NCBI GenBank assembly: GCA_028869495.1
Contig: JAGWRY010000285.1
Coordinates: 1-46,354 of the forward strand
Length of the DNA stretch: 46,354 bases
Source: Elusimicrobiota bacterium
GTDB taxonomy: Bacteria; Elusimicrobiota; Elusimicrobia; UBA1565; UBA9628
Direction of reading: 5' to 3'
A program made the translations under genes and the position numbers. Positions 1-46,354 of the stretch are shown here, piece after piece. The notes under the pieces are model-generated. The model saw only the letters and a list, made by a program, of their open reading frames with translations. It was not told the DNA's origin and made no database searches. The first letter of the stretch is position 1, and each line of letters starts with the position of its first letter.

Positions 1-1
1 C

Positions 2-748
2 GGCGCCCGGGCGCCGACCCTCTACGGCCGCCGCATGGCGCGCGACCTCGCGGCGGGGCTCGCCCGCCGGCGCGTCGCGGTGGTCAGCGGCCTGGCGCGC
101 GGCATCGACGCCGAGGCGCACGAGGCGGCTCTCGACGCGGGCGGGACGACCTGGGCCGTCCTCGGCTCGGGCCTGGGCCGGGTCTATCCGCCCGAGAACC
201 GCGACCTGGCCCGGCGCATCGCCGGCGAGGGCGGCTGCGTGCTGACGGAGCACCCGTCCGCGGTCGCTCCCCACCCCGGGCTTTTCCCGCGGCGCAACCG
301 GATCGTGGCGGGCCTGTCCTGGGCCGTCGTGGTGGTCGAGGGACGCCGCGGCTCCGGGGCCCTGCTGACGGCCGGAGACGCGGCGGCGGGGGGACGGGAG
401 GTCCTGGCCGTCCCGGGCCCGGCGGACTCCCCGCTCAGCGAGGCGCCGCACCGTCTCCTGAAGGCGGGCGCCAAGCTGGCCCTCTCGGCCGCGGACGTCG
501 CGGCTTGTCTTCCGGCCGGCGCGGCCCGCGAGCTCGTTTCCCGGCCGCGCCGGACGGCCGTTCCTCCGCTGGAGGCGGGCGAATCTAAGATTTTGAATAT
601 TCTAGAAGGAGAATCCCGTTCTTTGGACGAACTGGCCGTCTTGACGGGGCTTGACATGCCATCCCTTTCCCTTATAATGTTCGGGCTGGAAATCAAAGAG
701 CTCGTGAACGCTCTCCCCGGACAACGCTATGCCAAAAAAGCCCTCTGA
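2..748 (+). CDS. dprA: DNA-processing protein DprA/Smf (5' end lies outside the window)
   Basis: The frame is open from nt 2 (GARAPTLYGRR precedes the first in-frame ATG at 35), so the gene starts upstream of the window. The translation carries the DprA core motifs I recognise: VVSGLARGIDAEAHEAAL, FPRRNRIVAGLS and VVVVEG..SGALLTA. It ends in a winged-helix-like tail (ILNILEGESRSLDELAVLTGL). dprA directly upstream of topA is a common bacterial arrangement. Confidence 0.85.
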   Translation, partial: GARAPTLYGRRMARDLAAGLARRRVAVVSGLARGIDAEAHEAALDAGGTTWAVLGSGLGRVYPPENRDLARRIAGEGGCVLTEHPSAVAPHPGLFPRRNRIVAGLSWAVVVVEGRRGSGALLTAGDAAAGGREVLAVPGPADSPLSEAPHRLLKAGAKLALSAADVAACLPAGAARELVSRPRRTAVPPLEAGESKILNILEGESRSLDELAVLTGLDMPSLSLIMFGLEIKELVNALPGQRYAKKAL

Positions 749-3149
749 AAAGGCCCCCAAGGCCGCCAAGACCGCGAAGGGAGGAAAAGCCCCCGTCGCG
801 ACGGGCAAAGCCCGCAAAGGGCCCAGCCTCCTGGTCGTCGAGTCTCCGGCCAAGGAGCGGACGATCTCCCGCTTCCTCAAAAGCGACTTCATCGTGCGCT
901 CCTCGTTCGGACACGTCCGGGACCTGCCGGTGCGCAAGATCGGCGTGAACGTGGAGGACGACTTCGTCCCGCAGTACGTCGTCCTGCCCCGGGCCAAGAA
1001 GATCCTGGCCGAGTTCAAGTCGCTGGCGGCCAAGTCCCCGTTCGTGTACCTCGCGACCGACCACGACCGCGAGGGAGAGTCGATCGCTTGGCACCTGGTC
1101 GACATGCTCAAGCTCAAGCCCGACCAAGTCAAGCGCATCACGTTCCACGAGATCACCCCCGGCGCCATCAAGGAGGCGATCTCGGCGCCGCGCTCGATCG
1201 ACGAGAACCTGGTCCACGCCCAGCAGGCCCGGCGCGTGATCGACCGCCTCGTCGGCTACAAGCTCTCGCCGCTCTTGTGGGCCAAGATCCAGAGCGGCCT
1301 GTCGGCCGGCCGCGTGCAGTCGGTCGCCGTGCGCCTGCTCGCCGAGCGCGAGCGCGAGATCAAGGAGTTCTCGTCCGAGGGCTACTGGACGCTGACCGCC
1401 GCCCTCGAGAAGCCCGGCGCGCCCCCGCCTTTCGACGCGAAGCTGTCGCTGTGGAAGGGCGAGAAGGTCGAGTCGACGCGCACCTACGACCTGTTCTCCG
1501 AGCAGTACCGCGTGAAGGCGACGACCCTGCGCTCCGCGGTCGACGTCGACGCGGTCACGACGGCGCTGAAGTCGGGGGCGTTCAAGGTCGTCAAGGTCGA
1601 GAAGAAAGAGGTCCGTCGCCGGCCGCCGCCGCCGTTCTCGACGTCGACCCTCCAGCAGGCGGCGTCGCAGAAGATGGGCTTCGCGGCCGAGCGCACGATG
1701 CGGGTCGCTCAGTCGCTCTACGAGGGCGTCGACCTCGGCGGCAAGGAGCCCGTCGGTCTGATCACGTACATGCGCACCGACTCGTTCTCGATCGCGAAGA
1801 CCGCGGCGGCCGAGTGCGCGGACTACGTCGCGCAGGCCTACGGCGCGAACTTCCGCCCGCCCGAGCCGCCGACCTACCAGACGAAGTCGCGCGGCGCGCA
1901 GGAGGCGCACGAGGCGATCCGCCCGACGAGCGTCAACCGCACGCCCGACGAGGTCCGCAAGTACCTGAACCCGGACCAGGCGCGCCTCTACGAGCTGATC
2001 TGGAAGCGCTTCGTCGCCTCGCAGATGGTCGAAGCCGTCTACGACACCGCGGCCGCCGACGTCGAGAACGACGGCGCGACGTTCCACTGCACGGGCCGCA
2101 CGCTGAAGTTCGAGGGCTTCCTGCGCGTCTACCGCGACGCCCCGAAGGAGGGCGGCGAGGACGAGGGCGAGCCCGAGGACGAGGAGGTCCGCCGCCTGCC
2201 GCCGCTGGCGGAGGGCGACGTGCTCAAGCTCGTCGAGCTGAAGCCCGAGGAGCACCGGACCAGCCCCCCGCCCCACTACAACGAGGCCAGCCTGATCCGC
2301 GCGATGGAGCGCCACGGCATCGGCCGCCCGTCCACGTACGCGCCGACGATCAAGACGATCGTCGACCGCGGCTACGTGCGGCGCAACATGAAGGACCGAA
2401 AGCTGATCCCGAGCGAGCTGGGCATCCTCGTCACCGAGAAGCTCAAGGAGCACTTCCCGGAGGTCGTCAGCCTCACCTACACGGCCGACGTCGAGGAGAA
2501 GCTCGACCAGGTCGCCGAGGGCAAGGCCGCCTGGGCGCACGTCGTGCGCGAGTTCTACGACCCGTTCGTGAAGGCCCTCGAGGCCGCCGCGACCGAGATG
2601 AAGGCCTCGCGCATCGAGCCGAAGATGTCGGACGAGAAGTGCCCGCTCTGCGCGGCGCCGATGCTGATCCGCGAGAGCCGCTTCGGCAAGTACCTGTCCT
2701 GCTCGACCTTCCCGAAGTGCAAGGGCAAGATCCAGCTGACGCCGGAGGGGCAGAAGGTCGTCCTCGAGACGACCGGCGAGAACTGCGACCTCTGCGGCAA
2801 GCCGATGGTGATCCGCACCGGGCGCAAGGGGCGCTTCATGGCCTGCTCCGGCTACCCGGAATGCAAGAACACCTTCTCGCTCGACGCCGACGGCAAGAAG
2901 ATCGAGGGCTCGCGCCCGCTGCAGACCAAGCGCCCGTGCAACAAGTGCGGCAAGCACATGTGGCTGAGGATGGGCAAGCGCGGCTTCTTCCTGACCTGCC
3001 CCGGCTACCCGAAGTGCCGCAACCTCAAGCCCGTCTCCAAGGAGGAGGGCGAGAAACTGAAGACCGAGGGCGAGGCCCTGCGCGCCGAGCTGATCGCCTC
3101 GCGCAAGGCGGCCGAGGGCGCGGCGCCCCCGCCGCCCGCGGCCTCCTGA
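729..3149 (+). CDS. topA: DNA topoisomerase I (type IA) with three C-terminal C4 zinc ribbons
   Basis: 806-codon ORF whose ATG at 729 overlaps the dprA 3' end by 20 nt. It has a Toprim N-terminus (LLVVESPAKERTISRFL..GHVRDLP) and the active-site Tyr context GLITYMRTDS. Three zinc-ribbon motifs are present: CPLC..CSTFPKC, CDLC..CSGYPEC and CNKC..CPGYPKC. No alternative ATG/GTG/TTG lies between 729 and the Toprim motif, so the Lys/Ala/Pro-rich 33-aa N-terminal extension appears to be real. Confidence 0.95.
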   Translation: MPKKPSEKAPKAAKTAKGGKAPVATGKARKGPSLLVVESPAKERTISRFLKSDFIVRSSFGHVRDLPVRKIGVNVEDDFVPQYVVLPRAKKILAEFKSLAAKSPFVYLATDHDREGESIAWHLVDMLKLKPDQVKRITFHEITPGAIKEAISAPRSIDENLVHAQQARRVIDRLVGYKLSPLLWAKIQSGLSAGRVQSVAVRLLAEREREIKEFSSEGYWTLTAALEKPGAPPPFDAKLSLWKGEKVESTRTYDLFSEQYRVKATTLRSAVDVDAVTTALKSGAFKVVKVEKKEVRRRPPPPFSTSTLQQAASQKMGFAAERTMRVAQSLYEGVDLGGKEPVGLITYMRTDSFSIAKTAAAECADYVAQAYGANFRPPEPPTYQTKSRGAQEAHEAIRPTSVNRTPDEVRKYLNPDQARLYELIWKRFVASQMVEAVYDTAAADVENDGATFHCTGRTLKFEGFLRVYRDAPKEGGEDEGEPEDEEVRRLPPLAEGDVLKLVELKPEEHRTSPPPHYNEASLIRAMERHGIGRPSTYAPTIKTIVDRGYVRRNMKDRKLIPSELGILVTEKLKEHFPEVVSLTYTADVEEKLDQVAEGKAAWAHVVREFYDPFVKALEAAATEMKASRIEPKMSDEKCPLCAAPMLIRESRFGKYLSCSTFPKCKGKIQLTPEGQKVVLETTGENCDLCGKPMVIRTGRKGRFMACSGYPECKNTFSLDADGKKIEGSRPLQTKRPCNKCGKHMWLRMGKRGFFLTCPGYPKCRNLKPVSKEEGEKLKTEGEALRAELIASRKAAEGAAPPPPAAS

Positions 3150-3168
3150 CGCGGACGGGGAAGGGGCG

Positions 3169-4041
3169 ATGCGCCTCGAGATCGAGCGCTTCCTGACGCG
3201 CCTGCGCGCGTCGCGCGGAGCCTCGCCGCACACCCTGCGCGCCTACCGCGCGGACCTCGAGGCCTTCGCGGCGGCGGCCTCCGGCGTCGAGCCGCGCGAC
3301 CTGGACCGCACGCACGTGCGCGCGTACCTGGCGGGCCTCCAGTCCGGCTCCCTGTCGCGCGCGACGGTCCTGCGGCGGGCCTCGGCCTTGCGCTCGTTCG
3401 TGCGCTTCCTGCGCGCGGAGGGCCTGCTCGCGCGCGACCCGTTTTTGGGCGTGCCTCTGCCGAAGCGCGTGCGGCCGCTGCCGAAGTTCCTGACCGAGGC
3501 CGAGATGGAGCAGGTCCTCTCGGTCCCGGCGGACGCCGACTCCGCGTCGCGCCGCGACCGCGCGCTCGTCGAACTGCTCTATTCGGCCGGCCTGCGCCGG
3601 GCCGAGCTCGCGGCGCTCAACGTCGGCGACCTGGACCTGCTGTCGGGCACGGCCCGCGTCTTCGGCAAGGGCTCGAAGGAGCGCATCGTCCCGGTCGGCG
3701 AGGCCGCGCTCGAGCTCCTGCGGGAATGGCTGCGCGCGCGCGGCGGGGCCGGCGACGGCGAGCCGCTGTTCGTCAACGAGCGCGGCGGGCGGCTGTCGGC
3801 CGACGGGGTCGCCTTCCTGGTCCGGCGCTGGGTCCGGCGCGCGGCGCTGATGAAGAACGTGACGCCGCACGTGTTCCGCCACAGCTTCGCGACGCATCTC
3901 CTGAACCGCGGCTGCGACATCCGCCACGTGCAGGAGATGCTCGGCCACGCGAGCCTGCAGACGACGCAGTTTTACACGCACGTCTCCCTCCAGCGCCTGC
4001 GCGAGGTCTACAAGGACGCGCATCCGAGGAGCCGGACTTGA
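3169..4041 (+). CDS. xerC: Tyrosine site-specific recombinase, XerC/XerD family
   Basis: ATG 3169 is preceded by the purine-rich GGGGAAGGGG. The N-terminal core-binding motif SPHTLRAYRADLEAF is present. The catalytic domain shows LYSAGLRRAEL, HVFRHSFATHLL and LGHASLQTTQFYTHV (terminal nucleophile Tyr). XerC and XerD cannot be separated by eye; the symbol follows the common dprA-topA-xerC neighbourhood. Confidence 0.8.
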   Translation: MRLEIERFLTRLRASRGASPHTLRAYRADLEAFAAAASGVEPRDLDRTHVRAYLAGLQSGSLSRATVLRRASALRSFVRFLRAEGLLARDPFLGVPLPKRVRPLPKFLTEAEMEQVLSVPADADSASRRDRALVELLYSAGLRRAELAALNVGDLDLLSGTARVFGKGSKERIVPVGEAALELLREWLRARGGAGDGEPLFVNERGGRLSADGVAFLVRRWVRRAALMKNVTPHVFRHSFATHLLNRGCDIRHVQEMLGHASLQTTQFYTHVSLQRLREVYKDAHPRSRT

Positions 4042-4061
4042 AGGACAGGATCGATCTGCTG

Positions 4062-4982
4062 ATGGAGGAGACCGGCTGCGAGCGCGGCGAGGCCGAGCTC
4101 GCGCTCGAGATGTGCGGCTACGACTTCGAGGAGGCCGTGCGCCAGCTGCCGCGGCTCCTGCGCGACATCTGCGCGCTGAAGGGGAAGTTCGTCCTCCCCG
4201 CGAGCGGCCGTCACGGGCTCCTGCTGGTCGTCTTGAACCTGAAGACGCGCACGGTCCTGCGCTGCCGCGCGGTGCTCTCCTACGACCCGGCGGTCTGCTC
4301 GATCGGCCTGGGCGAGGACTGGTTCGCCTTCGAGAAGCACCTGTACGGCTGCCGCCTCTGGGACGGGAGCCTGCCGGCCGAGAGCCTGGAGGCCGAGCAG
4401 GCGCTGGCCGCGCACTTCCGCGAGGCGCCGCCGGAGCACTTCGAGCGCCTGCGCGCGTCCGGCGCCCAGGCCTCGGACGACGCGCCGGCCCAGGCCCTGC
4501 GCGCGCACTTCGGCGACCCCGGTTTGAGCCTGCGGCTGAAAAAGGATATCCTCGACCTCGGCCAGTTCCAGTCCCTGCGGCCGGCGGCGGCGCCGGCCGC
4601 GCGGCGCGAGAAGCAGGCCCGTACGCCGCCGCCGGAGGACCTGCTGGTCCTGAAGATCGCGCTCGAGGAGGACCCGGAGGGCGTCCCGGCCTCCGAGCTT
4701 CACGCGGGAGACCTGGTCTCGGCCCGGATCGTCGACGCGCGCGACATCGCGCGCTACCTGGCCCGCCTGTTCGGCGGCCTGACCGACGCGGGGCCGATGC
4801 CGATCGAGGCGCCGGTCGAGGCGATCGAGTCGGCGGGCGGAGACGTGCTGGTCCGCGCGCGCTTCGCGGTCGGCGTCGCGGGAGACGGGGTCGTGCCGGC
4901 GGACCGGCGTCTGCGCGCGTCGCGCGGGGCCGCGCACGGGCGCGGCGACGGGTCGTGGTGGAAGCGCTTTTTCAAAGGCTGA
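4062..4982 (+). CDS. Hypothetical protein with an N-terminal UBA-like helical motif
   Basis: The track ORF 3726-4982 overlaps xerC for its first ~315 nt, so I trimmed it to the first ATG after the xerC stop (4062). An in-frame TTG at 4038 is an alternative start. G/C dominates third codon positions in this frame. The N-terminus ETGCERGEAELALEMCGYDFEEAV resembles UBA/NAC/EF-Ts-type three-helix motifs. I do not recognise the rest. Confidence 0.6.
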   Translation: MEETGCERGEAELALEMCGYDFEEAVRQLPRLLRDICALKGKFVLPASGRHGLLLVVLNLKTRTVLRCRAVLSYDPAVCSIGLGEDWFAFEKHLYGCRLWDGSLPAESLEAEQALAAHFREAPPEHFERLRASGAQASDDAPAQALRAHFGDPGLSLRLKKDILDLGQFQSLRPAAAPAARREKQARTPPPEDLLVLKIALEEDPEGVPASELHAGDLVSARIVDARDIARYLARLFGGLTDAGPMPIEAPVEAIESAGGDVLVRARFAVGVAGDGVVPADRRLRASRGAAHGRGDGSWWKRFFKG

Positions 4983-4992
4983 GGGGGGAAAC

Positions 4993-6279
4993 GTGCCGGC
5001 ACTCGTGGTCGTGGGCGCCCAGTGGGGCGACGAAGGGAAGGGGAAGATCGTCCATTTTCTGGGCCGCGGCGCCGACTGGGTCGTCCGCTACCAGGGCGGC
5101 GACAACGCCGGCCACACGGTCGTCTTCGACGGCCAGAAGTACGCGCTGCACCTGATCCCGTCGGGCATCCTTCAGCCCGGCGTCAAGAACGTCGTCGGCG
5201 ACGGCGTCGTCGTCAACCCGCTCGCCTTCGAGGGCGAGGTGCGCATGCTCGAGCGCCGCGGCATCAAGGTCCGCGGCCGCCTCTTCCTGAGCCTGTCCGC
5301 GCACGTGATCCTGCCCACGCACGTCTACCTCGACACTCTGCGCGAGGAGGGCGGGCGCGGGATCGGCACGACGAAAAAGGGGATCGGCCCCTGCTACGAG
5401 GACAAGGTCGCGCGCATCGGCATCCGCGTCGCCGACTACCTGGACGCGTCCTCGTTCCGGAAGCTGGTCCGGCAGAGCCTGAAAGTCCGCGCGGCCGAGC
5501 TCACGAAGGTCAAGCCTCTCAAGAAAATCGAGGCCGAGGTCTTCGCCGGCTACGAGGCGCGGCGGCGCTTCCTCGCCCGCTTCGCGGCCGACACCGGCCT
5601 CCTGCTCGACGCCGCGCGGCGCAAAGGCGCGCGGATCCTGCTCGAGAGCGCGCAGGGCTCGATGCTCGACCTCGACCACGGCACCTACCCGTTCGTCACC
5701 TCGTCGAATCCGGTCGCCGGCGGCGCCTGCGTCGGCGCGGGCGTGGGTCCCACGACGATCGGCGCGGTCAACGGCGTCACGAAGGCCTACACGACGCGCG
5801 TGGGCCTGGGCCCCTTCCCGACCGAGGTCGAGGGCCACCTCGCCCGCTACATCCGCGAGGTCGGCAAGGAATACGGGGTGACGACCGGGCGTCCGCGCCG
5901 CATCGGGTGGCTCGACCTGCCGCAGCTGCGGGCCGCGATCCGCATGAACGGCCTGACCTCGTTGACGATGACGAAGCTCGACACGCTGTCGGGCGTCCAT
6001 CCGATCAAGGTCTGCGTCGGCTACCGCCTGCGCGGCAAGAAGATCGCCGAATTCCCGATCGCGCGCCGCGACCAGCTCGACGTCCTGCCGGTCTACGAGA
6101 GCTTCGCCGGCTTCTCCGGCGACCTGAAGGACGCGCGCAAGTTCTCCGACCTGCCGCTGGGCGCGCGCGAGTACGTGCTGGCCGTCGAGCGCAAGCTGGG
6201 CGTGCCGATCCTCATCGTGTCCGTCGGGCAGAGCCGCGAGCAGACGATCGTGCGGGACGCGAAGGCGCTCTGGGGCTGA
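4993..6279 (+). CDS. purA: Adenylosuccinate synthetase
   Basis: GTG start at 4993 is preceded by GAGGGGGGA. Hallmark PurA motifs are present: VVVGAQWGDEGKGKIVHFL, YQGGDNAGHTVV, GTTKKGIGPCYEDK and GVTTGRPRRIGWLD. Confidence 0.95.
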   Translation: MPALVVVGAQWGDEGKGKIVHFLGRGADWVVRYQGGDNAGHTVVFDGQKYALHLIPSGILQPGVKNVVGDGVVVNPLAFEGEVRMLERRGIKVRGRLFLSLSAHVILPTHVYLDTLREEGGRGIGTTKKGIGPCYEDKVARIGIRVADYLDASSFRKLVRQSLKVRAAELTKVKPLKKIEAEVFAGYEARRRFLARFAADTGLLLDAARRKGARILLESAQGSMLDLDHGTYPFVTSSNPVAGGACVGAGVGPTTIGAVNGVTKAYTTRVGLGPFPTEVEGHLARYIREVGKEYGVTTGRPRRIGWLDLPQLRAAIRMNGLTSLTMTKLDTLSGVHPIKVCVGYRLRGKKIAEFPIARRDQLDVLPVYESFAGFSGDLKDARKFSDLPLGAREYVLAVERKLGVPILIVSVGQSREQTIVRDAKALWG

Positions 6280-7225
6280 CGGCCGGCGCGGCGTTCTGCG
6301 GGATCTCCTCGAACAGCTCCGTCAGGCGCGCGCGCAGCTTCGCCTCGTCGTCGGCGCCGAGGTAGCTCTTCAGGCGCGCCTCGTCCTCGTCGCGCTCGAC
6401 GACCCGGCCGCCGACGCGGACGTAGCGCAGGACGTCCTGCCCGACATATTCGTTCTTCTTGAACAGAGTCAGCTTCAGCGCGTTGTCGCCGGCGTCGAAC
6501 TTCCCATTGACGGGGACCACGCCGAGGAGCAGAAGGTAGCCCCTGCGGATGACCAGCGGCACGCCCGTCGCGACCGGGTTGACCATGTCCGGGTTGCGGT
6601 CGGCCAGGAACGACCTGTCCGGGGCGAAGAACGCGTAGTTCTTGAAGCGGTAGGCCGGGCCGTAGCGATGGAACGACGGATCCAGGATGTAGACGTGGTC
6701 GGGCTGGGAGAGGTCGGTGATCAGGATGATGAAGTGCTGGCTGGTCCCGGCGGGGAAATAGCCGGACTCCGACGTGCGGATCACCTCGGCCGCGTAGCCC
6801 TTGCCGAGGATCTTCCTGATCCTCGGCAAGGTGTAGGCGGCCAACTCGCCGCAGATGCCGTAGCGGTCCTGGTCGAGGGTGACGTTCCCCGCGGCGTCGT
6901 AGGTGCGGATGTTGCGGATGGTCCAGGTCCTCTTGGCCGGGTCGATCGCGATCCGGATGTCCGGCGCGAGGATGGGGATCAGGGCCGAGTAGCGCAGGGG
7001 GGCGATGATCTTCTTGATCTCGGCCGCCGCCGGGGCGCTCGGGTCGACCTCGGCCCAGCCCAGGTCGTCGGCGAGGTTCTCCTGCGCCCACTGCCAGGCG
7101 TTCCAGCCGGCCAGGGCCGCGAGCGCGAGGGCCAGGAGCGCGGACCCCAGACGCCAGCGGAAGGCGCTCCTCTTGAGACGGAGGAGGGAGTCCTCGAACT
7201 CCGCGCGCGGGATCTTCTGGTTCAT
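6212..7225 (-). CDS. Membrane-anchored hypothetical protein with a transglutaminase-like Cys-His-Asp motif arrangement (putative cysteine peptidase fold)
   Basis: 337-codon ORF with good G/C third-position bias. It has an N-terminal TM/signal anchor (WRLGSALLALALAALAGWNAW). The core reads GICGELAAYTL..(39 residues Cys to His)..QHFIILI..(18 residues His to Asp)..YILDPS. That order and spacing are typical of transglutaminase-like/papain-like Cys-His-Asp folds. The last ~22 codons run antisense through the purA 3' end. Confidence 0.65.
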   Translation of the reverse strand: MNQKIPRAEFEDSLLRLKRSAFRWRLGSALLALALAALAGWNAWQWAQENLADDLGWAEVDPSAPAAAEIKKIIAPLRYSALIPILAPDIRIAIDPAKRTWTIRNIRTYDAAGNVTLDQDRYGICGELAAYTLPRIRKILGKGYAAEVIRTSESGYFPAGTSQHFIILITDLSQPDHVYILDPSFHRYGPAYRFKNYAFFAPDRSFLADRNPDMVNPVATGVPLVIRRGYLLLLGVVPVNGKFDAGDNALKLTLFKKNEYVGQDVLRYVRVGGRVVERDEDEARLKSYLGADDEAKLRARLTELFEEIPQNAAPAVSPRAPSRPARSSARGSARRTR

Positions 7226-7242
7226 GGGCGGGACGTCCGCGG

Positions 7243-7251
7243 ATTATATCA
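7243..7251 (-). promoter_or_regulatory. Candidate extended -10 element (TGATATAAT read on the minus strand) for the 6212-7225 gene
   Basis: The reverse complement of 7243-7251 is TGATATAAT. It lies 18 nt upstream of the ATG at 7225, which would give a very short leader. I saw no convincing -35 element. Confidence 0.3.
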
Positions 7252-7353
7252 TGGCGCGCGGCGGCCGATTGTGCTATAACCCCTGTCGCGTGGGACCGAA
7301 GAGCGGCCGTGCGGACTTTTTTTGCGCCCCGTCGAGCGGGGACTCCCTGGGTC

Positions 7354-7381
7354 TTGACAAATCAAGGGGGTCTGCTATACT
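7354..7381 (+). promoter_or_regulatory. Near-consensus sigma70-type promoter (TTGACA, 16-nt spacer, TGc-TATACT)
   Basis: TTGACA lies at 7354-7359 and TATACT at 7376-7381, with an extended -10 TG at 7373-7374. This is an A/T-rich consensus island in an otherwise very GC-rich intergenic region, placed about 15-20 nt upstream of the riboswitch-like element. Confidence 0.65.
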
Positions 7382-7397
7382 CGACGTGTCGGACGTT

Positions 7398-7483
7398 GGA
7401 GCGACAAACCGGCAAACCGATCGCGAGGTCGGGGCGCAAAGCGAAGGGCCTCGGGAGGCCGAGGTCGCCTGGCTACCGAAACC
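7398..7483 (+). promoter_or_regulatory. c-di-GMP-I (GEMM-I) riboswitch aptamer (candidate)
   Basis: The elements, in order, are: GGCAAA at 7411-7416; a hairpin CCGATC-GCGA(GNRA loop)-GGTCGG at 7417-7432; CGCAAAGC at 7435-7442; a second hairpin with GCGA 7441-7444 paired to TCGC 7465-7468 and inner GGCCT 7447-7451 paired to AGGCC 7456-7460; and GGCTACCGAAA at 7471-7481. The 5' half is collinear, with identical spacing, with the Vibrio cholerae Vc2 aptamer as I remember it (GGCAAACC-AUUC-GAAA-GAGU-GGGACGCAAAGC). I did not check it with a covariance model. Confidence 0.75.
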
Positions 7484-7490
7484 AAAACCG

Positions 7491-8048
7491 ATGAGCGATC
7501 CGAACGGATTTCGCCCGGCCTCAACCTGCCATGTACGGGATAGAGGGGTTACATGGTCGGTGGGGCCGGGCCTGTTTTTGGCCTTCGCGCTGCTGGGCCT
7601 GACGGTCGCCCGCGCGCGCGCCGAAACGCCGGTCGGCCTGGGCGCCCAGGGCGTCGACCCGATGGCGGCAGTGGACAACCGCCAGGGCCTGGACGTGCGC
7701 GACGCGCTGGGCCGGCCGGTGACCGCGGGCGCCGTCCTGCGCGACTTGAAGCGCGCCGAGGCGGCGCGCACGGCCCAGAACGCCTATGCGAGCGCCCTGC
7801 CGCAGGCCCGCCGGATCCTGCCGGCCCTGGACCTAGCCCCGGGCTTCGGCGCCTGCGTAGTGCGCCTGCTTGAGGCCCTGCCGCGGGCGACGCAGTGGGT
7901 CTCCCTGCCGCCGCCGGGCCCCAAGGTCCTCCTCCTGCTCGTGGCCGTCCTGGGCGCCGTCTTGGTCCAGGGCGCCGCTCTCCTGCCGCGCGACCGCCCG
8001 CTCTCTTGGCGTCTCGGCCGCTGTTGTCCTGAAGTCCTCCGCTGTTAA
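7491..8048 (+). CDS. Small hypothetical secreted/membrane protein (signal peptide plus C-terminal TM helix)
   Basis: Only this frame of the region has G/C-dominated third positions. The track ORF 7005-8048 is trimmed to ATG 7491; GTG 7560, 11 nt after AGAGGGG, is an alternative start. It has a signal-like LFLAFALLGLTVARARA-E, a C-terminal hydrophobic helix VLLLLVAVLGAVLVQGAALL and a Cys-rich tail (GRCCPEVLRC). It is the first ORF after the riboswitch-like leader. Confidence 0.6.
   Translation: MSDPNGFRPASTCHVRDRGVTWSVGPGLFLAFALLGLTVARARAETPVGLGAQGVDPMAAVDNRQGLDVRDALGRPVTAGAVLRDLKRAEAARTAQNAYASALPQARRILPALDLAPGFGACVVRLLEALPRATQWVSLPPPGPKVLLLLVAVLGAVLVQGAALLPRDRPLSWRLGRCCPEVLRC
7513..7579 (+). 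terminator. Extended hairpin plus T-run: candidate riboswitch expression platform / intrinsic terminator
   Basis: GCCCGGCC (7513-7520) pairs with GGCCGGGC (7564-7571). ACC/GGT and CCATGTA (7529-7535)/TACATGG (7550-7556) extend the stem. The hairpin is followed by CTGTTTTT (7572-7579). The loop contains the purine-rich AGAGGGG (7542-7548). CGGCCTC (7516-7522) could alternatively pair with aptamer GAGGCCG (7455-7461). Confidence 0.45.
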
Positions 8049-8062
8049 ACTCCCGCCAACCC

Positions 8063-8089
8063 CCCTTTTTCGCCTTCGGCGAAAAAGGG
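8063..8089 (+). terminator. Perfect 12-bp inverted repeat with a C(UUCG)G-type loop just after the small ORF stop (attenuator/terminator or RNA-stability hairpin)
   Basis: CCCTTTTTCGCC (8063-8074), TTC, GGCGAAAAAGGG (8078-8089). It lies 15 nt after the TAA at 8046-8048. There is no T-run after the stem; the Ts are inside it. Confidence 0.35.
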
Positions 8090-8209
8090 CCTGAGACACA
8101 ACGTCCTCGTCATAGGCGTCAGCGTCTCCCCGCCGCGTCGTTCGGCCCGGCTCCGGTTCATCTTCCCGTAACCCGGCCGCCTCAGGATCACCGCAAAATA
8201 AGGGTTCCA

Positions 8210-8857
8210 ATGCCCATGTCCGGGTGGGGTGCGTCCGTCTTTCACGCGCGCGCGCGATATAGAACGCTGATCCTGTCGGCGTTCTGCATGGCCTGCGCCG
8301 TCCCCCTGCGCGCCCAGGCGGCGCCCGCCGTGGACGCGTCCACCGTCGCCCCGGCCGAGCCGGCCTCCGTGGCCGAGGGGCACGACCTCGTCATCCGCCG
8401 TGACCGCGGCGCTAAGGCGCGCCTGCTGGCTCTGGCCGCGCAGGAGACCGATCCCAGCGCCAAGGCCAAGCTGATCTATCTGCTGGGCAACCTGCCGGTC
8501 AAGGACTTGGCGCCCGCCGACTTCGACGCAGCCTTGGCCGACCCCGACCCCGGCGTGCGCTTGGCGGCTCTTCTGGGCCTGGGGCGGATCCCCGGGACGG
8601 CGGCCGAGTCCCGGCTCGTGAAGGCCTTGTCCGACCCGAACCCTGGCGTGCGTCAGGGCGCCGCCTTTTGGCTCGGCCAGGCGGCCCATGCGGGTGCGGC
8701 GGCCGACCTGGGGCGGGCTCTGACGCAGGACCGGAACTCCGACGTCCGACTGGCCGCCGCCGAGGCGCTGTCTCGTTTGGGGACGACCGCCGCGCGCCGC
8801 GAACTGCGCCGGGGCGCCAACGACCCCGACCCGCGGGTGAGGCGATGGGCGAAATGA
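8210..8857 (+). CDS. Secreted HEAT-repeat (PBS-lyase HEAT-like) protein
   Basis: AAGGG lies 5 nt upstream of ATG 8210. The N-terminus is signal-like (LILSAFCMACAVPLRAQA-A). There are at least four HEAT-like repeats with the D-P-(D/N)-P-x-V-R signature: DPDPGVRLAALLGLGRI, DPNPGVRQGAAFWLGQ, DRNSDVRLAAAEALSRLG and DPDPRVRRWA. The stop TGA at 8855-8857 overlaps the ATG at 8854 of the next gene. Confidence 0.8.
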   Translation: MPMSGWGASVFHARARYRTLILSAFCMACAVPLRAQAAPAVDASTVAPAEPASVAEGHDLVIRRDRGAKARLLALAAQETDPSAKAKLIYLLGNLPVKDLAPADFDAALADPDPGVRLAALLGLGRIPGTAAESRLVKALSDPNPGVRQGAAFWLGQAAHAGAAADLGRALTQDRNSDVRLAAAEALSRLGTTAARRELRRGANDPDPRVRRWAK

Positions 8858-8964
8858 GCGAGCGCTCCGCGTCGTCCTTCTCCCGCCGGGCCGCCAAAGC
8901 GGCCGCGGCCGCGCTCCTGCTGGCCGCGGCGGGGCTGCTCCTGCGCTCGCGGCCGGCCGAGGCC
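8854..8964 (+). other. Sec-type signal peptide of the giant protein
   Basis: MSERSASSFSRRAAKAAAAALLLAAAGLLLRSRPAEA|TPS has a basic n-region, a hydrophobic core and an A-x-A site. Confidence 0.7.
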
Positions 8965-11900
8965 ACGCCCTCGACCGTGGACCTCAGCGTGAACTCCTCG
9001 TACGCGAACGCGCGCCAGGTCTTCAAGAACGATTGGGGCTATTGGGTCTTCTACAACGGCGGCGTCAATCCGACGGACTTCTCCTACGCGTTCAGCCCGG
9101 ACGGCGTCACCTGGACGCCGGAGGGGACCGTCTTCCATACGACGACGAACAACACGTTCAACGAGACCTCGGTCTGGTATGTGGCCGGAACCTCGACGGC
9201 CTACTCCGCCGCCGGCTCGGCGGCCGCCGATACCAACGGCCGCAATATCGATCCCATCTGGATCAACAAAGGCACCGTCAACGCGGACGGCACCATCAGT
9301 TGGGGCAACGAGGTCAAATACACGTACGGCGCCGCGGTGGCGGGCCGCAACGGCGACATCTACACCCAGCAGCCCTGCGGCGTCGCTTATTCCAATCCCT
9401 CGGGCGGCACTCCGACCCTGTTTGTCGGCACCGAGGGCAAGCAGGCGGGCCGCAACACCTGGGGCGCGATCGGCATGTCGCTGAACGCCGGCAGCCTCGC
9501 CTACGGCAACGCGGCCAGCCCGGGCCGCGGCGCGAACACCGCCGGCTACGTCCACTTGTCGATGGTGCCGGTCGAGAACTCGGGCACCTCCGCGCAGGCC
9601 CTTCTGCTGTTCTACGCGAGCGGCTCATTCTACACCTACCGCTACAACACGTCGAACAACTCGATGAACACGGAGCAGAACCCTCTCAGCACGACGATCG
9701 CCAACAACTACAACGCGGCCGCGACGATGATCGACAACCCCGACAGCCCCGGCGAGGTGCATATCGCCTACATCGACGCCAACGGCAACCTCAACTACAA
9801 GCGGCGCGCCTCGGGCGGGACCTACGCCGGCCCGTACACGCTGACCAGCGCGGGGACGGACGGCACCGCGTCGGCCACTCCCGTCGAGAACCCGTCGATC
9901 GGCCTGGTCAAGCTCGGCGCGGCCTACGAGGTCTACATCGTCTACCAGTCCACCGCGGGGACGCTCAGCTACTTCGTCGGCCCCTCGACGGCGACGTCGG
10001 CCGCGAACTTCACGCAGGTGCGCGACTGGGAGGTGGATACGCTCGGCTCCGTGCAGTGGCCGCAGACGCCGCAGACGATGACGGTCTCTCCGGACCCGCT
10101 CGGCGTCGCCTACACCGACGCCAGCGGCAACGTCTCCTTCGACACGATCATCACCTCCACGTACCCGGCGCCGACGATCACCAGCGCCTACCTTCAGAAT
10201 CCGAACTTCTACCTGACCTCCTCGACGTTCACGCTGGTGGTCAACGGCACCGGCTTCCTTAATTTCGGCGGGACCAAGTACACGCACGGCGCGATCCTGC
10301 AGGGCGGCGCGTCGCAGTCGGGCGTCTCGGTCACCTCGACCACTTACGTCAGCAGCACCCAGATCCTCATCTACGGGACCCTCGTGTCGCCGTCCGGCAG
10401 CTACGACGTGCGCGTGACCAACAGCGACTCCCAGTACGCGGTGCTGAGCTCGACCTTCAGCGTCCCGCCGCCGACCCTGACCGGGCTATGGGACCAGGAC
10501 GGCGGTCTCGTGTCCGGCGGCATCGAGCCGGTGATCCCGGAGGGCGTGGCGCGCAGCCGCCAGCTGACTTTGGTCGGCACGAACTTCGAGCATTGGTCGA
10601 CCGACTCGGCCTCGGTCACCGTTTCGGGAACCGGCATCTCGGTGACTTCGACGTCGTACGTGAGCCCGACGCGGTTCGTCGCGTACCTGAACGTTTCGAC
10701 GGCGGCGGCGGCGGGCACGTACGGCGTCACCGTGGTCAACGCCGACAACCAAGCCTCGGGCATGGTCTCGTCGACTTTCACGGTGACCGCGCCCAGCGCG
10801 ACCCTGCAGTGGCCTCTCCCCGGACTCGGGACCATCCTCAACAACGGGGTCTACTACTCGTCGGGCGTCGACGTGATCTCGGGGCAGGCCTCCTTCACGC
10901 CGAACTCTGGGCAGACGAGTCTTCTGACGTCGCAGGTCCGCATCAGCTCGGCGGACGGCACCGTGTGGAACGGCGCCGGCTTCGTCAACGCGGCCTTCGG
11001 CTTCCCGTTCCCCGCGTCGGAGAACCAGTGGCAGAACGCGAGCGCGGCGTCGCCGTGGCAGTATGCGGGCTGGCCCAACAACGCTACCGATCAGCAGGAC
11101 AACGCGACGTACTCGATCTCGACCCGCGCGCTCACCGGGGACCAGGGGTGGTCCGTCCCCTATTCTTCGTTCACGTTCCGCATCGACCGCTCTCCTCCGA
11201 CCGCGGGCGTCGCCTCTCCGGTGACTGGCGGAGCCGTCAACAGCATCCCGATCGTCCTCCTGTCCGCCTCCGACTACGGCATCGGCGTCTCCACCATCGA
11301 GGTCAACATCCAGGACGTCAACGACCACGCCTGGAACGGCACCGCTTGGAACGCGACCGCGGGCGCGCAGTGGCTGCCGGTCGGGCAGTTCGCGACGCCG
11401 GGAAATCCCGAGTCGGCGGCGCTTCCCAGCGGGCCCTACCTTCTGCCGACCTGGACGGACGGCACGACGTATTACTTCCAGCTGCGCTCGACCGACGGCC
11501 TCGGCCAGTTCGCGACGACGGCACGCTACCCCGTGATCTACGACGTGACCGCCCCGACGGTGACCGTGACGGCGCCGACGATGAGCGTCAGTTCGGCGAC
11601 GCCGAATTGGGTCAACTCGGTCACCGCGATCGCCGGAACCGTCTCCGACAACGTCACGGACACCCACGACCCCCGCAAGCTGTACGTTCAGATCGCGGAC
11701 CTGAGCGGCACGTTCCTGGAACCGGACCTCGTGACGACGACGAACACCGCAGCGTCGGCCACGAACGGCTATTGGTTCATCCCGCTCGATAACGGCGCCA
11801 ATAATTCCTGGTCGTTGAATCTTGCGGGTGCCCCGTTCGTCCTCGGTGACGAGTACCGCGTCGCCGTCTACGTCTGCGACGGGGCCGGCAACTGCACGGG

Positions 11901-14900
11901 CGGCGACGGACAAAACATCTCGGTCGGCGATTACGACGGCAGCGCGACCGACCCGCCGCCGGCCTTCATCGGGTTCTTCAAGTTCGACGGCAACCCGCCG
12001 CGCTCCGGCCGCATCTTCCCGACCGACAGCGCGCGCCCGAACGCCTTCGGCGGGCCCTACTCGGGCAGCCCGGTGACATCCCTCGACACGCTCTACGGCA
12101 CGGCGGTCGACGGCGTCGGCGAGTCGGGCGTCCAGCGCGAGGAATACCAGCTCTACGACTCCAGCACCAACGCCTACTGGTTCTCGACCAGCCTGGCTCC
12201 GGAGAGTTCCGCCTACGGGCATTCGCTTCCGGGCTTCTACTCTCTGAACGTCGGCCAGCAGGCTCCGTGGAACGTCGCCGGCACGACCACGACGCCGGCC
12301 TGGCAGGTCTGGGAAGCGACCGGCATCCCCTGGACCTCGTACGTCCCCTCGATCGAAGGAAACTATTTCGCGTTCTATTCGCGTGCGGTGGACTTCGCGA
12401 ACAACTTCGAGGTGTCGCCTTCCTCGGTCGGCTTCATCTTCGACGAGTCCTCGCCGACGACGGGCGTCTCATACCCCTCCGCCCTGACGTACTCCCAGCA
12501 GCTGACGACGATCTCGGGCACGTCGCTGGATCAGCCCGCGAGCAACGCCGGCCTCTTCGACCTGCATGTCGGCATCCAGCGCCTCTCGGACGGCCAATGG
12601 TGGACGCCCGGCGCGGGCGGCAGCTGGAACGCGACGCGCAACGACTTTGCCCAGCCGATGGCCGTGGGCGTCAGTACGTGGTCGTTCTCGCTCCCGCTGG
12701 CTTTCTGGACCAGCATCGGCCAAGCCGATCACTTCTCTCTTTACGCCTGGGCTCGCGACAACGTCCAGCCCGAGACCTTCTCCTCGACGCCGTCGGTCAC
12801 GAACGTCGAGTCCTCGACGACGCTGAAGCTCGCCTTCAACTACGAGGTCGTTCCTCCGTCGTCGACGATCTCGTCGCCGGTCGACCAGGTCTGGTACTCG
12901 AGCACGTCGCCGTCGGACCTGCCCCAGGTCGCCGGCACCGCCAACGATAACCCGGCGGTCAACGACGCCGGCGTGGCCTCGATGCAGGTCGAGATCCGCG
13001 ACGAGAACACCTGCCCGTCCTGCCAGTACTGGAACGAGACGACGAAATCCTGGCAGGGGACGTCGGTGTTCAACACGGTCGGCTTCATCAATCCGAACTG
13101 GAATTTCCCGATGACGAACCTGACGCCGAACCTGACGAGCGGACACGTGTATCGCGTCCGCTCGAAGGCGCGCGACGCGTCGGTCGACGTCAACGGCCTG
13201 CCCAACGGCACCTACGAGAGCCCGCCGGACATCGTCCAATCCCAGCAGCAGACGCCGACGCCCTACATCGACACGCACTTTTTCTTCTGGGACACGACGC
13301 CGCCGACCTCGATCTCGACCTTCCCGGCCAACGGGGCGACCGTCAACGCCGTGCCCGACGTCGCCGGCACCGTGACGGACGGGCCGGGGAGCTTCAACGC
13401 GGGCATCGGCACCACCTACGTCGCGATCTGCCAGGACAGCGCCGGGAGCATCGACTACACCCACTGCTTGACCGCGGTCAGCGGCGGGTCGTGGCTGGCG
13501 GGTCCGACGTGGTTCCAGGCCTCGCCGGGGCCGGACTGGAGCCTGAACCTCCCGTCGGTGCCGTGGTCCACGAATTCGTTCTACCACGTGATCGTGCGCT
13601 CGACCGACTCGGTCAACAACATGGAGGTCCCTCTCGCCGCCGCGACGAACAGCTCGGACCACGTCCGATTCCAGTACACCGGCGGCGCGACCTCGGGCCA
13701 CATCAATTCGCCGTCGCCGACGGACACGACCTTTCCTTTCTATACGCCGATCGCGCTGACGACGCTGTCGGGGACCGCGCAGGGCAACTCCGGCGTCCAG
13801 ATCCAGCTCGAGGACACGGACGACGCGTTGTACTACGACGGCACGAACTGGGTCGCCGTCAGTACGTGGGTCCCGAATTTGCCGTCGGCGATCGTGACCG
13901 GCAATTGGAGCTACACGTTCGGCGGGACCTGGGAGACGAACCACAATATCACCGCGAACCTGCGCGTCTGCAACGCCCTCGGGACGAGTTGCAGCGCGAC
14001 CCTCGACACGGAGAACTTCGTGATGGACTCCTCGGCGCCGACGATCACGGTCGGCTGGCCGCCGAGCCCGTACGCGAACGCCGCCGAGGTGAGAACGGCG
14101 TCCGGCACCGTCGTCGACCCGACGGCGCCGGGACAGTCGACCAGCCTGAACACGGGGAGCGTGCATTTCCGCATCGTGCGCCTGAAGGACAACGACGAGT
14201 GGTCGGTGCCGCTGTCCACCTTCGTGGCGCCCCCCGGCACGGACCTGACCGCGACGCCGCTGGGCGGCGGGCTCTTCGACTACACGACGACGTACATGTC
14301 CTCGAACCTGATGTTCGAGGACGGCTACCAGTACCAGGTCAAGCTCTACGCGGCGGACAAGGCGACCAACGCCGGCAGTCTCGCGGGGTCTCCGTTCCGC
14401 TACGACGTGTCCTATCCGACCGCGACGATGACGGTCCCGGTGCAGGGCCAGTACCTCAATTCGCTGGCGACGATCGCGGGCACGATGGCCGACACACCGC
14501 CGAACCTCTCCGACAGCAACCAGGCGGCGTCGGGCGTCGCGCAGGTCCAGGTCCTCGTCCAGAACCTGACGCCGGGCTCGCCGTCGCGCAACAACTACTA
14601 CGACGAGACGACGCACGGCTTCAACGACTTCTCGCCGCACTGGATCAACGCGACGACGTACGCGTCGACGTTCACCTACACGGACGCGAACCTGGACGCG
14701 GCGCTGGTCAGCGGCTCGTACTCGATCGCGGTCCGCGCGATCGACGCGGCGGGCAACGTCCAGTACGACTTCTCGACGCCGGGCTCCTCGTTCACGGTCC
14801 GGATGGACAAGGACGCTCCGACGATCGCGCTGACCCAGCCGAGCCTGCCGGCCTACACGCCCGCCGCCGCGGCCGCGGCCGGCGTCCAGGGCACGGCTGC

Positions 14901-17900
14901 CGACCCCGTGGTCGGCGGGGTCGCCTCCGGCCTGCTGACCGGCGGCATCGACGTCCAGCTGTGGTATCTGCAGGCGGGGACCAGCTACTACTGGACCGGC
15001 TCGACCTTCACGGCGACGATCACGACGGAGCCGGCCAACGGGACCACGTGGAACCTGACTTCGCCGCCGACCGCGATCCAGTACGCGTGGCCGGGCGACA
15101 TGACCTTCTACGCGCGCGCCCGCGCGCACGACGCCTCGGTGCTGGCCGACGGCACGGTGTCGCCGTCCACCGGCAACGTCAGCGGCTGGACCCCGGTCAC
15201 CTCCTTCATCGTGGACGGCACGCCGCCGGTCTCGACGATGACGGGCATCACCGACGGCTCCTTCATCCCGTCGCTGTCGTCCCTGGCCGGCACCGCGAAC
15301 GGGGTGCTGTCGGGCCTGCAGGACGTCCAGGTGCGCATCACGACGAACCCGGCCACGGGTCCCGACTGGAACGGCTCCGCCTACACCTTCGCGGGCGTGC
15401 CGATCTGGAACTCGGCCACGGCGCCGCTGACGAACTGGACCTACTCGTCCTTGTCAGGAGCCTTCGTCGACGGCCAGAAGTACTATCTGTACTCGCGCGC
15501 GATCGACAACGCCGGCAACATGCAGACGACGCCGACCGCCTACGCGGTCACGATCGACGCGACCAAGCCCCTGATCGGAATCTCCTTCCCGAACGGCGCG
15601 GGCAATCCGCCGTATTCGAACAACGTCGAGTCGGTGCGCCCGAGCACCTACGTCGCCGGGACCGTGTCGGACCCGGGCGCGCTCGCCTCGGGCCCGGCGC
15701 AGGTGTGGCTGGCGATCTCCTCGGGCACGCCGGGCGCGGCCGGGAACTCCTGGTGGAGCGACGCGACGCGGTCCTTCAGCCTGGGCGCCCAGCCGCTGGG
15801 CGCGCCGGTCTACTCGACGCAGGTCTACCTGTCCGGGAACTCCTGGCAGTACGCGCCCTCTCAGCTCGGTCCGGCCCTCGTCGACGGCGTCAACTACTAC
15901 GTCTACGCGTATGCGGTGGACGTCGCGGGCAACTCGACGAGCGGATCTCCGGCCCTGCAGAACTTCCTTTATGACGTGTCCCGCCCGACCTCGACCGTCT
16001 CCGTCCCGCTGAATGGGGGGAACTACAACGCGTCGCTGACCCAGCTGTCCGGCGCCGCGGTCGAGACCGGCTCCAACCCTTCGGGCGTCTACAAGGTGTA
16101 CGTCGCCGTCCAGCACACGGCGGGCGGCCTGGCGCCGCTGGCCTGGTGGAACTGGAGCACGCAGGCCTTCGACCCGTCGCTGGGCGCGACCCCCGCCTTC
16201 CCGGGACTGGGCTGGGCCCAGGTCGCCAGCACGACCGTCTCGGGCCTGACGACCCTGGCCTGGTCCACGGCGGTCCCGGCCGGCATGCTCGAGTCGAGCG
16301 CGACCTACGTCGTCGCGCCGATGGCCGAGGACCAGGCGACGAACCAGCAGGCCAACCCGACGCAGGCCGGCGCCGGCGCCACCTTCCGCTACGACACGCA
16401 GGCGCCGACCGCGACGATCACGACCCCGAGCCTGGCCGTCCAGTACTACAACGCGTCCACGCTGGGGCAGATGACCGGGGCGGCCGACGACCAACTCTAC
16501 GGCGCGTCGGGACTCGCCTCGGTCCAGATCCTGCTCAAGCTCGAGACCTCGGGCGCGTACTGGAACGGCGGGACCTCCGGCACCAGCGCCGACTGGGACG
16601 GCACGGGCACCGGCTACACGCAGTGGCGGACCGTGACGGGCCTGTCGAGCTGGACCCAGGCCTACCCGCCGACCTCCACGATGGAGTCGCGGCGCCTGCG
16701 CCTGTGGGTGCGCGCCACCGACAACGCCGGCAACACGAGCGCGACGCCGACGCAGACCCAGCTCACCAACAATCAGAACGCGGACGGCAGCGCGGCCCTC
16801 GACTTCTACTACGACACCCTCCCGCCGCTGTCGTCCGTCACCTATCCGCCGACGGCGTCGAACTTCGCTCCGACGACGATCTCCGGCACGGCCGCCGACC
16901 AGGACGCGATCCTGGAGCCCAGCGGCCTGAAGACCGTCTACCTGCGCCTGCTGAAGTCGGACGGCACCTACTGGAACCTGTTCACGCCGGGGTGGACGGG
17001 GACCGGGCTTTTCGACAACACCGGCGTCTCCGGCAGCCTGAACCCGTGGAGCTACTCGTTCCCCGGCGGCACGTTCCAGGACGGCTACAAATACACCGTC
17101 AACTCGTCGGCCATCGACTTCGCTCTCAACCAGGAGAACGCCTACTCGACCTACACCTTCGTCGTGGACCTGACGACGCCGACGAGCGCGGTCTCCTGGC
17201 CGTCGGACGGCGCCTACGTCAGCTCGGCGACCGTCGTCGTCGCCGGTTCGGCCGACGACCTGTTCTGCGATTTCCACGGCGCGCAGTGCGTGCCCGGCCA
17301 GCGCTCGTTCGAGTCCGGCATCCTGCCCTCGAGCGTCACGGTCGCGATCGCCGACATCTCCGTCTCGACGAATTGGTGGGACGGCTCGGCGTTCGCGTCC
17401 GCCTCGCCGGTCTGGTTCGCGGGCTCCTTCGCCGGGCCGGCGTCGAGCGGCACGTGGACCTGGACCGCGCCGACGCTGACGACGAACCATTTCTACAAGG
17501 TCGTCTCGCGCGTCGCGGACGCGGCCGGGAACCTCCAAAACGTCGTCAGCACGAACTCCTTCGTCTACGACACGACGCCCCCGGTCTCGCTGGCGACGGC
17601 GCCGACCGGGACGATCAGCGGAATTTCCGCGATCTACGGCACGGCCAGCGACGCGGCGCCGGGAAAGCTGTCCGTCGTGCGCCTGTCGATCCAGGAGACG
17701 GGCGGCACGGGCGCGGCGCACATCAACGACTACTGGAACGGGAGCGCCTGGCAGGCGAGCCTCGTCGAGCTGTCGTCGGGCGTGGTCGGTCCGCTGATCT
17801 CGGGCACGACGTACGCGTGGACGATGGACGCGTCGGCGGTCGCCTGGGACGACCAGTCGAACTACGCGGTCCGCGCCCGCGCGGTCGACGCGGCGGGCAA

Positions 17901-20900
17901 CGTCGAGGCCGCCCACGGCACCGACGACATCACCTTCAGCCTGCAGACTCCGCCCGCGTCGGTGACGCTGACCCAGCCGCCGGGGCCGGACGGCCAGCAG
18001 TACGGCCCGAACAGCGCGGTGCCCGTCACCGCGATCACCGGGACGGCGCTGAACGCCCGGCCCGTCGACGGCATCCAGCTGGTCCTCCAGCGGCTGACGT
18101 CCCCGACCAGCTACTGGTACGACCCGACGGCCTCCTGGACCAACGTCTCGACGACCTACACGCCGGTCAACGTCTCGGGCGGCAACTGGAGCCAGTCGCT
18201 GAACTCGCCGTATGTCGTCGACAACGCGTCCTACAGCCTGACGGTGACGCCGTACAACACCGCGGACATCGCGGGCACGCCCGTCACGCGCGTCTACTAC
18301 TTCGACAAGACGGTCCCGCTGGCCGCGATCACCGGCCCGGCGGCGGCGCCCTGCGCCGGCGCCGACGCCTGCTTGAAGAGCCTGTCGACGATCGCCGGCA
18401 CGGCGACGGATCCGGGCAGCGTCGCGCCGACCTCGATCCTCTACTCCGGCCTTAAGTACCGCCTGAAGGACAACGTCAGCGGCCAGTACTGGAACGGGAC
18501 GGCCTTCCAGGCGGCCGCGGCGGACCTGACGACCGATCCCGGGGCCTTCAACCAGGTCGGCGCGACCTACAACTGGAGCACGTCGACGCTCGCGGGCGCG
18601 TCCCTCCAGGACGGCGCCGACTACACGATCCTCGCGCACGCGGCCGACGAGGCGGGCAACGACCAGCTCGCCGAGGCGTCGATGGCGAAGTTCACGTTCG
18701 TCTACGACACGACGCCGCCGACCGGCTTCATGGTCCAGCCGAGCTCGGGCGAGGTCTACCTGAACCTGAGCACGATCTCGGGCACCTCGTCGGACCCGGG
18801 CGGGACCTACGCGAACAACAAGAAGTCGGACGTGAAGACCGTCTTCCTGCAGATCTACGACCCGAAGAACGACATCTGCTGGAACGAGTCCTCGTCGCAG
18901 TTCAACGCCCCTTGCCCGCACTTCTTCGACACCGCCTCCTCGGCGCCGTGGACGTACTCGAACGCGGCGCTGACGCCCCTGCTCGCCTCCGGCCGGGCCT
19001 ACACGATCACGGCCGAGGCCGTCGACAACGCGGGCAACGTCCAGTCCGTCTTCGGCGTGCCGACGTCGAGCCGCACGCTCTACGTCGACAAGAACCCGCC
19101 GCTCGCGGCCTTCGCTCAGCCCGTCGACGGCGCCGCCTACCAGTCGGGCGCGCTCAACGGCGGCTCGGCCTTGAGCGGCACCGCGGCCGACCCCGAGGCC
19201 GCGCTCTATCCGGGCAACGACGCCCTGCAGGACGACCAGGCCGTGATCTGGTACCTGAGCGGCGGCACCAGCTATTACTACACCGGCGTCGTCGGCTCCA
19301 ACGGCACGAAGTTCTCGTCGAACACGGTCGAATCCGCGTCCTGGCAGTCGCTGATCGGCACCGACACATGGAAGATGATCTTCAGCGGCGCGGACTGGGC
19401 GCCGGCGGTCTCCGGCACGGACACGCGGTACTACGCGAAGGTCCGCGCGACCGACAACGCGCGCGACGTCTCCGGCGCGATCGTCGGCAACACCGGCTCG
19501 ACCTTCTCGCCGGGGACCAGCCTGGTCAGCTTCATCGTCGACGACACGCCGCCGCAGTCGGCGGTGACGACGCCGGCGCCCGGCTCCTTCATCCAGAGCC
19601 TGGGCGCGATCTCGGGCACGTCGAATTCGGACCTGTCCGGCGCCGCCACCTACTACTTCCGCGTCTGGTACGTCGTCGCGGGCAGCAGCTACTACTGGAC
19701 CGGCTCGGGCTGGGGCCCGGCCAACGTGCAGACCCAGCTGCCGATCCAGGTGACGGGATCCACCGGCACCGTGGACTGGACCTACCCGGGGACTTTGCCC
19801 GGGCAGAGCGCGCCGACGATCACCCAGCCCGACAACACGACCTACGGCCTCGCGATCCAGGCCCAGGACAAGGCCGGCAACCTGGAGACTCCGACGACCG
19901 CGCAGGTCGTCCTCGACCGCGTCGGCCCGAGCATCGGCATCTCGACGCCGATGGCCGCGGCGCCGGACTACGGCGCCGCGCGGCCGCTGGCGACGCTCTC
20001 GGGCACGACCTTCGACCAGCCGGCCGGCACGCAGAAGGTCGAGCTGAACATCTCCGAGGTCTCCGACAGCACGATCCTGTACTGGGACGGCTCGGTCTGG
20101 AACACGAGCGGTCCGAACTGGGTCGTCGCGACGGGCACGAACCCGTGGACCTATCCCGCGCCGACCTGGATCGGCAACAAGCAGTACCACGTGCAGGCGC
20201 GCGCGACCGACAACGCCGGCAACCTCTCGCCGAGCGAGCCGATCATCGCCTTCGTCTACGACGTCAACGTCCCGTCGACGACGATCGCGGTTCCGAACAC
20301 GCCGTACTATCCGCTCAGCTGGCAGGGCACCGCGCTCTCCGGCACGGCGGTGGACTGGCTGAACAACCCGACCGTCGAGGCCAAGTCGGGCCTGGCCGCC
20401 GTGCAGATCGCGATCACCGATCCCAGCGGCAACTACTGGAACGGCGCGGCCTTCCAGCCGGCGCCGGTCTGGCGCTACGCGTCCACGACGACGGCCGACC
20501 CGTCGTCCTGGCAGTACCCGCCGTCGAACCCGGCCGGCGACGTCCTGCCGACCTGGCAGGACGCGCAGAACTACACGGTGCGCTCGCGCGCGATCGACCA
20601 GACCGGCAATATCGAGTCGCCCGGGCAGAGCTACACGTTCACGTTCGACGCGCAGGCTCCGACGACGACGATCACCGATCCGATCTCCGGACAGTACGCG
20701 ACCTTCTTCGCCTTGTCGTCCGGCACCTACGCGGCCGAGGCGGGGGGGTTGTCCCAGTTGCTGATCGCGGTCCAGGACAAGCTCGGCAACTGGTGGAACG
20801 GCAGCGCCTGGGGCGCGTTCAACAGCGCGACCTGCTGGCTTCCCGGGACGATCTACGCGTCGAGCTGGACCTATACCGACGCGGCGCTCAAGACCTTCAT

Positions 20901-23900
20901 CAACGACCCGGTCACGAACACGGTGCCGAAGTCCTACACCTTCTACGCGCGCGGCATCGACACGGCCGGCAACGACAATCGCGGGCCCGCCCAGCCGTCC
21001 TCGGGCGGCAGCACGCTCTTCGTCGACTTCTTCCCGCCGACGGCCGGCTTCAGCCACCCGGCGAACGGCGCGACGCTGGCCGGCAACGTCGTCCCGATCA
21101 CCGGGACCGCCAGCGACCAGGCTCTCGACACGCCGACCGGCGTCGGCATCCAAGGCGTCCAGCTGAAGGTCATCCAGATCGACTCGCTCAACAACCATAA
21201 CTATTGGAACGGCTCGGCCTGGGTGGGCGGCGACCAAGGCTTCAACATCGGCACGACTTTGACCGGCGGCGCGCAGACGGTGATGACGTTCAACAACCTG
21301 GGCACCGCGATCGGCGAGGCGGCCTTCGCGGACGGCTACCGCTACCAAGTGGTCGCGCAGGCGCACGATCTGCTCAACCAGTTCGACCAGACCTACGCGA
21401 CGACGACCTTCCTGGTGGACCTCTCGACGCCGTCGGTCGCCCTCGTGATCCCGAAGGTCTCCTACATCAGCACGAACACCTTCACGTTCTCCTCGGGCAC
21501 CTTCCTGGATCCCGTCGTCGGCGGCAATCTCCCGTCGGGCGTCTCGAAGGTCTACGTGCAGGTCCAGGACCTCTCTCAGCCGCCGCACACCGTCTACCCG
21601 GCGACGTACTGGGACGAGACCAGCGGCTGGATCACCGACGGCACGGGCAAGGACGTCAGCACGGCGACCGTCTACCAGAGCACCTGGAGCTTCGCCTCCC
21701 TGCCGCCCGACTGGACGCGCGCGGACGCCGCGGGCGCCGACGGACGCGTCTACGCCCTGCGCGTCTACGCGCAGGACGCCGCCGGCAACACCGGCACGGT
21801 CAACCCGGACGTGACCGTCGCCTCGACGACGCTGGTCTTCGACGGCACGCCGCCGAGTTCGCAGGTGACGAGCCCAGCCAACGGCACCAGCTCGCAGAGC
21901 CTGGCCACGATCACCGGCACGGCGGCCGACGTGCTGGTCAACTCGTCCTCGTCCGACGTCAAGAGCGTCTTCGTCAGCGTGCAGGACAACCAGCCCGGCG
22001 ACCCCTACTACGCCCACTACTGGGACGCCTCGCTGGGAGCCTGGAGCGCGGGCACGACCGTCGTCTGGAACCCGGCGTCGTACGTCCCGGCGACCGGCGT
22101 CTGGAGCATCGGCTTCCCGGGCATCGACGCGAATCTCGTCAACCTGTCGCACTACGTGATCCAGTCGAGCGCGACGGACAACGCGGGCAACGCGCAGTAC
22201 CCGACGCCGGGCTACGCGCAGGTGCAGTTCGTGCCGCCGCCGTCGGTCGTCACGGTCGGCACGCCGCAGAGCCTGCAGTTCTACAACAACCTCGTCGGCT
22301 TCGGCGGTACGGCCAACGGCGTGACGACGCAGGTCAACCTCCAGCTCTCGCGCGCGGACACCGGCCAGTGCTGGAGCGGCAGCGTTTCGATCGGCTGGGT
22401 CGCCTGCACGAACGTCTCGACCGCGACGCAGGTCGTCTACCCGGCGGGCGGCAATTGGAGCTACCCGCAGGGCGGCACGGTCCTGCCGGACTGGGGGACG
22501 ATCAACAACTCGTCGCCGACCGTCACGGTCTGGGGCACGAACTACGCGGGCATCAACGGCACCCAGGTCCCCGTCCAGTTCTTCATCGACCGCTCGTCGC
22601 CGACCTCGTCGGTCTCCTACCCGGTGGCCGGGACCTTCGTCTCCGCGCCGCCGACGCTGACCGGCGCGTCGAACGACCCGTATTACGGCACGACCGGCGC
22701 GGGCGTCAAGACCGTCAGCGTCCACCTGAAGCGCCTCGACCTCAACTACTACTGGGACGTCGTCACCAGCACCTGGGTCGCGGCCGCCGTGGCCAGCACC
22801 GCGACGTACGACTCGGTGGCGAAGACCTGGAGTTTCGCGTCGAGCACCCCGACGCTGACCTGGATGAACGGCCTGACCTACAGCCTCGACGTCTTCGGCG
22901 AGGACAAGGCCCAGGGCGGGACCTCCGGCAACGTCGAGACCCCGGCCGCGCCGATCACCTTCGGCTACGACGACAGCCGCCCGACGATCTACGTCTCGAC
23001 GCCGCCGGCCGCGCCCCTGCGCCAGGGCCAGGCGACGCTCGCCGTCTGGACCGGCACCGCGGCGGTCACCGCGCCGGACTACCTGAGCAAGGTCCAGGTC
23101 CGCGTCTACCAGAACGGCTCGCCGAACCTCTACGCGAATCCGACCGGCGCGCTGGCCTTCAACCTGCCCGACAGCATTCCGGGCAACTCCGATCTCGCCT
23201 GGTTCGGCGCGACGACCTCGAACGGCTGGCTGAACTGGTCGGTCTCGAGCGGCGTCCCCTGGGTCGAGGGCAGCACGTACACGATCGTCGCGCGCTCGGT
23301 CAACGCCGCCGGCACCGTCTCGGTCCCGTACTCGAGCACGACGATCGTCTATGACGACCTGCCGCCGCAGTCGACCGTCGCCTCGCCGGCCAACGGCGCG
23401 TATGCGGCGGCGCCCCTGCCGACCCTCAGCGGCGCGACGTCCGATCAGCCGTCGGTCAATCCCGGGACCGTCATCGAGGCCGACGTCCGCCTGCGGCGCC
23501 TGTCGGACGGCCAGTACTGGAACGGCTTCAACGGCTGGACCTCGACCCCGTACGACATGGGCCTGGCCTTCGTCAGCGTCTACCCGTCGTCCTGGGCGGT
23601 CACGACCGGCGAGATGGCGACGATCCGCTCCTACCTGACCTCGGGGACCTCGTACTACGCGACGGTCTCGGCTCTCGACGACGCGGCCGGCGGGGGCAAC
23701 CGCGAGGCGTGGGGCTCGCCGCAGAGCTCGACCTTCACGTACGACGCGACCGCGCCGCTGACGTCGGTTTCCGCGCCGCTCGACGGCTCCTTCGTCAACG
23801 CCTTGTCGGCGGTCGGCGGGACGGGCTTCGACAACGTTCTGGTCTCGACGGTCCAGATCAGCCTTCAGGACGCGACGACCGGCAAGTGCTACGAGACGCT

Positions 23901-26900
23901 CGGCGCGGCCTTCGACGGGGCCTGCCCGGGCTGGTTCGCGGCCGCCGGTTCGACGGCTTCCTGGAGCTACGCGATCCCGGGCTCGCCGTGGACGCAGGCC
24001 GATCAGTACGTGCTCTCCTCGAGCGCGACGGACCAGGCGGGCAACCTGCAGACGGCGGTCAGCTCGGCGGCGTTCACCTACGACGTGGCGGCGCCGACCG
24101 CGGCGGTCACGACCCCGGCGGCGGGCTTCTTGAACGTCACCCAGTCGTCGGTCACCGGAACGGAGATCGATTCGCCCGCGGGGATCCTGAGCGTCCAGCT
24201 CGCGCTCTCCTCGGCCGCCGGCGCCGGCGGCTGGTACAACGGGACGGACTTCTCGGGAGCGTCGGCGGTCCGCTTCGACACGAGCAGCTACGTCCTCACG
24301 ACGCCGAACAAGTGGAGCTGGAACCTGCCCGCGAACACGACGGACGGCCAGAACTACCTGCTGCGCGTCTATTCGACGGACAAAGCCGGGAACTCGCGCT
24401 CCCAGGACTTCACGTTCCTGTACGACGCGACGCCGCCGGTCGCCTCGATCACGTTCCCGACCAACGGCGGGGCGCTGAGCGGCTCGGTCGTGACGATCAG
24501 CGGCGGCTCGAGCGACCCGGCCGGTCCCGGCGGCGGGGCGAGTTCGGTCTCGACGGTCACGGTCTCGATCCAGAGCCTGACCAGCGGCCAGTGCTACGTC
24601 GCGGGCGGCGGCTTCACGTCGCCGTGCCCGAACGACATCCCGGCCGCGGGCATCCCGGGCTCCTGGTCGTACACGCCGACGCCGAACCCGTTCGCGAGCG
24701 GCAGCTACTACGCGGTGACCGCGCGCGCGACGGACAACGCGGGCAACGTGCAGAGCGTCTTCGCGGTCGGGACCAGTTCGGTGACGTTCAACTACGACAC
24801 GGCGATCCCGACGGTGGCGATCTCCTCGCCCGCGGCGGGGGCCGGCGACCGCGAGAACGCGGCCTCGCTGGCGCAGTTCATCGGCTCGGCCGACGAGACG
24901 GTCCCGTCGAACCTGGCCGAGGTCGATCTGCGCGTGCGCAAGGGCGGCTCCGTCTACGCGGATCCCGCGAACAGCCTGAACTTCACCCAGCTCAACGGCG
25001 ATCTGGCCTGGTTCGTCGCCAACACGACGACGACGCCGGCCTGGACCGGCTGGTCGGTGAGCAGCGGGACGCTGATGAGCTTCACCGCCGGCACCCAGTA
25101 CGACGTGATCGCGCGCGCGCGCAACAAGGCGGGCACGTACTCGACGACGTACGCGACGAACACGTTCGTCTACGACGACCAGGCGCCGCAGACGGGCGTC
25201 AGCGCCCCGGGCAACGCCTCCTACGTGAACTCTCTGTCCGCGCTCAACGGCACCGCGGTCGACCAGCCGACGGGCACCGGCGGCGTCGTGACGGCGGTGA
25301 ACGTGCGCTTCAAGCGCCTGTCGGACGGCTACTACTGGACCGGCATCCCCGGCTCTTGGAGCTCGACGCAGCTGACGCTCGACGCCCTGCGCGGCGTGCA
25401 GGTCTTCACGTCGACGTGGAGCCTGGCCGCGGGCAACATGCCCCAGCCGACGGACTTGACCTCGGGCGACTCGTACTACGTGACGACGTCGGGCATCGAC
25501 GACGTGCAGGGCGGCGGCAACGTCGAGGCCTGGGACTCGCCGCGCGGCTCGACCTTCACCTACGACGTGACCGCGCCGCGGACCTCGATCGTCGCGCCGG
25601 CCGGCGCGTATCTGAACACGCTCCCGTCGCTCGCCGGCTCCGGCTTCGACAACGTCCTGCTCTCGACCGTCGCGCTGAACCTGGAGGACGCGACCGCCGG
25701 GCAGTGCTACAACCCGGCGGTGAACTCCTTCAACCTCGCCTGCCCGGCCTGGTTCGCGGCGTCGGGTTCGACGGCGTCGTGGAGCTTCGCCTTCCCGACC
25801 CAGCCGTGGACCCAGGCGCACCAGTACGTGCTCTCCTCGAGCGCGACGGACGCCGCGAACAACCTCCAGACGGCGGTCAGCTCGGCGGCGTTCACCTACG
25901 ACGTGCTGGCGCCGACGGCCGCGGTGACGACCCCGGCGTCCGGCTTCCTGAACGCGACCCAGGCGAACCTCGCGGGCACGGCGACGGATTCGCCGGCGGG
26001 CGTCGGCAGCCTGCGGGTCGCGCTGTCGTCGGCGGCGGGCGCGGGCGGCTGGTTCGACGGGACGTCCTTCGCGTCGGCGTCGCCGGTGCCCTACTCGACG
26101 AACTCGTACACGTACGGCGCGCCCGACGTCTGGGGCGCCTCCGCGCAGCAGGCGTCGCTGACCGACGGCCAGAACTACCTGCTGCGCGTCTTCTCGACGG
26201 ACCGCGCCGGCAACCAGCGCTCCCAGGACTTCACGTTCCTGTACGACGCGACGCCGCCGGTCGCCTCGATCGCGTTCCCGACCAACGGCGGGGCGCTGAG
26301 CGGCTCGGTCGTCACGATCAGCGGCGGCTCCAACGACCCGGTCGGGCCCGGCGGCGGGGCGAGCGCGGTCTCGACGGTCACGGTCTCGATCCAGAGCCTG
26401 ACCAACGGCCAGTGCTACGTCGACGGCGGCGGCTTCACCTCGCCGTGCCCGAACTACATCCCGGCCGGCGGCATCCCGAGCTCCTGGTCGTACACGCCGA
26501 CCCCGAACCCGTTCGCGAGCGGCAGCTACTACGTCGTGACCGCGCGCGGCGAGGACAACGCGGGCAACGTGCAGAGCGTCTTCGTCGTCGGGACCAGCTC
26601 GGCGACGTTCAACTACGACACGGCGGTCCCGACGGTCGCGATCTCCTCCCCGGCCGCGGTCGCGGGCGACCGCGAGAACGCGGCTTCGCTGGCGCAGTTC
26701 ATCGGCTCGGCCAACGAGACGGTGCCGTCGAACCTGGCCGAGGTCGACCTGCGCGTGCTCAAAGTCTCCGGCAACGTCTACGCGGACCCGGCCAACAGCC
26801 TGAACTTCACCCAGCTCAACGGCGATCTGGCCTGGTTCGTCGCGAACACGACGACGACCCCGGCCTGGACCGGCTGGTCGGTCACCAGCGGGACGCTGAT

Positions 26901-29900
26901 GAGCTTCCAGGCGGGCTACCAGTACGACGTGATCGCGCGCGCGCGCAACAAGGCGGGCACCTACTCGACGACGTACGCGACGAACACCTTCATCTACGAC
27001 GATCAGCCGCCGCAGACGGGCGTCAGCGTCCCGTCGAACGCGTCCTACGTGAACTCCCTGCCCGCGCTGACCGGCACGGCCGTCGACTATCCGACGGGCA
27101 CCGGAGGCGTCGTCACGGCGGTCGACGTGCGCTTCAAGCGCCTGTCGGACGGCTACTACTGGACCGGCATTCCGGGCTCGTGGAGCTCGACCCTGCTGAC
27201 GCTCGACGCCCTGCGCGGCGTGCAGGTCTTCCCGTCGACTTGGAGCCTGAACTCGGGCAATATGCCCCAGCCGACGGACCTGACCTCCGGCGACTCGTAC
27301 TACGTGACGACGTCGGGCATCGACGACACGCAGGGCGGCGGCAACGTCGAGGCCTGGGGCTCGCCGCGCGGCTCGACCTTCACCTACGACGTGACGGCGC
27401 CGCTGACCGCCGTCGCCGCGCCGGCCGACGGCTCGTTCAAGAACAGCGTCCCGTCGGTCGGCGGATCCGGCTCCGACAACGTCCTGCTTTCGACCGTCGC
27501 GCTGAGCCTGCAGGACGCGACGGCCGGGCAGTGCTACAACCCCGCCGTGAACTCCTTCAACAAGGCCTGCCCGTACTGGTTCGCGGCCCAAGGCTCGACG
27601 GCCTCATGGAACTACACGTTCTTCCCGAGCCAGCCTTGGACGCAGGCGCACCAGTACGTGCTGTCCTCGAGCGGGACGGACGCCGCCGGCAACTTCCAGA
27701 CGGCGGTCGCCTCGGGGGCGTTCACCTACGACGTGCTGGCGCCGACGGCCGCGGTGACGACCCCGGCGGCCGGCTTCCTGAACGCGAGCAACGCCGACCT
27801 CGCGGGCACCGCGGTCGACTCTCCGGCCGGGGTCGGCGGCCTGCAGGTCGCGCTCTCGTCGGCGGCCGGCACGGGCGGCTGGTGGAACGGGACCGACTTC
27901 TCGGGCGCCTCGGCGGTGCCCTACTCGACGAACTCGTACACGTACGGAGCGCCGGACACCTGGGGCGCCTCCGCGCACCTCGCGTCCTTGACCGACGGGC
28001 AAAACTACCTGCTGCGCGTGTTCGCGACGGACCGCGCCGGCAACCAGCGCGCGCAGGATTTCACGTTCCTGTACGACGCGACGCCGCCGGTCGCCTCGAT
28101 CACGTTCCCGGCCGACGGCGGCCTCGCGAAGGGCGCGGTGACGATCACCGGCGGCTCCAGCGACCCGGCGGGCCCGGGCGGCGGCTTCAGCGGCGCGTCG
28201 ACGATCGCGGTCTCGATCGAGAGCGTCTCCAACGGCCTGTGCTACGTTTTCGGCGGCGGCTTCTCGGCGCCCTGCCCGAACTTCATCCCGGCCGGCGGCG
28301 TGCCCAGCAACTGGTCGTTCGCGCCGTCGCCGAACCCGTTCACCAACGGCGCGTCCTACATCGCGCTGGCGCAGGCGACCGACAACGCGGGCAACGTGCA
28401 GTCCGTCTTCGCCGCCGGGATCAGCTCGGCGACCTTCACGTACGACAACACGGTCCCGACGGTGCAGATCCAGATCCCGGCCACCGCGCGCGAGAGGAGC
28501 CTGGCCTTCCTGGCCGGCACGGCCGCCGACGTGATCCCGACCGGACTCCAGAACGTCCAACTGCGCATCCGCGACGCGTCGGGCCTGAGCCGCTACTACG
28601 ATCCCGGCAACGGCTCCTTCGACCTGAACCCGGCGACGCAGGGGGACCTGGCCTGGTTCGTCGCGAACACGACCTCGACGCCGGCCTGGACCTGGTGGTC
28701 GGTGTCGAGCGGCGCGATCGTCTACAACTCCGGCGACGTCTACGAGGTCGACGCGCGCGCGCTCAACAAGGCCGCCACCTACTCGACGACCTACTCGACC
28801 TGGACCGGCAGCTACGACGTGGACTTCCCGACGACGAGCGTCTCCCTGCCGGTCGCCTTCAGCACGATCTCGGCCCTGCCGACGCTGAGCGGCGCGCTGG
28901 GCGACCTGCCGTCGAACAACCCCGGGACCGTGTCGAACGTGCGCGTGCGCCTGATCCGCCTCTCCGACGGGAAGTACTGGACCGGCGGGGCCTGGTCGGC
29001 GGTGCCCTCCGTCCTGGACAACACCTCGGGCGTGTCGGTCTTCGCGTCGAGCTGGACGCTGTCCTCGAACCTGCCGCTCAACAACGACACGCTGGGCGGC
29101 CTGCAGAACGGCGACTCGTACTACGTGACGACCTCGGGTCTCGACGATTCGAACCCGGGCGGCAACGCCGAGCCCTACGACACGCCCGTCTACGCGTCGA
29201 CGTTCACGGTCGACCTCGTCGGCCCGACCGCGGCGATCACCGGCCCGAACAACGGCGCGGTCCTGTCGAGCCTCGCCCAGATCAACGGCACGGCCGCGGA
29301 CGCGCTGGCCGGCATCTCCAACGCGAGCCAGGTCCAGGTCGCGATCGGCGAGGTCAGCCCCGGCAACGGCTGCTGGAACGGCCAAGTGACGGGCGGCACG
29401 TTCACCGCGACCGGCTGCCCGATCTTCTACCCGATCACGAACCCGGGCCTGGGCGGCACCTTCGCCGGCGGCGTCTGGAGCATGAACGCGCCGCCGCTGA
29501 CCACCCAGTACACGTACCGCGTCTGGGTGCGCGGCCAGGACAACGCGACGCCGGTCGGCAACTACACGGCGGCGGTCAACGTCTCGTCGATCACGTTCAC
29601 GTACAACACGAACCTGCCGACGATCGCGATCGCATCCCCGGCCAACGGCGCGGCGCTGAACGCGCCCTTCAGCGTCTCCGGGAGCGCGTCGGACAACTTC
29701 GGCGTCGCCTACGCCTCCGTCGCCTACCAGGAGGCGGACACGAACCTGTACTGGGACCCCGCCTCCTCGACCTTCTCGTCGGTGACGCCGAAGTTCATCG
29801 GCGCGGCGCTCGCGGGCTCGGCGCCGAACTACACGTTCACCGAGGCCGCGCCGACGCCCGCGGCGTCGACCGGCCGCCACTACAACGTCTACCCGTACGT

Positions 29901-32900
29901 CGAGAACAACGCGCACACGTCGCAGGTCGGCTCGGCGATCACGATCACCTGGGACACGACGCCGCCGGCTTCGGCGGTCGTGACGCCCGCGACCGCGACC
30001 TATCGGAACGCTCTGACCCTCTCGACCGGCACGGCGTCCGACCCCGGCGCGAGCGCGTCGGGCGTGGCCGGAACCCAGCTGCAGATCCGCCGCGTCTCCG
30101 ACAACATCTGCTGGAACGGCGGAGCCTGGGCCGCGGCCTGCACCAGCGCCGCGAGCTGGCTGACGCCGGCCGCGGGGACGAGCTGGTCGGTCAACTCCGG
30201 CCTGCCGCCGGTCAACAACCTGACCAGCGGCTTCCAGGACGGCCTGTCCTACGAGTTCACGTCGCGCGCCTACGACTACGCGGCCAACACGCAGACCGCG
30301 CTGACCGCGAACCTCGTGCACATCGACCTGAGCTCGCCGACGGTCGCGATCGGCCTGCCCGCGAACGGCTCGGTCTTCAACAGCCTGCCGACGATCACCG
30401 GGACGGCCGCCGACGCGGCGCCGGGCCAGGTCGCGTTCCCGCAGGTGAGCATCTGCGACATCGTCCTGGCCAAGTGCTGGAACGGCTCGGCCTGGGCCAA
30501 CTCCAGCGTCGACCTCTGGAACGTGAGCCCGGACTCCTCGTCGGCGACCGACGGCAGCGCCTTCATCTGGCACTACGACACGTCCGGCATCGTCTGGCCG
30601 AACCGTCTGAACGGCCTGCGCGTGGACGCGCGCGCGACCGACGCGGCCGGCAACTACACGATGACCTCCTCGACGTTCAGCTTCAGCAACGTCGCGCCGC
30701 AGTCGGAGGTCTCCTACCCGCCGCTCGGCAATCCGACCTACTCGTCGATGACGGCGATCACCGGCACCGCGCTCGACACGGTCCTGCCGGTCACCAGCGT
30801 CGGCATCAAGATGTGGTACCTGAGCGGCGGCACGACCTACTACTGGACGCCGGCGACCCCGCACTGGCAGAACACGGACCCCGGCTTCAGCACGATCAAC
30901 GGCGCGAACGGCCCCGCGGCGACCGTCTTCGGCTGGAGCTACGACTCGGTCCAGATCCCCGACTTCGCGTCGCCGGGCACCGTCAACTATCCGTGGAAGG
31001 ACGGGACCAACGACGGCGCCGACGGCCACGAGTTCCACATCATCACGCAGGCGATCGACACCGCCGGCAACGTCCAGACGGTCTACAGCACGCACACCTT
31101 CGTCTTCGACAACGTGCCGCCGACGTCGGCGCCGACCGCGCCGATCCCGAACGCCGCCTACAACACGCTGACGACCCTGTCGGGCACGATGGCCGACGAC
31201 GTCAGCTCGGTGACCGCCGCCGAGGTCTCGATCGAGGACGTGAGCTCCAATCTCTGGTTCGACGGCTCGTCCTTCGCGTCGGGCGTCGAGAAGTGGCTGC
31301 CGATCCTGCCGTCGAACCTCTACCAGAGCTCGTGGGTGTTCACGAACGGCGCGCTGTCGTGGGCGACCCAGCACCACTACATCGTCATGTCCTCGGCGAC
31401 CGACAGCGTCGGCAACGTGCAGACGGTCGTCGACGCCTCGTCGTTCACGTTCGACACGGACCCGCCGACCTCGCAGGTCACGAACCCGCAGGACCTGCTG
31501 ACCTACACCGACCAGAAGATCCTGCTCGGCAATTCGTCGGACCCCTACGGCGCCAACGGCTCGGGCGTCTACCCCGGCGCGAGCCCGACCTGGCAGGCGG
31601 GCAAGATCGAGGTCGCGGTCTTCCGCGACACCGCGCCTCTGATCTCCGGCGGCCCGATCGCCTACCCGATCTCGGACAACACCGGCTTCTACTGGAACGG
31701 CTCGACCTGGGTCGCGGCCGCGGGCGGCCCGATCTGGGTCCCGGCGACCTTCAACGACGCCTTCGGCAACTGGCAGTACGCGGGCCTGGTCTGCCCGAAC
31801 CCGAACCCGACGAACCAGCCGTGCTGGGTCCACGGCGATCCGAACATCGTCTGGTCGCGCGTGACCGACAACGCCGGCAACCTCCAGAGCGTGATCCAGG
31901 CGGGCCCGCGCTTCTTCATCTCGGGCATCGCGACGCACTTCTCGATCACGGTCAGCTCGGACCCCAGCACCGTCGGCAACCTGGTCCAGGTCACGGTGAC
32001 CGCGCTCGACAGCCAGAACAACGTCGCCTCCAGCTACGGCAGCACGGTCACGTTCGCGATGATCGACGGCACGGGCGGCCCCGAGACCCAGGGCTCGAGC
32101 CAGGTCCCGGATCTGACCCACGGACTGCCCTCGAACTACCAGTTCACGACCGGCGTCGGCGGCGACAACGGCTCGCACACGTTCTCGATCATCCTGCGCA
32201 AGGCGGGCTCGCGCATCCTGCGCGTCCAGGACGCGAGCAATCCGTCCCTGGCCGGCTCGATCAACCTGAACACGCTCAACGCGGCGGCCCAGCAGATCCT
32301 GCTGATCGCCGACACGAACGCGTCCTGCGACGGCGGGAACCAGAAGCCGGGGCCGGGCATCGCGACGAGCCCCGTCGGCCGCATCGGGACCCCCGCCCAG
32401 TACGCGGCGGGCCAGTCGTTCTATTACTGCGCGGAAGTCACCGACGCCTTCTACAACCTCGTGCCCTCTTCGGCGACGACGATCTGGGTCTCCGACGACG
32501 ACCCGAACAACGACTCGCTGAGCCCCGACCACTCGATCGTCTTCACCGGCTCGACGACCTTCACCTGGACCTACGTGACCGCCGACACGACGCCGGGCCA
32601 CACGCTGACCGTCTCGAGCGCGGGCGTGTCGAACCCGGCCGCCTCGCCGGTGCCGATCGTCGGCGCGGCGGCGACTCAGCTGATGGCGCTGCTGCCCGGC
32701 GAGACCGCGGTCCCCGGCAAGTTCGCGGTCCAGCCGTACGGCAAGACCGGGACGCCCAGCCCCGTCGAGGCGGGGCGCAACTACCTCGTCAAGGTCTTCT
32801 CGGTGGACCCCTACTACAACGTGGACCCGACCGTCGCCTGGCCGGTCACCGCGAACGTGAACTCCGACTCGAACACCGTCGTGCCGGCCGGGCAGACCCT

Positions 32901-35900
32901 GTCCGGCGGCGAGGCGGACTTCACCTTCCAGCCGGTGACGGCCGGCACGCAGACGGTCCAGGCCCAGACGACGTCCCTGCTGGGCTCGGCGTCGACCTAC
33001 TACACGCCGAACCCGTTCCAGGTCTGGTGGAGCACGCCGACCAAGCTCCAGCTGATCGTCGCGGGGCAGACGGCCGACCCGGGCCTGGCGCCCTACACGG
33101 CGAACCCGACGACCGGCGGGCGCTCGGTCTCGGCGCCGGCGACGCTGACCGCGGGAGTCACGACGACGATCACCGTGAACCTCGTCGACGACTACTACAA
33201 CGTGACGAAGGGCACGACCCCGTTCGCGACGCAGACCTCGAGCTTCACGATGCCGCTGGTCCAGCTCGACTTCCTGAACGACCCGAACATCCAGGGCCGC
33301 GGCTTCGCGCCCAGCCCGTTCCAGCGCACGCTCAACGCGGGCACGACCGGCTTCTCGTTCTTCGCGGTCACCCGCAACGCGGGCCTCCAGCTGCGCGTCT
33401 CCGACACCGGTCTGACCGGGACGACGTACAGCACGGACACGGTGACCGGCATCCCGGTGATCGCGAACACGCCGGTCGACCTGCTCGCGCGCGTGCCCGG
33501 CGAGACCTACGCCGAGGGCACCGCGGCCGGCAAGACGGGCGCGCCGTCCGTGCTGACGGCCGGCACCTCGTACACGGTCGACGTGCGCGCGGTGGACCTG
33601 TACAACAACCTGGCGCCCGACGGGCGCCAGGTCAAGCTGACCGCCAACGACGTCTACGCGAACGTCCCGCCCGCGCAGGCGCTGGCCCTCGGCCAGACCT
33701 CGTTCTCGAACGACGTCCTGCCCAGCGCCGCGACCGGGAACCTCGTGATCTCGGCGGTCGACAACGACGTGATCACGCCGAAGCTGACGACGTCCGCGGT
33801 CTCGGGGATCACGGTCGTCCCGAACCTCCCCGACCGCATGATCGTCCTGCTGAACGGCCAGTCGCTGGTCCCGGGCAAGGTCGTCGCGCCGTTCGGCGTC
33901 ACCGGCGTGCCGGTCGCCTCGACGGCGGGCGTCACCTTCAACGCGACCGTCTACGCGACCGACCTGCGCTACAACGTCGTCAACACCGTCAACAAGCCGT
34001 CGATCCTGGTCGGCTCGGACGACCCGTTCGCGGGGAGCCTGGGCTCCTTCGCGATGACGAACGGCGCGGCGCCGGCCACGAACCTGGTCCTGCGCACCGC
34101 GGGCACGCGCACGCTGACCGCGGCCGACGGCGGCGGCGCGCCGTCGCTGTCGGCCGGCGCCTCCGGCGGCTTCACGCTGCTGCCGAACAACCCGACGAAG
34201 CTGCGCGTGCTCCTGCCGACGGAGACGGCCGTCGGCGGGTCGACCGGCAACGGCCGTACGGGCTCGGCCTACTCGATCCAGGCCGGCTTCTCGTTCAACG
34301 TCGAGGTGGACCTGGCCGACACGTTCTGGAACCTGACCCCGGGGGCCACGCAGGACGTCACGCTGACCTCCGACGACCCGTACGCGACGATCGTCCCGAC
34401 CTCGCAGGTCGTCTCCGGCTCGGCGACGTTCACGGTGACGCTCAAGCGCGCCGGGACTTCGCACCTGATCGCGCAGATGACGAACCCGCTGTCCCTGCCG
34501 ACGGTCGCCGCCGACACCTCGACGGCGATCACGGTCCAGCCCGGCATCCCGACGCGCCTGCTGACGATCCTGCCCGGCGAGAGCTTCAGCCAGGGCTCGC
34601 CGACCGGCAAGTCCGGCACGCCGAGCGTCCAGACCGCCGGCGCGAACTTCCCGGTCACCGTCGGCGTCGTCGACGCCTACTTCAACCTGGTGCCCGGCCA
34701 CGCGGTCGACGTCCTGCTCGGAACCCCGACCGACCCGTACGCGCCGGCGATCGCGACCGCGCCGGTCAACGTCGGCCTCGGCTACACCGCGCCGATGAAC
34801 GTGACCCTGCTGACCGCGGGCGCGACGCACTACCTGACCGCGCACGACGACAGCGGCTCGGGCCTCGCCGACGACCCGCAGTCGTCGACCTTCACCGTGG
34901 ACGCCGCCGCGCCGGTCGGCCTCCAGCTGGTCCTGCCGGGCGAGACCGCGGTGCCCGGCTCGGGCGACTACCCGAACGGCGGCATCACCGGCTCGGTCTC
35001 GACGCCGACGGCCGGCGTCCCGTTCACCGCGACGATCAACCTCGTCGACAAGTACATGAACGTGTATACGACGCTCGGTCCCAACCCTCCGTCGTACCTC
35101 TACACGAGCGACCCGTACGACATCGACCCCTCGACCGCTTCGCTGATCAACGGCTCCCTGCCGCTGACGGTCACGCTGGTGTCGAAGAGCACGAACACGA
35201 TCCTGCAGGCGCTCCCCGAGGGCGGCGCCCCGGCGGTCTGCACCGGAAACCCGCCGACGAACGCCTGTCTCGCGGAATCACCGGCGGCCGACGCCGGACC
35301 GTTCAAGGTCTACGCGTCGACGGCCGTCGCCCTGCAGATCATCCTGCCCGGCGAGACCCAGCACCCGGGCAAGTGCGCCCAGCCCGCCTGCCGTCCGCTG
35401 GGGCCGACCGAGGGCGCGCCCGGCGTGGACGGCGCGCCGAACTCCTACATCGTCGGCAGTCCGGCGATCACGGCGACCGTCTACCTCGTCGACGCGTACT
35501 TCAACCCGGTCAGCGAGATCCCGCCCGGCCCGAACCAGGACTCGAACCCGGTGGCCGTGATGCCGACCGTCCAGCTCGGTTTCCCGCTGGAGACGAACGT
35601 CTCCTTCTCGACGCCGACCGCGGCGGCGCTGGTCGACGGCTCGCGCCAGTTCACTTTCTCGCCGCTGACCGCGAACGTCCTGTATCACCTGTCCGTGTCG
35701 ACGACCGCGGCCTCGGCGTCGTCGTGGCCGACGTCCTTGTCGAACGACTTCGCGGTCTACCCGGGCGTCGCGCACCACCTGGCTTGGTCGAACCTGCCCT
35801 CGACGGTGACGGCGGGCGTGGCCTTCAGCGGCACGCTGAGCGCCTACGACCAGTTCGGCAACGTCCTGTCGACCGGACCCAACGCCTACTCGCGCAACGT

Positions 35901-38900
35901 CACCTTCACCCAGGTCGCGCCGTCGGCCGACCCGAACCAGGCGCCGGTCTTCAGCCCGACGGACAACCTGACGTTCTCGTCGGCGACCGACGGCGGCGTC
36001 AAGAACCTGCTCAGCTTCGCGACCCTCAAGAACGCGGGCACGGACTACGTGCACGCCGCCGACACTCTGAGCAACGCGGTGAACACGGCGGTGCCGCTCT
36101 ATTCGTCCGACCCGCCGATCCTGGTGAACCCCGGCCCGCCGGACTCGCTGAAGGTGGCTCCGACCAACGACACGGTCGTCTCGGCCGGCTCCTCGCTCTC
36201 GCCGGGCGCGCAGGCGATCACCGGCCAGGTGACCGACGCCTTCGACAACCCGATCACCGCGGGCGCGACGGTCTTCCTGCAGGTCGTCGACACGACCGGC
36301 ACCCCGGGGCATCTCGCGCTCGACTACGGCTCGGGCGCGATCGACGTCGGCGTCTCCACGCAGATCGTCGCCGACTCGCTCGGCCAGATCGGCGGCACGC
36401 CCAAGATCTACTACTACGTCTCGTCGCACGCGGGAGACGTCGCGCGCGTCTGGGCGGGGACGATGACCGCGCCCGGCAACCTGTCGCCCTATATCGCGAC
36501 CCAGAAGGACATCACCGGCGCGCTGACGACGACCGGCGGTCCCGAGAGCCAGATCGTCTTCCTGTCGTCGCCGACCTCGGCGGTCGTCGGCATCGTCAAC
36601 GCCGGCTCGGGCGCGTCGTACGTGATCCAGCGCCTCGACGATTTCGGCAACGTGACGACCCAGTCGCAGACCGACCTGAAGCTCCAGATCGTCCAGACCG
36701 CGGTCCACACGCTGAAGGGCTACGCGCTCGGCACGTTCGGCACCGTCGGCGACTACGGCTTCCGCGACGCGACGAACTCGCAGTTCATCAACGCCGTCTC
36801 GATCCTCAGCGGGCAGAGCCAGGCGGCGTTCCAATATCACGACAAGATGAGTTCGTACTCGGGTCCTTCGCCGTCGTCGAACACGGCCGAGGACGGACGC
36901 CCCGGCTACTGGAGCCTGCAGGTCATCGAGGGCAGCACGACGGTGAAGGCTTCGACTCAGCTGGAGATGGACCCCGACAACGTCATCAAGGTCGACTTCG
37001 GCAATGCGCGCAACGAGGAGACCGCCGGCAAGGTCCTCGATCCGGCCGGCGTCGTCGCGGTCTTCCGCCCGCAGCTCCAGGACGAGTTCAGCAATCCGAC
37101 CGTCGCGACGCAGACGGTGACCGTGACGCTGTCCACGGTCACGCGCTCGGCCTCGCGCGTCAACGACTACGCCGCGTTCTCGCTGTCGAGCGGCGCCTTC
37201 GCGGGCTCGCGCTTCAGCGCGCCGGCCTTCTTCGCGACGACGAACACCGTGACGATCCCGCTCGGCCAGTACCAGACGACGTTCTACTACCTGGACACGA
37301 CGGCGTCCGAGCAGTACGGCTACGCCGGCGGGACGAAGCCGGTCCTCGGCCTGTCGGCGCCCGGCCTGTTCTCGTCCCAGCAGCCGGTCGTGGTCGATCC
37401 GGACCGCATCGACGTCATCGCGGTCTCGACCGGCGCCGGCCAGCAGCTGCAGGCGGGCGTGCCGTCCTCCGTGTTCTCCCTCGAGACGCGCGACGACTAC
37501 GGCAACCCGTCGCCGGTCCTGTCGGGTCAGGACGACTTCGGCCTCGGCTACGTCGAGATGCAGCTGCAGAGCGATTCGTCGGGCCAGGTCCAGTTCTCGA
37601 CGACCACGAACTCTCTGTCCGACTTCGTCAGCACGTCGGCGATCGCCTACCTGCCGATCAACCAGTCGACGACGAACTTCTACCTGATCGACACCCTGCT
37701 GACGAACCCGGGCTCGACCCACACGGTCACCGCCGCCGGGATCACCCAGCCGGGCTGGGCCGTCGCCAGCGCGAGCTACACGGTGATCTCGGGCCCGCCG
37801 GCCCAGATCGGCTGGTCGACGCCGCCGCGCCGCCTGATCGCCGGCACGACGACCCAGTACGTGGCGGGCGTGGCGACCGACACCGTCGTCTCGGCCCAGC
37901 TCCTCGACCAGTACGGCAACGTGACGACCTCGACGAGCCCCTACGTGATCCGTTACACGAGCCTCGGCGACCAGACCTTCGCGGGCATCGACCCGTCGCA
38001 GGTGATCGTCGCGACCGCGCCGTCGTCGTTCTGGCAGGACATCTACACCGGCCATCTCGACGTCGTCATCCCGGGCGGCGCCGGCCTGTCGAAGGCGCCG
38101 ATGTACTTCTGGAGCCGCCTGGCCGGCGGCGCGACGATCTACGCTCAGGCGATCCTCGGCGGCACGAACGTCTTCCCGCAGATCTCGCAGGTGAGCCAGA
38201 TCACGCCGGGCCCGGCCACGTACCTGACGCTGACGCATCCCTACGACGCGAACAACCCGCTCAAGGTCGGCGTTCCGGGCACGATCACGGTCTCCGCGCA
38301 CGACCTGTTCGGCAACATCGCGACCGGCGACCCGCAGAACGGCAACTACTTCACGGACACCGTGGACTTCGGCAGTTCGGGCTCGAGCACGACGGTCACC
38401 CTGCTCGACCTCACGCACTCGACGACCTACCACGTCTTCCTCTCGACCGAGGCGGGCGTGTTCCCGAACCTCGGCGTCGTCGACACCTACCAGGAGGTCC
38501 TGAAGGTCAGCGCGACCGATTACGACAATCCGTCCATCTACGGCTTCACGAACGACGGTTCGCGGACCGGTCTGCCCGCGGCGTCGGTCGACCGCTCGAG
38601 CGGCGACGTCGAGCTGGCCGGCGTCGTCGTGACGCCGGTCGACCTCGCCCCCGAGTCCGACCCGCCGCCGACCGGACCGATCCCGCCGACGAAGATCTCG
38701 TTCGGCGTCACGAAGAAGGTTCTCAACCAGGGCGACGGCATGACGCCGTCCTCGCCGGACCCGATCCCGATGCTCCGTCTCTCGTTGGACATCCAGGCGA
38801 CCAACCCGTCGGCGCTGACCGCGAACCTGCGCTCCCTGCGCGTGCAGAGCCGCCCTGAGGGCAACCTCAACAACACGCACATCGCCGAGCTGGGCCTGTG

Positions 38901-41900
38901 GTACGACTCGAACGGGAACGGCGTGTTCGATCCGCCGCCGTCGGGCGACACGCTGATCGCGACCGGCACCTACGACGGATCCGGCTCCTGGTTCTTCGGC
39001 GACGCGACCTGGGGCGAGACGAACATCGACCTCGCCTACCCGGCCGAGTCCACGCTGACCAGCAGCCCGAAGAACTACTTCCTGACCGTGCGCGTCGCGT
39101 CGACCGGCTACGCGCTCAACGAGCTGCCGGCCAGCTTCGGCCTGATGCTGCCGACGCCGTCGAACATCACGCTGTCGCCCGCGTCGCAGGTCGGCATGGC
39201 GCTGAACAACTTCGCGGTGCAGACGACGACGTCGGACGTCGAGCGCGAGCCCGCGCAGATCAACGTCCTGCCGACCGACATCAACGCCTGGTGGCAGCCG
39301 ACGTCGATGGCTCTGTCGACGTACCCGTACGTGGACCAGGGCGCGGCCGCGGTCGGCGTACTGAAGCTGCAGGTCTGGGCGGACGCCTTCTCGGGCGTGC
39401 TGTCGCAGGTCGTCGTCAACCGCGCGGGCACGGGCCCGGACTCGGACATCAGCCGCGTCCGCCTCTACCTGGACACCCAGCCGAACCAGATCACGGTCCC
39501 CGGCGACGGCCTGTTCGAGCCGGCGATCGACAAGGAGATCGGCGAGGCGACCTTCCCGCCGGGCGACACGCACCAGACGACGGTCGTGATCTCGAGCCCG
39601 ACCGGCGTCAACGGGACGATCACGACCTCGACGAACACCTACTTCCTCGTCTACGACATCGACCCGTCGGCCAACCCGGGAGACACGATCGGCATCAACC
39701 TGTTCGCGTCGAACATCATCCCGCTCTCCGGCAACGGGCAGATCAAGCCGTTCAGCCCGATCGCCTCGACGCAGGTGCCGGTCGAGGCGACGCCCGACCT
39801 CGTCGTGCTGACCGACTGGGACACGCAGGGCACCAGCTCGACGACGGGCCTCGGCGTCAACTCGGTCGCCTCGAAGCTGGTCCAGAACGACAAGAACGAC
39901 GTCGTCGCGAAGCTGACCCTGCGCGCGAACTCGGGCTCGGCGTCGTGGACCGGTCTGAAGCTGGACCGCTGGCTGCCGTCGACCGTGGTCGGCGGCTCGG
40001 GCTCCTACAACCCGCTCGACGCGCAGATCAACAAGGCCTCGGACGTCGACAATATCAAGGTCTGGGTCGACCAGAACGGCGACGGCCTGCTCGACGTCTC
40101 GACCGACGCGCAGGTCAGCCCGCTCAACACGATCGTCCACAACTTCCCGACCGCGCCGCTGTCGGCGCCGCTCTACTCGACCGGGCCGCTGACCGGCGCC
40201 GAGGTCGACGTCACCGGCATCCTGAACATGTTCCCGCCGGACAACCCGATGCCGTCCGACACCTTCAACCGCCTGATCATCAACGACGCCCAGACCGACG
40301 AGCTGCAGAAGGAGGTCGTCTACTGCTACGGCGTGGACCTGACCAACAACAAGTACACGAACTGCAAGCGCGGCCAGGAGGGGACGACGCCGCGGGACTA
40401 CGCGGCCGGCACGATCATCTCGGGTCCCGCGCGCATCCCGATCGAGAGCCTGATCGGCGGGACCGGCCAGGCGATCGGCACGTCGAAGACCGACTACTTC
40501 GTCACCTACGACCTCGACCCGCTGGCGACGGTCTCGAACCAGTCCTTCCTGGGCCTGGCGATCCCGGACACCTCGTACTTCCAGATCATCGCGCCGAAGG
40601 AGCTGTCCACGCAGAACGTCGGTCTGAACCCGATCGGCCTGACCCAGTCCTTCGTCTCGAACCTGTCCGAGTACCCGGACGCGGTGCACGTCGTCTCGAC
40701 CGACACGATCGATCCGTCGGTCGGGCCGTACCTCCAGCAGAAGAGCACGGTCGCGGTCGCGGTCTTGAACCTGCAGACGAACGTCGCCGACGCGCTGATG
40801 CGCTGGATCCTGGTCACCGCGACGGGCACCGCGACGGCCGGCGGCCAGGCGGCGCCCGACGTGGACCAGGTCTCGCTGTGGTACGACGCGACCAACTCGG
40901 GCGTCTTCAACCAGGCCACCGACGTCCTGGTCGGCACCGGCACCTTCGGCGACTACCAGGGCCTGCCGCTCGTCGCGCAGATCAACATGACGACGCCCGT
41001 GCAGATCGTGACCGCGAACCGCGCGACCCAGCCCCAGCGCTACTTCATCGCCTATCACATCTCGCCGACGGCCCTGCCGACCGACCCGATCACCCAGCAG
41101 CCGCGCACGCTGGGCGTCGCGGTGCTCGCCACGTCCCTGCCGCAGAACAGCCCGACGACCGACAACCAGTACCTGAACGCGCTCTCCCTGCCGAACTACT
41201 ACGACCCGACCTCGCCTCTGCCGTACACGTCGAAGATGCGCGCGATCATCCCGGCGCCGCAGCACCTGCAGGTCCAGGCGACGCCCGTCTTCAGCAGCTC
41301 GTCGGGGACCTTCACCGCGCCGATCCTGCTCAACGCGATCCCGACCGAGACCGCGGGCCAGATCGACCCGTTCTGGCTGCTGAGCTCGACGCAGGGCCTG
41401 CCGACGCCGGCGCTCGGCACCACCGACTACCTGCTGATCAACGACGAGATCGTCGGCTACACGGGCTTCGGCGCCGCCCCGGGCACGATCACGGGCGTGA
41501 TCCGCGGCTCGCTGAACACGGTGCCCGCCGCCTACTCGTCGGGCACCTACGTCTCCCCGACGATCTCGCAGGGCGACACCAACATGGCCGTCCTGCGGCT
41601 GAAGCTGTGGAGCACCCAGCCCGACGACGTGACGCCCGGCTTCCAGATCGAGCTGTCCGGCCTGGACCTGAACCGGACTCTGCCGATCGGCATGAACGGC
41701 GACGACGCCGACCTGACGTCGATCAAGATCTACAAGTCGAACGACGGCACGTACCACCGCGACCCGGTCTCCGGCCAGGACGTCAGCGACGTCTTCCTCG
41801 GCGCGTCGACGTTCGGCGCGCCGCCGGAGGCCGCCGGCCGCGTGCTGGTCCCGATCAACGACCCCGGCCTGGGCGCCCCCGGCTACGCGCTGATCACGTC

Positions 41901-44900
41901 GACGCCGACGTACCTGTACGTCGCCTTCGACGTCTCGCCGTCGGCGAAGTTCTCGCACCCGGCGCTGAACCCGCCGAACGAGGTCGTCGGCGTCAACGCG
42001 CCCGACCCGACGCGCTTCCATCTCCTGCCGGCCACCGCCGGGCACCAGGCGATCTTCGTCGCCTCGAACACGGTCGCCAGCCCGACCTTCGTGCTGACGC
42101 CGACGGTCAACACGGTCAAGGTCCAGTTCGACCAGCTGTCCGGCAACTACGCGTACCAGAACGACAAGAACGTCGCGATGCTGCGCATGACGATGAACAC
42201 CGACCGCAACACCGCGATCGTGCAGAAGATCCGCTTCGACCGCATCGGCACGTCCGGATCGCTCGACAGCGACATCCCGGTCCTGAAGGTCTGGGCGGAC
42301 TCGAACGGCAACGACCTGTTCGACACGGCCGACTCGACGCCGGGCGCCGCCGGCGACTACCCGTACCTGCTCTCCTACGGCAACGAGACCTTCAGCACCG
42401 GCACGGTCACGATCGCGCTGAAGAAGCCGATCCTGGTGACGACGTCGCCGGCCGCGTACTTCGTCACCTACGACATCTCGCAGTTCGCCGCGGTCGGCAA
42501 CGGCGAGGGCATCCAGGTCGCGGACCCGAGCTACGTGACGGTCCAGGTCCCGAACGCCGTCTCGTTCACGACGCCGACCTTCCAGTCGAACCCGTACCTG
42601 GCGATCAAGAAGGTCACGTCGCACGTGACCCTCGGCGTCAACGACATCGCGCAGAACGTCGTCGGCGTCACGCAGGCCGAGCAGAACGTCGGCTTCCTGC
42701 GCTTCAACCTGACCACCGACATCGCGCTCGCGCCGTGGCGCTCGATCCGCCTGGAGCGCGGCGGCGGCTCGCAGGACACGAACTACCCGCTGGGCCGCAA
42801 CACGAACGTGAAGTTCGTGCGCGTGTACAAGGACATCAATCAGAACGACACGCTCGACTCCGCGGACATCGACATCTCGGAGGTCAACACGACCGTCGAG
42901 GTCGCGGTGTCGAGCGCGACCCAGCCCCCGTTCGACCTGGTCGTCGCCTCGACGCAGGGCTTCCCGATCGACAACGTCGGCAATCCGCTGCCCGGCTGGA
43001 TCTACGTGAACAACGCCGAGCTGATGCAGTTCTCCGGCCCGGGCTGCCAGACCGCGTTCACGCCCGGCGTCGACAACTTCACCGGCAAGCCCTGCTTGAA
43101 CATCGTCCAGCGAGGGGCCGTGCTCGGCTCGACATCGACGCCGCACCTGGACGTCTCGGTCGGCGCGCCGGCGCGCAAGGTGGACCTGTTCGACCAGACC
43201 AACGACGCGAACGTGCAGACGCTGGTCACGCTGAACTCGGACCAGTACATCGGCCCGACCGCGCAGACCTTCTTCGTCGCCTACGACGTCGGGGACGCGG
43301 CCGTCGCCAACGACCTGATCAACGTGACGATCCGCGACGCGTCGTGGCTCGGCATGCCGGCCGGCGACATCGTGACGCCCGACCTTCGGGTCGGCGTCAC
43401 GCGCCCGAACCCGCTGGGCACCAGCACGACCAGCTATCCGTTCGTCGGCAGCAACGTCGCGATCAGCCCGATCACCCTGCAGGTCAGCGGCTTCTCGGCC
43501 GCGCCGAACGGCGCGGGCCAGGGCGACGCGAACGTGCCCGTCCTCCAGCTGGACATGCAGACGACGCAGAACTTCGTCGACGTCGCGCAGATCCGGCTCG
43601 ATCAGCTGGGGACCTTCGCGACCTCGTCGGTGACCTACACGGGAGACGGCGACGCGTCGGCGGTCAAGGTCTGGCTCGACAACGGCGACCGCGTGTTCAG
43701 CCCGCTCAACGACACGCTGATCGGCCAGATCGCGGTCTCGACGAACGGCGCGTTCTCCAACGGCGTCGCGCTGGTCAACCTGAACGTGAACTCGATCCCG
43801 TACCTGACGGTCTCGACCTCGCCGGTCGTCCTGTTCGTGTCGGCCGACATCGGCTACACGGACCGCACCGGCGGCTCGACGCTGAACCACTCGCTCGGCT
43901 TCGAGCTCGCGAAGTTCAACGACCTGCTCGCGCCCAACGGCGCGCCGCTGGTCGCGGCTCCCGACCCGGTCCTCCAGCCGCCGATCCAGTCGAAGACCCT
44001 GCTGATCGCGCCGCTGACGGTGCCCGCGGTGTCGATCAGCTCGGCCCTGCCGCCGGTGATCGTCACGCGCGCCCAGCCCGGCGTGCCCGCCGTCGCCGTC
44101 GGCTTCCCGGCCTACGCGGAGCTCAGCCTGTCCTGCAACAACGGCAAGGACCCGTCGAACCCGCGCAACAACATCTGCCTGGACGCCAACAAGGACCCGA
44201 TCCCGGACATGACGAAGTGGATCTGCCCCGACGGCACGCCGTGGTGCGGCAACCCGGGCTGCACGATCACGAATTGCGGCGGCTCGCCGCCGCTGATCGA
44301 CGTCAACGGCGACGGGCGTCCGGACAACTTCTCGATCGGCGAGAGCACCGTGCCCAACCAGGTCTCGCTCCTCGGCGACGGCACGCCGTCGACCGACATG
44401 ACCGGGACCGGGATCCTGGACGTCGACGTCAACCAGGACGGCATCCCCGACGTCGTGCTGTTCTCGCCCGGCTCGACGAAGCCGCAGTTCCGCATCAGCC
44501 TGGATCCGGCCGACCCGGCGAACCTCGCCAAGACCGCGCCCGACCCGGGTCAGGGCCTGGCGCCGACGTCCTGGGCGCCGAGCGCCAGCCAGCTGAACTT
44601 CAATCTGCCGATGATCGGGACCTCGGGCTACTACCAGGTCGCCGTCGGCCAGTACTACGACGATCCGATCGGGGTCACGCACAAGTGGTCGACCGTCACC
44701 GTGACCGGCGTGGCGGGCCTGAGCGCCGCCGCGTTCCGGGCGAAGGCCGTCGGCGCCCCGATCACGTCGGCGACCCTGAACCAGCTCGTGCTCGGCGTTC
44801 CCGACGTCACGCGCCTGACCCAGGCGCTGGCGCAGGACACGACCTACTTCACGGTCGCCGACGCCTCCGTCCTGCGCCTGCCGGGCCTGGTCTGGGTCGG

Positions 44901-45804
44901 CAGCGAGATCATGCGCGTGCAGCTCGACGGGAGCGTCAAGAACCAGCTCGACGTCATCTACCAGGCCGGCGACCCGCCGCCGTACGACGGACGCGGCCTG
45001 CGCGGATCGGCGCCGATCTCGCACACGTCGGGGGAGGTCGTCTCCGACAACGCGGCGATCCTGTTCGCCCAGTACGTGTCGGCGCTCGGCGCGACGTCGC
45101 CGCCGCAGGCGATGTTCGTCTACCGCGTGGACCCGCTCGCGCCGACGACGCCCGGACAGGCGACGCCGCTCGAGCAGGGCAAGCCGACCTACGCGGTGAA
45201 GTGGACGCCGTCGAAGCAGCCGGTCTCCGGCGTCTCGCAGTACGAGGTCCAGGAGCGCGGCGGCGACCCGAAGGACCTGGCCGCCAACGTGATCTGGCGC
45301 ACGATCAACATCATCCCGTCCCAGCTGACGACCTACAACGTCGGCGACCCGACCTACCCGGGCGAGGCGCCCCGTCCGACCGGCGACTACTTCAGCTACC
45401 GCGTCCGCGCGATGAGCGGCGCCGGCGTGCCGTCGGCCTGGTCGCCGGTGGCGCCGGCCGCCAACACCGGCCAGACCTCCTCGATCATCTCGGGCGTCAG
45501 CAACTTCCCGAACCCGTTCGACTCGCGCAAGGGCGGCAACGAGGGCCGCACGCAGATCGCCTACACGCTGAACGCCGACGCGGACGTGACGATCTCGATC
45601 TACGACGAGCTCGGCTATCTGGTCAAGACGATCGGCTGCGGGGCGGGCACGCAGGGCGGGCAGGCCGGCATGAACTTCGTGCCGTGGGACGGCCGCAACG
45701 ACGCCGGCGTCCTGGTCGCCAAGGGCGGCTACATCGCCCGCATCCGCGTGAAGTCCCCGGGCGGCGAGGCGACCGCGATCCGCAAGATCGGCGTCATCCA
45801 CTGA
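8854..45804 (+). CDS. Giant secreted repeat protein (12,316 codons): putative surface adhesin/fibre
   Basis: One uninterrupted frame with strong G/C third-position periodicity throughout. The track ORF starts at 8668, but that stretch overlaps the HEAT gene. The plausible starts are ATG 8854 (ATGA overlap with the upstream stop) or ATG 8845. The protein has a signal peptide, modular Ig-like repeats, an FN3 domain and a T9SS-type C-terminal domain. Composition is Thr/Ser/Ala/Gly/Asn/Val-rich, and cysteines occur almost only in close pairs. Confidence 0.9.
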   Translation: MSERSASSFSRRAAKAAAAALLLAAAGLLLRSRPAEATPSTVDLSVNSSYANARQVFKNDWGYWVFYNGGVNPTDFSYAFSPDGVTWTPEGTVFHTTTNNTFNETSVWYVAGTSTAYSAAGSAAADTNGRNIDPIWINKGTVNADGTISWGNEVKYTYGAAVAGRNGDIYTQQPCGVAYSNPSGGTPTLFVGTEGKQAGRNTWGAIGMSLNAGSLAYGNAASPGRGANTAGYVHLSMVPVENSGTSAQALLLFYASGSFYTYRYNTSNNSMNTEQNPLSTTIANNYNAAATMIDNPDSPGEVHIAYIDANGNLNYKRRASGGTYAGPYTLTSAGTDGTASATPVENPSIGLVKLGAAYEVYIVYQSTAGTLSYFVGPSTATSAANFTQVRDWEVDTLGSVQWPQTPQTMTVSPDPLGVAYTDASGNVSFDTIITSTYPAPTITSAYLQNPNFYLTSSTFTLVVNGTGFLNFGGTKYTHGAILQGGASQSGVSVTSTTYVSSTQILIYGTLVSPSGSYDVRVTNSDSQYAVLSSTFSVPPPTLTGLWDQDGGLVSGGIEPVIPEGVARSRQLTLVGTNFEHWSTDSASVTVSGTGISVTSTSYVSPTRFVAYLNVSTAAAAGTYGVTVVNADNQASGMVSSTFTVTAPSATLQWPLPGLGTILNNGVYYSSGVDVISGQASFTPNSGQTSLLTSQVRISSADGTVWNGAGFVNAAFGFPFPASENQWQNASAASPWQYAGWPNNATDQQDNATYSISTRALTGDQGWSVPYSSFTFRIDRSPPTAGVASPVTGGAVNSIPIVLLSASDYGIGVSTIEVNIQDVNDHAWNGTAWNATAGAQWLPVGQFATPGNPESAALPSGPYLLPTWTDGTTYYFQLRSTDGLGQFATTARYPVIYDVTAPTVTVTAPTMSVSSATPNWVNSVTAIAGTVSDNVTDTHDPRKLYVQIADLSGTFLEPDLVTTTNTAASATNGYWFIPLDNGANNSWSLNLAGAPFVLGDEYRVAVYVCDGAGNCTGGDGQNISVGDYDGSATDPPPAFIGFFKFDGNPPRSGRIFPTDSARPNAFGGPYSGSPVTSLDTLYGTAVDGVGESGVQREEYQLYDSSTNAYWFSTSLAPESSAYGHSLPGFYSLNVGQQAPWNVAGTTTTPAWQVWEATGIPWTSYVPSIEGNYFAFYSRAVDFANNFEVSPSSVGFIFDESSPTTGVSYPSALTYSQQLTTISGTSLDQPASNAGLFDLHVGIQRLSDGQWWTPGAGGSWNATRNDFAQPMAVGVSTWSFSLPLAFWTSIGQADHFSLYAWARDNVQPETFSSTPSVTNVESSTTLKLAFNYEVVPPSSTISSPVDQVWYSSTSPSDLPQVAGTANDNPAVNDAGVASMQVEIRDENTCPSCQYWNETTKSWQGTSVFNTVGFINPNWNFPMTNLTPNLTSGHVYRVRSKARDASVDVNGLPNGTYESPPDIVQSQQQTPTPYIDTHFFFWDTTPPTSISTFPANGATVNAVPDVAGTVTDGPGSFNAGIGTTYVAICQDSAGSIDYTHCLTAVSGGSWLAGPTWFQASPGPDWSLNLPSVPWSTNSFYHVIVRSTDSVNNMEVPLAAATNSSDHVRFQYTGGATSGHINSPSPTDTTFPFYTPIALTTLSGTAQGNSGVQIQLEDTDDALYYDGTNWVAVSTWVPNLPSAIVTGNWSYTFGGTWETNHNITANLRVCNALGTSCSATLDTENFVMDSSAPTITVGWPPSPYANAAEVRTASGTVVDPTAPGQSTSLNTGSVHFRIVRLKDNDEWSVPLSTFVAPPGTDLTATPLGGGLFDYTTTYMSSNLMFEDGYQYQVKLYAADKATNAGSLAGSPFRYDVSYPTATMTVPVQGQYLNSLATIAGTMADTPPNLSDSNQAASGVAQVQVLVQNLTPGSPSRNNYYDETTHGFNDFSPHWINATTYASTFTYTDANLDAALVSGSYSIAVRAIDAAGNVQYDFSTPGSSFTVRMDKDAPTIALTQPSLPAYTPAAAAAAGVQGTAADPVVGGVASGLLTGGIDVQLWYLQAGTSYYWTGSTFTATITTEPANGTTWNLTSPPTAIQYAWPGDMTFYARARAHDASVLADGTVSPSTGNVSGWTPVTSFIVDGTPPVSTMTGITDGSFIPSLSSLAGTANGVLSGLQDVQVRITTNPATGPDWNGSAYTFAGVPIWNSATAPLTNWTYSSLSGAFVDGQKYYLYSRAIDNAGNMQTTPTAYAVTIDATKPLIGISFPNGAGNPPYSNNVESVRPSTYVAGTVSDPGALASGPAQVWLAISSGTPGAAGNSWWSDATRSFSLGAQPLGAPVYSTQVYLSGNSWQYAPSQLGPALVDGVNYYVYAYAVDVAGNSTSGSPALQNFLYDVSRPTSTVSVPLNGGNYNASLTQLSGAAVETGSNPSGVYKVYVAVQHTAGGLAPLAWWNWSTQAFDPSLGATPAFPGLGWAQVASTTVSGLTTLAWSTAVPAGMLESSATYVVAPMAEDQATNQQANPTQAGAGATFRYDTQAPTATITTPSLAVQYYNASTLGQMTGAADDQLYGASGLASVQILLKLETSGAYWNGGTSGTSADWDGTGTGYTQWRTVTGLSSWTQAYPPTSTMESRRLRLWVRATDNAGNTSATPTQTQLTNNQNADGSAALDFYYDTLPPLSSVTYPPTASNFAPTTISGTAADQDAILEPSGLKTVYLRLLKSDGTYWNLFTPGWTGTGLFDNTGVSGSLNPWSYSFPGGTFQDGYKYTVNSSAIDFALNQENAYSTYTFVVDLTTPTSAVSWPSDGAYVSSATVVVAGSADDLFCDFHGAQCVPGQRSFESGILPSSVTVAIADISVSTNWWDGSAFASASPVWFAGSFAGPASSGTWTWTAPTLTTNHFYKVVSRVADAAGNLQNVVSTNSFVYDTTPPVSLATAPTGTISGISAIYGTASDAAPGKLSVVRLSIQETGGTGAAHINDYWNGSAWQASLVELSSGVVGPLISGTTYAWTMDASAVAWDDQSNYAVRARAVDAAGNVEAAHGTDDITFSLQTPPASVTLTQPPGPDGQQYGPNSAVPVTAITGTALNARPVDGIQLVLQRLTSPTSYWYDPTASWTNVSTTYTPVNVSGGNWSQSLNSPYVVDNASYSLTVTPYNTADIAGTPVTRVYYFDKTVPLAAITGPAAAPCAGADACLKSLSTIAGTATDPGSVAPTSILYSGLKYRLKDNVSGQYWNGTAFQAAAADLTTDPGAFNQVGATYNWSTSTLAGASLQDGADYTILAHAADEAGNDQLAEASMAKFTFVYDTTPPTGFMVQPSSGEVYLNLSTISGTSSDPGGTYANNKKSDVKTVFLQIYDPKNDICWNESSSQFNAPCPHFFDTASSAPWTYSNAALTPLLASGRAYTITAEAVDNAGNVQSVFGVPTSSRTLYVDKNPPLAAFAQPVDGAAYQSGALNGGSALSGTAADPEAALYPGNDALQDDQAVIWYLSGGTSYYYTGVVGSNGTKFSSNTVESASWQSLIGTDTWKMIFSGADWAPAVSGTDTRYYAKVRATDNARDVSGAIVGNTGSTFSPGTSLVSFIVDDTPPQSAVTTPAPGSFIQSLGAISGTSNSDLSGAATYYFRVWYVVAGSSYYWTGSGWGPANVQTQLPIQVTGSTGTVDWTYPGTLPGQSAPTITQPDNTTYGLAIQAQDKAGNLETPTTAQVVLDRVGPSIGISTPMAAAPDYGAARPLATLSGTTFDQPAGTQKVELNISEVSDSTILYWDGSVWNTSGPNWVVATGTNPWTYPAPTWIGNKQYHVQARATDNAGNLSPSEPIIAFVYDVNVPSTTIAVPNTPYYPLSWQGTALSGTAVDWLNNPTVEAKSGLAAVQIAITDPSGNYWNGAAFQPAPVWRYASTTTADPSSWQYPPSNPAGDVLPTWQDAQNYTVRSRAIDQTGNIESPGQSYTFTFDAQAPTTTITDPISGQYATFFALSSGTYAAEAGGLSQLLIAVQDKLGNWWNGSAWGAFNSATCWLPGTIYASSWTYTDAALKTFINDPVTNTVPKSYTFYARGIDTAGNDNRGPAQPSSGGSTLFVDFFPPTAGFSHPANGATLAGNVVPITGTASDQALDTPTGVGIQGVQLKVIQIDSLNNHNYWNGSAWVGGDQGFNIGTTLTGGAQTVMTFNNLGTAIGEAAFADGYRYQVVAQAHDLLNQFDQTYATTTFLVDLSTPSVALVIPKVSYISTNTFTFSSGTFLDPVVGGNLPSGVSKVYVQVQDLSQPPHTVYPATYWDETSGWITDGTGKDVSTATVYQSTWSFASLPPDWTRADAAGADGRVYALRVYAQDAAGNTGTVNPDVTVASTTLVFDGTPPSSQVTSPANGTSSQSLATITGTAADVLVNSSSSDVKSVFVSVQDNQPGDPYYAHYWDASLGAWSAGTTVVWNPASYVPATGVWSIGFPGIDANLVNLSHYVIQSSATDNAGNAQYPTPGYAQVQFVPPPSVVTVGTPQSLQFYNNLVGFGGTANGVTTQVNLQLSRADTGQCWSGSVSIGWVACTNVSTATQVVYPAGGNWSYPQGGTVLPDWGTINNSSPTVTVWGTNYAGINGTQVPVQFFIDRSSPTSSVSYPVAGTFVSAPPTLTGASNDPYYGTTGAGVKTVSVHLKRLDLNYYWDVVTSTWVAAAVASTATYDSVAKTWSFASSTPTLTWMNGLTYSLDVFGEDKAQGGTSGNVETPAAPITFGYDDSRPTIYVSTPPAAPLRQGQATLAVWTGTAAVTAPDYLSKVQVRVYQNGSPNLYANPTGALAFNLPDSIPGNSDLAWFGATTSNGWLNWSVSSGVPWVEGSTYTIVARSVNAAGTVSVPYSSTTIVYDDLPPQSTVASPANGAYAAAPLPTLSGATSDQPSVNPGTVIEADVRLRRLSDGQYWNGFNGWTSTPYDMGLAFVSVYPSSWAVTTGEMATIRSYLTSGTSYYATVSALDDAAGGGNREAWGSPQSSTFTYDATAPLTSVSAPLDGSFVNALSAVGGTGFDNVLVSTVQISLQDATTGKCYETLGAAFDGACPGWFAAAGSTASWSYAIPGSPWTQADQYVLSSSATDQAGNLQTAVSSAAFTYDVAAPTAAVTTPAAGFLNVTQSSVTGTEIDSPAGILSVQLALSSAAGAGGWYNGTDFSGASAVRFDTSSYVLTTPNKWSWNLPANTTDGQNYLLRVYSTDKAGNSRSQDFTFLYDATPPVASITFPTNGGALSGSVVTISGGSSDPAGPGGGASSVSTVTVSIQSLTSGQCYVAGGGFTSPCPNDIPAAGIPGSWSYTPTPNPFASGSYYAVTARATDNAGNVQSVFAVGTSSVTFNYDTAIPTVAISSPAAGAGDRENAASLAQFIGSADETVPSNLAEVDLRVRKGGSVYADPANSLNFTQLNGDLAWFVANTTTTPAWTGWSVSSGTLMSFTAGTQYDVIARARNKAGTYSTTYATNTFVYDDQAPQTGVSAPGNASYVNSLSALNGTAVDQPTGTGGVVTAVNVRFKRLSDGYYWTGIPGSWSSTQLTLDALRGVQVFTSTWSLAAGNMPQPTDLTSGDSYYVTTSGIDDVQGGGNVEAWDSPRGSTFTYDVTAPRTSIVAPAGAYLNTLPSLAGSGFDNVLLSTVALNLEDATAGQCYNPAVNSFNLACPAWFAASGSTASWSFAFPTQPWTQAHQYVLSSSATDAANNLQTAVSSAAFTYDVLAPTAAVTTPASGFLNATQANLAGTATDSPAGVGSLRVALSSAAGAGGWFDGTSFASASPVPYSTNSYTYGAPDVWGASAQQASLTDGQNYLLRVFSTDRAGNQRSQDFTFLYDATPPVASIAFPTNGGALSGSVVTISGGSNDPVGPGGGASAVSTVTVSIQSLTNGQCYVDGGGFTSPCPNYIPAGGIPSSWSYTPTPNPFASGSYYVVTARGEDNAGNVQSVFVVGTSSATFNYDTAVPTVAISSPAAVAGDRENAASLAQFIGSANETVPSNLAEVDLRVLKVSGNVYADPANSLNFTQLNGDLAWFVANTTTTPAWTGWSVTSGTLMSFQAGYQYDVIARARNKAGTYSTTYATNTFIYDDQPPQTGVSVPSNASYVNSLPALTGTAVDYPTGTGGVVTAVDVRFKRLSDGYYWTGIPGSWSSTLLTLDALRGVQVFPSTWSLNSGNMPQPTDLTSGDSYYVTTSGIDDTQGGGNVEAWGSPRGSTFTYDVTAPLTAVAAPADGSFKNSVPSVGGSGSDNVLLSTVALSLQDATAGQCYNPAVNSFNKACPYWFAAQGSTASWNYTFFPSQPWTQAHQYVLSSSGTDAAGNFQTAVASGAFTYDVLAPTAAVTTPAAGFLNASNADLAGTAVDSPAGVGGLQVALSSAAGTGGWWNGTDFSGASAVPYSTNSYTYGAPDTWGASAHLASLTDGQNYLLRVFATDRAGNQRAQDFTFLYDATPPVASITFPADGGLAKGAVTITGGSSDPAGPGGGFSGASTIAVSIESVSNGLCYVFGGGFSAPCPNFIPAGGVPSNWSFAPSPNPFTNGASYIALAQATDNAGNVQSVFAAGISSATFTYDNTVPTVQIQIPATARERSLAFLAGTAADVIPTGLQNVQLRIRDASGLSRYYDPGNGSFDLNPATQGDLAWFVANTTSTPAWTWWSVSSGAIVYNSGDVYEVDARALNKAATYSTTYSTWTGSYDVDFPTTSVSLPVAFSTISALPTLSGALGDLPSNNPGTVSNVRVRLIRLSDGKYWTGGAWSAVPSVLDNTSGVSVFASSWTLSSNLPLNNDTLGGLQNGDSYYVTTSGLDDSNPGGNAEPYDTPVYASTFTVDLVGPTAAITGPNNGAVLSSLAQINGTAADALAGISNASQVQVAIGEVSPGNGCWNGQVTGGTFTATGCPIFYPITNPGLGGTFAGGVWSMNAPPLTTQYTYRVWVRGQDNATPVGNYTAAVNVSSITFTYNTNLPTIAIASPANGAALNAPFSVSGSASDNFGVAYASVAYQEADTNLYWDPASSTFSSVTPKFIGAALAGSAPNYTFTEAAPTPAASTGRHYNVYPYVENNAHTSQVGSAITITWDTTPPASAVVTPATATYRNALTLSTGTASDPGASASGVAGTQLQIRRVSDNICWNGGAWAAACTSAASWLTPAAGTSWSVNSGLPPVNNLTSGFQDGLSYEFTSRAYDYAANTQTALTANLVHIDLSSPTVAIGLPANGSVFNSLPTITGTAADAAPGQVAFPQVSICDIVLAKCWNGSAWANSSVDLWNVSPDSSSATDGSAFIWHYDTSGIVWPNRLNGLRVDARATDAAGNYTMTSSTFSFSNVAPQSEVSYPPLGNPTYSSMTAITGTALDTVLPVTSVGIKMWYLSGGTTYYWTPATPHWQNTDPGFSTINGANGPAATVFGWSYDSVQIPDFASPGTVNYPWKDGTNDGADGHEFHIITQAIDTAGNVQTVYSTHTFVFDNVPPTSAPTAPIPNAAYNTLTTLSGTMADDVSSVTAAEVSIEDVSSNLWFDGSSFASGVEKWLPILPSNLYQSSWVFTNGALSWATQHHYIVMSSATDSVGNVQTVVDASSFTFDTDPPTSQVTNPQDLLTYTDQKILLGNSSDPYGANGSGVYPGASPTWQAGKIEVAVFRDTAPLISGGPIAYPISDNTGFYWNGSTWVAAAGGPIWVPATFNDAFGNWQYAGLVCPNPNPTNQPCWVHGDPNIVWSRVTDNAGNLQSVIQAGPRFFISGIATHFSITVSSDPSTVGNLVQVTVTALDSQNNVASSYGSTVTFAMIDGTGGPETQGSSQVPDLTHGLPSNYQFTTGVGGDNGSHTFSIILRKAGSRILRVQDASNPSLAGSINLNTLNAAAQQILLIADTNASCDGGNQKPGPGIATSPVGRIGTPAQYAAGQSFYYCAEVTDAFYNLVPSSATTIWVSDDDPNNDSLSPDHSIVFTGSTTFTWTYVTADTTPGHTLTVSSAGVSNPAASPVPIVGAAATQLMALLPGETAVPGKFAVQPYGKTGTPSPVEAGRNYLVKVFSVDPYYNVDPTVAWPVTANVNSDSNTVVPAGQTLSGGEADFTFQPVTAGTQTVQAQTTSLLGSASTYYTPNPFQVWWSTPTKLQLIVAGQTADPGLAPYTANPTTGGRSVSAPATLTAGVTTTITVNLVDDYYNVTKGTTPFATQTSSFTMPLVQLDFLNDPNIQGRGFAPSPFQRTLNAGTTGFSFFAVTRNAGLQLRVSDTGLTGTTYSTDTVTGIPVIANTPVDLLARVPGETYAEGTAAGKTGAPSVLTAGTSYTVDVRAVDLYNNLAPDGRQVKLTANDVYANVPPAQALALGQTSFSNDVLPSAATGNLVISAVDNDVITPKLTTSAVSGITVVPNLPDRMIVLLNGQSLVPGKVVAPFGVTGVPVASTAGVTFNATVYATDLRYNVVNTVNKPSILVGSDDPFAGSLGSFAMTNGAAPATNLVLRTAGTRTLTAADGGGAPSLSAGASGGFTLLPNNPTKLRVLLPTETAVGGSTGNGRTGSAYSIQAGFSFNVEVDLADTFWNLTPGATQDVTLTSDDPYATIVPTSQVVSGSATFTVTLKRAGTSHLIAQMTNPLSLPTVAADTSTAITVQPGIPTRLLTILPGESFSQGSPTGKSGTPSVQTAGANFPVTVGVVDAYFNLVPGHAVDVLLGTPTDPYAPAIATAPVNVGLGYTAPMNVTLLTAGATHYLTAHDDSGSGLADDPQSSTFTVDAAAPVGLQLVLPGETAVPGSGDYPNGGITGSVSTPTAGVPFTATINLVDKYMNVYTTLGPNPPSYLYTSDPYDIDPSTASLINGSLPLTVTLVSKSTNTILQALPEGGAPAVCTGNPPTNACLAESPAADAGPFKVYASTAVALQIILPGETQHPGKCAQPACRPLGPTEGAPGVDGAPNSYIVGSPAITATVYLVDAYFNPVSEIPPGPNQDSNPVAVMPTVQLGFPLETNVSFSTPTAAALVDGSRQFTFSPLTANVLYHLSVSTTAASASSWPTSLSNDFAVYPGVAHHLAWSNLPSTVTAGVAFSGTLSAYDQFGNVLSTGPNAYSRNVTFTQVAPSADPNQAPVFSPTDNLTFSSATDGGVKNLLSFATLKNAGTDYVHAADTLSNAVNTAVPLYSSDPPILVNPGPPDSLKVAPTNDTVVSAGSSLSPGAQAITGQVTDAFDNPITAGATVFLQVVDTTGTPGHLALDYGSGAIDVGVSTQIVADSLGQIGGTPKIYYYVSSHAGDVARVWAGTMTAPGNLSPYIATQKDITGALTTTGGPESQIVFLSSPTSAVVGIVNAGSGASYVIQRLDDFGNVTTQSQTDLKLQIVQTAVHTLKGYALGTFGTVGDYGFRDATNSQFINAVSILSGQSQAAFQYHDKMSSYSGPSPSSNTAEDGRPGYWSLQVIEGSTTVKASTQLEMDPDNVIKVDFGNARNEETAGKVLDPAGVVAVFRPQLQDEFSNPTVATQTVTVTLSTVTRSASRVNDYAAFSLSSGAFAGSRFSAPAFFATTNTVTIPLGQYQTTFYYLDTTASEQYGYAGGTKPVLGLSAPGLFSSQQPVVVDPDRIDVIAVSTGAGQQLQAGVPSSVFSLETRDDYGNPSPVLSGQDDFGLGYVEMQLQSDSSGQVQFSTTTNSLSDFVSTSAIAYLPINQSTTNFYLIDTLLTNPGSTHTVTAAGITQPGWAVASASYTVISGPPAQIGWSTPPRRLIAGTTTQYVAGVATDTVVSAQLLDQYGNVTTSTSPYVIRYTSLGDQTFAGIDPSQVIVATAPSSFWQDIYTGHLDVVIPGGAGLSKAPMYFWSRLAGGATIYAQAILGGTNVFPQISQVSQITPGPATYLTLTHPYDANNPLKVGVPGTITVSAHDLFGNIATGDPQNGNYFTDTVDFGSSGSSTTVTLLDLTHSTTYHVFLSTEAGVFPNLGVVDTYQEVLKVSATDYDNPSIYGFTNDGSRTGLPAASVDRSSGDVELAGVVVTPVDLAPESDPPPTGPIPPTKISFGVTKKVLNQGDGMTPSSPDPIPMLRLSLDIQATNPSALTANLRSLRVQSRPEGNLNNTHIAELGLWYDSNGNGVFDPPPSGDTLIATGTYDGSGSWFFGDATWGETNIDLAYPAESTLTSSPKNYFLTVRVASTGYALNELPASFGLMLPTPSNITLSPASQVGMALNNFAVQTTTSDVEREPAQINVLPTDINAWWQPTSMALSTYPYVDQGAAAVGVLKLQVWADAFSGVLSQVVVNRAGTGPDSDISRVRLYLDTQPNQITVPGDGLFEPAIDKEIGEATFPPGDTHQTTVVISSPTGVNGTITTSTNTYFLVYDIDPSANPGDTIGINLFASNIIPLSGNGQIKPFSPIASTQVPVEATPDLVVLTDWDTQGTSSTTGLGVNSVASKLVQNDKNDVVAKLTLRANSGSASWTGLKLDRWLPSTVVGGSGSYNPLDAQINKASDVDNIKVWVDQNGDGLLDVSTDAQVSPLNTIVHNFPTAPLSAPLYSTGPLTGAEVDVTGILNMFPPDNPMPSDTFNRLIINDAQTDELQKEVVYCYGVDLTNNKYTNCKRGQEGTTPRDYAAGTIISGPARIPIESLIGGTGQAIGTSKTDYFVTYDLDPLATVSNQSFLGLAIPDTSYFQIIAPKELSTQNVGLNPIGLTQSFVSNLSEYPDAVHVVSTDTIDPSVGPYLQQKSTVAVAVLNLQTNVADALMRWILVTATGTATAGGQAAPDVDQVSLWYDATNSGVFNQATDVLVGTGTFGDYQGLPLVAQINMTTPVQIVTANRATQPQRYFIAYHISPTALPTDPITQQPRTLGVAVLATSLPQNSPTTDNQYLNALSLPNYYDPTSPLPYTSKMRAIIPAPQHLQVQATPVFSSSSGTFTAPILLNAIPTETAGQIDPFWLLSSTQGLPTPALGTTDYLLINDEIVGYTGFGAAPGTITGVIRGSLNTVPAAYSSGTYVSPTISQGDTNMAVLRLKLWSTQPDDVTPGFQIELSGLDLNRTLPIGMNGDDADLTSIKIYKSNDGTYHRDPVSGQDVSDVFLGASTFGAPPEAAGRVLVPINDPGLGAPGYALITSTPTYLYVAFDVSPSAKFSHPALNPPNEVVGVNAPDPTRFHLLPATAGHQAIFVASNTVASPTFVLTPTVNTVKVQFDQLSGNYAYQNDKNVAMLRMTMNTDRNTAIVQKIRFDRIGTSGSLDSDIPVLKVWADSNGNDLFDTADSTPGAAGDYPYLLSYGNETFSTGTVTIALKKPILVTTSPAAYFVTYDISQFAAVGNGEGIQVADPSYVTVQVPNAVSFTTPTFQSNPYLAIKKVTSHVTLGVNDIAQNVVGVTQAEQNVGFLRFNLTTDIALAPWRSIRLERGGGSQDTNYPLGRNTNVKFVRVYKDINQNDTLDSADIDISEVNTTVEVAVSSATQPPFDLVVASTQGFPIDNVGNPLPGWIYVNNAELMQFSGPGCQTAFTPGVDNFTGKPCLNIVQRGAVLGSTSTPHLDVSVGAPARKVDLFDQTNDANVQTLVTLNSDQYIGPTAQTFFVAYDVGDAAVANDLINVTIRDASWLGMPAGDIVTPDLRVGVTRPNPLGTSTTSYPFVGSNVAISPITLQVSGFSAAPNGAGQGDANVPVLQLDMQTTQNFVDVAQIRLDQLGTFATSSVTYTGDGDASAVKVWLDNGDRVFSPLNDTLIGQIAVSTNGAFSNGVALVNLNVNSIPYLTVSTSPVVLFVSADIGYTDRTGGSTLNHSLGFELAKFNDLLAPNGAPLVAAPDPVLQPPIQSKTLLIAPLTVPAVSISSALPPVIVTRAQPGVPAVAVGFPAYAELSLSCNNGKDPSNPRNNICLDANKDPIPDMTKWICPDGTPWCGNPGCTITNCGGSPPLIDVNGDGRPDNFSIGESTVPNQVSLLGDGTPSTDMTGTGILDVDVNQDGIPDVVLFSPGSTKPQFRISLDPADPANLAKTAPDPGQGLAPTSWAPSASQLNFNLPMIGTSGYYQVAVGQYYDDPIGVTHKWSTVTVTGVAGLSAAAFRAKAVGAPITSATLNQLVLGVPDVTRLTQALAQDTTYFTVADASVLRLPGLVWVGSEIMRVQLDGSVKNQLDVIYQAGDPPPYDGRGLRGSAPISHTSGEVVSDNAAILFAQYVSALGATSPPQAMFVYRVDPLAPTTPGQATPLEQGKPTYAVKWTPSKQPVSGVSQYEVQERGGDPKDLAANVIWRTINIIPSQLTTYNVGDPTYPGEAPRPTGDYFSYRVRAMSGAGVPSAWSPVAPAANTGQTSSIISGVSNFPNPFDSRKGGNEGRTQIAYTLNADADVTISIYDELGYLVKTIGCGAGTQGGQAGMNFVPWDGRNDAGVLVAKGGYIARIRVKSPGGEATAIRKIGVIH
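8965..10150 (+). other. N-terminal ~390-aa beta-propeller-like head domain with one Asp-box (S-x-D-G-x-T-W)
   Basis: SPDGVTW lies at 9094-9114. Blade-like strands recur: VHIAYIDANGNLNYKR, VYIVYQSTAGTLSYFVG, LGVAYTDASGNVSFDT and LLLFYASGSFYTYRY. The fold assignment is inferred, and the boundaries are approximate. Confidence 0.4.
10165..10790 (+). repeat. Two IPT/TIG-like Ig domains
   Basis: PAPTITSAYL..FTLVVNGTGF..VSVTSTTYVSSTQILIYGTL..GSYDVRVTNSD. and PPPTLTGLW..LTLVGTNFE..ISVTSTSYVSPTRFVAYLNV..GTYGVTVVNAD.. share the typical IPT/TIG strand pattern. Boundaries are approximate. Confidence 0.55.
23350..25170 (+). repeat. Five-module super-repeat, copy 1 (607 codons)
   Basis: Starts at YDDLPPQS. 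The unit order A-B-C-D-E is repeated in phase at 25171 and 26995. Modules D-E are about 90% identical at nucleotide level (by eye) to copy 2 D-E. Modules A-C are much more diverged. Confidence 0.85.
25171..26994 (+). repeat. Five-module super-repeat, copy 2 (608 codons)
   Basis: Starts at YDDQAPQT. Modules A-C are about 85-90% identical in protein (hand count) to copy 3 A-C. Several identical runs exceed 40 nt, e.g. GTGCGCTTCAAGCGCCTGTCGGACGGCTACTACTGGACCGGCAT. Confidence 0.85.
26995..28812 (+). repeat. Five-module super-repeat, copy 3 (606 codons)
   Basis: Starts at YDDQPPQT and ends before YDVDFPTT (28813). Its D-E modules are more diverged from copies 1 and 2. Confidence 0.85.
31921..38650 (+). 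repeat. Array of about 17 invasin/Big-like modules (~120-145 aa), many opening with an L-(L/V)-P-G-E-(T/S) motif
   Basis: There is a sharp switch of repeat type at ...RFFISGIATHFSITVSS. Recurrent motifs include LLPGETAVPGK..GKTGTPSPVEAGRNYLVKVFSVDPYYN, VPGETYAEGT..GKTGAPSVLTAGTSYTVDVRAVDLYNN and ILPGESFSQGSPTGKSGTPSVQTAGANFPVTVGVVDAYFN. Later units read ..AG..F..T(L/V)SA(Y/H)D(Q/L)FGN. The module count comes from hand segmentation. Confidence 0.6.
38651..44030 (+). repeat. Eight larger (~170-290 aa) beta-sandwich-like modules with a W-x-D-x-N-G-(N/D)-G-x-(F/L)-D type loop
   Basis: Each unit has ..(V/M)L(R/K/Q)L.., then ..I..(V/L)x(L/V)(W/Y)xDxNG(N/D)GxFD.., then ..YF(L/V)xYD(I/L)... Examples are LGLWYDSNGNGVFDPP (about 38899), IKVWVDQNGDGLLDVS (about 40060), VSLWYDATNSGVFNQATD (about 40873), LKVWADSNGNDLFDTAD (about 42289) and VKVWLDNGDRVFSPLND (about 43666). 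I do not know the family name. Confidence 0.55.
44134..44472 (+). other. Six-cysteine knot followed by FG-GAP/VCBS-like D-x-(N/D)-x-D-G-x-x-D loops
   Basis: The sequence reads CNNGKDPSNPRNNICLDANKDPIPDMTKWICPDGTPWCGNPGCTITNC, then IDVNGDGRPDNF and VDVNQDGIPDVVLF. Confidence 0.45.
45133..45459 (+). other. Fibronectin type III-like domain
   Basis: P..P..YAVKWTPSKQPVSGVSQYEVQER..TTYNV..YSYRVRAMSGAGVPSAWSPV shows the typical FN3 W..(Y/F)-x-(V/I).., Y-x-(Y/F)-x-V-x-A and S-x-W-S pattern. Confidence 0.6.
45475..45801 (+). other. T9SS-type / FlgD-Ig-like C-terminal sorting domain
   Basis: NFPNPFDS..TQIAYTLNADADVTISIYDELGYLVKTI..GMNFVPWDGRNDAGVLVAKGGYIARIRV..IRKIGVIH matches the pattern I know for Por_Secre_tail/FlgD_ig domains: PNPF..I.Y.L....V.I.IYD..G..V......G.....WDG....G..V..G.Y. 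It ends exactly at the protein C-terminus. Confidence 0.75.
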
Positions 45805-45829
45805 TCGACGACGGCCCGCGCGCGCCCCT

Positions 45830-45853
45830 CCGCCCCCGGCCGGGAGGCGGCTT
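45830..45853 (+). terminator. Weak GC-rich hairpin after the giant ORF stop (poor T-tract)
   Basis: CCGCC-CCC-GGCC-GGG-A-GGCGG is followed only by CTT. It is probably leaky if it functions at all, because the next ORF starts 28 nt later with its own AAGGA site. Confidence 0.25.
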
Positions 45854-45880
45854 GTGACTGTCAATAAGGAAAAAGTTAGA

Positions 45881-46354
45881 ATGGGAGCCATGACGGCGAC
45901 CCTGATCGCTCTCGCCGCGGCGCTTCTGTGCGGATCGCCCGCGGCCGCCGCGCCGGCCCCCGACCTCGGGGCGGCCGCCGCGCTGACGCGCTCCTCGAGC
46001 CCGGCCGCGCGCCGGGACGGCGTCCGCGAACTGGGCCGGATCCGTTCCGCGGCGGCCGCGGCCGCGATCGCGCCGCTGCTGTCCGACGGGGATTGGCGGG
46101 TCCGCCAGGCGGCGGCGGAGGAGCTCTCGACGGCGGGCGGCCCGGCGGAACTGCCGGCCCTGATCGGCGCCCTGAAGGATCCCGCCGCCTCGGTCCGCTT
46201 CGCGGCGGCCCGCACGCTGGGCGCCCTGCGCCGGCCGGAGGCCGCGGAGGCGCTCGCGGGCCTCCTCGACGACAAGGATCCCGCCCTGCGTCGGACGGCC
46301 ACGCGGGCCCTGGGCCGCGTCGGCGGCGCGGACGCGCGCGCCGCGCTGATGCGC
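45881..46354 (+). CDS. Second secreted HEAT-repeat protein (3' end outside the window)
   Basis: This ORF is not in the ORF track because it has no stop inside the window. AAGGA lies 9 nt upstream of ATG 45881, and the frame stays open to 46354 (158 codons). It has a signal-like MGAMTATLIALAAALLCGSPAAAA. HEAT-like repeats are present: DGDWRVRQAAAEELSTAG, DPAASVRFAAARTLGALR and DKDPALRRTATRALGRVG. Confidence 0.75.
   Translation, partial: MGAMTATLIALAAALLCGSPAAAAPAPDLGAAAALTRSSSPAARRDGVRELGRIRSAAAAAAIAPLLSDGDWRVRQAAAEELSTAGGPAELPALIGALKDPAASVRFAAARTLGALRRPEAAEALAGLLDDKDPALRRTATRALGRVGGADARAALMR

Follow-up and report, generated by a model that had tools for sequence, protein, structure and literature searches.

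The stretch of DNA analyzed here (hereafter the window; 46,354 nucleotides), which is one entire contig of an Elusimicrobia MAG, raises the question of whether c-di-GMP might control a giant surface protein by a design other than that of the Lap system. A sequence-only reading of the window had proposed such a module, made up of a c-di-GMP riboswitch-like leader, a small transmembrane (TM) protein, a giant protein with a Sec signal and a T9SS-type C-terminal domain, two exported HEAT-repeat proteins bracketing the giant gene, and a divergent Cys-His-Asp protein that might act as a processing or release protease. All of these elements were found, at or near the positions given for them (Table 1). 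The window also contains dprA, topA, xerC, a gene for a 315-aa protein of unknown function and purA.

Table 1. Coordinates, strand and supporting evidence for the features of the locus.
Feature	Position	Strand	Evidence
337-aa membrane-anchored protein (outside the conserved module)	6212-7225	-	ORF, N-terminal TM helix, uncharacterized family
Sigma-70-type promoter, TTGACA-16 nt-TG-TATACT	7354-7381	+	11/12 matches; 0.0 expected in shuffles
c-di-GMP-I riboswitch aptamer	7401-7480	+	Rfam RF01051, 59.6 bits, E 2.8e-9
Expression platform: 22-bp hairpin (7513-7571) and U-tract (7575-7579)	7513-7579	+	Covariation
Small bitopic membrane protein, 162 aa	7560-8048	+	GTG 7560; GC3 0.90 in frame
Intercistronic GC-rich hairpin after small gene	8063-8089	+	Structure kept, sequence variable across lineages
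Exported HEAT-repeat protein 1 (HEAT1), 215 aa	8210-8857	+	HEAT_2 81 bits; signal peptide
Giant surface protein, 12,316 aa, uninterrupted ORF	8854-45804	+	ORF from ATG
C-terminal beta-sandwich domain (FlgD_ig, T9SS-CTD-like)	45487-45801	+	PF13860 36 bits
Exported HEAT-repeat protein 2 (HEAT2), cut by contig end	45890-46354	+	HEAT_2 91 bits; signal peptide

A conserved, probably riboswitch-led operon in Elusimicrobia

The analysis shows which parts make up the operon, how they are ordered and conserved, and how the RNA of the leader is structured. By comparative genomics, in dozens of independent Elusimicrobia loci the riboswitch is followed by genes for a small membrane protein, an exported HEAT protein and a giant protein with a Sec signal, in this order, confirming these elements as a conserved unit. 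The leader lies 5' of the small gene at 32 of 34 metagenome loci, the remaining two having no upstream DNA, and precedes it in five other lineages as well; it is present in both L002-4 and L014-18. A second exported HEAT protein bracketing the giant gene, as had been claimed, is usual, being encoded 3' of that gene at 11 of the 13 loci of the window's clade. Beyond this point the operon in relatives extends past the end of the window: genes for a class III nucleotide cyclase with a CHASE2 domain and for a membrane protein of the DUF3307 type are each found at 13 of 13 loci and, judging from these relatives, both probably lie past the contig end here. The account that best explains the locus, which we hold as a whole to be probable, has the operon adjoining purA and inherited vertically within Elusimicrobia.

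In every lineage examined, the small gene, the HEAT gene and the giant gene lie on a single strand in the same order, which is the usual signature of co-transcription. In addition, the HEAT1 stop codon overlaps the ATG of the giant gene (ATGA) in all lineages checked, and HEAT1 would be translationally coupled to the giant gene. From spacing and overlaps, we infer that all of the operon genes are probably co-transcribed.

The sole long gap in the cluster is the 161-nt spacer between the small gene and HEAT1, which carries the intercistronic hairpin just past the stop codon and, beyond it, a sequence-conserved element. These could act as an attenuator or an internal start. Were the latter the case, the riboswitch might govern the small membrane protein only, and a separate unit starting in the spacer would carry HEAT1 and everything from the giant gene onward. 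Besides the position of the gap and the structural conservation of the hairpin, such a division would fit locus L081, where a hicAB cassette splits the riboswitch from the rest and the downstream genes are still intact. Against it, a scan of 7100-9000 found no second promoter-like site besides that at 7354-7381, the spacer hairpin has no U-tract, and the single-strand gene order holds throughout. We consider a separate downstream unit unlikely.

The riboswitch leader and the direction of the switch

Both hexamers of the promoter, which lies approximately 20 nt 5' of the aptamer, are invariant in six lineages. The aptamer itself scored above the RF01051 gathering score of 35 bits, as did its orthologues in L002-4 and L014-18 (57-62 bits), and in the leader alignment both of its stems show compensatory changes. 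Pair 34/43 of the first stem occurs as AU (17), UG (10), UA (4), GU (2), GC (1) and CG (1), and double changes are present at each of pairs 63/80, 65/78 and 66/77 of the second. All 36 leaders carry a G at the equivalent of Vc2 G20 and a C at the equivalent of C92, the positions that specify c-di-GMP as opposed to cGAMP. The aptamer is predicted to bind c-di-GMP, and its score and covarying stems bear out the earlier proposal that the c-di-GMP input is an RNA element.

The expression platform begins 33 nt past the aptamer end and sits in the signal-peptide codons of the small gene, such that the Shine-Dalgarno sequence (GAGGGG, 7543-7548) falls within the hairpin loop and the GTG start within its 3' arm; an alternative in-frame ATG at 7491 would yield a 185-aa small protein. 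Across 34 distinct leaders, 99.3% of hairpin cells are paired, with compensatory changes at eight pairs. None of 500 shuffles reached the observed values, and slid controls gave 30-53%. The codons of the U-tract are TTT and TTG, both rare in the window (7 of 452 Phe and 28 of 877 Leu codons, respectively). We propose that a strong sigma-70-type promoter would drive the operon, that the c-di-GMP-I riboswitch would gate it, and that hairpin and U-tract would at once form an intrinsic terminator and sequester the start codon of the small gene.

As to the direction of the switch, binding of c-di-GMP would favor the terminator/sequestor, so that the operon would be made at low c-di-GMP. We lean slightly towards such an off switch on three grounds: terminator and aptamer are separate, in contrast to the overlapping ones of the Bc2 RNA discussed below; the junction of the aptamer, GAGGUCGGGGCGCAAA, could pair with UUUCGCCCGGUCUC, i.e., the 5' arm of the hairpin plus four conserved bases outside it; and in three of six lineages the nascent transcript has this candidate anti-terminator pairing as its minimum-free-energy fold. 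The pairing is complete, at 14 positions, in 17 of 36 leaders, and across the whole set 92% of positions are paired. Its covariation, however, was not above control: 92.0% were paired in the alignment, and of 500 shuffles, which averaged 92.2%, 420 scored as high. Mismatches, too, remain uncompensated where the aptamer stem varies.

The opposite polarity, in which bound c-di-GMP blocks the hairpin and turns the operon on, as with Bc2/Cap and as expected of a biofilm adhesin, is a serious contender. The best-studied c-di-GMP cases mostly induce adhesins (PMC4933901, PMC6200980), and the anti-terminator that an off switch would use lacks covariation support. Furthermore, RNAalifold predicted that the U-tract region pairs over a long range with the junction of the aptamer and with its 3' tail, pairings that need an unfolded aptamer and would strengthen sequestration without ligand; they involve invariant columns only, however, and are beyond the reach of covariation. 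Against an on switch, the hairpin is self-contained and lies well separated from the aptamer, which leaves the bound aptamer without an obvious means of blocking it. Nor was a conserved ligand-dependent anti-terminator using the linker found; the linker hairpin is altered or missing in the window and in a divergent group.

The giant protein, its flanking proteins and the divergent gene

The giant protein begins with a Sec-type signal peptide, MSERSASSFSRRAAKAAAAALLLAAAGLLLRSRPAEA, in agreement with the earlier claim, and has a conserved N-terminal domain. Its body consists of divergent Ig-like modules, with a super-repeat of approximately 600 aa present in at least three copies, and FG-GAP repeats. 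Homologues in the same operon position are 12,630-15,003 aa long. On the basis of the Ig-like and FG-GAP repeats and of composition only, it is a putative adhesin.

The domain at the extreme C-terminus of this Sec-signal protein exhibits the motifs PNPF, GGY and K-I-x-V-I-H. By sequence it weakly resembles the C-termini of PorU (E 4e-6) and of a T9SS-dependent M6-like protein, and it also matches the C-termini of proteins in Bacteroidota and Zixibacteria. The modeled domain (pLDDT 90.8) is a beta-sandwich that matched PorU (PDB 6za2; E 3.8e-5, 25% identity, rmsd 3.1 Å) and PorZ (5m11; E 3.2e-5), with the Fn3 domain of ScpA and the FlgD domain matching the fold as well as these. At four of four sister-clade loci, a PorV/PorQ-family gene (NF033709, 98.4 bits, cutoff 90) lies directly 3' of the giant gene. 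The claim of a T9SS-type C-terminal domain is partly upheld, by the motifs, by the place of PorU and PorZ among the best fold matches and by the sister-clade gene, whereas the family assignment does not agree with it: the domain scores as FlgD_ig, as do those of all relatives, and gave no match to TIGR04183 (Por_Secre_tail) at E <= 0.01. No report of a T9SS in Elusimicrobia was found in the searchable literature. The label "T9SS-type" is an interpretation and not an observation. We infer that the C-terminal domain may deliver the giant protein by a PorV-type route, through which it would reach or attach to the outer surface.

With regard to the flanking proteins, the small membrane protein has a signal peptide, a conserved periplasmic segment of approximately 95 aa, an LPxPRPK motif, a C-terminal TM helix and a C-terminal CPEVLRC. 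A Pfam search gave no match for it, and its relatives form 169 clusters in which all source-named matches are labeled Elusimicrobia. HEAT1 and HEAT2 both scored above the Pfam HEAT_2 gathering score. The orthologues of HEAT1 are HEAT_2 proteins in all lineages checked, HEAT2 shares 46% identity with its L021 orthologue, and the HEAT_2 scores of the HEAT orthologues range from 38 to 215 bits. The small protein and the HEAT proteins may hold, chaperone or anchor the giant protein in the periplasm.

The divergent 337-aa protein had been proposed as a transglutaminase-like protease that processes or releases the giant protein. If it were a dedicated periplasmic protease, analogous to LapG, RNA-level and proteolytic control would be combined at one locus. 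Several features are in keeping with this proposal: the protein has a membrane anchor and a domain that is predicted to be extracytoplasmic; all of 52 diverse family members keep Cys125, His164 and Asp182, with Cys125 the first residue of a modeled helix (125-143); in the window and in L002-4 the promoter region is common to this gene and the operon; and a distant relative, in L011, adjoins a c-di-GMP-type riboswitch. Its only coherent fold matches are papain-like Cys-His-Asp enzymes and are weak, i.e., arylamine N-acetyltransferase (4nv8; E 7.5e-3, probability 0.80, TM 0.27-0.32), vasohibin (6och; E 0.04) and phytochelatin synthase (E 0.5), with nothing at E <= 0.001. By sequence, no match was found in Pfam, NCBIfam or PDB, including Peptidase_C93 (BTLCP) and Transglut_core, and the protein and 51 relatives gave no match to the BTLCP type even at E <= 1-10. 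Membership of the BTLCP, transglutaminase or any other named Pfam or NCBIfam family was thus not borne out in profile searches, and "transglutaminase-like" is likewise an interpretation, not an observation.

The neighborhood of this gene is not conserved, an outcome that the sequence-only reading had itself named as refuting and that largely refutes a dedicated protease. Apart from the window, only one related lineage (L002-4) has the gene beside the operon; L014-L018 lack it at this place, and it was found at none of 34 metagenome loci and at none of 17 genome loci at the 3' end of the giant gene. The family's 178 members occur in six unrelated genomic contexts, and relatives with 34-52% identity neighbor an RND pump, a transposase, histidine kinases, a patatin or a beta-lactamase. 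We regard a dedicated protease as highly improbable; on the comparison of loci, the 337-aa gene is a chance neighbor, inserted in a lineage-specific way after purA and before the operon, and no component of the module.

Comparison with known systems

[quoted passage not shown] Lap, however, acts post-translationally, via the LapD receptor and a BTLCP protease, and relies on T1SS secretion, RTX repeats and an N-terminal retention module, features that are absent here. Neither T1SS genes nor LapD-like or LapG-like genes were found in the window, no LapD-type HAMP-GGDEF-EAL receptor was found there or in the flanks of related loci, and the giant protein gave no RTX match, its last 999 aa matching FlgD_ig and FG-GAP only. 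The claim that this is not the Lap design therefore stands.

The adhesin controlled by the Bc2 RNA of Bacillus thuringiensis is sortase-anchored. Bc2 is a c-di-GMP-I riboswitch that controls the collagen-binding adhesin Cap (cbpA) (PMC4933901, PMC7423583); it is a proven ON switch, in which the terminator overlaps the aptamer and the terminated product is approximately 121 nt, and its cargo is an adhesin of ordinary size on a Gram-positive cell surface (PMC4933901). The two leaders share a c-di-GMP-I aptamer, a place 5' of the gene for a surface adhesin, putative in this case, and an intrinsic terminator, here a predicted one. In the window, in contrast, the terminator would be a separate 22-bp hairpin that ends approximately 190 nt from the predicted transcription start, inside coding sequence, and the cargo is a protein of 12,316 aa encoded in a probable six-gene operon of a diderm.

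In Clostridioides difficile, the adhesins CD2831 and CD3246 are induced through class II switches, and PPEP-1/ZmpI, a releasing protease, is repressed through one of class I. This regulon (PMC6200980, PMC8610288) likewise places surface adhesins under RNA-level c-di-GMP control, and it provides a precedent for an adhesin and a releasing protease without LapD. The C. difficile protease, however, has a substrate that has been demonstrated, and a separate riboswitch precedes its gene, whereas the 337-aa gene is not a conserved neighbor and has no riboswitch of its own.

SprB of Flavobacterium johnsoniae is a giant gliding adhesin and a T9SS cargo with a C-terminal domain, for which PorV is the shuttle. 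Like T9SS cargo in general, the giant protein combines a Sec signal with a C-terminal domain, modeled as a beta-sandwich, carrying PNPF, GxY and K-I-type motifs and, like SprB-type cargo in particular, it is a giant Ig-repeat surface protein, with a PorV/PorQ-family gene adjoining in the sister clade. It differs in belonging to a phylum outside the FCB group and in the FlgD_ig assignment of its domain. Moreover, the PorV/PorQ-family gene is the only T9SS-type component seen, and is known from locus flanks alone, and nothing in T9SS systems corresponds to the small TM protein, the HEAT proteins or the CHASE2 cyclase.

Genomes of candidate phyla have been described before as encoding surface proteins longer than 10,000 aa: the "Archaeovorins" of Omnitrophota are giant surface proteins with HEAT repeats associated with their extracellular parts (bioRxiv 10.1101/2023.11.21.568195), and a survey of huge proteins placed Elusimicrobia among the phyla rich in them (PMC11573180). 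Neither paper reports riboswitch control or this operon and, unlike in Archaeovorins, the HEAT repeats here are on separate small exported proteins. Taken together, the control of surface adhesins by c-di-GMP riboswitches is a known theme, of which this locus would be a further form.

Layout and conservation of the operon

All six elements that the sequence-only reading had described at this locus were found to exist (see table), and it was right to propose a riboswitch-gated module in which a giant protein is flanked by exported HEAT proteins. The window is a complete contig of 46,354 bp from a metagenome-assembled Elusimicrobia genome, with a G+C content of approximately 70% throughout. Of the two plausible starts for the giant ORF, ATG 8854 overlaps the HEAT1 stop codon as ATGA and gives a protein of 12,316 aa opening with a canonical signal peptide.

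Features of the locus and their positions in the window
Feature	Position	Strand	Remarks
dprA, topA, xerC, 315-aa gene, purA	purA, 4993-6279		upstream of the p337 gene and the operon
p337 gene	6212-7225	minus	337-aa ORF; locus tag KGM24_09215
Divergent intergenic region			175 bp, between the p337 gene and the plus-strand operon
Promoter-like TTGACA-16-TATACT with TG extension	7354-7381	plus	11/12 matches; 0.0 expected in shuffles
c-di-GMP-I riboswitch	7401-7480	plus	unambiguous Rfam match, 59.6 bits (gathering score, 35)
Small bitopic protein gene	7560-8048	plus	
HEAT1	8210-8857	plus	HEAT_2, 81 bits
Giant ORF	stop-free 8668 to 45804	plus	plausible start ATG 8854 or ATG 8845
HEAT2	from ATG 45890, running off the contig	plus	HEAT_2, 91 bits

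On the 5' side, long contigs from five further lineages carry dprA, topA, xerC, the 315-aa gene, purA, the riboswitch, the small-protein gene, the HEAT gene and the giant gene, in that order. The giant genes on these contigs encode 12,630, 12,686 and 15,003 aa; in two of the lineages the gene is split. A metagenome scan using the small-protein family alignment yielded 34 more loci, in 32 of which an nhmmer profile of the leader matched directly upstream of the small gene; the two loci without a match begin inside that gene. The small-protein family comprises at least 169 clusters, with every source-named match labelled Elusimicrobia, and no Pfam domain was found in any member. The ORF following the small gene encodes a HEAT_2 protein in every lineage tested, and an overlap of 4 or 8 nt between its stop codon and the giant-gene start was present in all lineages checked.

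Two further observations were made on these upstream genes. The 315-aa gene (4035-4982), which lies in the xerC-purA interval, is kept in all related loci at 68-81% identity and has no family assignment, its best match being a weak UBA-like one (E 0.01); it was ruled out as a displaced homologue of p337, the 337-aa neighbour, since BLASTP showed no relation between the two. A conserved motif with an invariant Cys is common to the N-termini of HEAT1 (8210-8330 in the window) and its orthologues; it reads YARTRN ... LFLACA in relatives and ARARYRTLILSAFCMACA in the window. Judging from this motif, the HEAT1 N-terminus could be a lipoprotein-type signal and not a plain signal peptide.

On the 3' side, a genome scan with the last 350 residues of the giant protein identified 17 Elusimicrobia loci, made up of the window's own clade (68-73% identity, n = 13) and a divergent sister clade (42-55% identity, n = 4). 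In the window's clade, an exported HEAT_2 protein follows the giant gene in 11 of 13 loci. All 13 loci encode a DUF3307 protein, as well as a membrane protein with CHASE2 and Guanylate_cyc domains whose start overlaps the HEAT2 stop. Given the presence of the cyclase and DUF3307 genes in every one of these relatives, the window's operon almost certainly continues beyond the contig end. Within this clade (L019-L030 and L035), the genes for the CHASE2 class III adenylate/guanylate cyclase and the DUF3307 protein lie either after HEAT2 or directly after the giant gene, with overlapping stop and start codons. Thus, a sensor cyclase for another nucleotide messenger appears to be part of the c-di-GMP-gated operon.

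A hairpin in the signal-peptide coding sequence

The leader is 82-85% identical across lineages in which the small proteins are only 40-65% identical. A hairpin at 7513-7571 starts 33 nt past the aptamer and is followed by CCUGUUUUU. When covariation was measured on 34 distinct leaders, 99.3% of hairpin cells were standard pairs and 8 of 22 pairs showed compensatory double changes (e.g., CG 27, GC 6 and AU 1 at one pair; GC 26 and UA 8 at another). None of the observed measures was reached by any of 500 shuffles, and slid controls gave 30-53% pairing. The Shine-Dalgarno sequence GAGGGG lies in the hairpin loop and the GTG start (7560) in its 3' arm; the U-tract constitutes signal-peptide codons 6-7, TTT TTG, both of which are rare in the window's genes (TTT, 7 of 452 Phe codons; TTG, 28 of 877 Leu codons). 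The covariation of the hairpin and the rarity of the U-tract codons therefore indicate that the RNA element is selected as such, overlapping coding sequence. The hairpin can serve both as a terminator and as a translational sequestor.

Two other start codons were considered. An in-frame ATG at 7491, directly past the aptamer, is kept in most lineages but not all, being missing in the most divergent leaders, and the indels in region 7491-7559, of 6 and 9 nt, preserve the reading frame. This ATG may be an alternative start lacking a Shine-Dalgarno sequence, in which case the whole hairpin would lie inside the coding sequence. ATG 7553 has ideal Shine-Dalgarno spacing and was rejected, as GC3 in its frame is 0.55 compared with 0.90 in the frame of GTG 7560; its invariance merely reflects its place in the hairpin stem.

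The direction of the switch was judged from the relation of hairpin to aptamer. OFF switches usually have a self-contained terminator hairpin, and the hairpin of the window is complete without any aptamer residues. By contrast, the terminator of the Bc2 ON switch overlaps its aptamer, giving a terminated product of approximately 121 nt (PMC4933901), and there is no such overlap in the window. As a candidate anti-terminator, the aptamer junction GAGGUCGGGGCGCAAA pairs with UUUCGCCCGGUCUC, four conserved bases of which lie immediately outside the hairpin. This pairing is 92% complementary overall, and for three of six lineages it gives the nascent RNA its minimum-free-energy fold, but its covariation was not above control; we treat it as a lead only, and direction is therefore stated as no more than a lean, with the balance tipping slightly towards c-di-GMP turning the operon off.

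Rearrangement has separated these parts in one relative. At the related metagenome locus L081 (3367-3925), the small gene is interrupted after approximately codon 21 by an opposite-strand insertion comprising a hicA toxin gene (PF07927, 69 bits) and a putative hicB, and some 75 bp covering the hairpin 3' arm, Shine-Dalgarno sequence and start codon are duplicated. As a result, the intact small gene lies 640 nt from its riboswitch with only half of the hairpin, making this locus a natural uncoupling experiment. The spacer downstream of the small gene (8049-8209) also holds distinct elements. In every lineage it contains CCAACCCCCC, followed by a GC-rich hairpin (8063-8089 in the window) that has no U-tract and whose sequence is completely different between lineages, and then by a sequence-conserved element (approximately 8143-8178; CCGGCUUCCGGCAACCUUUCCGUAACCCGG in relatives). 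These could represent an attenuator, an mRNA-stability element or a processing site setting the ratio of small to giant protein.

The Cys-His-Asp neighbour

The sequence-only reading had counted the p337 gene as a module member, possibly encoding a transglutaminase-like processing or release protease. An exhaustive profile search placed p337 in a family of 178 representatives at 50% clustering, each of approximately 300 aa with one N-terminal TM helix and no fusions. Across 52 diverse members, Cys125, His164 and Asp182 do not vary, and the motifs YGxCGELAxY, SHxxL and YILDPSF look like those of a papain or transglutaminase core. Family membership was less forthcoming: p337 had no Pfam or NCBIfam match at lax thresholds, nor did other members match a family in either database, with lax per-member Pfam scans giving no recurring family. 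Profiles built from 12 and then 52 members gave no useful match to PDB sequences, and among the 150 of the 178 representatives listed none linked the family to a named one. The AlphaFold model of p337 is confident (pLDDT 83.7); Foldseek searches with the whole chain returned no significant fold match, and the weak ones, i.e., arylamine N-acetyltransferase (E 7.5e-3), vasohibin (E 0.04) and phytochelatin synthase (E 0.5), are thematically coherent.

Only two lineages, that of the window and L002-4 (57% identity), have a p337 gene in the interval from purA to the riboswitch. It was absent from this position in the long contigs L014-L018 and in all 34 metagenome loci, and from the 3' end of the giant gene in all 17 loci. 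Relatives at 34-52% identity adjoin an RND pump, Y1 transposases, a PAS kinase and a patatin, a glycosyltransferase and a CHASE kinase, or a beta-lactamase and a DUF3313 protein. Gene neighbourhoods thus show that p337 is not a conserved neighbour of the operon, its adjacency being an accident of one lineage. The sequence-only reading had itself held that an unconserved neighbourhood would refute it, and the p337 gene is therefore removed from the module. Adjacency in a single genome hinted at a LapG-like protease; comparative genomics corrects this over-reading.

As a curiosity, a distant p337 homologue on contig L011 lies 258 nt upstream of a c-di-GMP-I-GGC variant riboswitch (11209-11290; RF03167, 62.9 bits). 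This precedes a Kelch-repeat ORF of at least 761 aa, with Type II secretion/pilin genes and Y1 transposases nearby.

The giant protein, its sorting and known systems

The giant protein is rich in Thr, Ala, Ser and Gly, and its N-terminal domain is conserved in orthologues. Weak Big_13, Big_3_2 and Big_3_3 matches span residues ~2,600 to ~5,800, and FG-GAP repeats occur near the C-terminus. BLASTP self-comparison of the protein split into chunks detected at least three copies of a ~600-aa super-repeat around residues 4,800-6,800, which are 53-90% identical at the protein level. The corresponding region (window ~23250-29250) is of a kind that readily collapses in assembly or recombines, and the actual number of copies may therefore be different.

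The last ~100 residues match FlgD_ig (36 bits), as do all relatives of this domain, and there was no match to TIGR04183. The domain also resembles the C-terminal regions of PorU, of a T9SS-dependent protein and of Bacteroidota and Zixibacteria proteins, and its model (pLDDT 90.8) matched PorU/PorZ C-terminal domains about equally with FlgD and Fn3-like domains. The T9SS-type assignment made from sequence is only partly right. In all four loci of the divergent clade (L031-L034), the giant gene is followed by a gene for a PorV/PorQ-family protein fused to TPR repeats (NF033709, 98.4 bits against a cutoff of 90). The C-terminal resemblance and this adjacent PorV-family gene make a CTD/PorV-type sorting step plausible for the giant protein. 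The same four loci also encode a FliG_M/FliG_C-TPR membrane protein after the giant gene, placing a FliG-like domain outside a flagellar context and beside a CTD-bearing giant protein.

The most far-reaching reading is that Elusimicrobia, which lie outside the Bacteroidota/FCB, mount a 12,000-15,000-aa protein by a CTD/PorV-type route with previously undescribed periplasmic partners dedicated to it, namely the bitopic CPEVLRC protein and the two HEAT-repeat proteins, and that c-di-GMP turns this apparatus off via a terminator inside signal-peptide coding sequence. We consider this combination unlikely. Were it true, the giant protein would be an SprB-like, low-c-di-GMP device for motility, contact or prey/host capture, and not a biofilm adhesin, and would be wired to a CHASE2 cyclase feeding a second nucleotide signal.

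The adhesin genes known to be controlled by c-di-GMP riboswitches are few, normally sized and from Firmicutes and Vibrio. In Elusimicrobia, an aptamer of that class stands at the head of an operon that is syntenic across the phylum and encodes one of the largest proteins in bacteria, together with a defined set of uncharacterised accessory proteins and a nucleotide cyclase. The operon offers testable entry points into the export and anchoring of proteins of more than 12,000 aa in uncultivated diderm bacteria, into whether CTD/PorV-type sorting occurs outside the FCB group, and into an intrinsic terminator encoded inside a signal peptide. We found no description of it in the literature searched on Elusimicrobia with c-di-GMP, GEMM, giant proteins or T9SS, the phylum being simply listed among those rich in huge proteins (PMC11573180).

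As the sequence-only reading had proposed, the module is not of the Lap design, which has a BTLCP protease, LapD and T1SS/RTX features, none of which is present in this operon. Its closest functional parallels are the adhesin genes under riboswitch control in Bacillus thuringiensis (PMC4933901) and Clostridioides difficile (PMC6200980), from which it differs, however, in phylum, cargo size, accessory genes, the placement of the terminator in coding sequence and, possibly, polarity.

Follow-up and report, generated by a model that had tools for sequence, protein, structure and literature searches.

A c-di-GMP-I riboswitch and a predicted intrinsic terminator at the head of a giant-gene operon in uncultured Elusimicrobia

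The stretch of DNA analysed here (the window, 46,354 nucleotides) comes from a metagenome-assembled genome of Elusimicrobia, of which it is one contig. The source was traced by way of the homologs of gene 1, exact-sequence look-ups of gene 2, of the xerC-like gene and of topA having matched no record. It carries an operon behind a structured leader, for which a sequence-only reading had spoken of a string of giant genes; what is found instead is two small genes followed by one ORF of 12,319 codons.

7560..8048, + strand: gene 1 (KGM24_09220, P0001), 162 aa from a GTG in the GenBank annotation, 185 aa if the start is ATG 7491
8210..8857, + strand: gene 2, a HEAT-repeat protein of 215 aa (HEAT_2, E = 6e-23; frame backed by GC3)
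8845..45804, + strand: giant ORF, 12,319 aa from ATG 8845 (GC3 0.96)

Nothing resembling a terminator separates gene 1 from gene 2, and the stop codon of gene 2 overlaps an ATG of the giant gene at 8854 (ATGA). To judge from its sequence, the small protein encoded by gene 1 is either secreted or anchored in the membrane; it has 169 homologs, with all the organism-assigned matches coming from Elusimicrobia, no match in Pfam or NCBIfam, and a weak AlphaFold2 model (mean pLDDT 67, pTM 0.32). The giant protein consists of a signal-peptide-like N-terminus within a unique N-terminal region of some 900 aa, a core (approximately aa 900-7600) shown by self-similarity to be internally repetitive, and a C-terminal stretch of about 100 aa which resembles FlgD-Ig or a T9SS C-terminal domain, the domain matches overall (Big_13, Big_3 and FlgD_ig) being weak. 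In other words, the ORF looks like a repeat-rich surface protein. Of the earlier proposal of an adhesin operon, the operon with its giant ORF stands, while ‘adhesin’ is a putative label drawn from the weak Ig-like and T9SS-CTD-like matches. A homology search with the N-terminal 600 aa of this protein returned nothing, which is a false negative given that local tblastn against the related loci finds, in 14 of them, homologous giant ORFs (25-43% identity) 3' of gene 1 and the HEAT gene. The order of the operon is likewise conserved among relatives.

The leader that precedes these genes contains the following features, among which every sequence element picked out by the sequence-only reading was found where that reading had placed it.

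7354..7381, + strand: sigma-70-type promoter (TTGACA 7354-7359, 16-nt spacer, TG 7373-7374, TATACT 7376-7381)
7396..7399, + strand: 5' strand of P1, UUGG, pairing with CCAA 7482-7485
7401..7480, + strand: c-di-GMP-I (GEMM-I) aptamer, full RF01051 model, helices paired in relatives
7411-7416, + strand: GGCAAA, aptamer element
G7412-C7413 with G7436-C7437, + strand: aptamer helix P1a
CCGATC 7417-7422 with GGTCGG 7427-7432, + strand: aptamer helix P1b, 6 bp, with GNRA loop GCGA 7423-7426
7435-7442, + strand: CGCAAAGC, aptamer element
7440-7474, + strand: aptamer helix P2, the second hairpin
7471-7481, + strand: GGCTACCGAAA, aptamer element
7482..7485, + strand: 3' strand of P1, CCAA, 5 nt 5' of ATG 7491, from leader alignments
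7491..7493, + strand: in-frame ATG, candidate start of gene 1, conserved in relatives
7513..7571, + strand: putative terminator stem, a long GC-rich hairpin of 22 bp, from folding and covariation
7572..7579, + strand: CUG spacer and U5 tract (TTTTT 7575-7579), codons Leu-Phe-Leu in the gene 1 frame

In a promoter scan the site at 7354-7381 makes 11 of 12 matches and carries the TG of an extended −10, where shuffles would yield 0.1 such sites. None of the 21 aligned leaders (the window and 20 relatives) departs from CTTGACA or TATACT, nor does any in a set of 32 unique leaders, and transcription would be expected to start near 7388, some 7 nt past the −10 box. The same riboswitch is found in 39 of the 40 related loci scanned, the 40th having no upstream DNA present. 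RF01051 lies directly 5' of the gene 1 homolog, at 53-62 bits, in 20/20 genome loci and 19/20 metagenome loci. Sequence comparison thus shows that the whole arrangement of promoter, aptamer, predicted terminator and operon is conserved in uncultured Elusimicrobia relatives.

Rfam cmscan places RF01051 (c-di-GMP-I) at 7401-7480 on the + strand with 59.6 bits (E = 2.8e-9, model positions 1-87 of 87), far above the gathering score of 35 bits. It is the sole Rfam family at threshold across the whole window, RF01786 (c-di-GMP-II) staying below its gathering threshold everywhere in it. Among relatives the aptamer helices are 95-100% paired, with compensatory changes in P1b (2 of its 6 pairs changed on both sides, 99% paired) and P2 (3 of 12, 95% paired); P1a is invariant and hence uninformative on covariation. 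On the pairing test, the whole leader structure scores higher than any of 500 shuffles. The architecture is that of Vc2 of V. cholerae, the type example of the family, insofar as both have a three-helix junction of P1a, P1b and P2, a GNRA loop on P1b, the equivalents of G20, A47 and C92, and a position in the 5' leader of genes with cell-surface functions; the window differs in that its P1b loop is GCGA rather than GAAA, its P2 is shorter and its host belongs to an uncultured Elusimicrobia lineage. Model columns 51-54 and 67-69, presumably the tetraloop receptor of ‘type 1’ GEMM RNAs, are deleted in the RF01051 alignment of the window aptamer, in which the GNRA loop on P1b is present. Docking of such a loop into P2 is non-universal in the RF01051 family.

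The closing helix P1 (UUGG/CCAA) is paired in 82% of cells, with 0/500 shuffles as high. Its covariation score is equalled by 2/500 shuffles and outscored by one slid register (+1), and the covariation support for this pairing is only modest. In divergent leaders P1 can be read off the alignments as other complements, namely CGUUG/CAACG in L007, AGUUGU/GCAACU in L018 and GACGU/ACGUC in L020. A pairing of UUGG with CCGA, given by RNAalifold, was dropped in favour of UUGG/CCAA, as it would occupy the C92 equivalent.

When placed via the model alignment, the ligand-contact bases G20, A47 and C92 (Vc2 numbering) correspond to G7411, A7438 and C7476. A7438 we take to be the intercalating base, and G7411, A7438-7440 and C7476-C7477 are invariant in the 21 leaders of the alignment. 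In Vc2, G20 contacts the Hoogsteen face of one guanine of the ligand, and C92 forms a Watson-Crick pair with the other (PMC6140456). The contact bases of the window suit c-di-GMP rather than cGAMP. It is very improbable that the aptamer senses 3',3'-cGAMP, in the manner of a GEMM-Ib variant, or another dinucleotide in place of c-di-GMP: the GEMM-Ib riboswitches of Geobacter (pilM, Gs1761) do share the fold, the Rfam family and the terminator-type platform, and were originally annotated as c-di-GMP riboswitches (PMC9262584), but they have an A at the specificity position G20 (PMC6140456), which is G in the window and in all 20 aligned relatives, and the C92 equivalent is also invariant in the aligned leaders. 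As for a chance resemblance in GC-rich DNA, or a functionless relic of an aptamer, no evidence in support was found, even if a G+C content of 69% generally inflates the folding energies predicted for the region, and the whole-leader z is only −2.0; this reading is effectively refuted by the E-value of 2.8e-9 over the full RF01051 model, by the occurrence of the family at the same gene-relative position in 39/40 related loci, and by compensatory variation in both aptamer and terminator helices. The element is, on the features of its RNA, a bona fide class-I c-di-GMP riboswitch with c-di-GMP as its putative ligand, which the aptamer would be expected to bind. Indeed, it is a textbook member of RF01051, findable by routine annotation, and as such genuine but ordinary.

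Some 30 nt past the aptamer there begins a 22-bp hairpin (7513-7571), which shares no nucleotide with the aptamer or P1; the consensus fold holds aptamer and hairpin together. Its predicted stability is −38.5 kcal/mol (z = −3.6, 0/200 shuffles as stable), 10 of its 22 pairs are changed on both sides, and 95.9% of cells are paired (0/500 shuffles as high) as compared with just 34-48% in slid registers. A T-run lies 3' of the hairpin in 32/32 unique leaders, and in two of these, L018 and L020, hairpin and T-run lie entirely 5' of the real ORF, from which it follows that the hairpin is conserved as an RNA element. The hairpin and U-tract would together form an intrinsic (Rho-independent) terminator, with the qualification that the U-tract is non-textbook, having only 5 U and standing 3 nt (CUG) off the stem. 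Within the 5' arm, CGCCCGGCCUC (7512-7522) is complementary to strands of the aptamer; an SD-like GAGGGG (7543-7548) lies in the loop, and the annotated start codon GTG (7560-7562) in the 3' arm. The central proposal of the sequence-only reading, that a GEMM-I riboswitch on a terminator-type platform stands behind a strong promoter and heads a giant-gene operon, is hereby upheld, on the strength of the RF01051 score (the check which that reading had itself named), its recurrence in the related loci and the covariation of the helices.

That reading had further put forward a 7-nt alternative pairing, GAGGCCG 7455-7461 with CGGCCTC 7516-7522, as an antiterminator. The pairing does exist in the window but is not a conserved element: 7455-7460 is loop sequence of P2, which is variable in relatives, and the pair was rejected as a conserved antiterminator. 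A search by column-wise complementarity scans, prefix folding with shuffled-arm controls and pair counting offers two other candidate strands, both within the aptamer.

7461..7467, + strand: candidate strand A, GAGGUCG (3' strand of P2), complementary to CGGCCUC 7516-7522
7425..7436, + strand: candidate strand B, GAGGUCGGGGCG (3' strand of P1b and junction), 11 bp with one bulged G against CGCCCGGCCUC 7512-7522

Strand A can pair in 93.8% of cells across the 32 leaders, as against 26-58% in slid registers, and strand B in 89.5% of cells, as against 40-51%; in neither case does covariation go beyond shuffles (355/500 for strand A, over the 32 leaders). Pairing of strand B is seen in the minimum-energy folds of several transcript prefixes that end before the 3' arm of the hairpin, and in such prefixes enforcing the aptamer costs 0-13 kcal/mol relative to the ligand-free minimum-energy fold. 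Arm-to-aptamer pairing in the prefix folds is not consistently greater than in the shuffled-arm controls and is low in L007, L009, L014-L016 and L018. The emerging picture is of a complementarity between aptamer and 5' arm that is conserved, without a covariation of its own and not reliably above the GC-rich background, such that the antiterminator is a putative one. Moreover, a hairpin of −38.5 kcal/mol would beat any 7-11 bp competitor at equilibrium, and control must, therefore, be kinetic. A further complementarity of 8-13 bp, between the 3' strand of the aptamer (7467-7479) and the 3' arm of the terminator, was judged to be a by-product of the similarity of the P2 and terminator helices; the long-range helix would still abut the U-tract and thus yields no switching logic.

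The position at which translation of gene 1 begins bears directly on how the hairpin is to be understood. An equivalent of ATG 7491 is present and in frame in 25/25 main-group leaders, in which the ATG-to-GTG distances (69, 72, 78 or 81 nt) are all multiples of 3, and likewise in L015 and L017, such that an in-frame ATG lies 6-11 nt past the aptamer in 27/32 unique leaders. The synonymous fraction peaks in the frame of ATG 7491, both in the linker (0.26 vs 0.03 and 0.13) and in the hairpin (0.39 vs 0.22 and 0.20), an excess similar in size to the one in the signal-peptide codons further downstream, with the proviso that the pairwise counts are phylogenetically non-independent and that part of the signal could stem from constraint on RNA structure instead. 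The Arg of an ‘RFR’ motif is variously coded CGA, CGC, CGT or AGA among leaders, and a start at GTG leaves the signal peptide without a positive n-region, which only a start at ATG 7491 supplies. On the other side, there is no Shine-Dalgarno sequence 5' of ATG 7491, and the SD-like GAGGGG and GTG within the hairpin are kept in all subgroups, which favours the annotated GTG start. Five of the 32 unique leaders have a different arrangement at the start, in that L016, L018, L020 and L040 have no ATG just past the aptamer, with aptamer and terminator nonetheless retained, and L019 has an ATG at +4 which is absent from its close relatives L016 and L040; necessarily, therefore, ribosome coupling cannot be the universal mechanism. 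Overall we consider it probable that gene 1 starts at ATG 7491, in which case its coding sequence would contain the terminator hairpin. We discarded the idea that the N-terminal extension carries a twin-arginine signal, since the window has VR rather than RR and the motif context is unfit.

The best explanation of the locus as a whole, which we hold to be probably correct, is that of a leader with a c-di-GMP-I riboswitch and an intrinsic terminator working with OFF logic. The aptamer (7401-7480), closed by P1, would bind c-di-GMP via G7411, A7438 and C7476. When bound, the aptamer would be locked and the start region adjoining P1 occluded, such that the hairpin forms, burying GTG 7560 as well, and transcription ends near 7580. 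At low c-di-GMP, the 5' arm of the terminator (7512-7522) could be captured by an aptamer strand (7425-7436 or 7461-7467), or a ribosome started at ATG 7491 could translate through the hairpin, these being the sole routes by which termination could be prevented in this scheme; transcription and translation would then carry on through gene 1 and the HEAT-repeat gene to the 12,319-aa surface protein. The aptamer and terminator share no nucleotides and can both form at once, and both routes of antitermination need an unfolded, ligand-free aptamer, from which an OFF switch is the most likely outcome. In this regard, coexisting folds of aptamer and terminator mark the OFF switch Cd1, and mutually exclusive folds mark the ON switch pilM (PMC9262584). 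Cd1, which controls the flgB flagellar operon of C. difficile, resembles the window in having a separate, coexisting aptamer and terminator at the head of a long operon. Its read-through needs an antiterminator that borrows an aptamer strand, of which the window has a putative counterpart; unlike Cd1, the window has as its terminator a 22-bp hairpin with an SD-like loop and a start codon, probably inside an ORF. By analogy with the Cd1 layout, the balance tips slightly towards c-di-GMP promoting termination. The polarity had earlier been held to be undecidable from the sequence, which is not wholly so, in that a non-overlapping aptamer and terminator favour OFF by the same analogy (PMC9262584).

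Two other accounts of the switch were weighed against this one. In an ON switch, c-di-GMP binding would stop the 7513-7571 hairpin from terminating and high c-di-GMP would induce the giant surface protein. Class-II riboswitches ahead of pilin and adhesin genes in C. difficile are ON switches, a precedent for this account, and induction is what one would expect of an adhesin when cells are sessile, given that the giant ORF resembles a repeat-rich surface protein. Indeed, tested adhesin-like genes under c-di-GMP riboswitches are induced, not repressed, as with Bc2 ahead of cap, the collagen adhesion protein gene of B. thuringiensis (PMC4933901), which makes an OFF switch on a putative adhesin biologically unexpected. 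Bc2 has, like the window, a class-I aptamer and an intrinsic terminator adjoining a surface or adhesion ORF, with strong default repression by the terminator; in Bc2 itself, ligand binding leads to read-through. The OFF model, moreover, has an antiterminator without covariation support. However, the terminator of the window begins 30 nt past the aptamer and shares no nucleotide with it or with P1, such that the ligand cannot directly sequester a terminator arm as in pilM (PMC9262584), whereas the expected terminated transcript of Bc2 is only ~121 nt (PMC4933901), which suggests that the terminator there is much nearer the aptamer. For an ON switch to work with its terminator set apart, a linker would have to pair now with the aptamer tail, now with the terminator arm, but arm-to-linker pairing probability is ≤0.15 in 15 close leaders and no conserved linker-to-arm stack was found. 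We therefore regard an ON switch as unlikely, and a polarity other than OFF or ON as quite unlikely.

The other account places control mainly at translation, the riboswitch gating access of the 30S subunit to ATG 7491, 5 nt past P1, and the hairpin and U-tract, within the first 30 codons, terminating only untranslated transcripts in an attenuation-like manner. In this case the ribosome would be the antiterminator, and the same 60 nt may code for a signal peptide's n-region and the beginning of its h-region, fold as the covarying 22-bp terminator and carry an internal SD and GTG, with c-di-GMP gating an SD-less ATG. The evidence for ATG 7491 set out above, namely its presence in 27/32 unique leaders, the multiples of 3, the synonymous excess, the varied Arg codons and the positive n-region, speaks for this account, but the lack of a Shine-Dalgarno sequence, the conserved GAGGGG and GTG, the four ATG-less leaders with aptamer and terminator kept, and the limits on the synonymous counts speak against it. 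Mainly translational control is thus possible but doubtful, and the threefold use of the 60 nt is suggested with a similar degree of reserve. It is to be added that translational control overlaps the OFF-switch explanation as an additional layer.

In a full-text literature search no paper linking Elusimicrobia to c-di-GMP riboswitches was found. The module provides a testable handle on c-di-GMP signalling in a phylum that is mostly uncultured, its invariant promoter, aptamer, terminator and three conserved genes marking what it is that these cells switch with c-di-GMP. Were the polarity indeed OFF, the cells would produce a giant adhesin-like protein when c-di-GMP is low, against the usual rule by which high c-di-GMP means attachment. 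If the terminator is truly embedded in the ORF, the locus would illustrate a way for a riboswitch to link translation with intrinsic termination and, should the ribosome be the antiterminator, an attenuation-like coupling would govern a gene of 37 kb throughout an entire uncultured lineage.

With gathering thresholds applied to all 4227 Rfam families, a scan of the entire window returns a single match, that of RF01051 (c-di-GMP-I) at 7401-7480 on the forward strand (59.6 bits against a gathering threshold of 35, E = 2.8e-9), spanning model positions 1-87 of 87. The class-II c-di-GMP model stayed below its threshold in the same scan, and the leader is not a riboswitch of that class. This Rfam check had been set beforehand by the sequence-only reading, whose assignment it bears out by a wide margin; each element named there (promoter, aptamer elements and hairpin) is likewise present at its coordinates in the sequence 7200-7800. 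The features, with the aptamer helices P1a, P1b and P2 taken from the alignment to the RF01051 model and the genes called by GC3 periodicity in a window of 70% G+C, are as follows.

Upstream genes: dprA, topA, a xerC-like recombinase gene and purA
ATG at 7225, minus strand: further upstream gene, no function given
7354-7381, plus strand: sigma-70-type promoter (TTGACA 7354-7359, 16-nt spacer, TG 7373-7374, TATACT 7376-7381)
7396-7399 with 7482-7485, plus strand: P1, UUGG with CCAA, closing the aptamer, with modest support
7412-7413 with 7436-7437, plus strand: P1a, G7412-C7413 with G7436-C7437
7417-7422 with 7427-7432, plus strand: P1b, CCGAUC with GGUCGG, capped by GCGA 7423-7426
7440-7474, plus strand: P2
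7560 (GTG) or 7491 (ATG) to 8048, plus strand: gene 1, frame 0
8210-8857, plus strand: gene 2, HEAT-repeat protein, its stop overlapping the ATG of the giant gene (ATGA)
8845 or 8854 to 45804, plus strand: giant ORF, 12,319 aa, uninterrupted by stops, GC3 0.96

Counted along the model, the equivalents of G20, A47 and C92 in Vc2, the Vibrio cholerae type example, are G7411, A7438 and C7476, and in an alignment of 21 leaders the aptamer core and these three ligand-contact positions are invariant. In Vc2, the two guanines of the ligand are recognised by G20 and by C92, the latter through base pairing, whereas the GEMM-Ib RNAs that sense cGAMP carry an A at position 20 (PMC6140456). The window has G at this position, so that c-di-GMP is expected to be the ligand and the leader is set apart from the GEMM-Ib RNAs. 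Columns 51-54 and 67-69 of the model, which house the receptor for the tetraloop in GEMM RNAs of type 1, are deleted in the window, and this deletion is treated as a minor subtype feature. In P1, 82% of cells are paired, a value reached by 0/500 shuffles, and its covariation score is matched by only 2/500, with one slid register (+1) scoring higher; divergent relatives have different complementary pairs here. On the features that sequence can decide, the leader is a member of RF01051, and binding of c-di-GMP is predicted.

The promoter is the single site (11/12) in a scan of 6800-8000, for which 0.1 sites are expected in shuffles, and its CTTGACA and TATACT are invariant in the 21-leader alignment. 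Over all 32 unique leaders, CTTGACA, the 16-nt spacer and TATACT (7353-7381) are likewise invariant, the proteins being only 42-66% identical. Such strictness of conservation is unusual for a promoter. The divergent intergenic region 7226-7353 also contains a T7 run at 7317-7323, without a convincing hairpin, and a minus-strand TATAAT at ~7245-7250, some 20 nt before the ATG (7225) of the minus-strand gene.

Downstream of the aptamer, the hairpin 7513-7571 (-38.5 kcal/mol, z = -3.6 for the window sequence) is followed directly on its 3' side by CUG and then U5. Taken alone, it comprises 22 pairs; both sides have changed in 10 of them, and 95.9% of cells are paired. Counted together with the aptamer, 96.4% of cells are paired and 15 pairs are changed on both sides, values that 0/500 shuffles reach, shifted registers pairing 34-48% of cells. 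Two divergent related loci, L018 and L020, share this hairpin, its loop sequence and the T-run, all three entirely upstream of the real ORF, with an in-frame stop within the hairpin 3' arm in L018 and directly past the T-run in L020. The retention of hairpin and T-run outside a real ORF argues that the element is conserved as RNA, and the hairpin and U-tract are most naturally read as an intrinsic terminator.

Gene 1 encodes a protein with a signal peptide, the conserved segment AETAVGLDARGVDPMAAVDNRxGLDVRDELGRPV and, in an alignment of its homologs, a C-terminal part made up of LPxPRPK, a transmembrane helix, a basic cluster and an invariant final EVLRC, which resembles a sorting-signal layout. 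Its closest database entry is KGM24_09220 from an Elusimicrobia MAG; there are 169 homologs, and each organism-assigned match is an Elusimicrobia MAG. No Pfam or NCBIfam model matches it, and AF2 gives only a weak model of it (pLDDT 67). Between gene 1 and gene 2 there is no site resembling a promoter or a terminator. The giant protein has an N-terminus like a signal peptide, about 900 aa of unique sequence and a core that is internally repetitive as far as about residue 7600. Its Ig-like matches are weak (Big_13, Big_3_2, Big_3_3), and its C-terminal ~100 aa, with NFPNPFD, are FlgD-Ig or T9SS CTD-like, in matches that all fall below curated cut-offs. In place of the 'giant-gene string' read from the sequence, therefore, there are two small genes and then one 12,319-aa ORF without a stop. 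Of the proposed adhesin operon, a surface protein is a fair reading of the giant product, but the adhesin itself we infer from the weak Ig-like and T9SS CTD-like matches. HEAT-repeat (PBS-lyase-like) genes flank the giant gene immediately on both sides (8210-8857 and 45752-46354).

A profile of 32 gene 1 homologs located 20 loci in species-representative genomes and 22 in metagenomes, from which removal of identical sequences left 32 distinct leaders. RF01051 lies immediately upstream of the gene 1 homolog in 20/20 genome loci (53-62 bits) and likewise in 19 out of 20 scanned metagenome loci, the exception beginning at the gene and having no upstream DNA. The order of gene 1, a gene of ~230-260 aa and a very long ORF recurs wherever the DNA suffices; the long ORFs are homologous to that of the window, and the middle gene is of similar size in most loci, a relative of the HEAT gene being confirmed by tblastn in six. 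An apparent lack of homologs for the giant N-terminus (8845-10644) was a false negative of the word-seeded protein search, whose negatives are unreliable for low-complexity T/S/A/G-rich queries; homologs in the fetched loci reach 43% identity over 881 aa. One metagenome locus, L035, contains an nhaA-I RNA (RF03057, 674-723, minus strand, 46.8 bits against a gathering threshold of 37), on the strand opposite to the c-di-GMP riboswitch and some 300 nt upstream of it.

The position of the terminator relative to gene 1 depends on the translation start. The GenBank start, GTG 7560, lies in the hairpin 3' arm, 11 nt past the loop GAGGGG, and the combination of a loop Shine-Dalgarno sequence with a 3'-arm start codon is seen again in the divergent subgroups covered (GTG in L016, L019 and L040; TTG in L015). 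In L018 and L020 this GTG opens merely an 11-15 codon uORF ending at the real start, its stop overlapping the ATG of the gene 1 homolog in L018 and lying 2 nt before it in L020, an arrangement suggestive of translation coupled from the terminator region. The region concerned is 6030-6100 in L018 and about 5420-5475 in L020, and the uORF begins M[G/R]PGLFF. The alternative, ATG 7491, is 5 nt downstream of P1, and an in-frame equivalent exists in L015, in L017 and in 25/25 leaders of the main group, the ATG-to-GTG distances (69, 72, 78 and 81 nt) all being multiples of three. Synonymous fractions from pairwise differences, the counts of which are phylogenetically non-independent, are highest in the ATG 7491 frame for the linker (0.26 vs 0.03 and 0.13) and the hairpin (0.39 vs 0.22 and 0.20), as they are for the undisputed post-GTG codons (0.36 vs 0.13 and 0.10). 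Only from ATG 7491 does the signal peptide gain a positively charged n-region. No Shine-Dalgarno sequence precedes ATG 7491, nor does one precede the window's topA. Overall, ATG 7491 is probably in use, which would place the terminator inside the first 30 codons of gene 1.

With regard to polarity, the consensus fold sets aptamer and terminator side by side with zero shared nucleotides. In the ON switch pilM the two folds are mutually exclusive, whereas those of the OFF switch Cd1 can form together, their competitor being an antiterminator that uses an aptamer strand (PMC9262584, Landgraf et al.). The window leader has the Cd1 layout, and its function is likened most to Cd1; on architecture alone an OFF switch is accordingly given somewhat better than even chances. 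An ON switch seems unlikely. The tested adhesion-gene precedent, Bc2-cap, is ON (PMC4933901), which keeps this polarity alive; no linker-based design giving an ON switch was found in close leaders. In gene context the window resembles Bc2.

The antiterminator strand first proposed, GAGGCCG 7455-7461, does not hold as a conserved element, half of it being loop sequence that varies among relatives. Two other complementarities to the hairpin 5' arm are conserved: GAGGUCG 7461-7467 (P2 3' strand) with CGGCCUC 7516-7522, in which 93.8% of cells are paired vs 26-58% in shifted registers, and GAGGUCGGGGCG 7425-7436 with CGCCCGGCCUC 7512-7522, in which 89.5% are paired vs 40-51%; neither has covariation beyond shuffles. 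Truncating transcripts ahead of the 3' arm gives ligand-free folds that exceed the aptamer-enforced fold in stability by 0-13 kcal/mol, and several of these transcripts have the arm paired to the aptamer in the minimum-energy fold; as a control, shuffled arms pair to the aptamer almost equally well in many leaders. A putative antiterminator from an aptamer strand is compatible with these data. With gene content and antiterminator so corrected, the observation in the sequence-only reading is confirmed and its interpretation supported. If ATG 7491 is used, ribosome loading beside the unfolded aptamer would itself block termination, such that an OFF switch is again predicted; riboswitch-gated, ribosome-mediated antitermination through an ORF-internal terminator is a tentative and rather doubtful proposal.

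A full-text literature search found no paper linking Elusimicrobia, riboswitches and c-di-GMP. The riboswitch belongs to a known class, and routine Rfam-based annotation would detect it. Two aspects are out of the ordinary: the lineage-wide maintenance of an invariant promoter, aptamer and terminator ahead of a 37-kb gene, and a coding sequence that probably contains the terminator.

Follow-up and report, generated by a model that had tools for sequence, protein, structure and literature searches.

A 37-kb gene of an Elusimicrobiota bacterium encodes a giant Ig-repeat protein with a type IX secretion-like C-terminal domain and a predicted beta-propeller head

The closest described counterparts of the gene reported here encode SprB of Flavobacterium johnsoniae and other giant adhesins of the T9SS (type IX secretion system), which have a Sec signal at the N-terminus, beta-sandwich repeats over thousands of residues and, at the C-terminus, a sorting domain from the FlgD_ig/CTD superfamily, and in which an outer-membrane beta-barrel gene adjoins the cargo gene; SprB measures about 6,500 aa, and sprB is paired with sprF. 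All these features recur in the present case, the last of them in 35 orthologous loci. In contrast to SprB, however, the giant protein described here belongs to a phylum outside the superphylum Fibrobacteres-Chlorobi-Bacteroidetes (FCB), to which T9SS has been described as restricted, and is twice as long; its C-terminal domain (CTD) matches type-A-like tails (PorU, PorZ) and not the type-B model. A further counterpart is the type-A CTD cargo of Porphyromonas gingivalis, whose system comprises the SprA/Sov translocon, the sortase PorU, an anionic LPS anchor and a PorU-PorV-PorQ-PorZ attachment complex. In T9SS, it is PorV that shuttles CTD cargo to the attachment complex (PMC11611037). A second group of comparable proteins, the type I-secreted Ig adhesins (MpIBP/MpAFP, LapA, RTX), likewise displays a long tandem Ig-like extender stalk with ligand-binding domains at one end, but in these proteins a Sec signal is missing, RTX repeats occupy the C-terminal end, and retention is by the N-terminus.

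As regards size, bacterial proteins above 10,000 aa, which a preliminary description of this DNA had called very rare, prove uncommon without being exceptional: a survey of huge proteins retained from a single database 7,478 predictions measuring 10,624 aa or more, and Elusimicrobia were named among the phyla prone to them. Like the present family, the catalogued members of this size class (Omnitrophota giant genes; proteins >5,000 aa in UniProt) are mostly metagenomic and fragmented in assemblies. Size alone is not the point, because giant Ig-repeat surface proteins are already a known class. The family described below, with its base, its head and its CTD/PorV link, is nevertheless absent from the descriptions given in those surveys, and the cell-wall degradation in which the Omnitrophota giants have been implicated finds no sign in this protein. 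Our literature searches found no published description of the family and nothing relevant linking Elusimicrobia with type IX secretion, FlgD or PorV.

The window (the whole stretch of DNA analysed, 46,354 nt) carries dprA, topA, xerC, purA and two HEAT-repeat genes around the giant gene; the coordinates of all features are compiled in Table 1. The start codon of the giant gene overlaps the stop of the upstream HEAT-repeat gene as ATGA, and the first promoter-like site may drive a three-gene operon consisting of the small membrane protein, the HEAT-repeat protein and the giant gene. A HEAT-repeat gene also lies directly 5' of the large ORF in six related loci (L004, L006, L018, L022, L030 and L035), while targeted tblastn found one directly 3' of the giant's orthologue in 19 metagenome loci. 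From the evidence set out below, we consider it fairly probable that the giant is a Sec-exported cell-surface fibre, sorted by a T9SS-like CTD and carrying a distal glycan-binding head.

Table 1. Features of the giant gene and its neighbours (nucleotide positions in the window; aa positions in the giant protein)
Feature	Position	Strand	Remarks
Promoter-like site	7354..7381	+	TTGACA, 16-nt spacer, TATACT, TG before -10; consensus match, 11/12 vs 0 expected in shuffles
185-aa protein gene	7491..8048	+	Hydrophobic N- and C-terminal segments; without known family; same position in 19 related loci
215-aa HEAT-repeat protein gene, signal peptide	8210..8857	+	Pfam HEAT_2, E 6e-23
Giant ORF	8854..45804	+	36,951 nt, 12,316 codons; product 12,316 aa, 1.28 MDa, pI 4.3
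Signal peptide, Sec-type (aa 1-37)	8854..8964	+	Read from sequence: basic n-region with SRR and K; Ala/Leu h-region; AEA/T cleavage motif
Head (aa 38-437)	8965..10164	+	All-beta; predicted six- or seven-bladed beta-propeller, sialidase/fucose-lectin type
Two IPT-like repeats (aa 438-645)	10165..10788	+	NCBIfam CoaZ_rpt_PGGG, 40.1 bits vs cutoff 30, two stretches; internal repeat
55 type-A Ig-like modules (aa 714-7741)	10993..32076	+	About 125 aa each, contiguous; 20-33% mutual identity; cysteine pair in many
Tandem triplication of five-module super-repeat inside A array	23288..29176	+	1.82-kb unit, 606-aa period; copies 69-81% aa identical
About 10 type-B Ig-like modules (aa 7784-9025)	32203..35928	+	Distant kin of type A
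About 6 further beta-sandwich-like modules (aa 9026-9975)	35929..38778	+	D-x-[FY]-G-N motif; weak type-B HMM matches
8-9 C modules (aa 9976-11620)	38779..43713	+	About 145-aa core with D-x-N-G-N/D-G-x-x-D loops; about 65-aa mini-domain interspersed
Cys cluster, six Cys (aa 11761-11808)	44134..44277	+	Kept in orthologues
Two D-x-N-x-D-G-x-x-D loops, FG-GAP-like (aa 11816-11874)	44299..44475	+	Pfam FG-GAP 25.2 bits vs 22.1; kept in orthologues
FN3-like domain (about aa 12096-12203)	45139..45462	+	Foldseek matches of AF2 model to FN3 tandems, E 2e-9
C-terminal domain (aa 12216-12316)	45499..45801	+	FlgD_ig / T9SS-CTD-like beta-sandwich group; end IRKIGVIH
Promoter-like site before downstream gene	45854..45882	+	
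Second HEAT-repeat gene, signal peptide	45881..46354, runs off window	+	Pfam HEAT_2, E 6e-26

The two termini of the protein bear most directly on its export. The N-terminus reads MSERSASSFSRRAAKAAAAALLLAAAGLLLRSRPAEA/TP (the slash marking the predicted cleavage position), its n-, h- and c-regions are readable, and it contains the 17-aa segment with the highest hydrophobicity in the entire protein, in agreement with the Sec-type signal peptide proposed earlier. Tat export, despite the S-R-R motif, was rejected, the export of a folded 1.28-MDa protein being generally implausible. No other hydrophobic anchor or transmembrane segment is present; together with the low pI and the paired cysteines of many modules, this suggests an extracytoplasmic protein. 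At the other end, the sorting-type domain which the preliminary description had placed exactly at the C-terminus scored 38.3 bits against Pfam FlgD_ig (gathering score 27). As with P. gingivalis cargo, this domain aligned in NCBIfam to the terminal 85-105 residues of PorU (3e-9), PorZ (3e-10) and a T9SS-dependent M6-like protease, and in the PDB to FlgD and to the PorU structure 6za2. These tail matches were stronger than those to the type-A sorting model TIGR04183, for which, unlike P. gingivalis type-A cargo, the CTD of the window (15.8 bits) fell under the curated cutoff of 23. Among orthologue CTDs, TIGR04183 was matched at E<1 by 14 of 14 (best 4e-6) and the type-B model TIGR04131 by none of the 14; Pfam Por_Secre_tail was absent among the CTD matches and Pfam CHU_C was not listed for the giant. 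Flagellar FlgD models scored equally well. Identity with the FlgD hook-cap protein, which is about 140-300 aa long, carries a FlgD N-terminal domain as well and is encoded within a flagellar operon, was rejected, as only the Ig-like domain matches and the giant is 12,316 aa long with a Sec signal, and the IRKIGVIH tail led us to reject an LPXTG or PEP-CTERM-style anchor. An alignment of the CTDs of 14 orthologues contains 35 invariant columns out of 115, and every orthologue has the domain at its very C-terminal end, the match being followed by 0 residues in 77 of 80 loci. In 760 kb of related loci, CTD-bearing proteins other than orthologues were not found.

The preliminary description had noted that no secretion-system genes lie in the window, and this holds for SprA/Sov, PorK/L/M/N, PorU, PorV and ABC/MFP/TolC genes over the whole 46 kb, as it does for gliding genes; a lead to the export route came from the orthologous loci. 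In 35 of these, the gene directly 3' of the giant belongs to the PorV/PorQ family, so that, as in the P. gingivalis system, relatives have genes of this kind adjacent to CTD cargo. In another locus (L014), the CTD sits on a different, NHL-repeat cargo and is again followed by a PorV/PorQ-family gene; NF033709 (cutoff 90 bits) gave these neighbours scores of 112.9 and 142.7 bits. The orthologues' neighbour is fused to TPR repeats and, unlike the partner of SprB, is not of the PorP/SprF type, while the window's own flanks are the HEAT-repeat genes. In the 19 loci closest to the window, a PorV-like gene was absent within 6 kb downstream, the HEAT-repeat gene being found there. This last point, the sub-cutoff TIGR04183 score, the similar scores of FlgD models and the reported confinement of T9SS to the FCB superphylum would all suit a surface or secreted giant whose CTD is merely a structural Ig-like (FlgD_ig) module and which is exported and anchored by another route, be it type II secretion, a signal anchor left uncleaved at the N-terminus or a system specific to Elusimicrobiota. 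We regard this as unlikely, given the strictly terminal position of the domain, its alignment to the terminal residues of PorU, PorZ and T9SS cargo, and the PorV/PorQ-family genes directly 3' of 35 orthologues and of a second, different CTD cargo. Export as a type I/RTX adhesin was rejected: the giant has a signal peptide and no RTX array (its two GGxGxD matches are isolated and mid-protein), and the window holds no ABC/MFP/TolC genes.

Structure prediction and fold searching, which had been proposed as a follow-up, yielded a propeller-like head as well as the FN3-like domain within the last 701 aa. The AF2 model of the head (pLDDT 78, pTM 0.85) has 29 predicted strands, which would suit six or seven blades, and Foldseek matched it to 2w38, Neu2, NanI, PHL and AFL (E 1e-8 to 1e-6, TM 0.44-0.54, rmsd 7-8 A). 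The head is thus predicted to be a sialidase/lectin-like beta-propeller on a moderate fold match (TM of about 0.5), resembling the six-bladed sialidases (GH33, pseudaminidase) and fucose lectins (AAL, AFL, PHL) in predicted fold and in a single, shortened Asp-box-like motif (SPDGVTW). It differs from them in its placement at the tip of a 12,000-aa chain and in having no sequence-level family match or recognisable catalytic set: searches of Pfam, NCBIfam and the PDB with the single sequence, and of the PDB with a head profile, returned nothing. Relatives of the head are scarce. A word-indexed homologue search with aa 1-560 gave no match and one with a 15-sequence head profile only 2 proteins; the empty result of the former search is a prefilter artefact and does not indicate absence, because an exhaustive search with aa 1-620 (head and IPT-like repeats) recovered 62 relatives among 1.84 billion representatives, about 25 of them covering the head part, and tblastn detected a head relative at 41% identity among the related loci. 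A genome scan with head peptide patterns found no relatives. Weak tblastn matches to the head occurred in only 3 of 50 loci, and locus L002 carries a different, unrelated head. It might be argued that the protein is mainly a tethered enzyme, its propeller acting as a sialidase-like glycosidase far from the cell and not as an adhesin or lectin; the top fold matches of the model are indeed pseudaminidase, Neu2 and NanI, the Asp-box-like motif is there, and the conserved head residues include R54, R317, Y315, Y364, H303 and D430. We hold this to be quite improbable, since the Arg triad and the Tyr/Glu pair of sialidases are not evident among the conserved residues, no Pfam or PDB sequence match to sialidases exists, fucose lectins of the same fold match about equally well, and L002 has an unrelated head in its place.

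Between head and base, the inventory given in the preliminary description was largely borne out. Its roughly 55 Ig-like modules correspond to the 55 strong type-A modules and one further weak one; its roughly 17 Big-like modules to the type-B and D-x-[FY]-G-N modules taken together; its 8 large modules to the C modules; and its Cys knot to the six-Cys cluster. The exception is the IPT zone, which Pfam does not confirm (TIG unmatched, and no family at E<=1 for aa 280-620) and for which a PDB sequence search was empty; the two repeats match the NCBIfam 'choice-of-anchor Z repeating domain' instead. The suggested domain scan of the translation was productive in part: Big_13/Big_3, FG-GAP, FlgD_ig and CoaZ_rpt_PGGG were assigned, while the head, the C modules and region E stayed unmatched, and Pfam searches with 3,000-4,000-aa pieces and ten sub-pieces gave almost nothing beyond the first three of these. 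Type-A modules scored 57.5 bits against Big_13 (gathering score 27) and 26.5-28.2 against Big_3_2 (23.3); as each module is matched in its C-terminal part only, they are distant members of Big_13/Big_3. A likeness to the type I-secreted adhesins also shows in the weak PDB matches of a type-A profile (titin, MpAFP RII, chain 2yn3 and an RTX adhesin; entries 4p99, 2yn3 and 5irb among them), with whole-sequence E values of 3.5e-6 to 9e-3 and no single stretch significant alone. The triplication within this array is recent. The six D-x-[FY]-G-N sites (aa 8999-9817) lie 132-263 aa apart, with 132-148 aa between five of them; judged on this motif, the modules may be Big_1-like, as in invasin/intimin, and Pfam and PDB searches with aa 9026-9975 were empty. 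NCBIfam searches were also empty for the C modules and for region E, and PDB sequence searches (with a profile in the case of the C modules) gave no usable match for either. In all, about 75 mutually diverged Ig-like modules stand in tandem.

The C-terminal part of the protein is conserved to a degree that the head is not. About 40 metagenome contigs, with GC contents from 0.31 to 0.71, encode the last approximately 2,100 aa colinearly and with 36-70% identity. In the AF2 model of the last 701 aa, pLDDT is 67 overall and 80-90 in the FN3-like part, which the preliminary description had already named as FN3 and which Pfam fn3 does not match. The polarity of distal head and cell-proximal anchor suggested at the outset fits this pattern of a variable head and a strongly conserved stretch of 2,100 aa at the C-terminus. 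The same conservation of the base, colinear over contigs of such different GC, could be accounted for if the giant were a structural envelope component, such as an S-layer-like coat or a sheath element, and not a projecting adhesin; the acidic character of the protein, its richness in Thr, Ser, Ala and Gly, and the presence of the S-layer protein 7ptp among the fold matches of the C-terminal model also point that way. Fibre adhesins are nonetheless laid out in just this way, with some 75 Ig-like modules in tandem here forming one chain that ends in a distinct head; the head varies, and S-layer families were unmatched in Pfam and NCBIfam, which together make an envelope component decidedly improbable.

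Without exception, the named homologues come from Elusimicrobiota, a phylum known almost solely from metagenomes, and the window's TopA is 82-88% identical to that of Elusimicrobiota MAGs. At least 11 relatives share a large ORF that begins some 5 kb downstream of topA-xerC-purA. The related loci are segments of 6-10 kb in which the orthologues are seen in part, and in 76 of the 80 ORFs that bear the CTD the frame stays open as far as the locus start. In public databases the family exists only in pieces, under the names 'hypothetical' or 'FlgD Ig-like domain containing, partial'. That the family spans 31% to 71% GC while its named members are all Elusimicrobiota argues for a core role in the phylum.

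We conclude that the 37-kb ORF, in a high-GC member of the Elusimicrobiota, is one real gene, as the preliminary description had maintained in reporting one uninterrupted ORF over about 80% of the window, G/C-dominated third positions from end to end and a frame with termini too sensible to be accidental. The ORF fills 79.7% of the window and its sole stop is at 45802-45804. The stop-to-stop frame opens at 8416, with TTG 8668 as the earliest possible start and ATG 8845 as an alternative to ATG 8854, and the latter has a GGTGAGG box 11 nt 5' of it. GC at codon positions 1/2/3 is 0.57/0.54/0.97 overall, GC3 is 0.91-0.98 in each 3-kb block, and topA, purA and xerC of the window agree. From the ORF's own base composition, the probability of 12,316 codons without a stop is about 1e-96 to 1e-102. 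Two further very long ORFs, of 4,045 aa on the - strand and 5,049 aa on the + strand, are shadows of the giant frame, because their GC-rich position is their codon position 1 (0.96-0.98). Neither collapse nor mis-joining of repeats is likely, and the former was rejected, because the only internal DNA repeat, the 1.82-kb unit present three times, has diverged (79% and 70% nt identity) and the longest exact repeat is 55 nt. An artefact, whether a chimeric assembly or a GC-rich open frame that is not one gene, is therefore very hard to credit: stop-free shadow frames of 4,000-5,000 codons do exist in the same window at 70% GC, and the database orthologues are all fragments, one of them frameshift-split, but the shadows are out of phase with a GC3 signal that holds its phase over the full length, the modules are only 20-33% identical, orthologues of both ends exist in the expected positions, and so long a run without a stop would not be expected by chance.

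On the favoured reading of a sorted surface fibre, the precursor would cross the inner membrane via Sec, and its CTD would be recognised by a PorV-type outer-membrane partner, with whose help the giant would pass through the outer membrane or be placed on it. The base, conserved and C-terminal, would stay proximal to the cell. Tandem Ig domains extend about 4 nm per module. The stalk of about 75 modules could thus reach some 0.3 um, and the variable N-terminal propeller at its tip would bind, or possibly cleave, a glycan on another cell or surface. The two flanking secreted HEAT-repeat proteins might, speculatively, serve as periplasmic escort or assembly factors.

The window supplies an intact copy of a family otherwise present in databases as fragments, and its more than 4,000 residues without family assignment (head, C modules and region E) could seed new domain families. 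The T9SS-like tail and the adjoining PorV/PorQ-family genes suggest that CTD-dependent sorting extends outside the FCB superphylum, and the predicted head offers a candidate receptor for glycans in the contacts of these bacteria with other cells. Taken jointly, and only tentatively, the observations would allow that Elusimicrobiota, from outside the T9SS superphylum, possess a CTD/PorV-type sorting pathway of their own, whose flagship cargo may be a conserved >1-MDa fibre. Its base of about 2,100 aa would be fixed, its stalk variable in length and its glycan-binding heads interchangeable, and the fibre might serve these ultrasmall cells as their principal organelle of attachment to partners, hosts or prey.

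The giant gene is a single reading frame on the + strand, running from the ATG at 8854 to the stop codon at 45802-45804; its 12,316 codons contain no stop other than the terminal one and take up 79.7% of the window, in agreement with the preliminary description, which had proposed one uninterrupted frame filling about 80% of it. GC content by codon position is 0.57/0.54/0.97 and third-position GC stays at 0.91-0.98 in every 3-kb block, so that the G/C dominance claimed from end to end holds; the same pattern is seen in the upstream topA, xerC and purA. Given the composition of the frame itself, a stop is expected once per 53-56 codons, and the probability of 12,316 stop-free codons is ~1e-96 to 1e-102. 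The start at 8854 was preferred to the ATG at 8845 because of a GGTGAGG box 11 nt upstream and the ATGA overlap with the stop of the preceding gene, a choice that alters only three residues. Because third-position GC is near 0.97, long stop-free shadow frames overlap the gene and could be mis-called as genes; the 4,045-aa (- strand) and 5,049-aa (+ strand) ORFs were rejected as such, since their GC-rich position is their codon position 1, out of phase.

At the DNA level, the frame contains only one internal repeat, a 1.82-kb unit present three times. As the longest exact repeat is 55 nt and the modules outside the triplicated unit are merely 20-33% identical in protein sequence, collapse or mis-joining of repeats in the assembly appears unlikely. 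Elsewhere the array is old; the triplication is its sole recent duplication and a likely site of length variation. The earlier remark that proteins above 10,000 aa are very rare needs qualification: a survey retained, from a single database, 7,478 predicted proteins with lengths of 10,624 aa or more, and the phyla listed as prone to huge proteins include Elusimicrobia; size alone is thus not novel.

The genes upstream (dprA, topA, xerC, an unassigned gene, purA, a minus-strand gene, a small membrane-protein gene and a HEAT-repeat gene) are ordinary chromosomal context. The minus-strand gene had no Pfam or NCBIfam match and no tblastn match in 50 related loci, all of which retain its neighbours, and may be a lineage-specific insertion. 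The small membrane-protein gene may be the first of an operon containing the giant gene. The 50 loci were found with TopA, the top ~45 being Elusimicrobiota/Elusimicrobia MAGs (up to 88% identity). At least 11 of them have a large ORF that starts at the same place, ~5 kb downstream of topA; these ORFs stay open for 3.3-5.1 kb, to the end of the fetched locus, and are 26-42% identical to the IPT-like repeats and first Ig modules of the giant protein.

Features of the window and of two related loci (aa, residues of the giant protein from its Met at 8854)
Feature	Position (nt)	Position (aa)	Strand	Remarks
Minus-strand gene, 337 aa	6212-7225		-	N-terminal hydrophobic segment; coding-type GC3
Promoter-like site, near-consensus	7354-7381		+	11/12 matches, extended -10 TG; consensus match only
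Small membrane-protein gene	7491-8048		+	3' of promoter-like site; at this position in 19 related loci
Secreted HEAT-repeat gene, before giant gene	8210-8857		+	ATGA overlap with giant start
Signal peptide		1-37		Basic n-region, Ala/Leu h-region, AEA|T motif
Head		38-437
Two IPT-like repeats		438-645		NCBIfam "choice-of-anchor Z repeating domain" above cutoff
55 contiguous type-A modules, ~125 aa each		714-7741		Pfam Big_13, Big_3_2 above gathering score
Triplicated super-repeat	23288-29176			Five modules, 1.82 kb, tandem; 79% and 70% nt identity
~10 type-B modules		7784-9025		Distant relatives of type A
~6 modules with D-x-[FY]-G-N motif		9026-9975		Invasin-type Ig assignment by motif only
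Eight to nine C modules		9976-11620		Ca-loop-like D-x-N-G-N-G-x-x-D motifs
~65-aa mini-domain, four copies	~40171-44973	~10440-10520, 10845-10895, 11366-11430, 11975-12040		Kept in orthologues
Six-cysteine cluster		11761-11808
Two FG-GAP-like loops		11816-11874
FN3-like domain		~12096-12203
C-terminal domain (tail)		12216-12316
Stop-free shadow ORFs, 3,674-5,049 codons	15454-27591, 23709-38858, 35278-46302		-, +, -	Overlap giant gene
Secreted HEAT-repeat gene, directly after giant gene	45881-46354
L014, syntenic site lacking the giant gene	17115-20323			Holds gene for 772-aa NHL-repeat protein with T9SS-like tail
L110, PorV/PorQ-TPR gene	6425-8083
L110, FliG-like/TPR membrane-protein gene	8158-10218			Follows PorV/PorQ-TPR gene

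The predicted protein weighs 1.28 MDa, with a pI of 4.3. Whole-protein hydrophobicity revealed no transmembrane segment beyond the signal peptide, whose h-region exceeds every other 17-aa stretch of the protein in hydrophobicity. Its n-region carries a partial twin-arginine-like motif, S-R-R-A-A-K (aa 10-16; window 8881-8901); as Tat export seems implausible at 1.28 MDa, the signal is read as Sec, as it had been initially. Most zones of the preliminary description were recovered, namely (i) ~55 Ig-like modules (type A), (ii) ~17 Big-like modules, here type B plus the motif-bearing set, (iii) 8 large modules (C), (iv) a Cys knot, here the six-cysteine cluster, and (v) an FN3 zone, from predicted structure and fold search. 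The IPT zone stands as two IPT-like repeats, without a Pfam TIG match at aa 438-645. The type-A profile weakly matched titin, the MpAFP region-II extender, chain 2yn3 and an RTX adhesin in the PDB. Many type-A modules contain two cysteines 6-12 residues apart, and most cysteines at aa 1008-8846 (window ~11875-35391) are paired at corresponding positions of the Ig-like modules, with spacings of 3-15 residues, consistent with one disulfide per module and an oxidising compartment. Neither the C modules (NCBIfam, PDB profile) nor the mini-domain (S-T-x-G-F-P ... E-I-x-x-Y ... R-G-x-x-G-T/S-x-x-x-H), whose copies lie among the C modules and also in the C-terminal region, matched a known family.

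The head had no Pfam, NCBIfam or PDB sequence match, either as a single sequence or as a 15-sequence profile. Exhaustive HMMER search of 1.84 billion representatives yielded only 62 relatives of aa 1-620, ~25 of which carry the head directly behind a signal peptide. A word-indexed protein search returned nothing, though relatives at 30-47% identity exist, probably because a composition rich in Thr/Ser/Ala/Gly saturated its prefilter of 8,000 candidates. The AlphaFold2 model from the 62-relative alignment is all-beta (pLDDT 78, pTM 0.85), and its closest PDB folds are beta-propellers: sialidases (pseudaminidase 2w38, Neu2, NanI) and fucose lectins (PHL, AFL, AAL). With E 1e-8 to 1e-6, TM 0.44-0.54 and rmsd 7-8 A, the resemblance does not go beyond the fold. 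There is one shortened Asp-box (SPDGVTW), and the conserved residues (R54, W64, F66, W87, H303, Y315, R317, Y364, Y373, D430) do not make up the sialidase catalytic set; the modelled head is therefore read as a glycan-binding propeller, a catalytic one being the minority possibility. The first 285 residues gave weak matches only, in three of the 50 TopA-found loci. In one related locus, L002 (17211-22280), the syntenic large gene opens with an unrelated head followed by homologous type-A modules, which suggests head swapping. The last part of the fetched L002 ORF is Arg-rich and out of frame, and a different frame remains open, hence a frameshift or overlap artefact.

The sorting-type domain placed earlier exactly at the C-terminus was borne out, the tail scoring 38.3 bits against Pfam FlgD_ig (gathering 27). 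NCBIfam comparison of 14 orthologous tails aligned every one of them with the final 85-105 residues of the T9SS protein PorU (best 3e-9) and of a T9SS-dependent M6-like protein, and 12/14 with the PorZ tail (best 3e-10). The type-A sorting-domain model TIGR04183 was touched by 14/14 at E<1 (best 4e-6), but the window tail stays below its cutoff (15.8 vs 23 bits), leaving the protein a candidate member of the T9SS type-A class. FlgD models score the tail similarly, and in the PDB it matches FlgD and PorU; according to a review, the FlgD_ig superfamily label is sometimes given to T9SS C-terminal domains (PMC11611037).

Nineteen homologues of the last 701 aa were found, nearly all fragments on short contigs; every organism-named one is from Elusimicrobia, Elusimicrobiota or Elusimicrobiales, and those with an intact C-terminus terminate in ...IRKIGVIH. 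One contig carries a frameshifted large gene, seen as an ORF of 2,093 aa cut off by the contig start and an overlapping one of 1,065 aa. A metagenome scan with the tail gave 223 relatives; the ORF bearing the tail continues without a stop back to the locus start in 76 of the 80 best, and so measures 2,100 aa or more wherever the flank reaches 6 kb. At ~40 loci, 2,100 residues align with aa ~10,100-12,316 as a single colinear segment (36-70% identity), so the C modules belong to a fixed conserved base, not a freely expanding repeat. These contigs range in GC from 0.31 to 0.71, and one low-GC orthologue belongs to an Elusimicrobiales genome. By these comparisons, the family is old and widespread among Elusimicrobiota lineages, with a variable head.

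In six related genomes (L004, L006, L018, L022, L030 and L035) the large ORF is likewise preceded by a HEAT-repeat gene, and in the 19 metagenome loci nearest to the window (among L054-L081) one comes after the orthologue; speculatively, the secreted HEAT-repeat proteins could be periplasmic escort or assembly factors. At 35 more distant loci, an outer-membrane protein of the PorV/PorQ family joined to TPR repeats is encoded 250-900 nt downstream (112.9 bits against NF033709, cutoff 90), followed in 22/35 by a membrane protein with FliG-like (middle and C-terminal) domains and TPR repeats, an unusual architecture (L052, L083, L098 and L114 are examples of either or both neighbours). In L014, a close relative (TopA 86%), the syntenic interval from purA to the small membrane-protein gene has no giant gene, and the NHL-repeat gene found there runs into the start of a PorV/PorQ-family gene of 297 aa (142.7 bits). 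The gene after that one has a Bdellovibrio "mosaic adhesive trimer" N-terminal match. Tail-bearing cargo in the phylum thus has PorV/PorQ-type partners, encoded beside both orthologues and the L014 gene, and the tail is carried by at least two kinds of cargo.

A type I/RTX adhesin is ruled out, type I features being absent, although RTX extender regions resemble the stalk. In working principle, the closest analogues are SprB and other giant T9SS adhesins, but the protein falls outside the SprB/type-B class. Against T9SS-like sorting stand the sub-threshold tail, the lack of any PorV-like gene near orthologues of the window's own clade (within 6 kb downstream), and published descriptions that restrict T9SS to the Fibrobacteres-Chlorobi-Bacteroidetes superphylum. 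In the non-subscription literature covered, no paper was found that connects Elusimicrobia with T9SS, PorV or FlgD-type tails. In type IX secretion, PorV shuttles cargo to the attachment complex (PMC11611037). From the coding frame, signal peptide, module anatomy, conservation pattern, tail homology and gene neighbourhoods, we propose that the giant precursor would be exported through Sec, perhaps with periplasmic HEAT-repeat helpers, and that a PorV-type outer-membrane protein would recognise its tail, after which the giant protein would pass to the cell surface in the manner of type IX secretion. Ig tandems extend ~4 nm per module, and ~75 modules would thus form a stalk of ~0.3 um, with the conserved base next to the cell and a distal head that would bind glycan.
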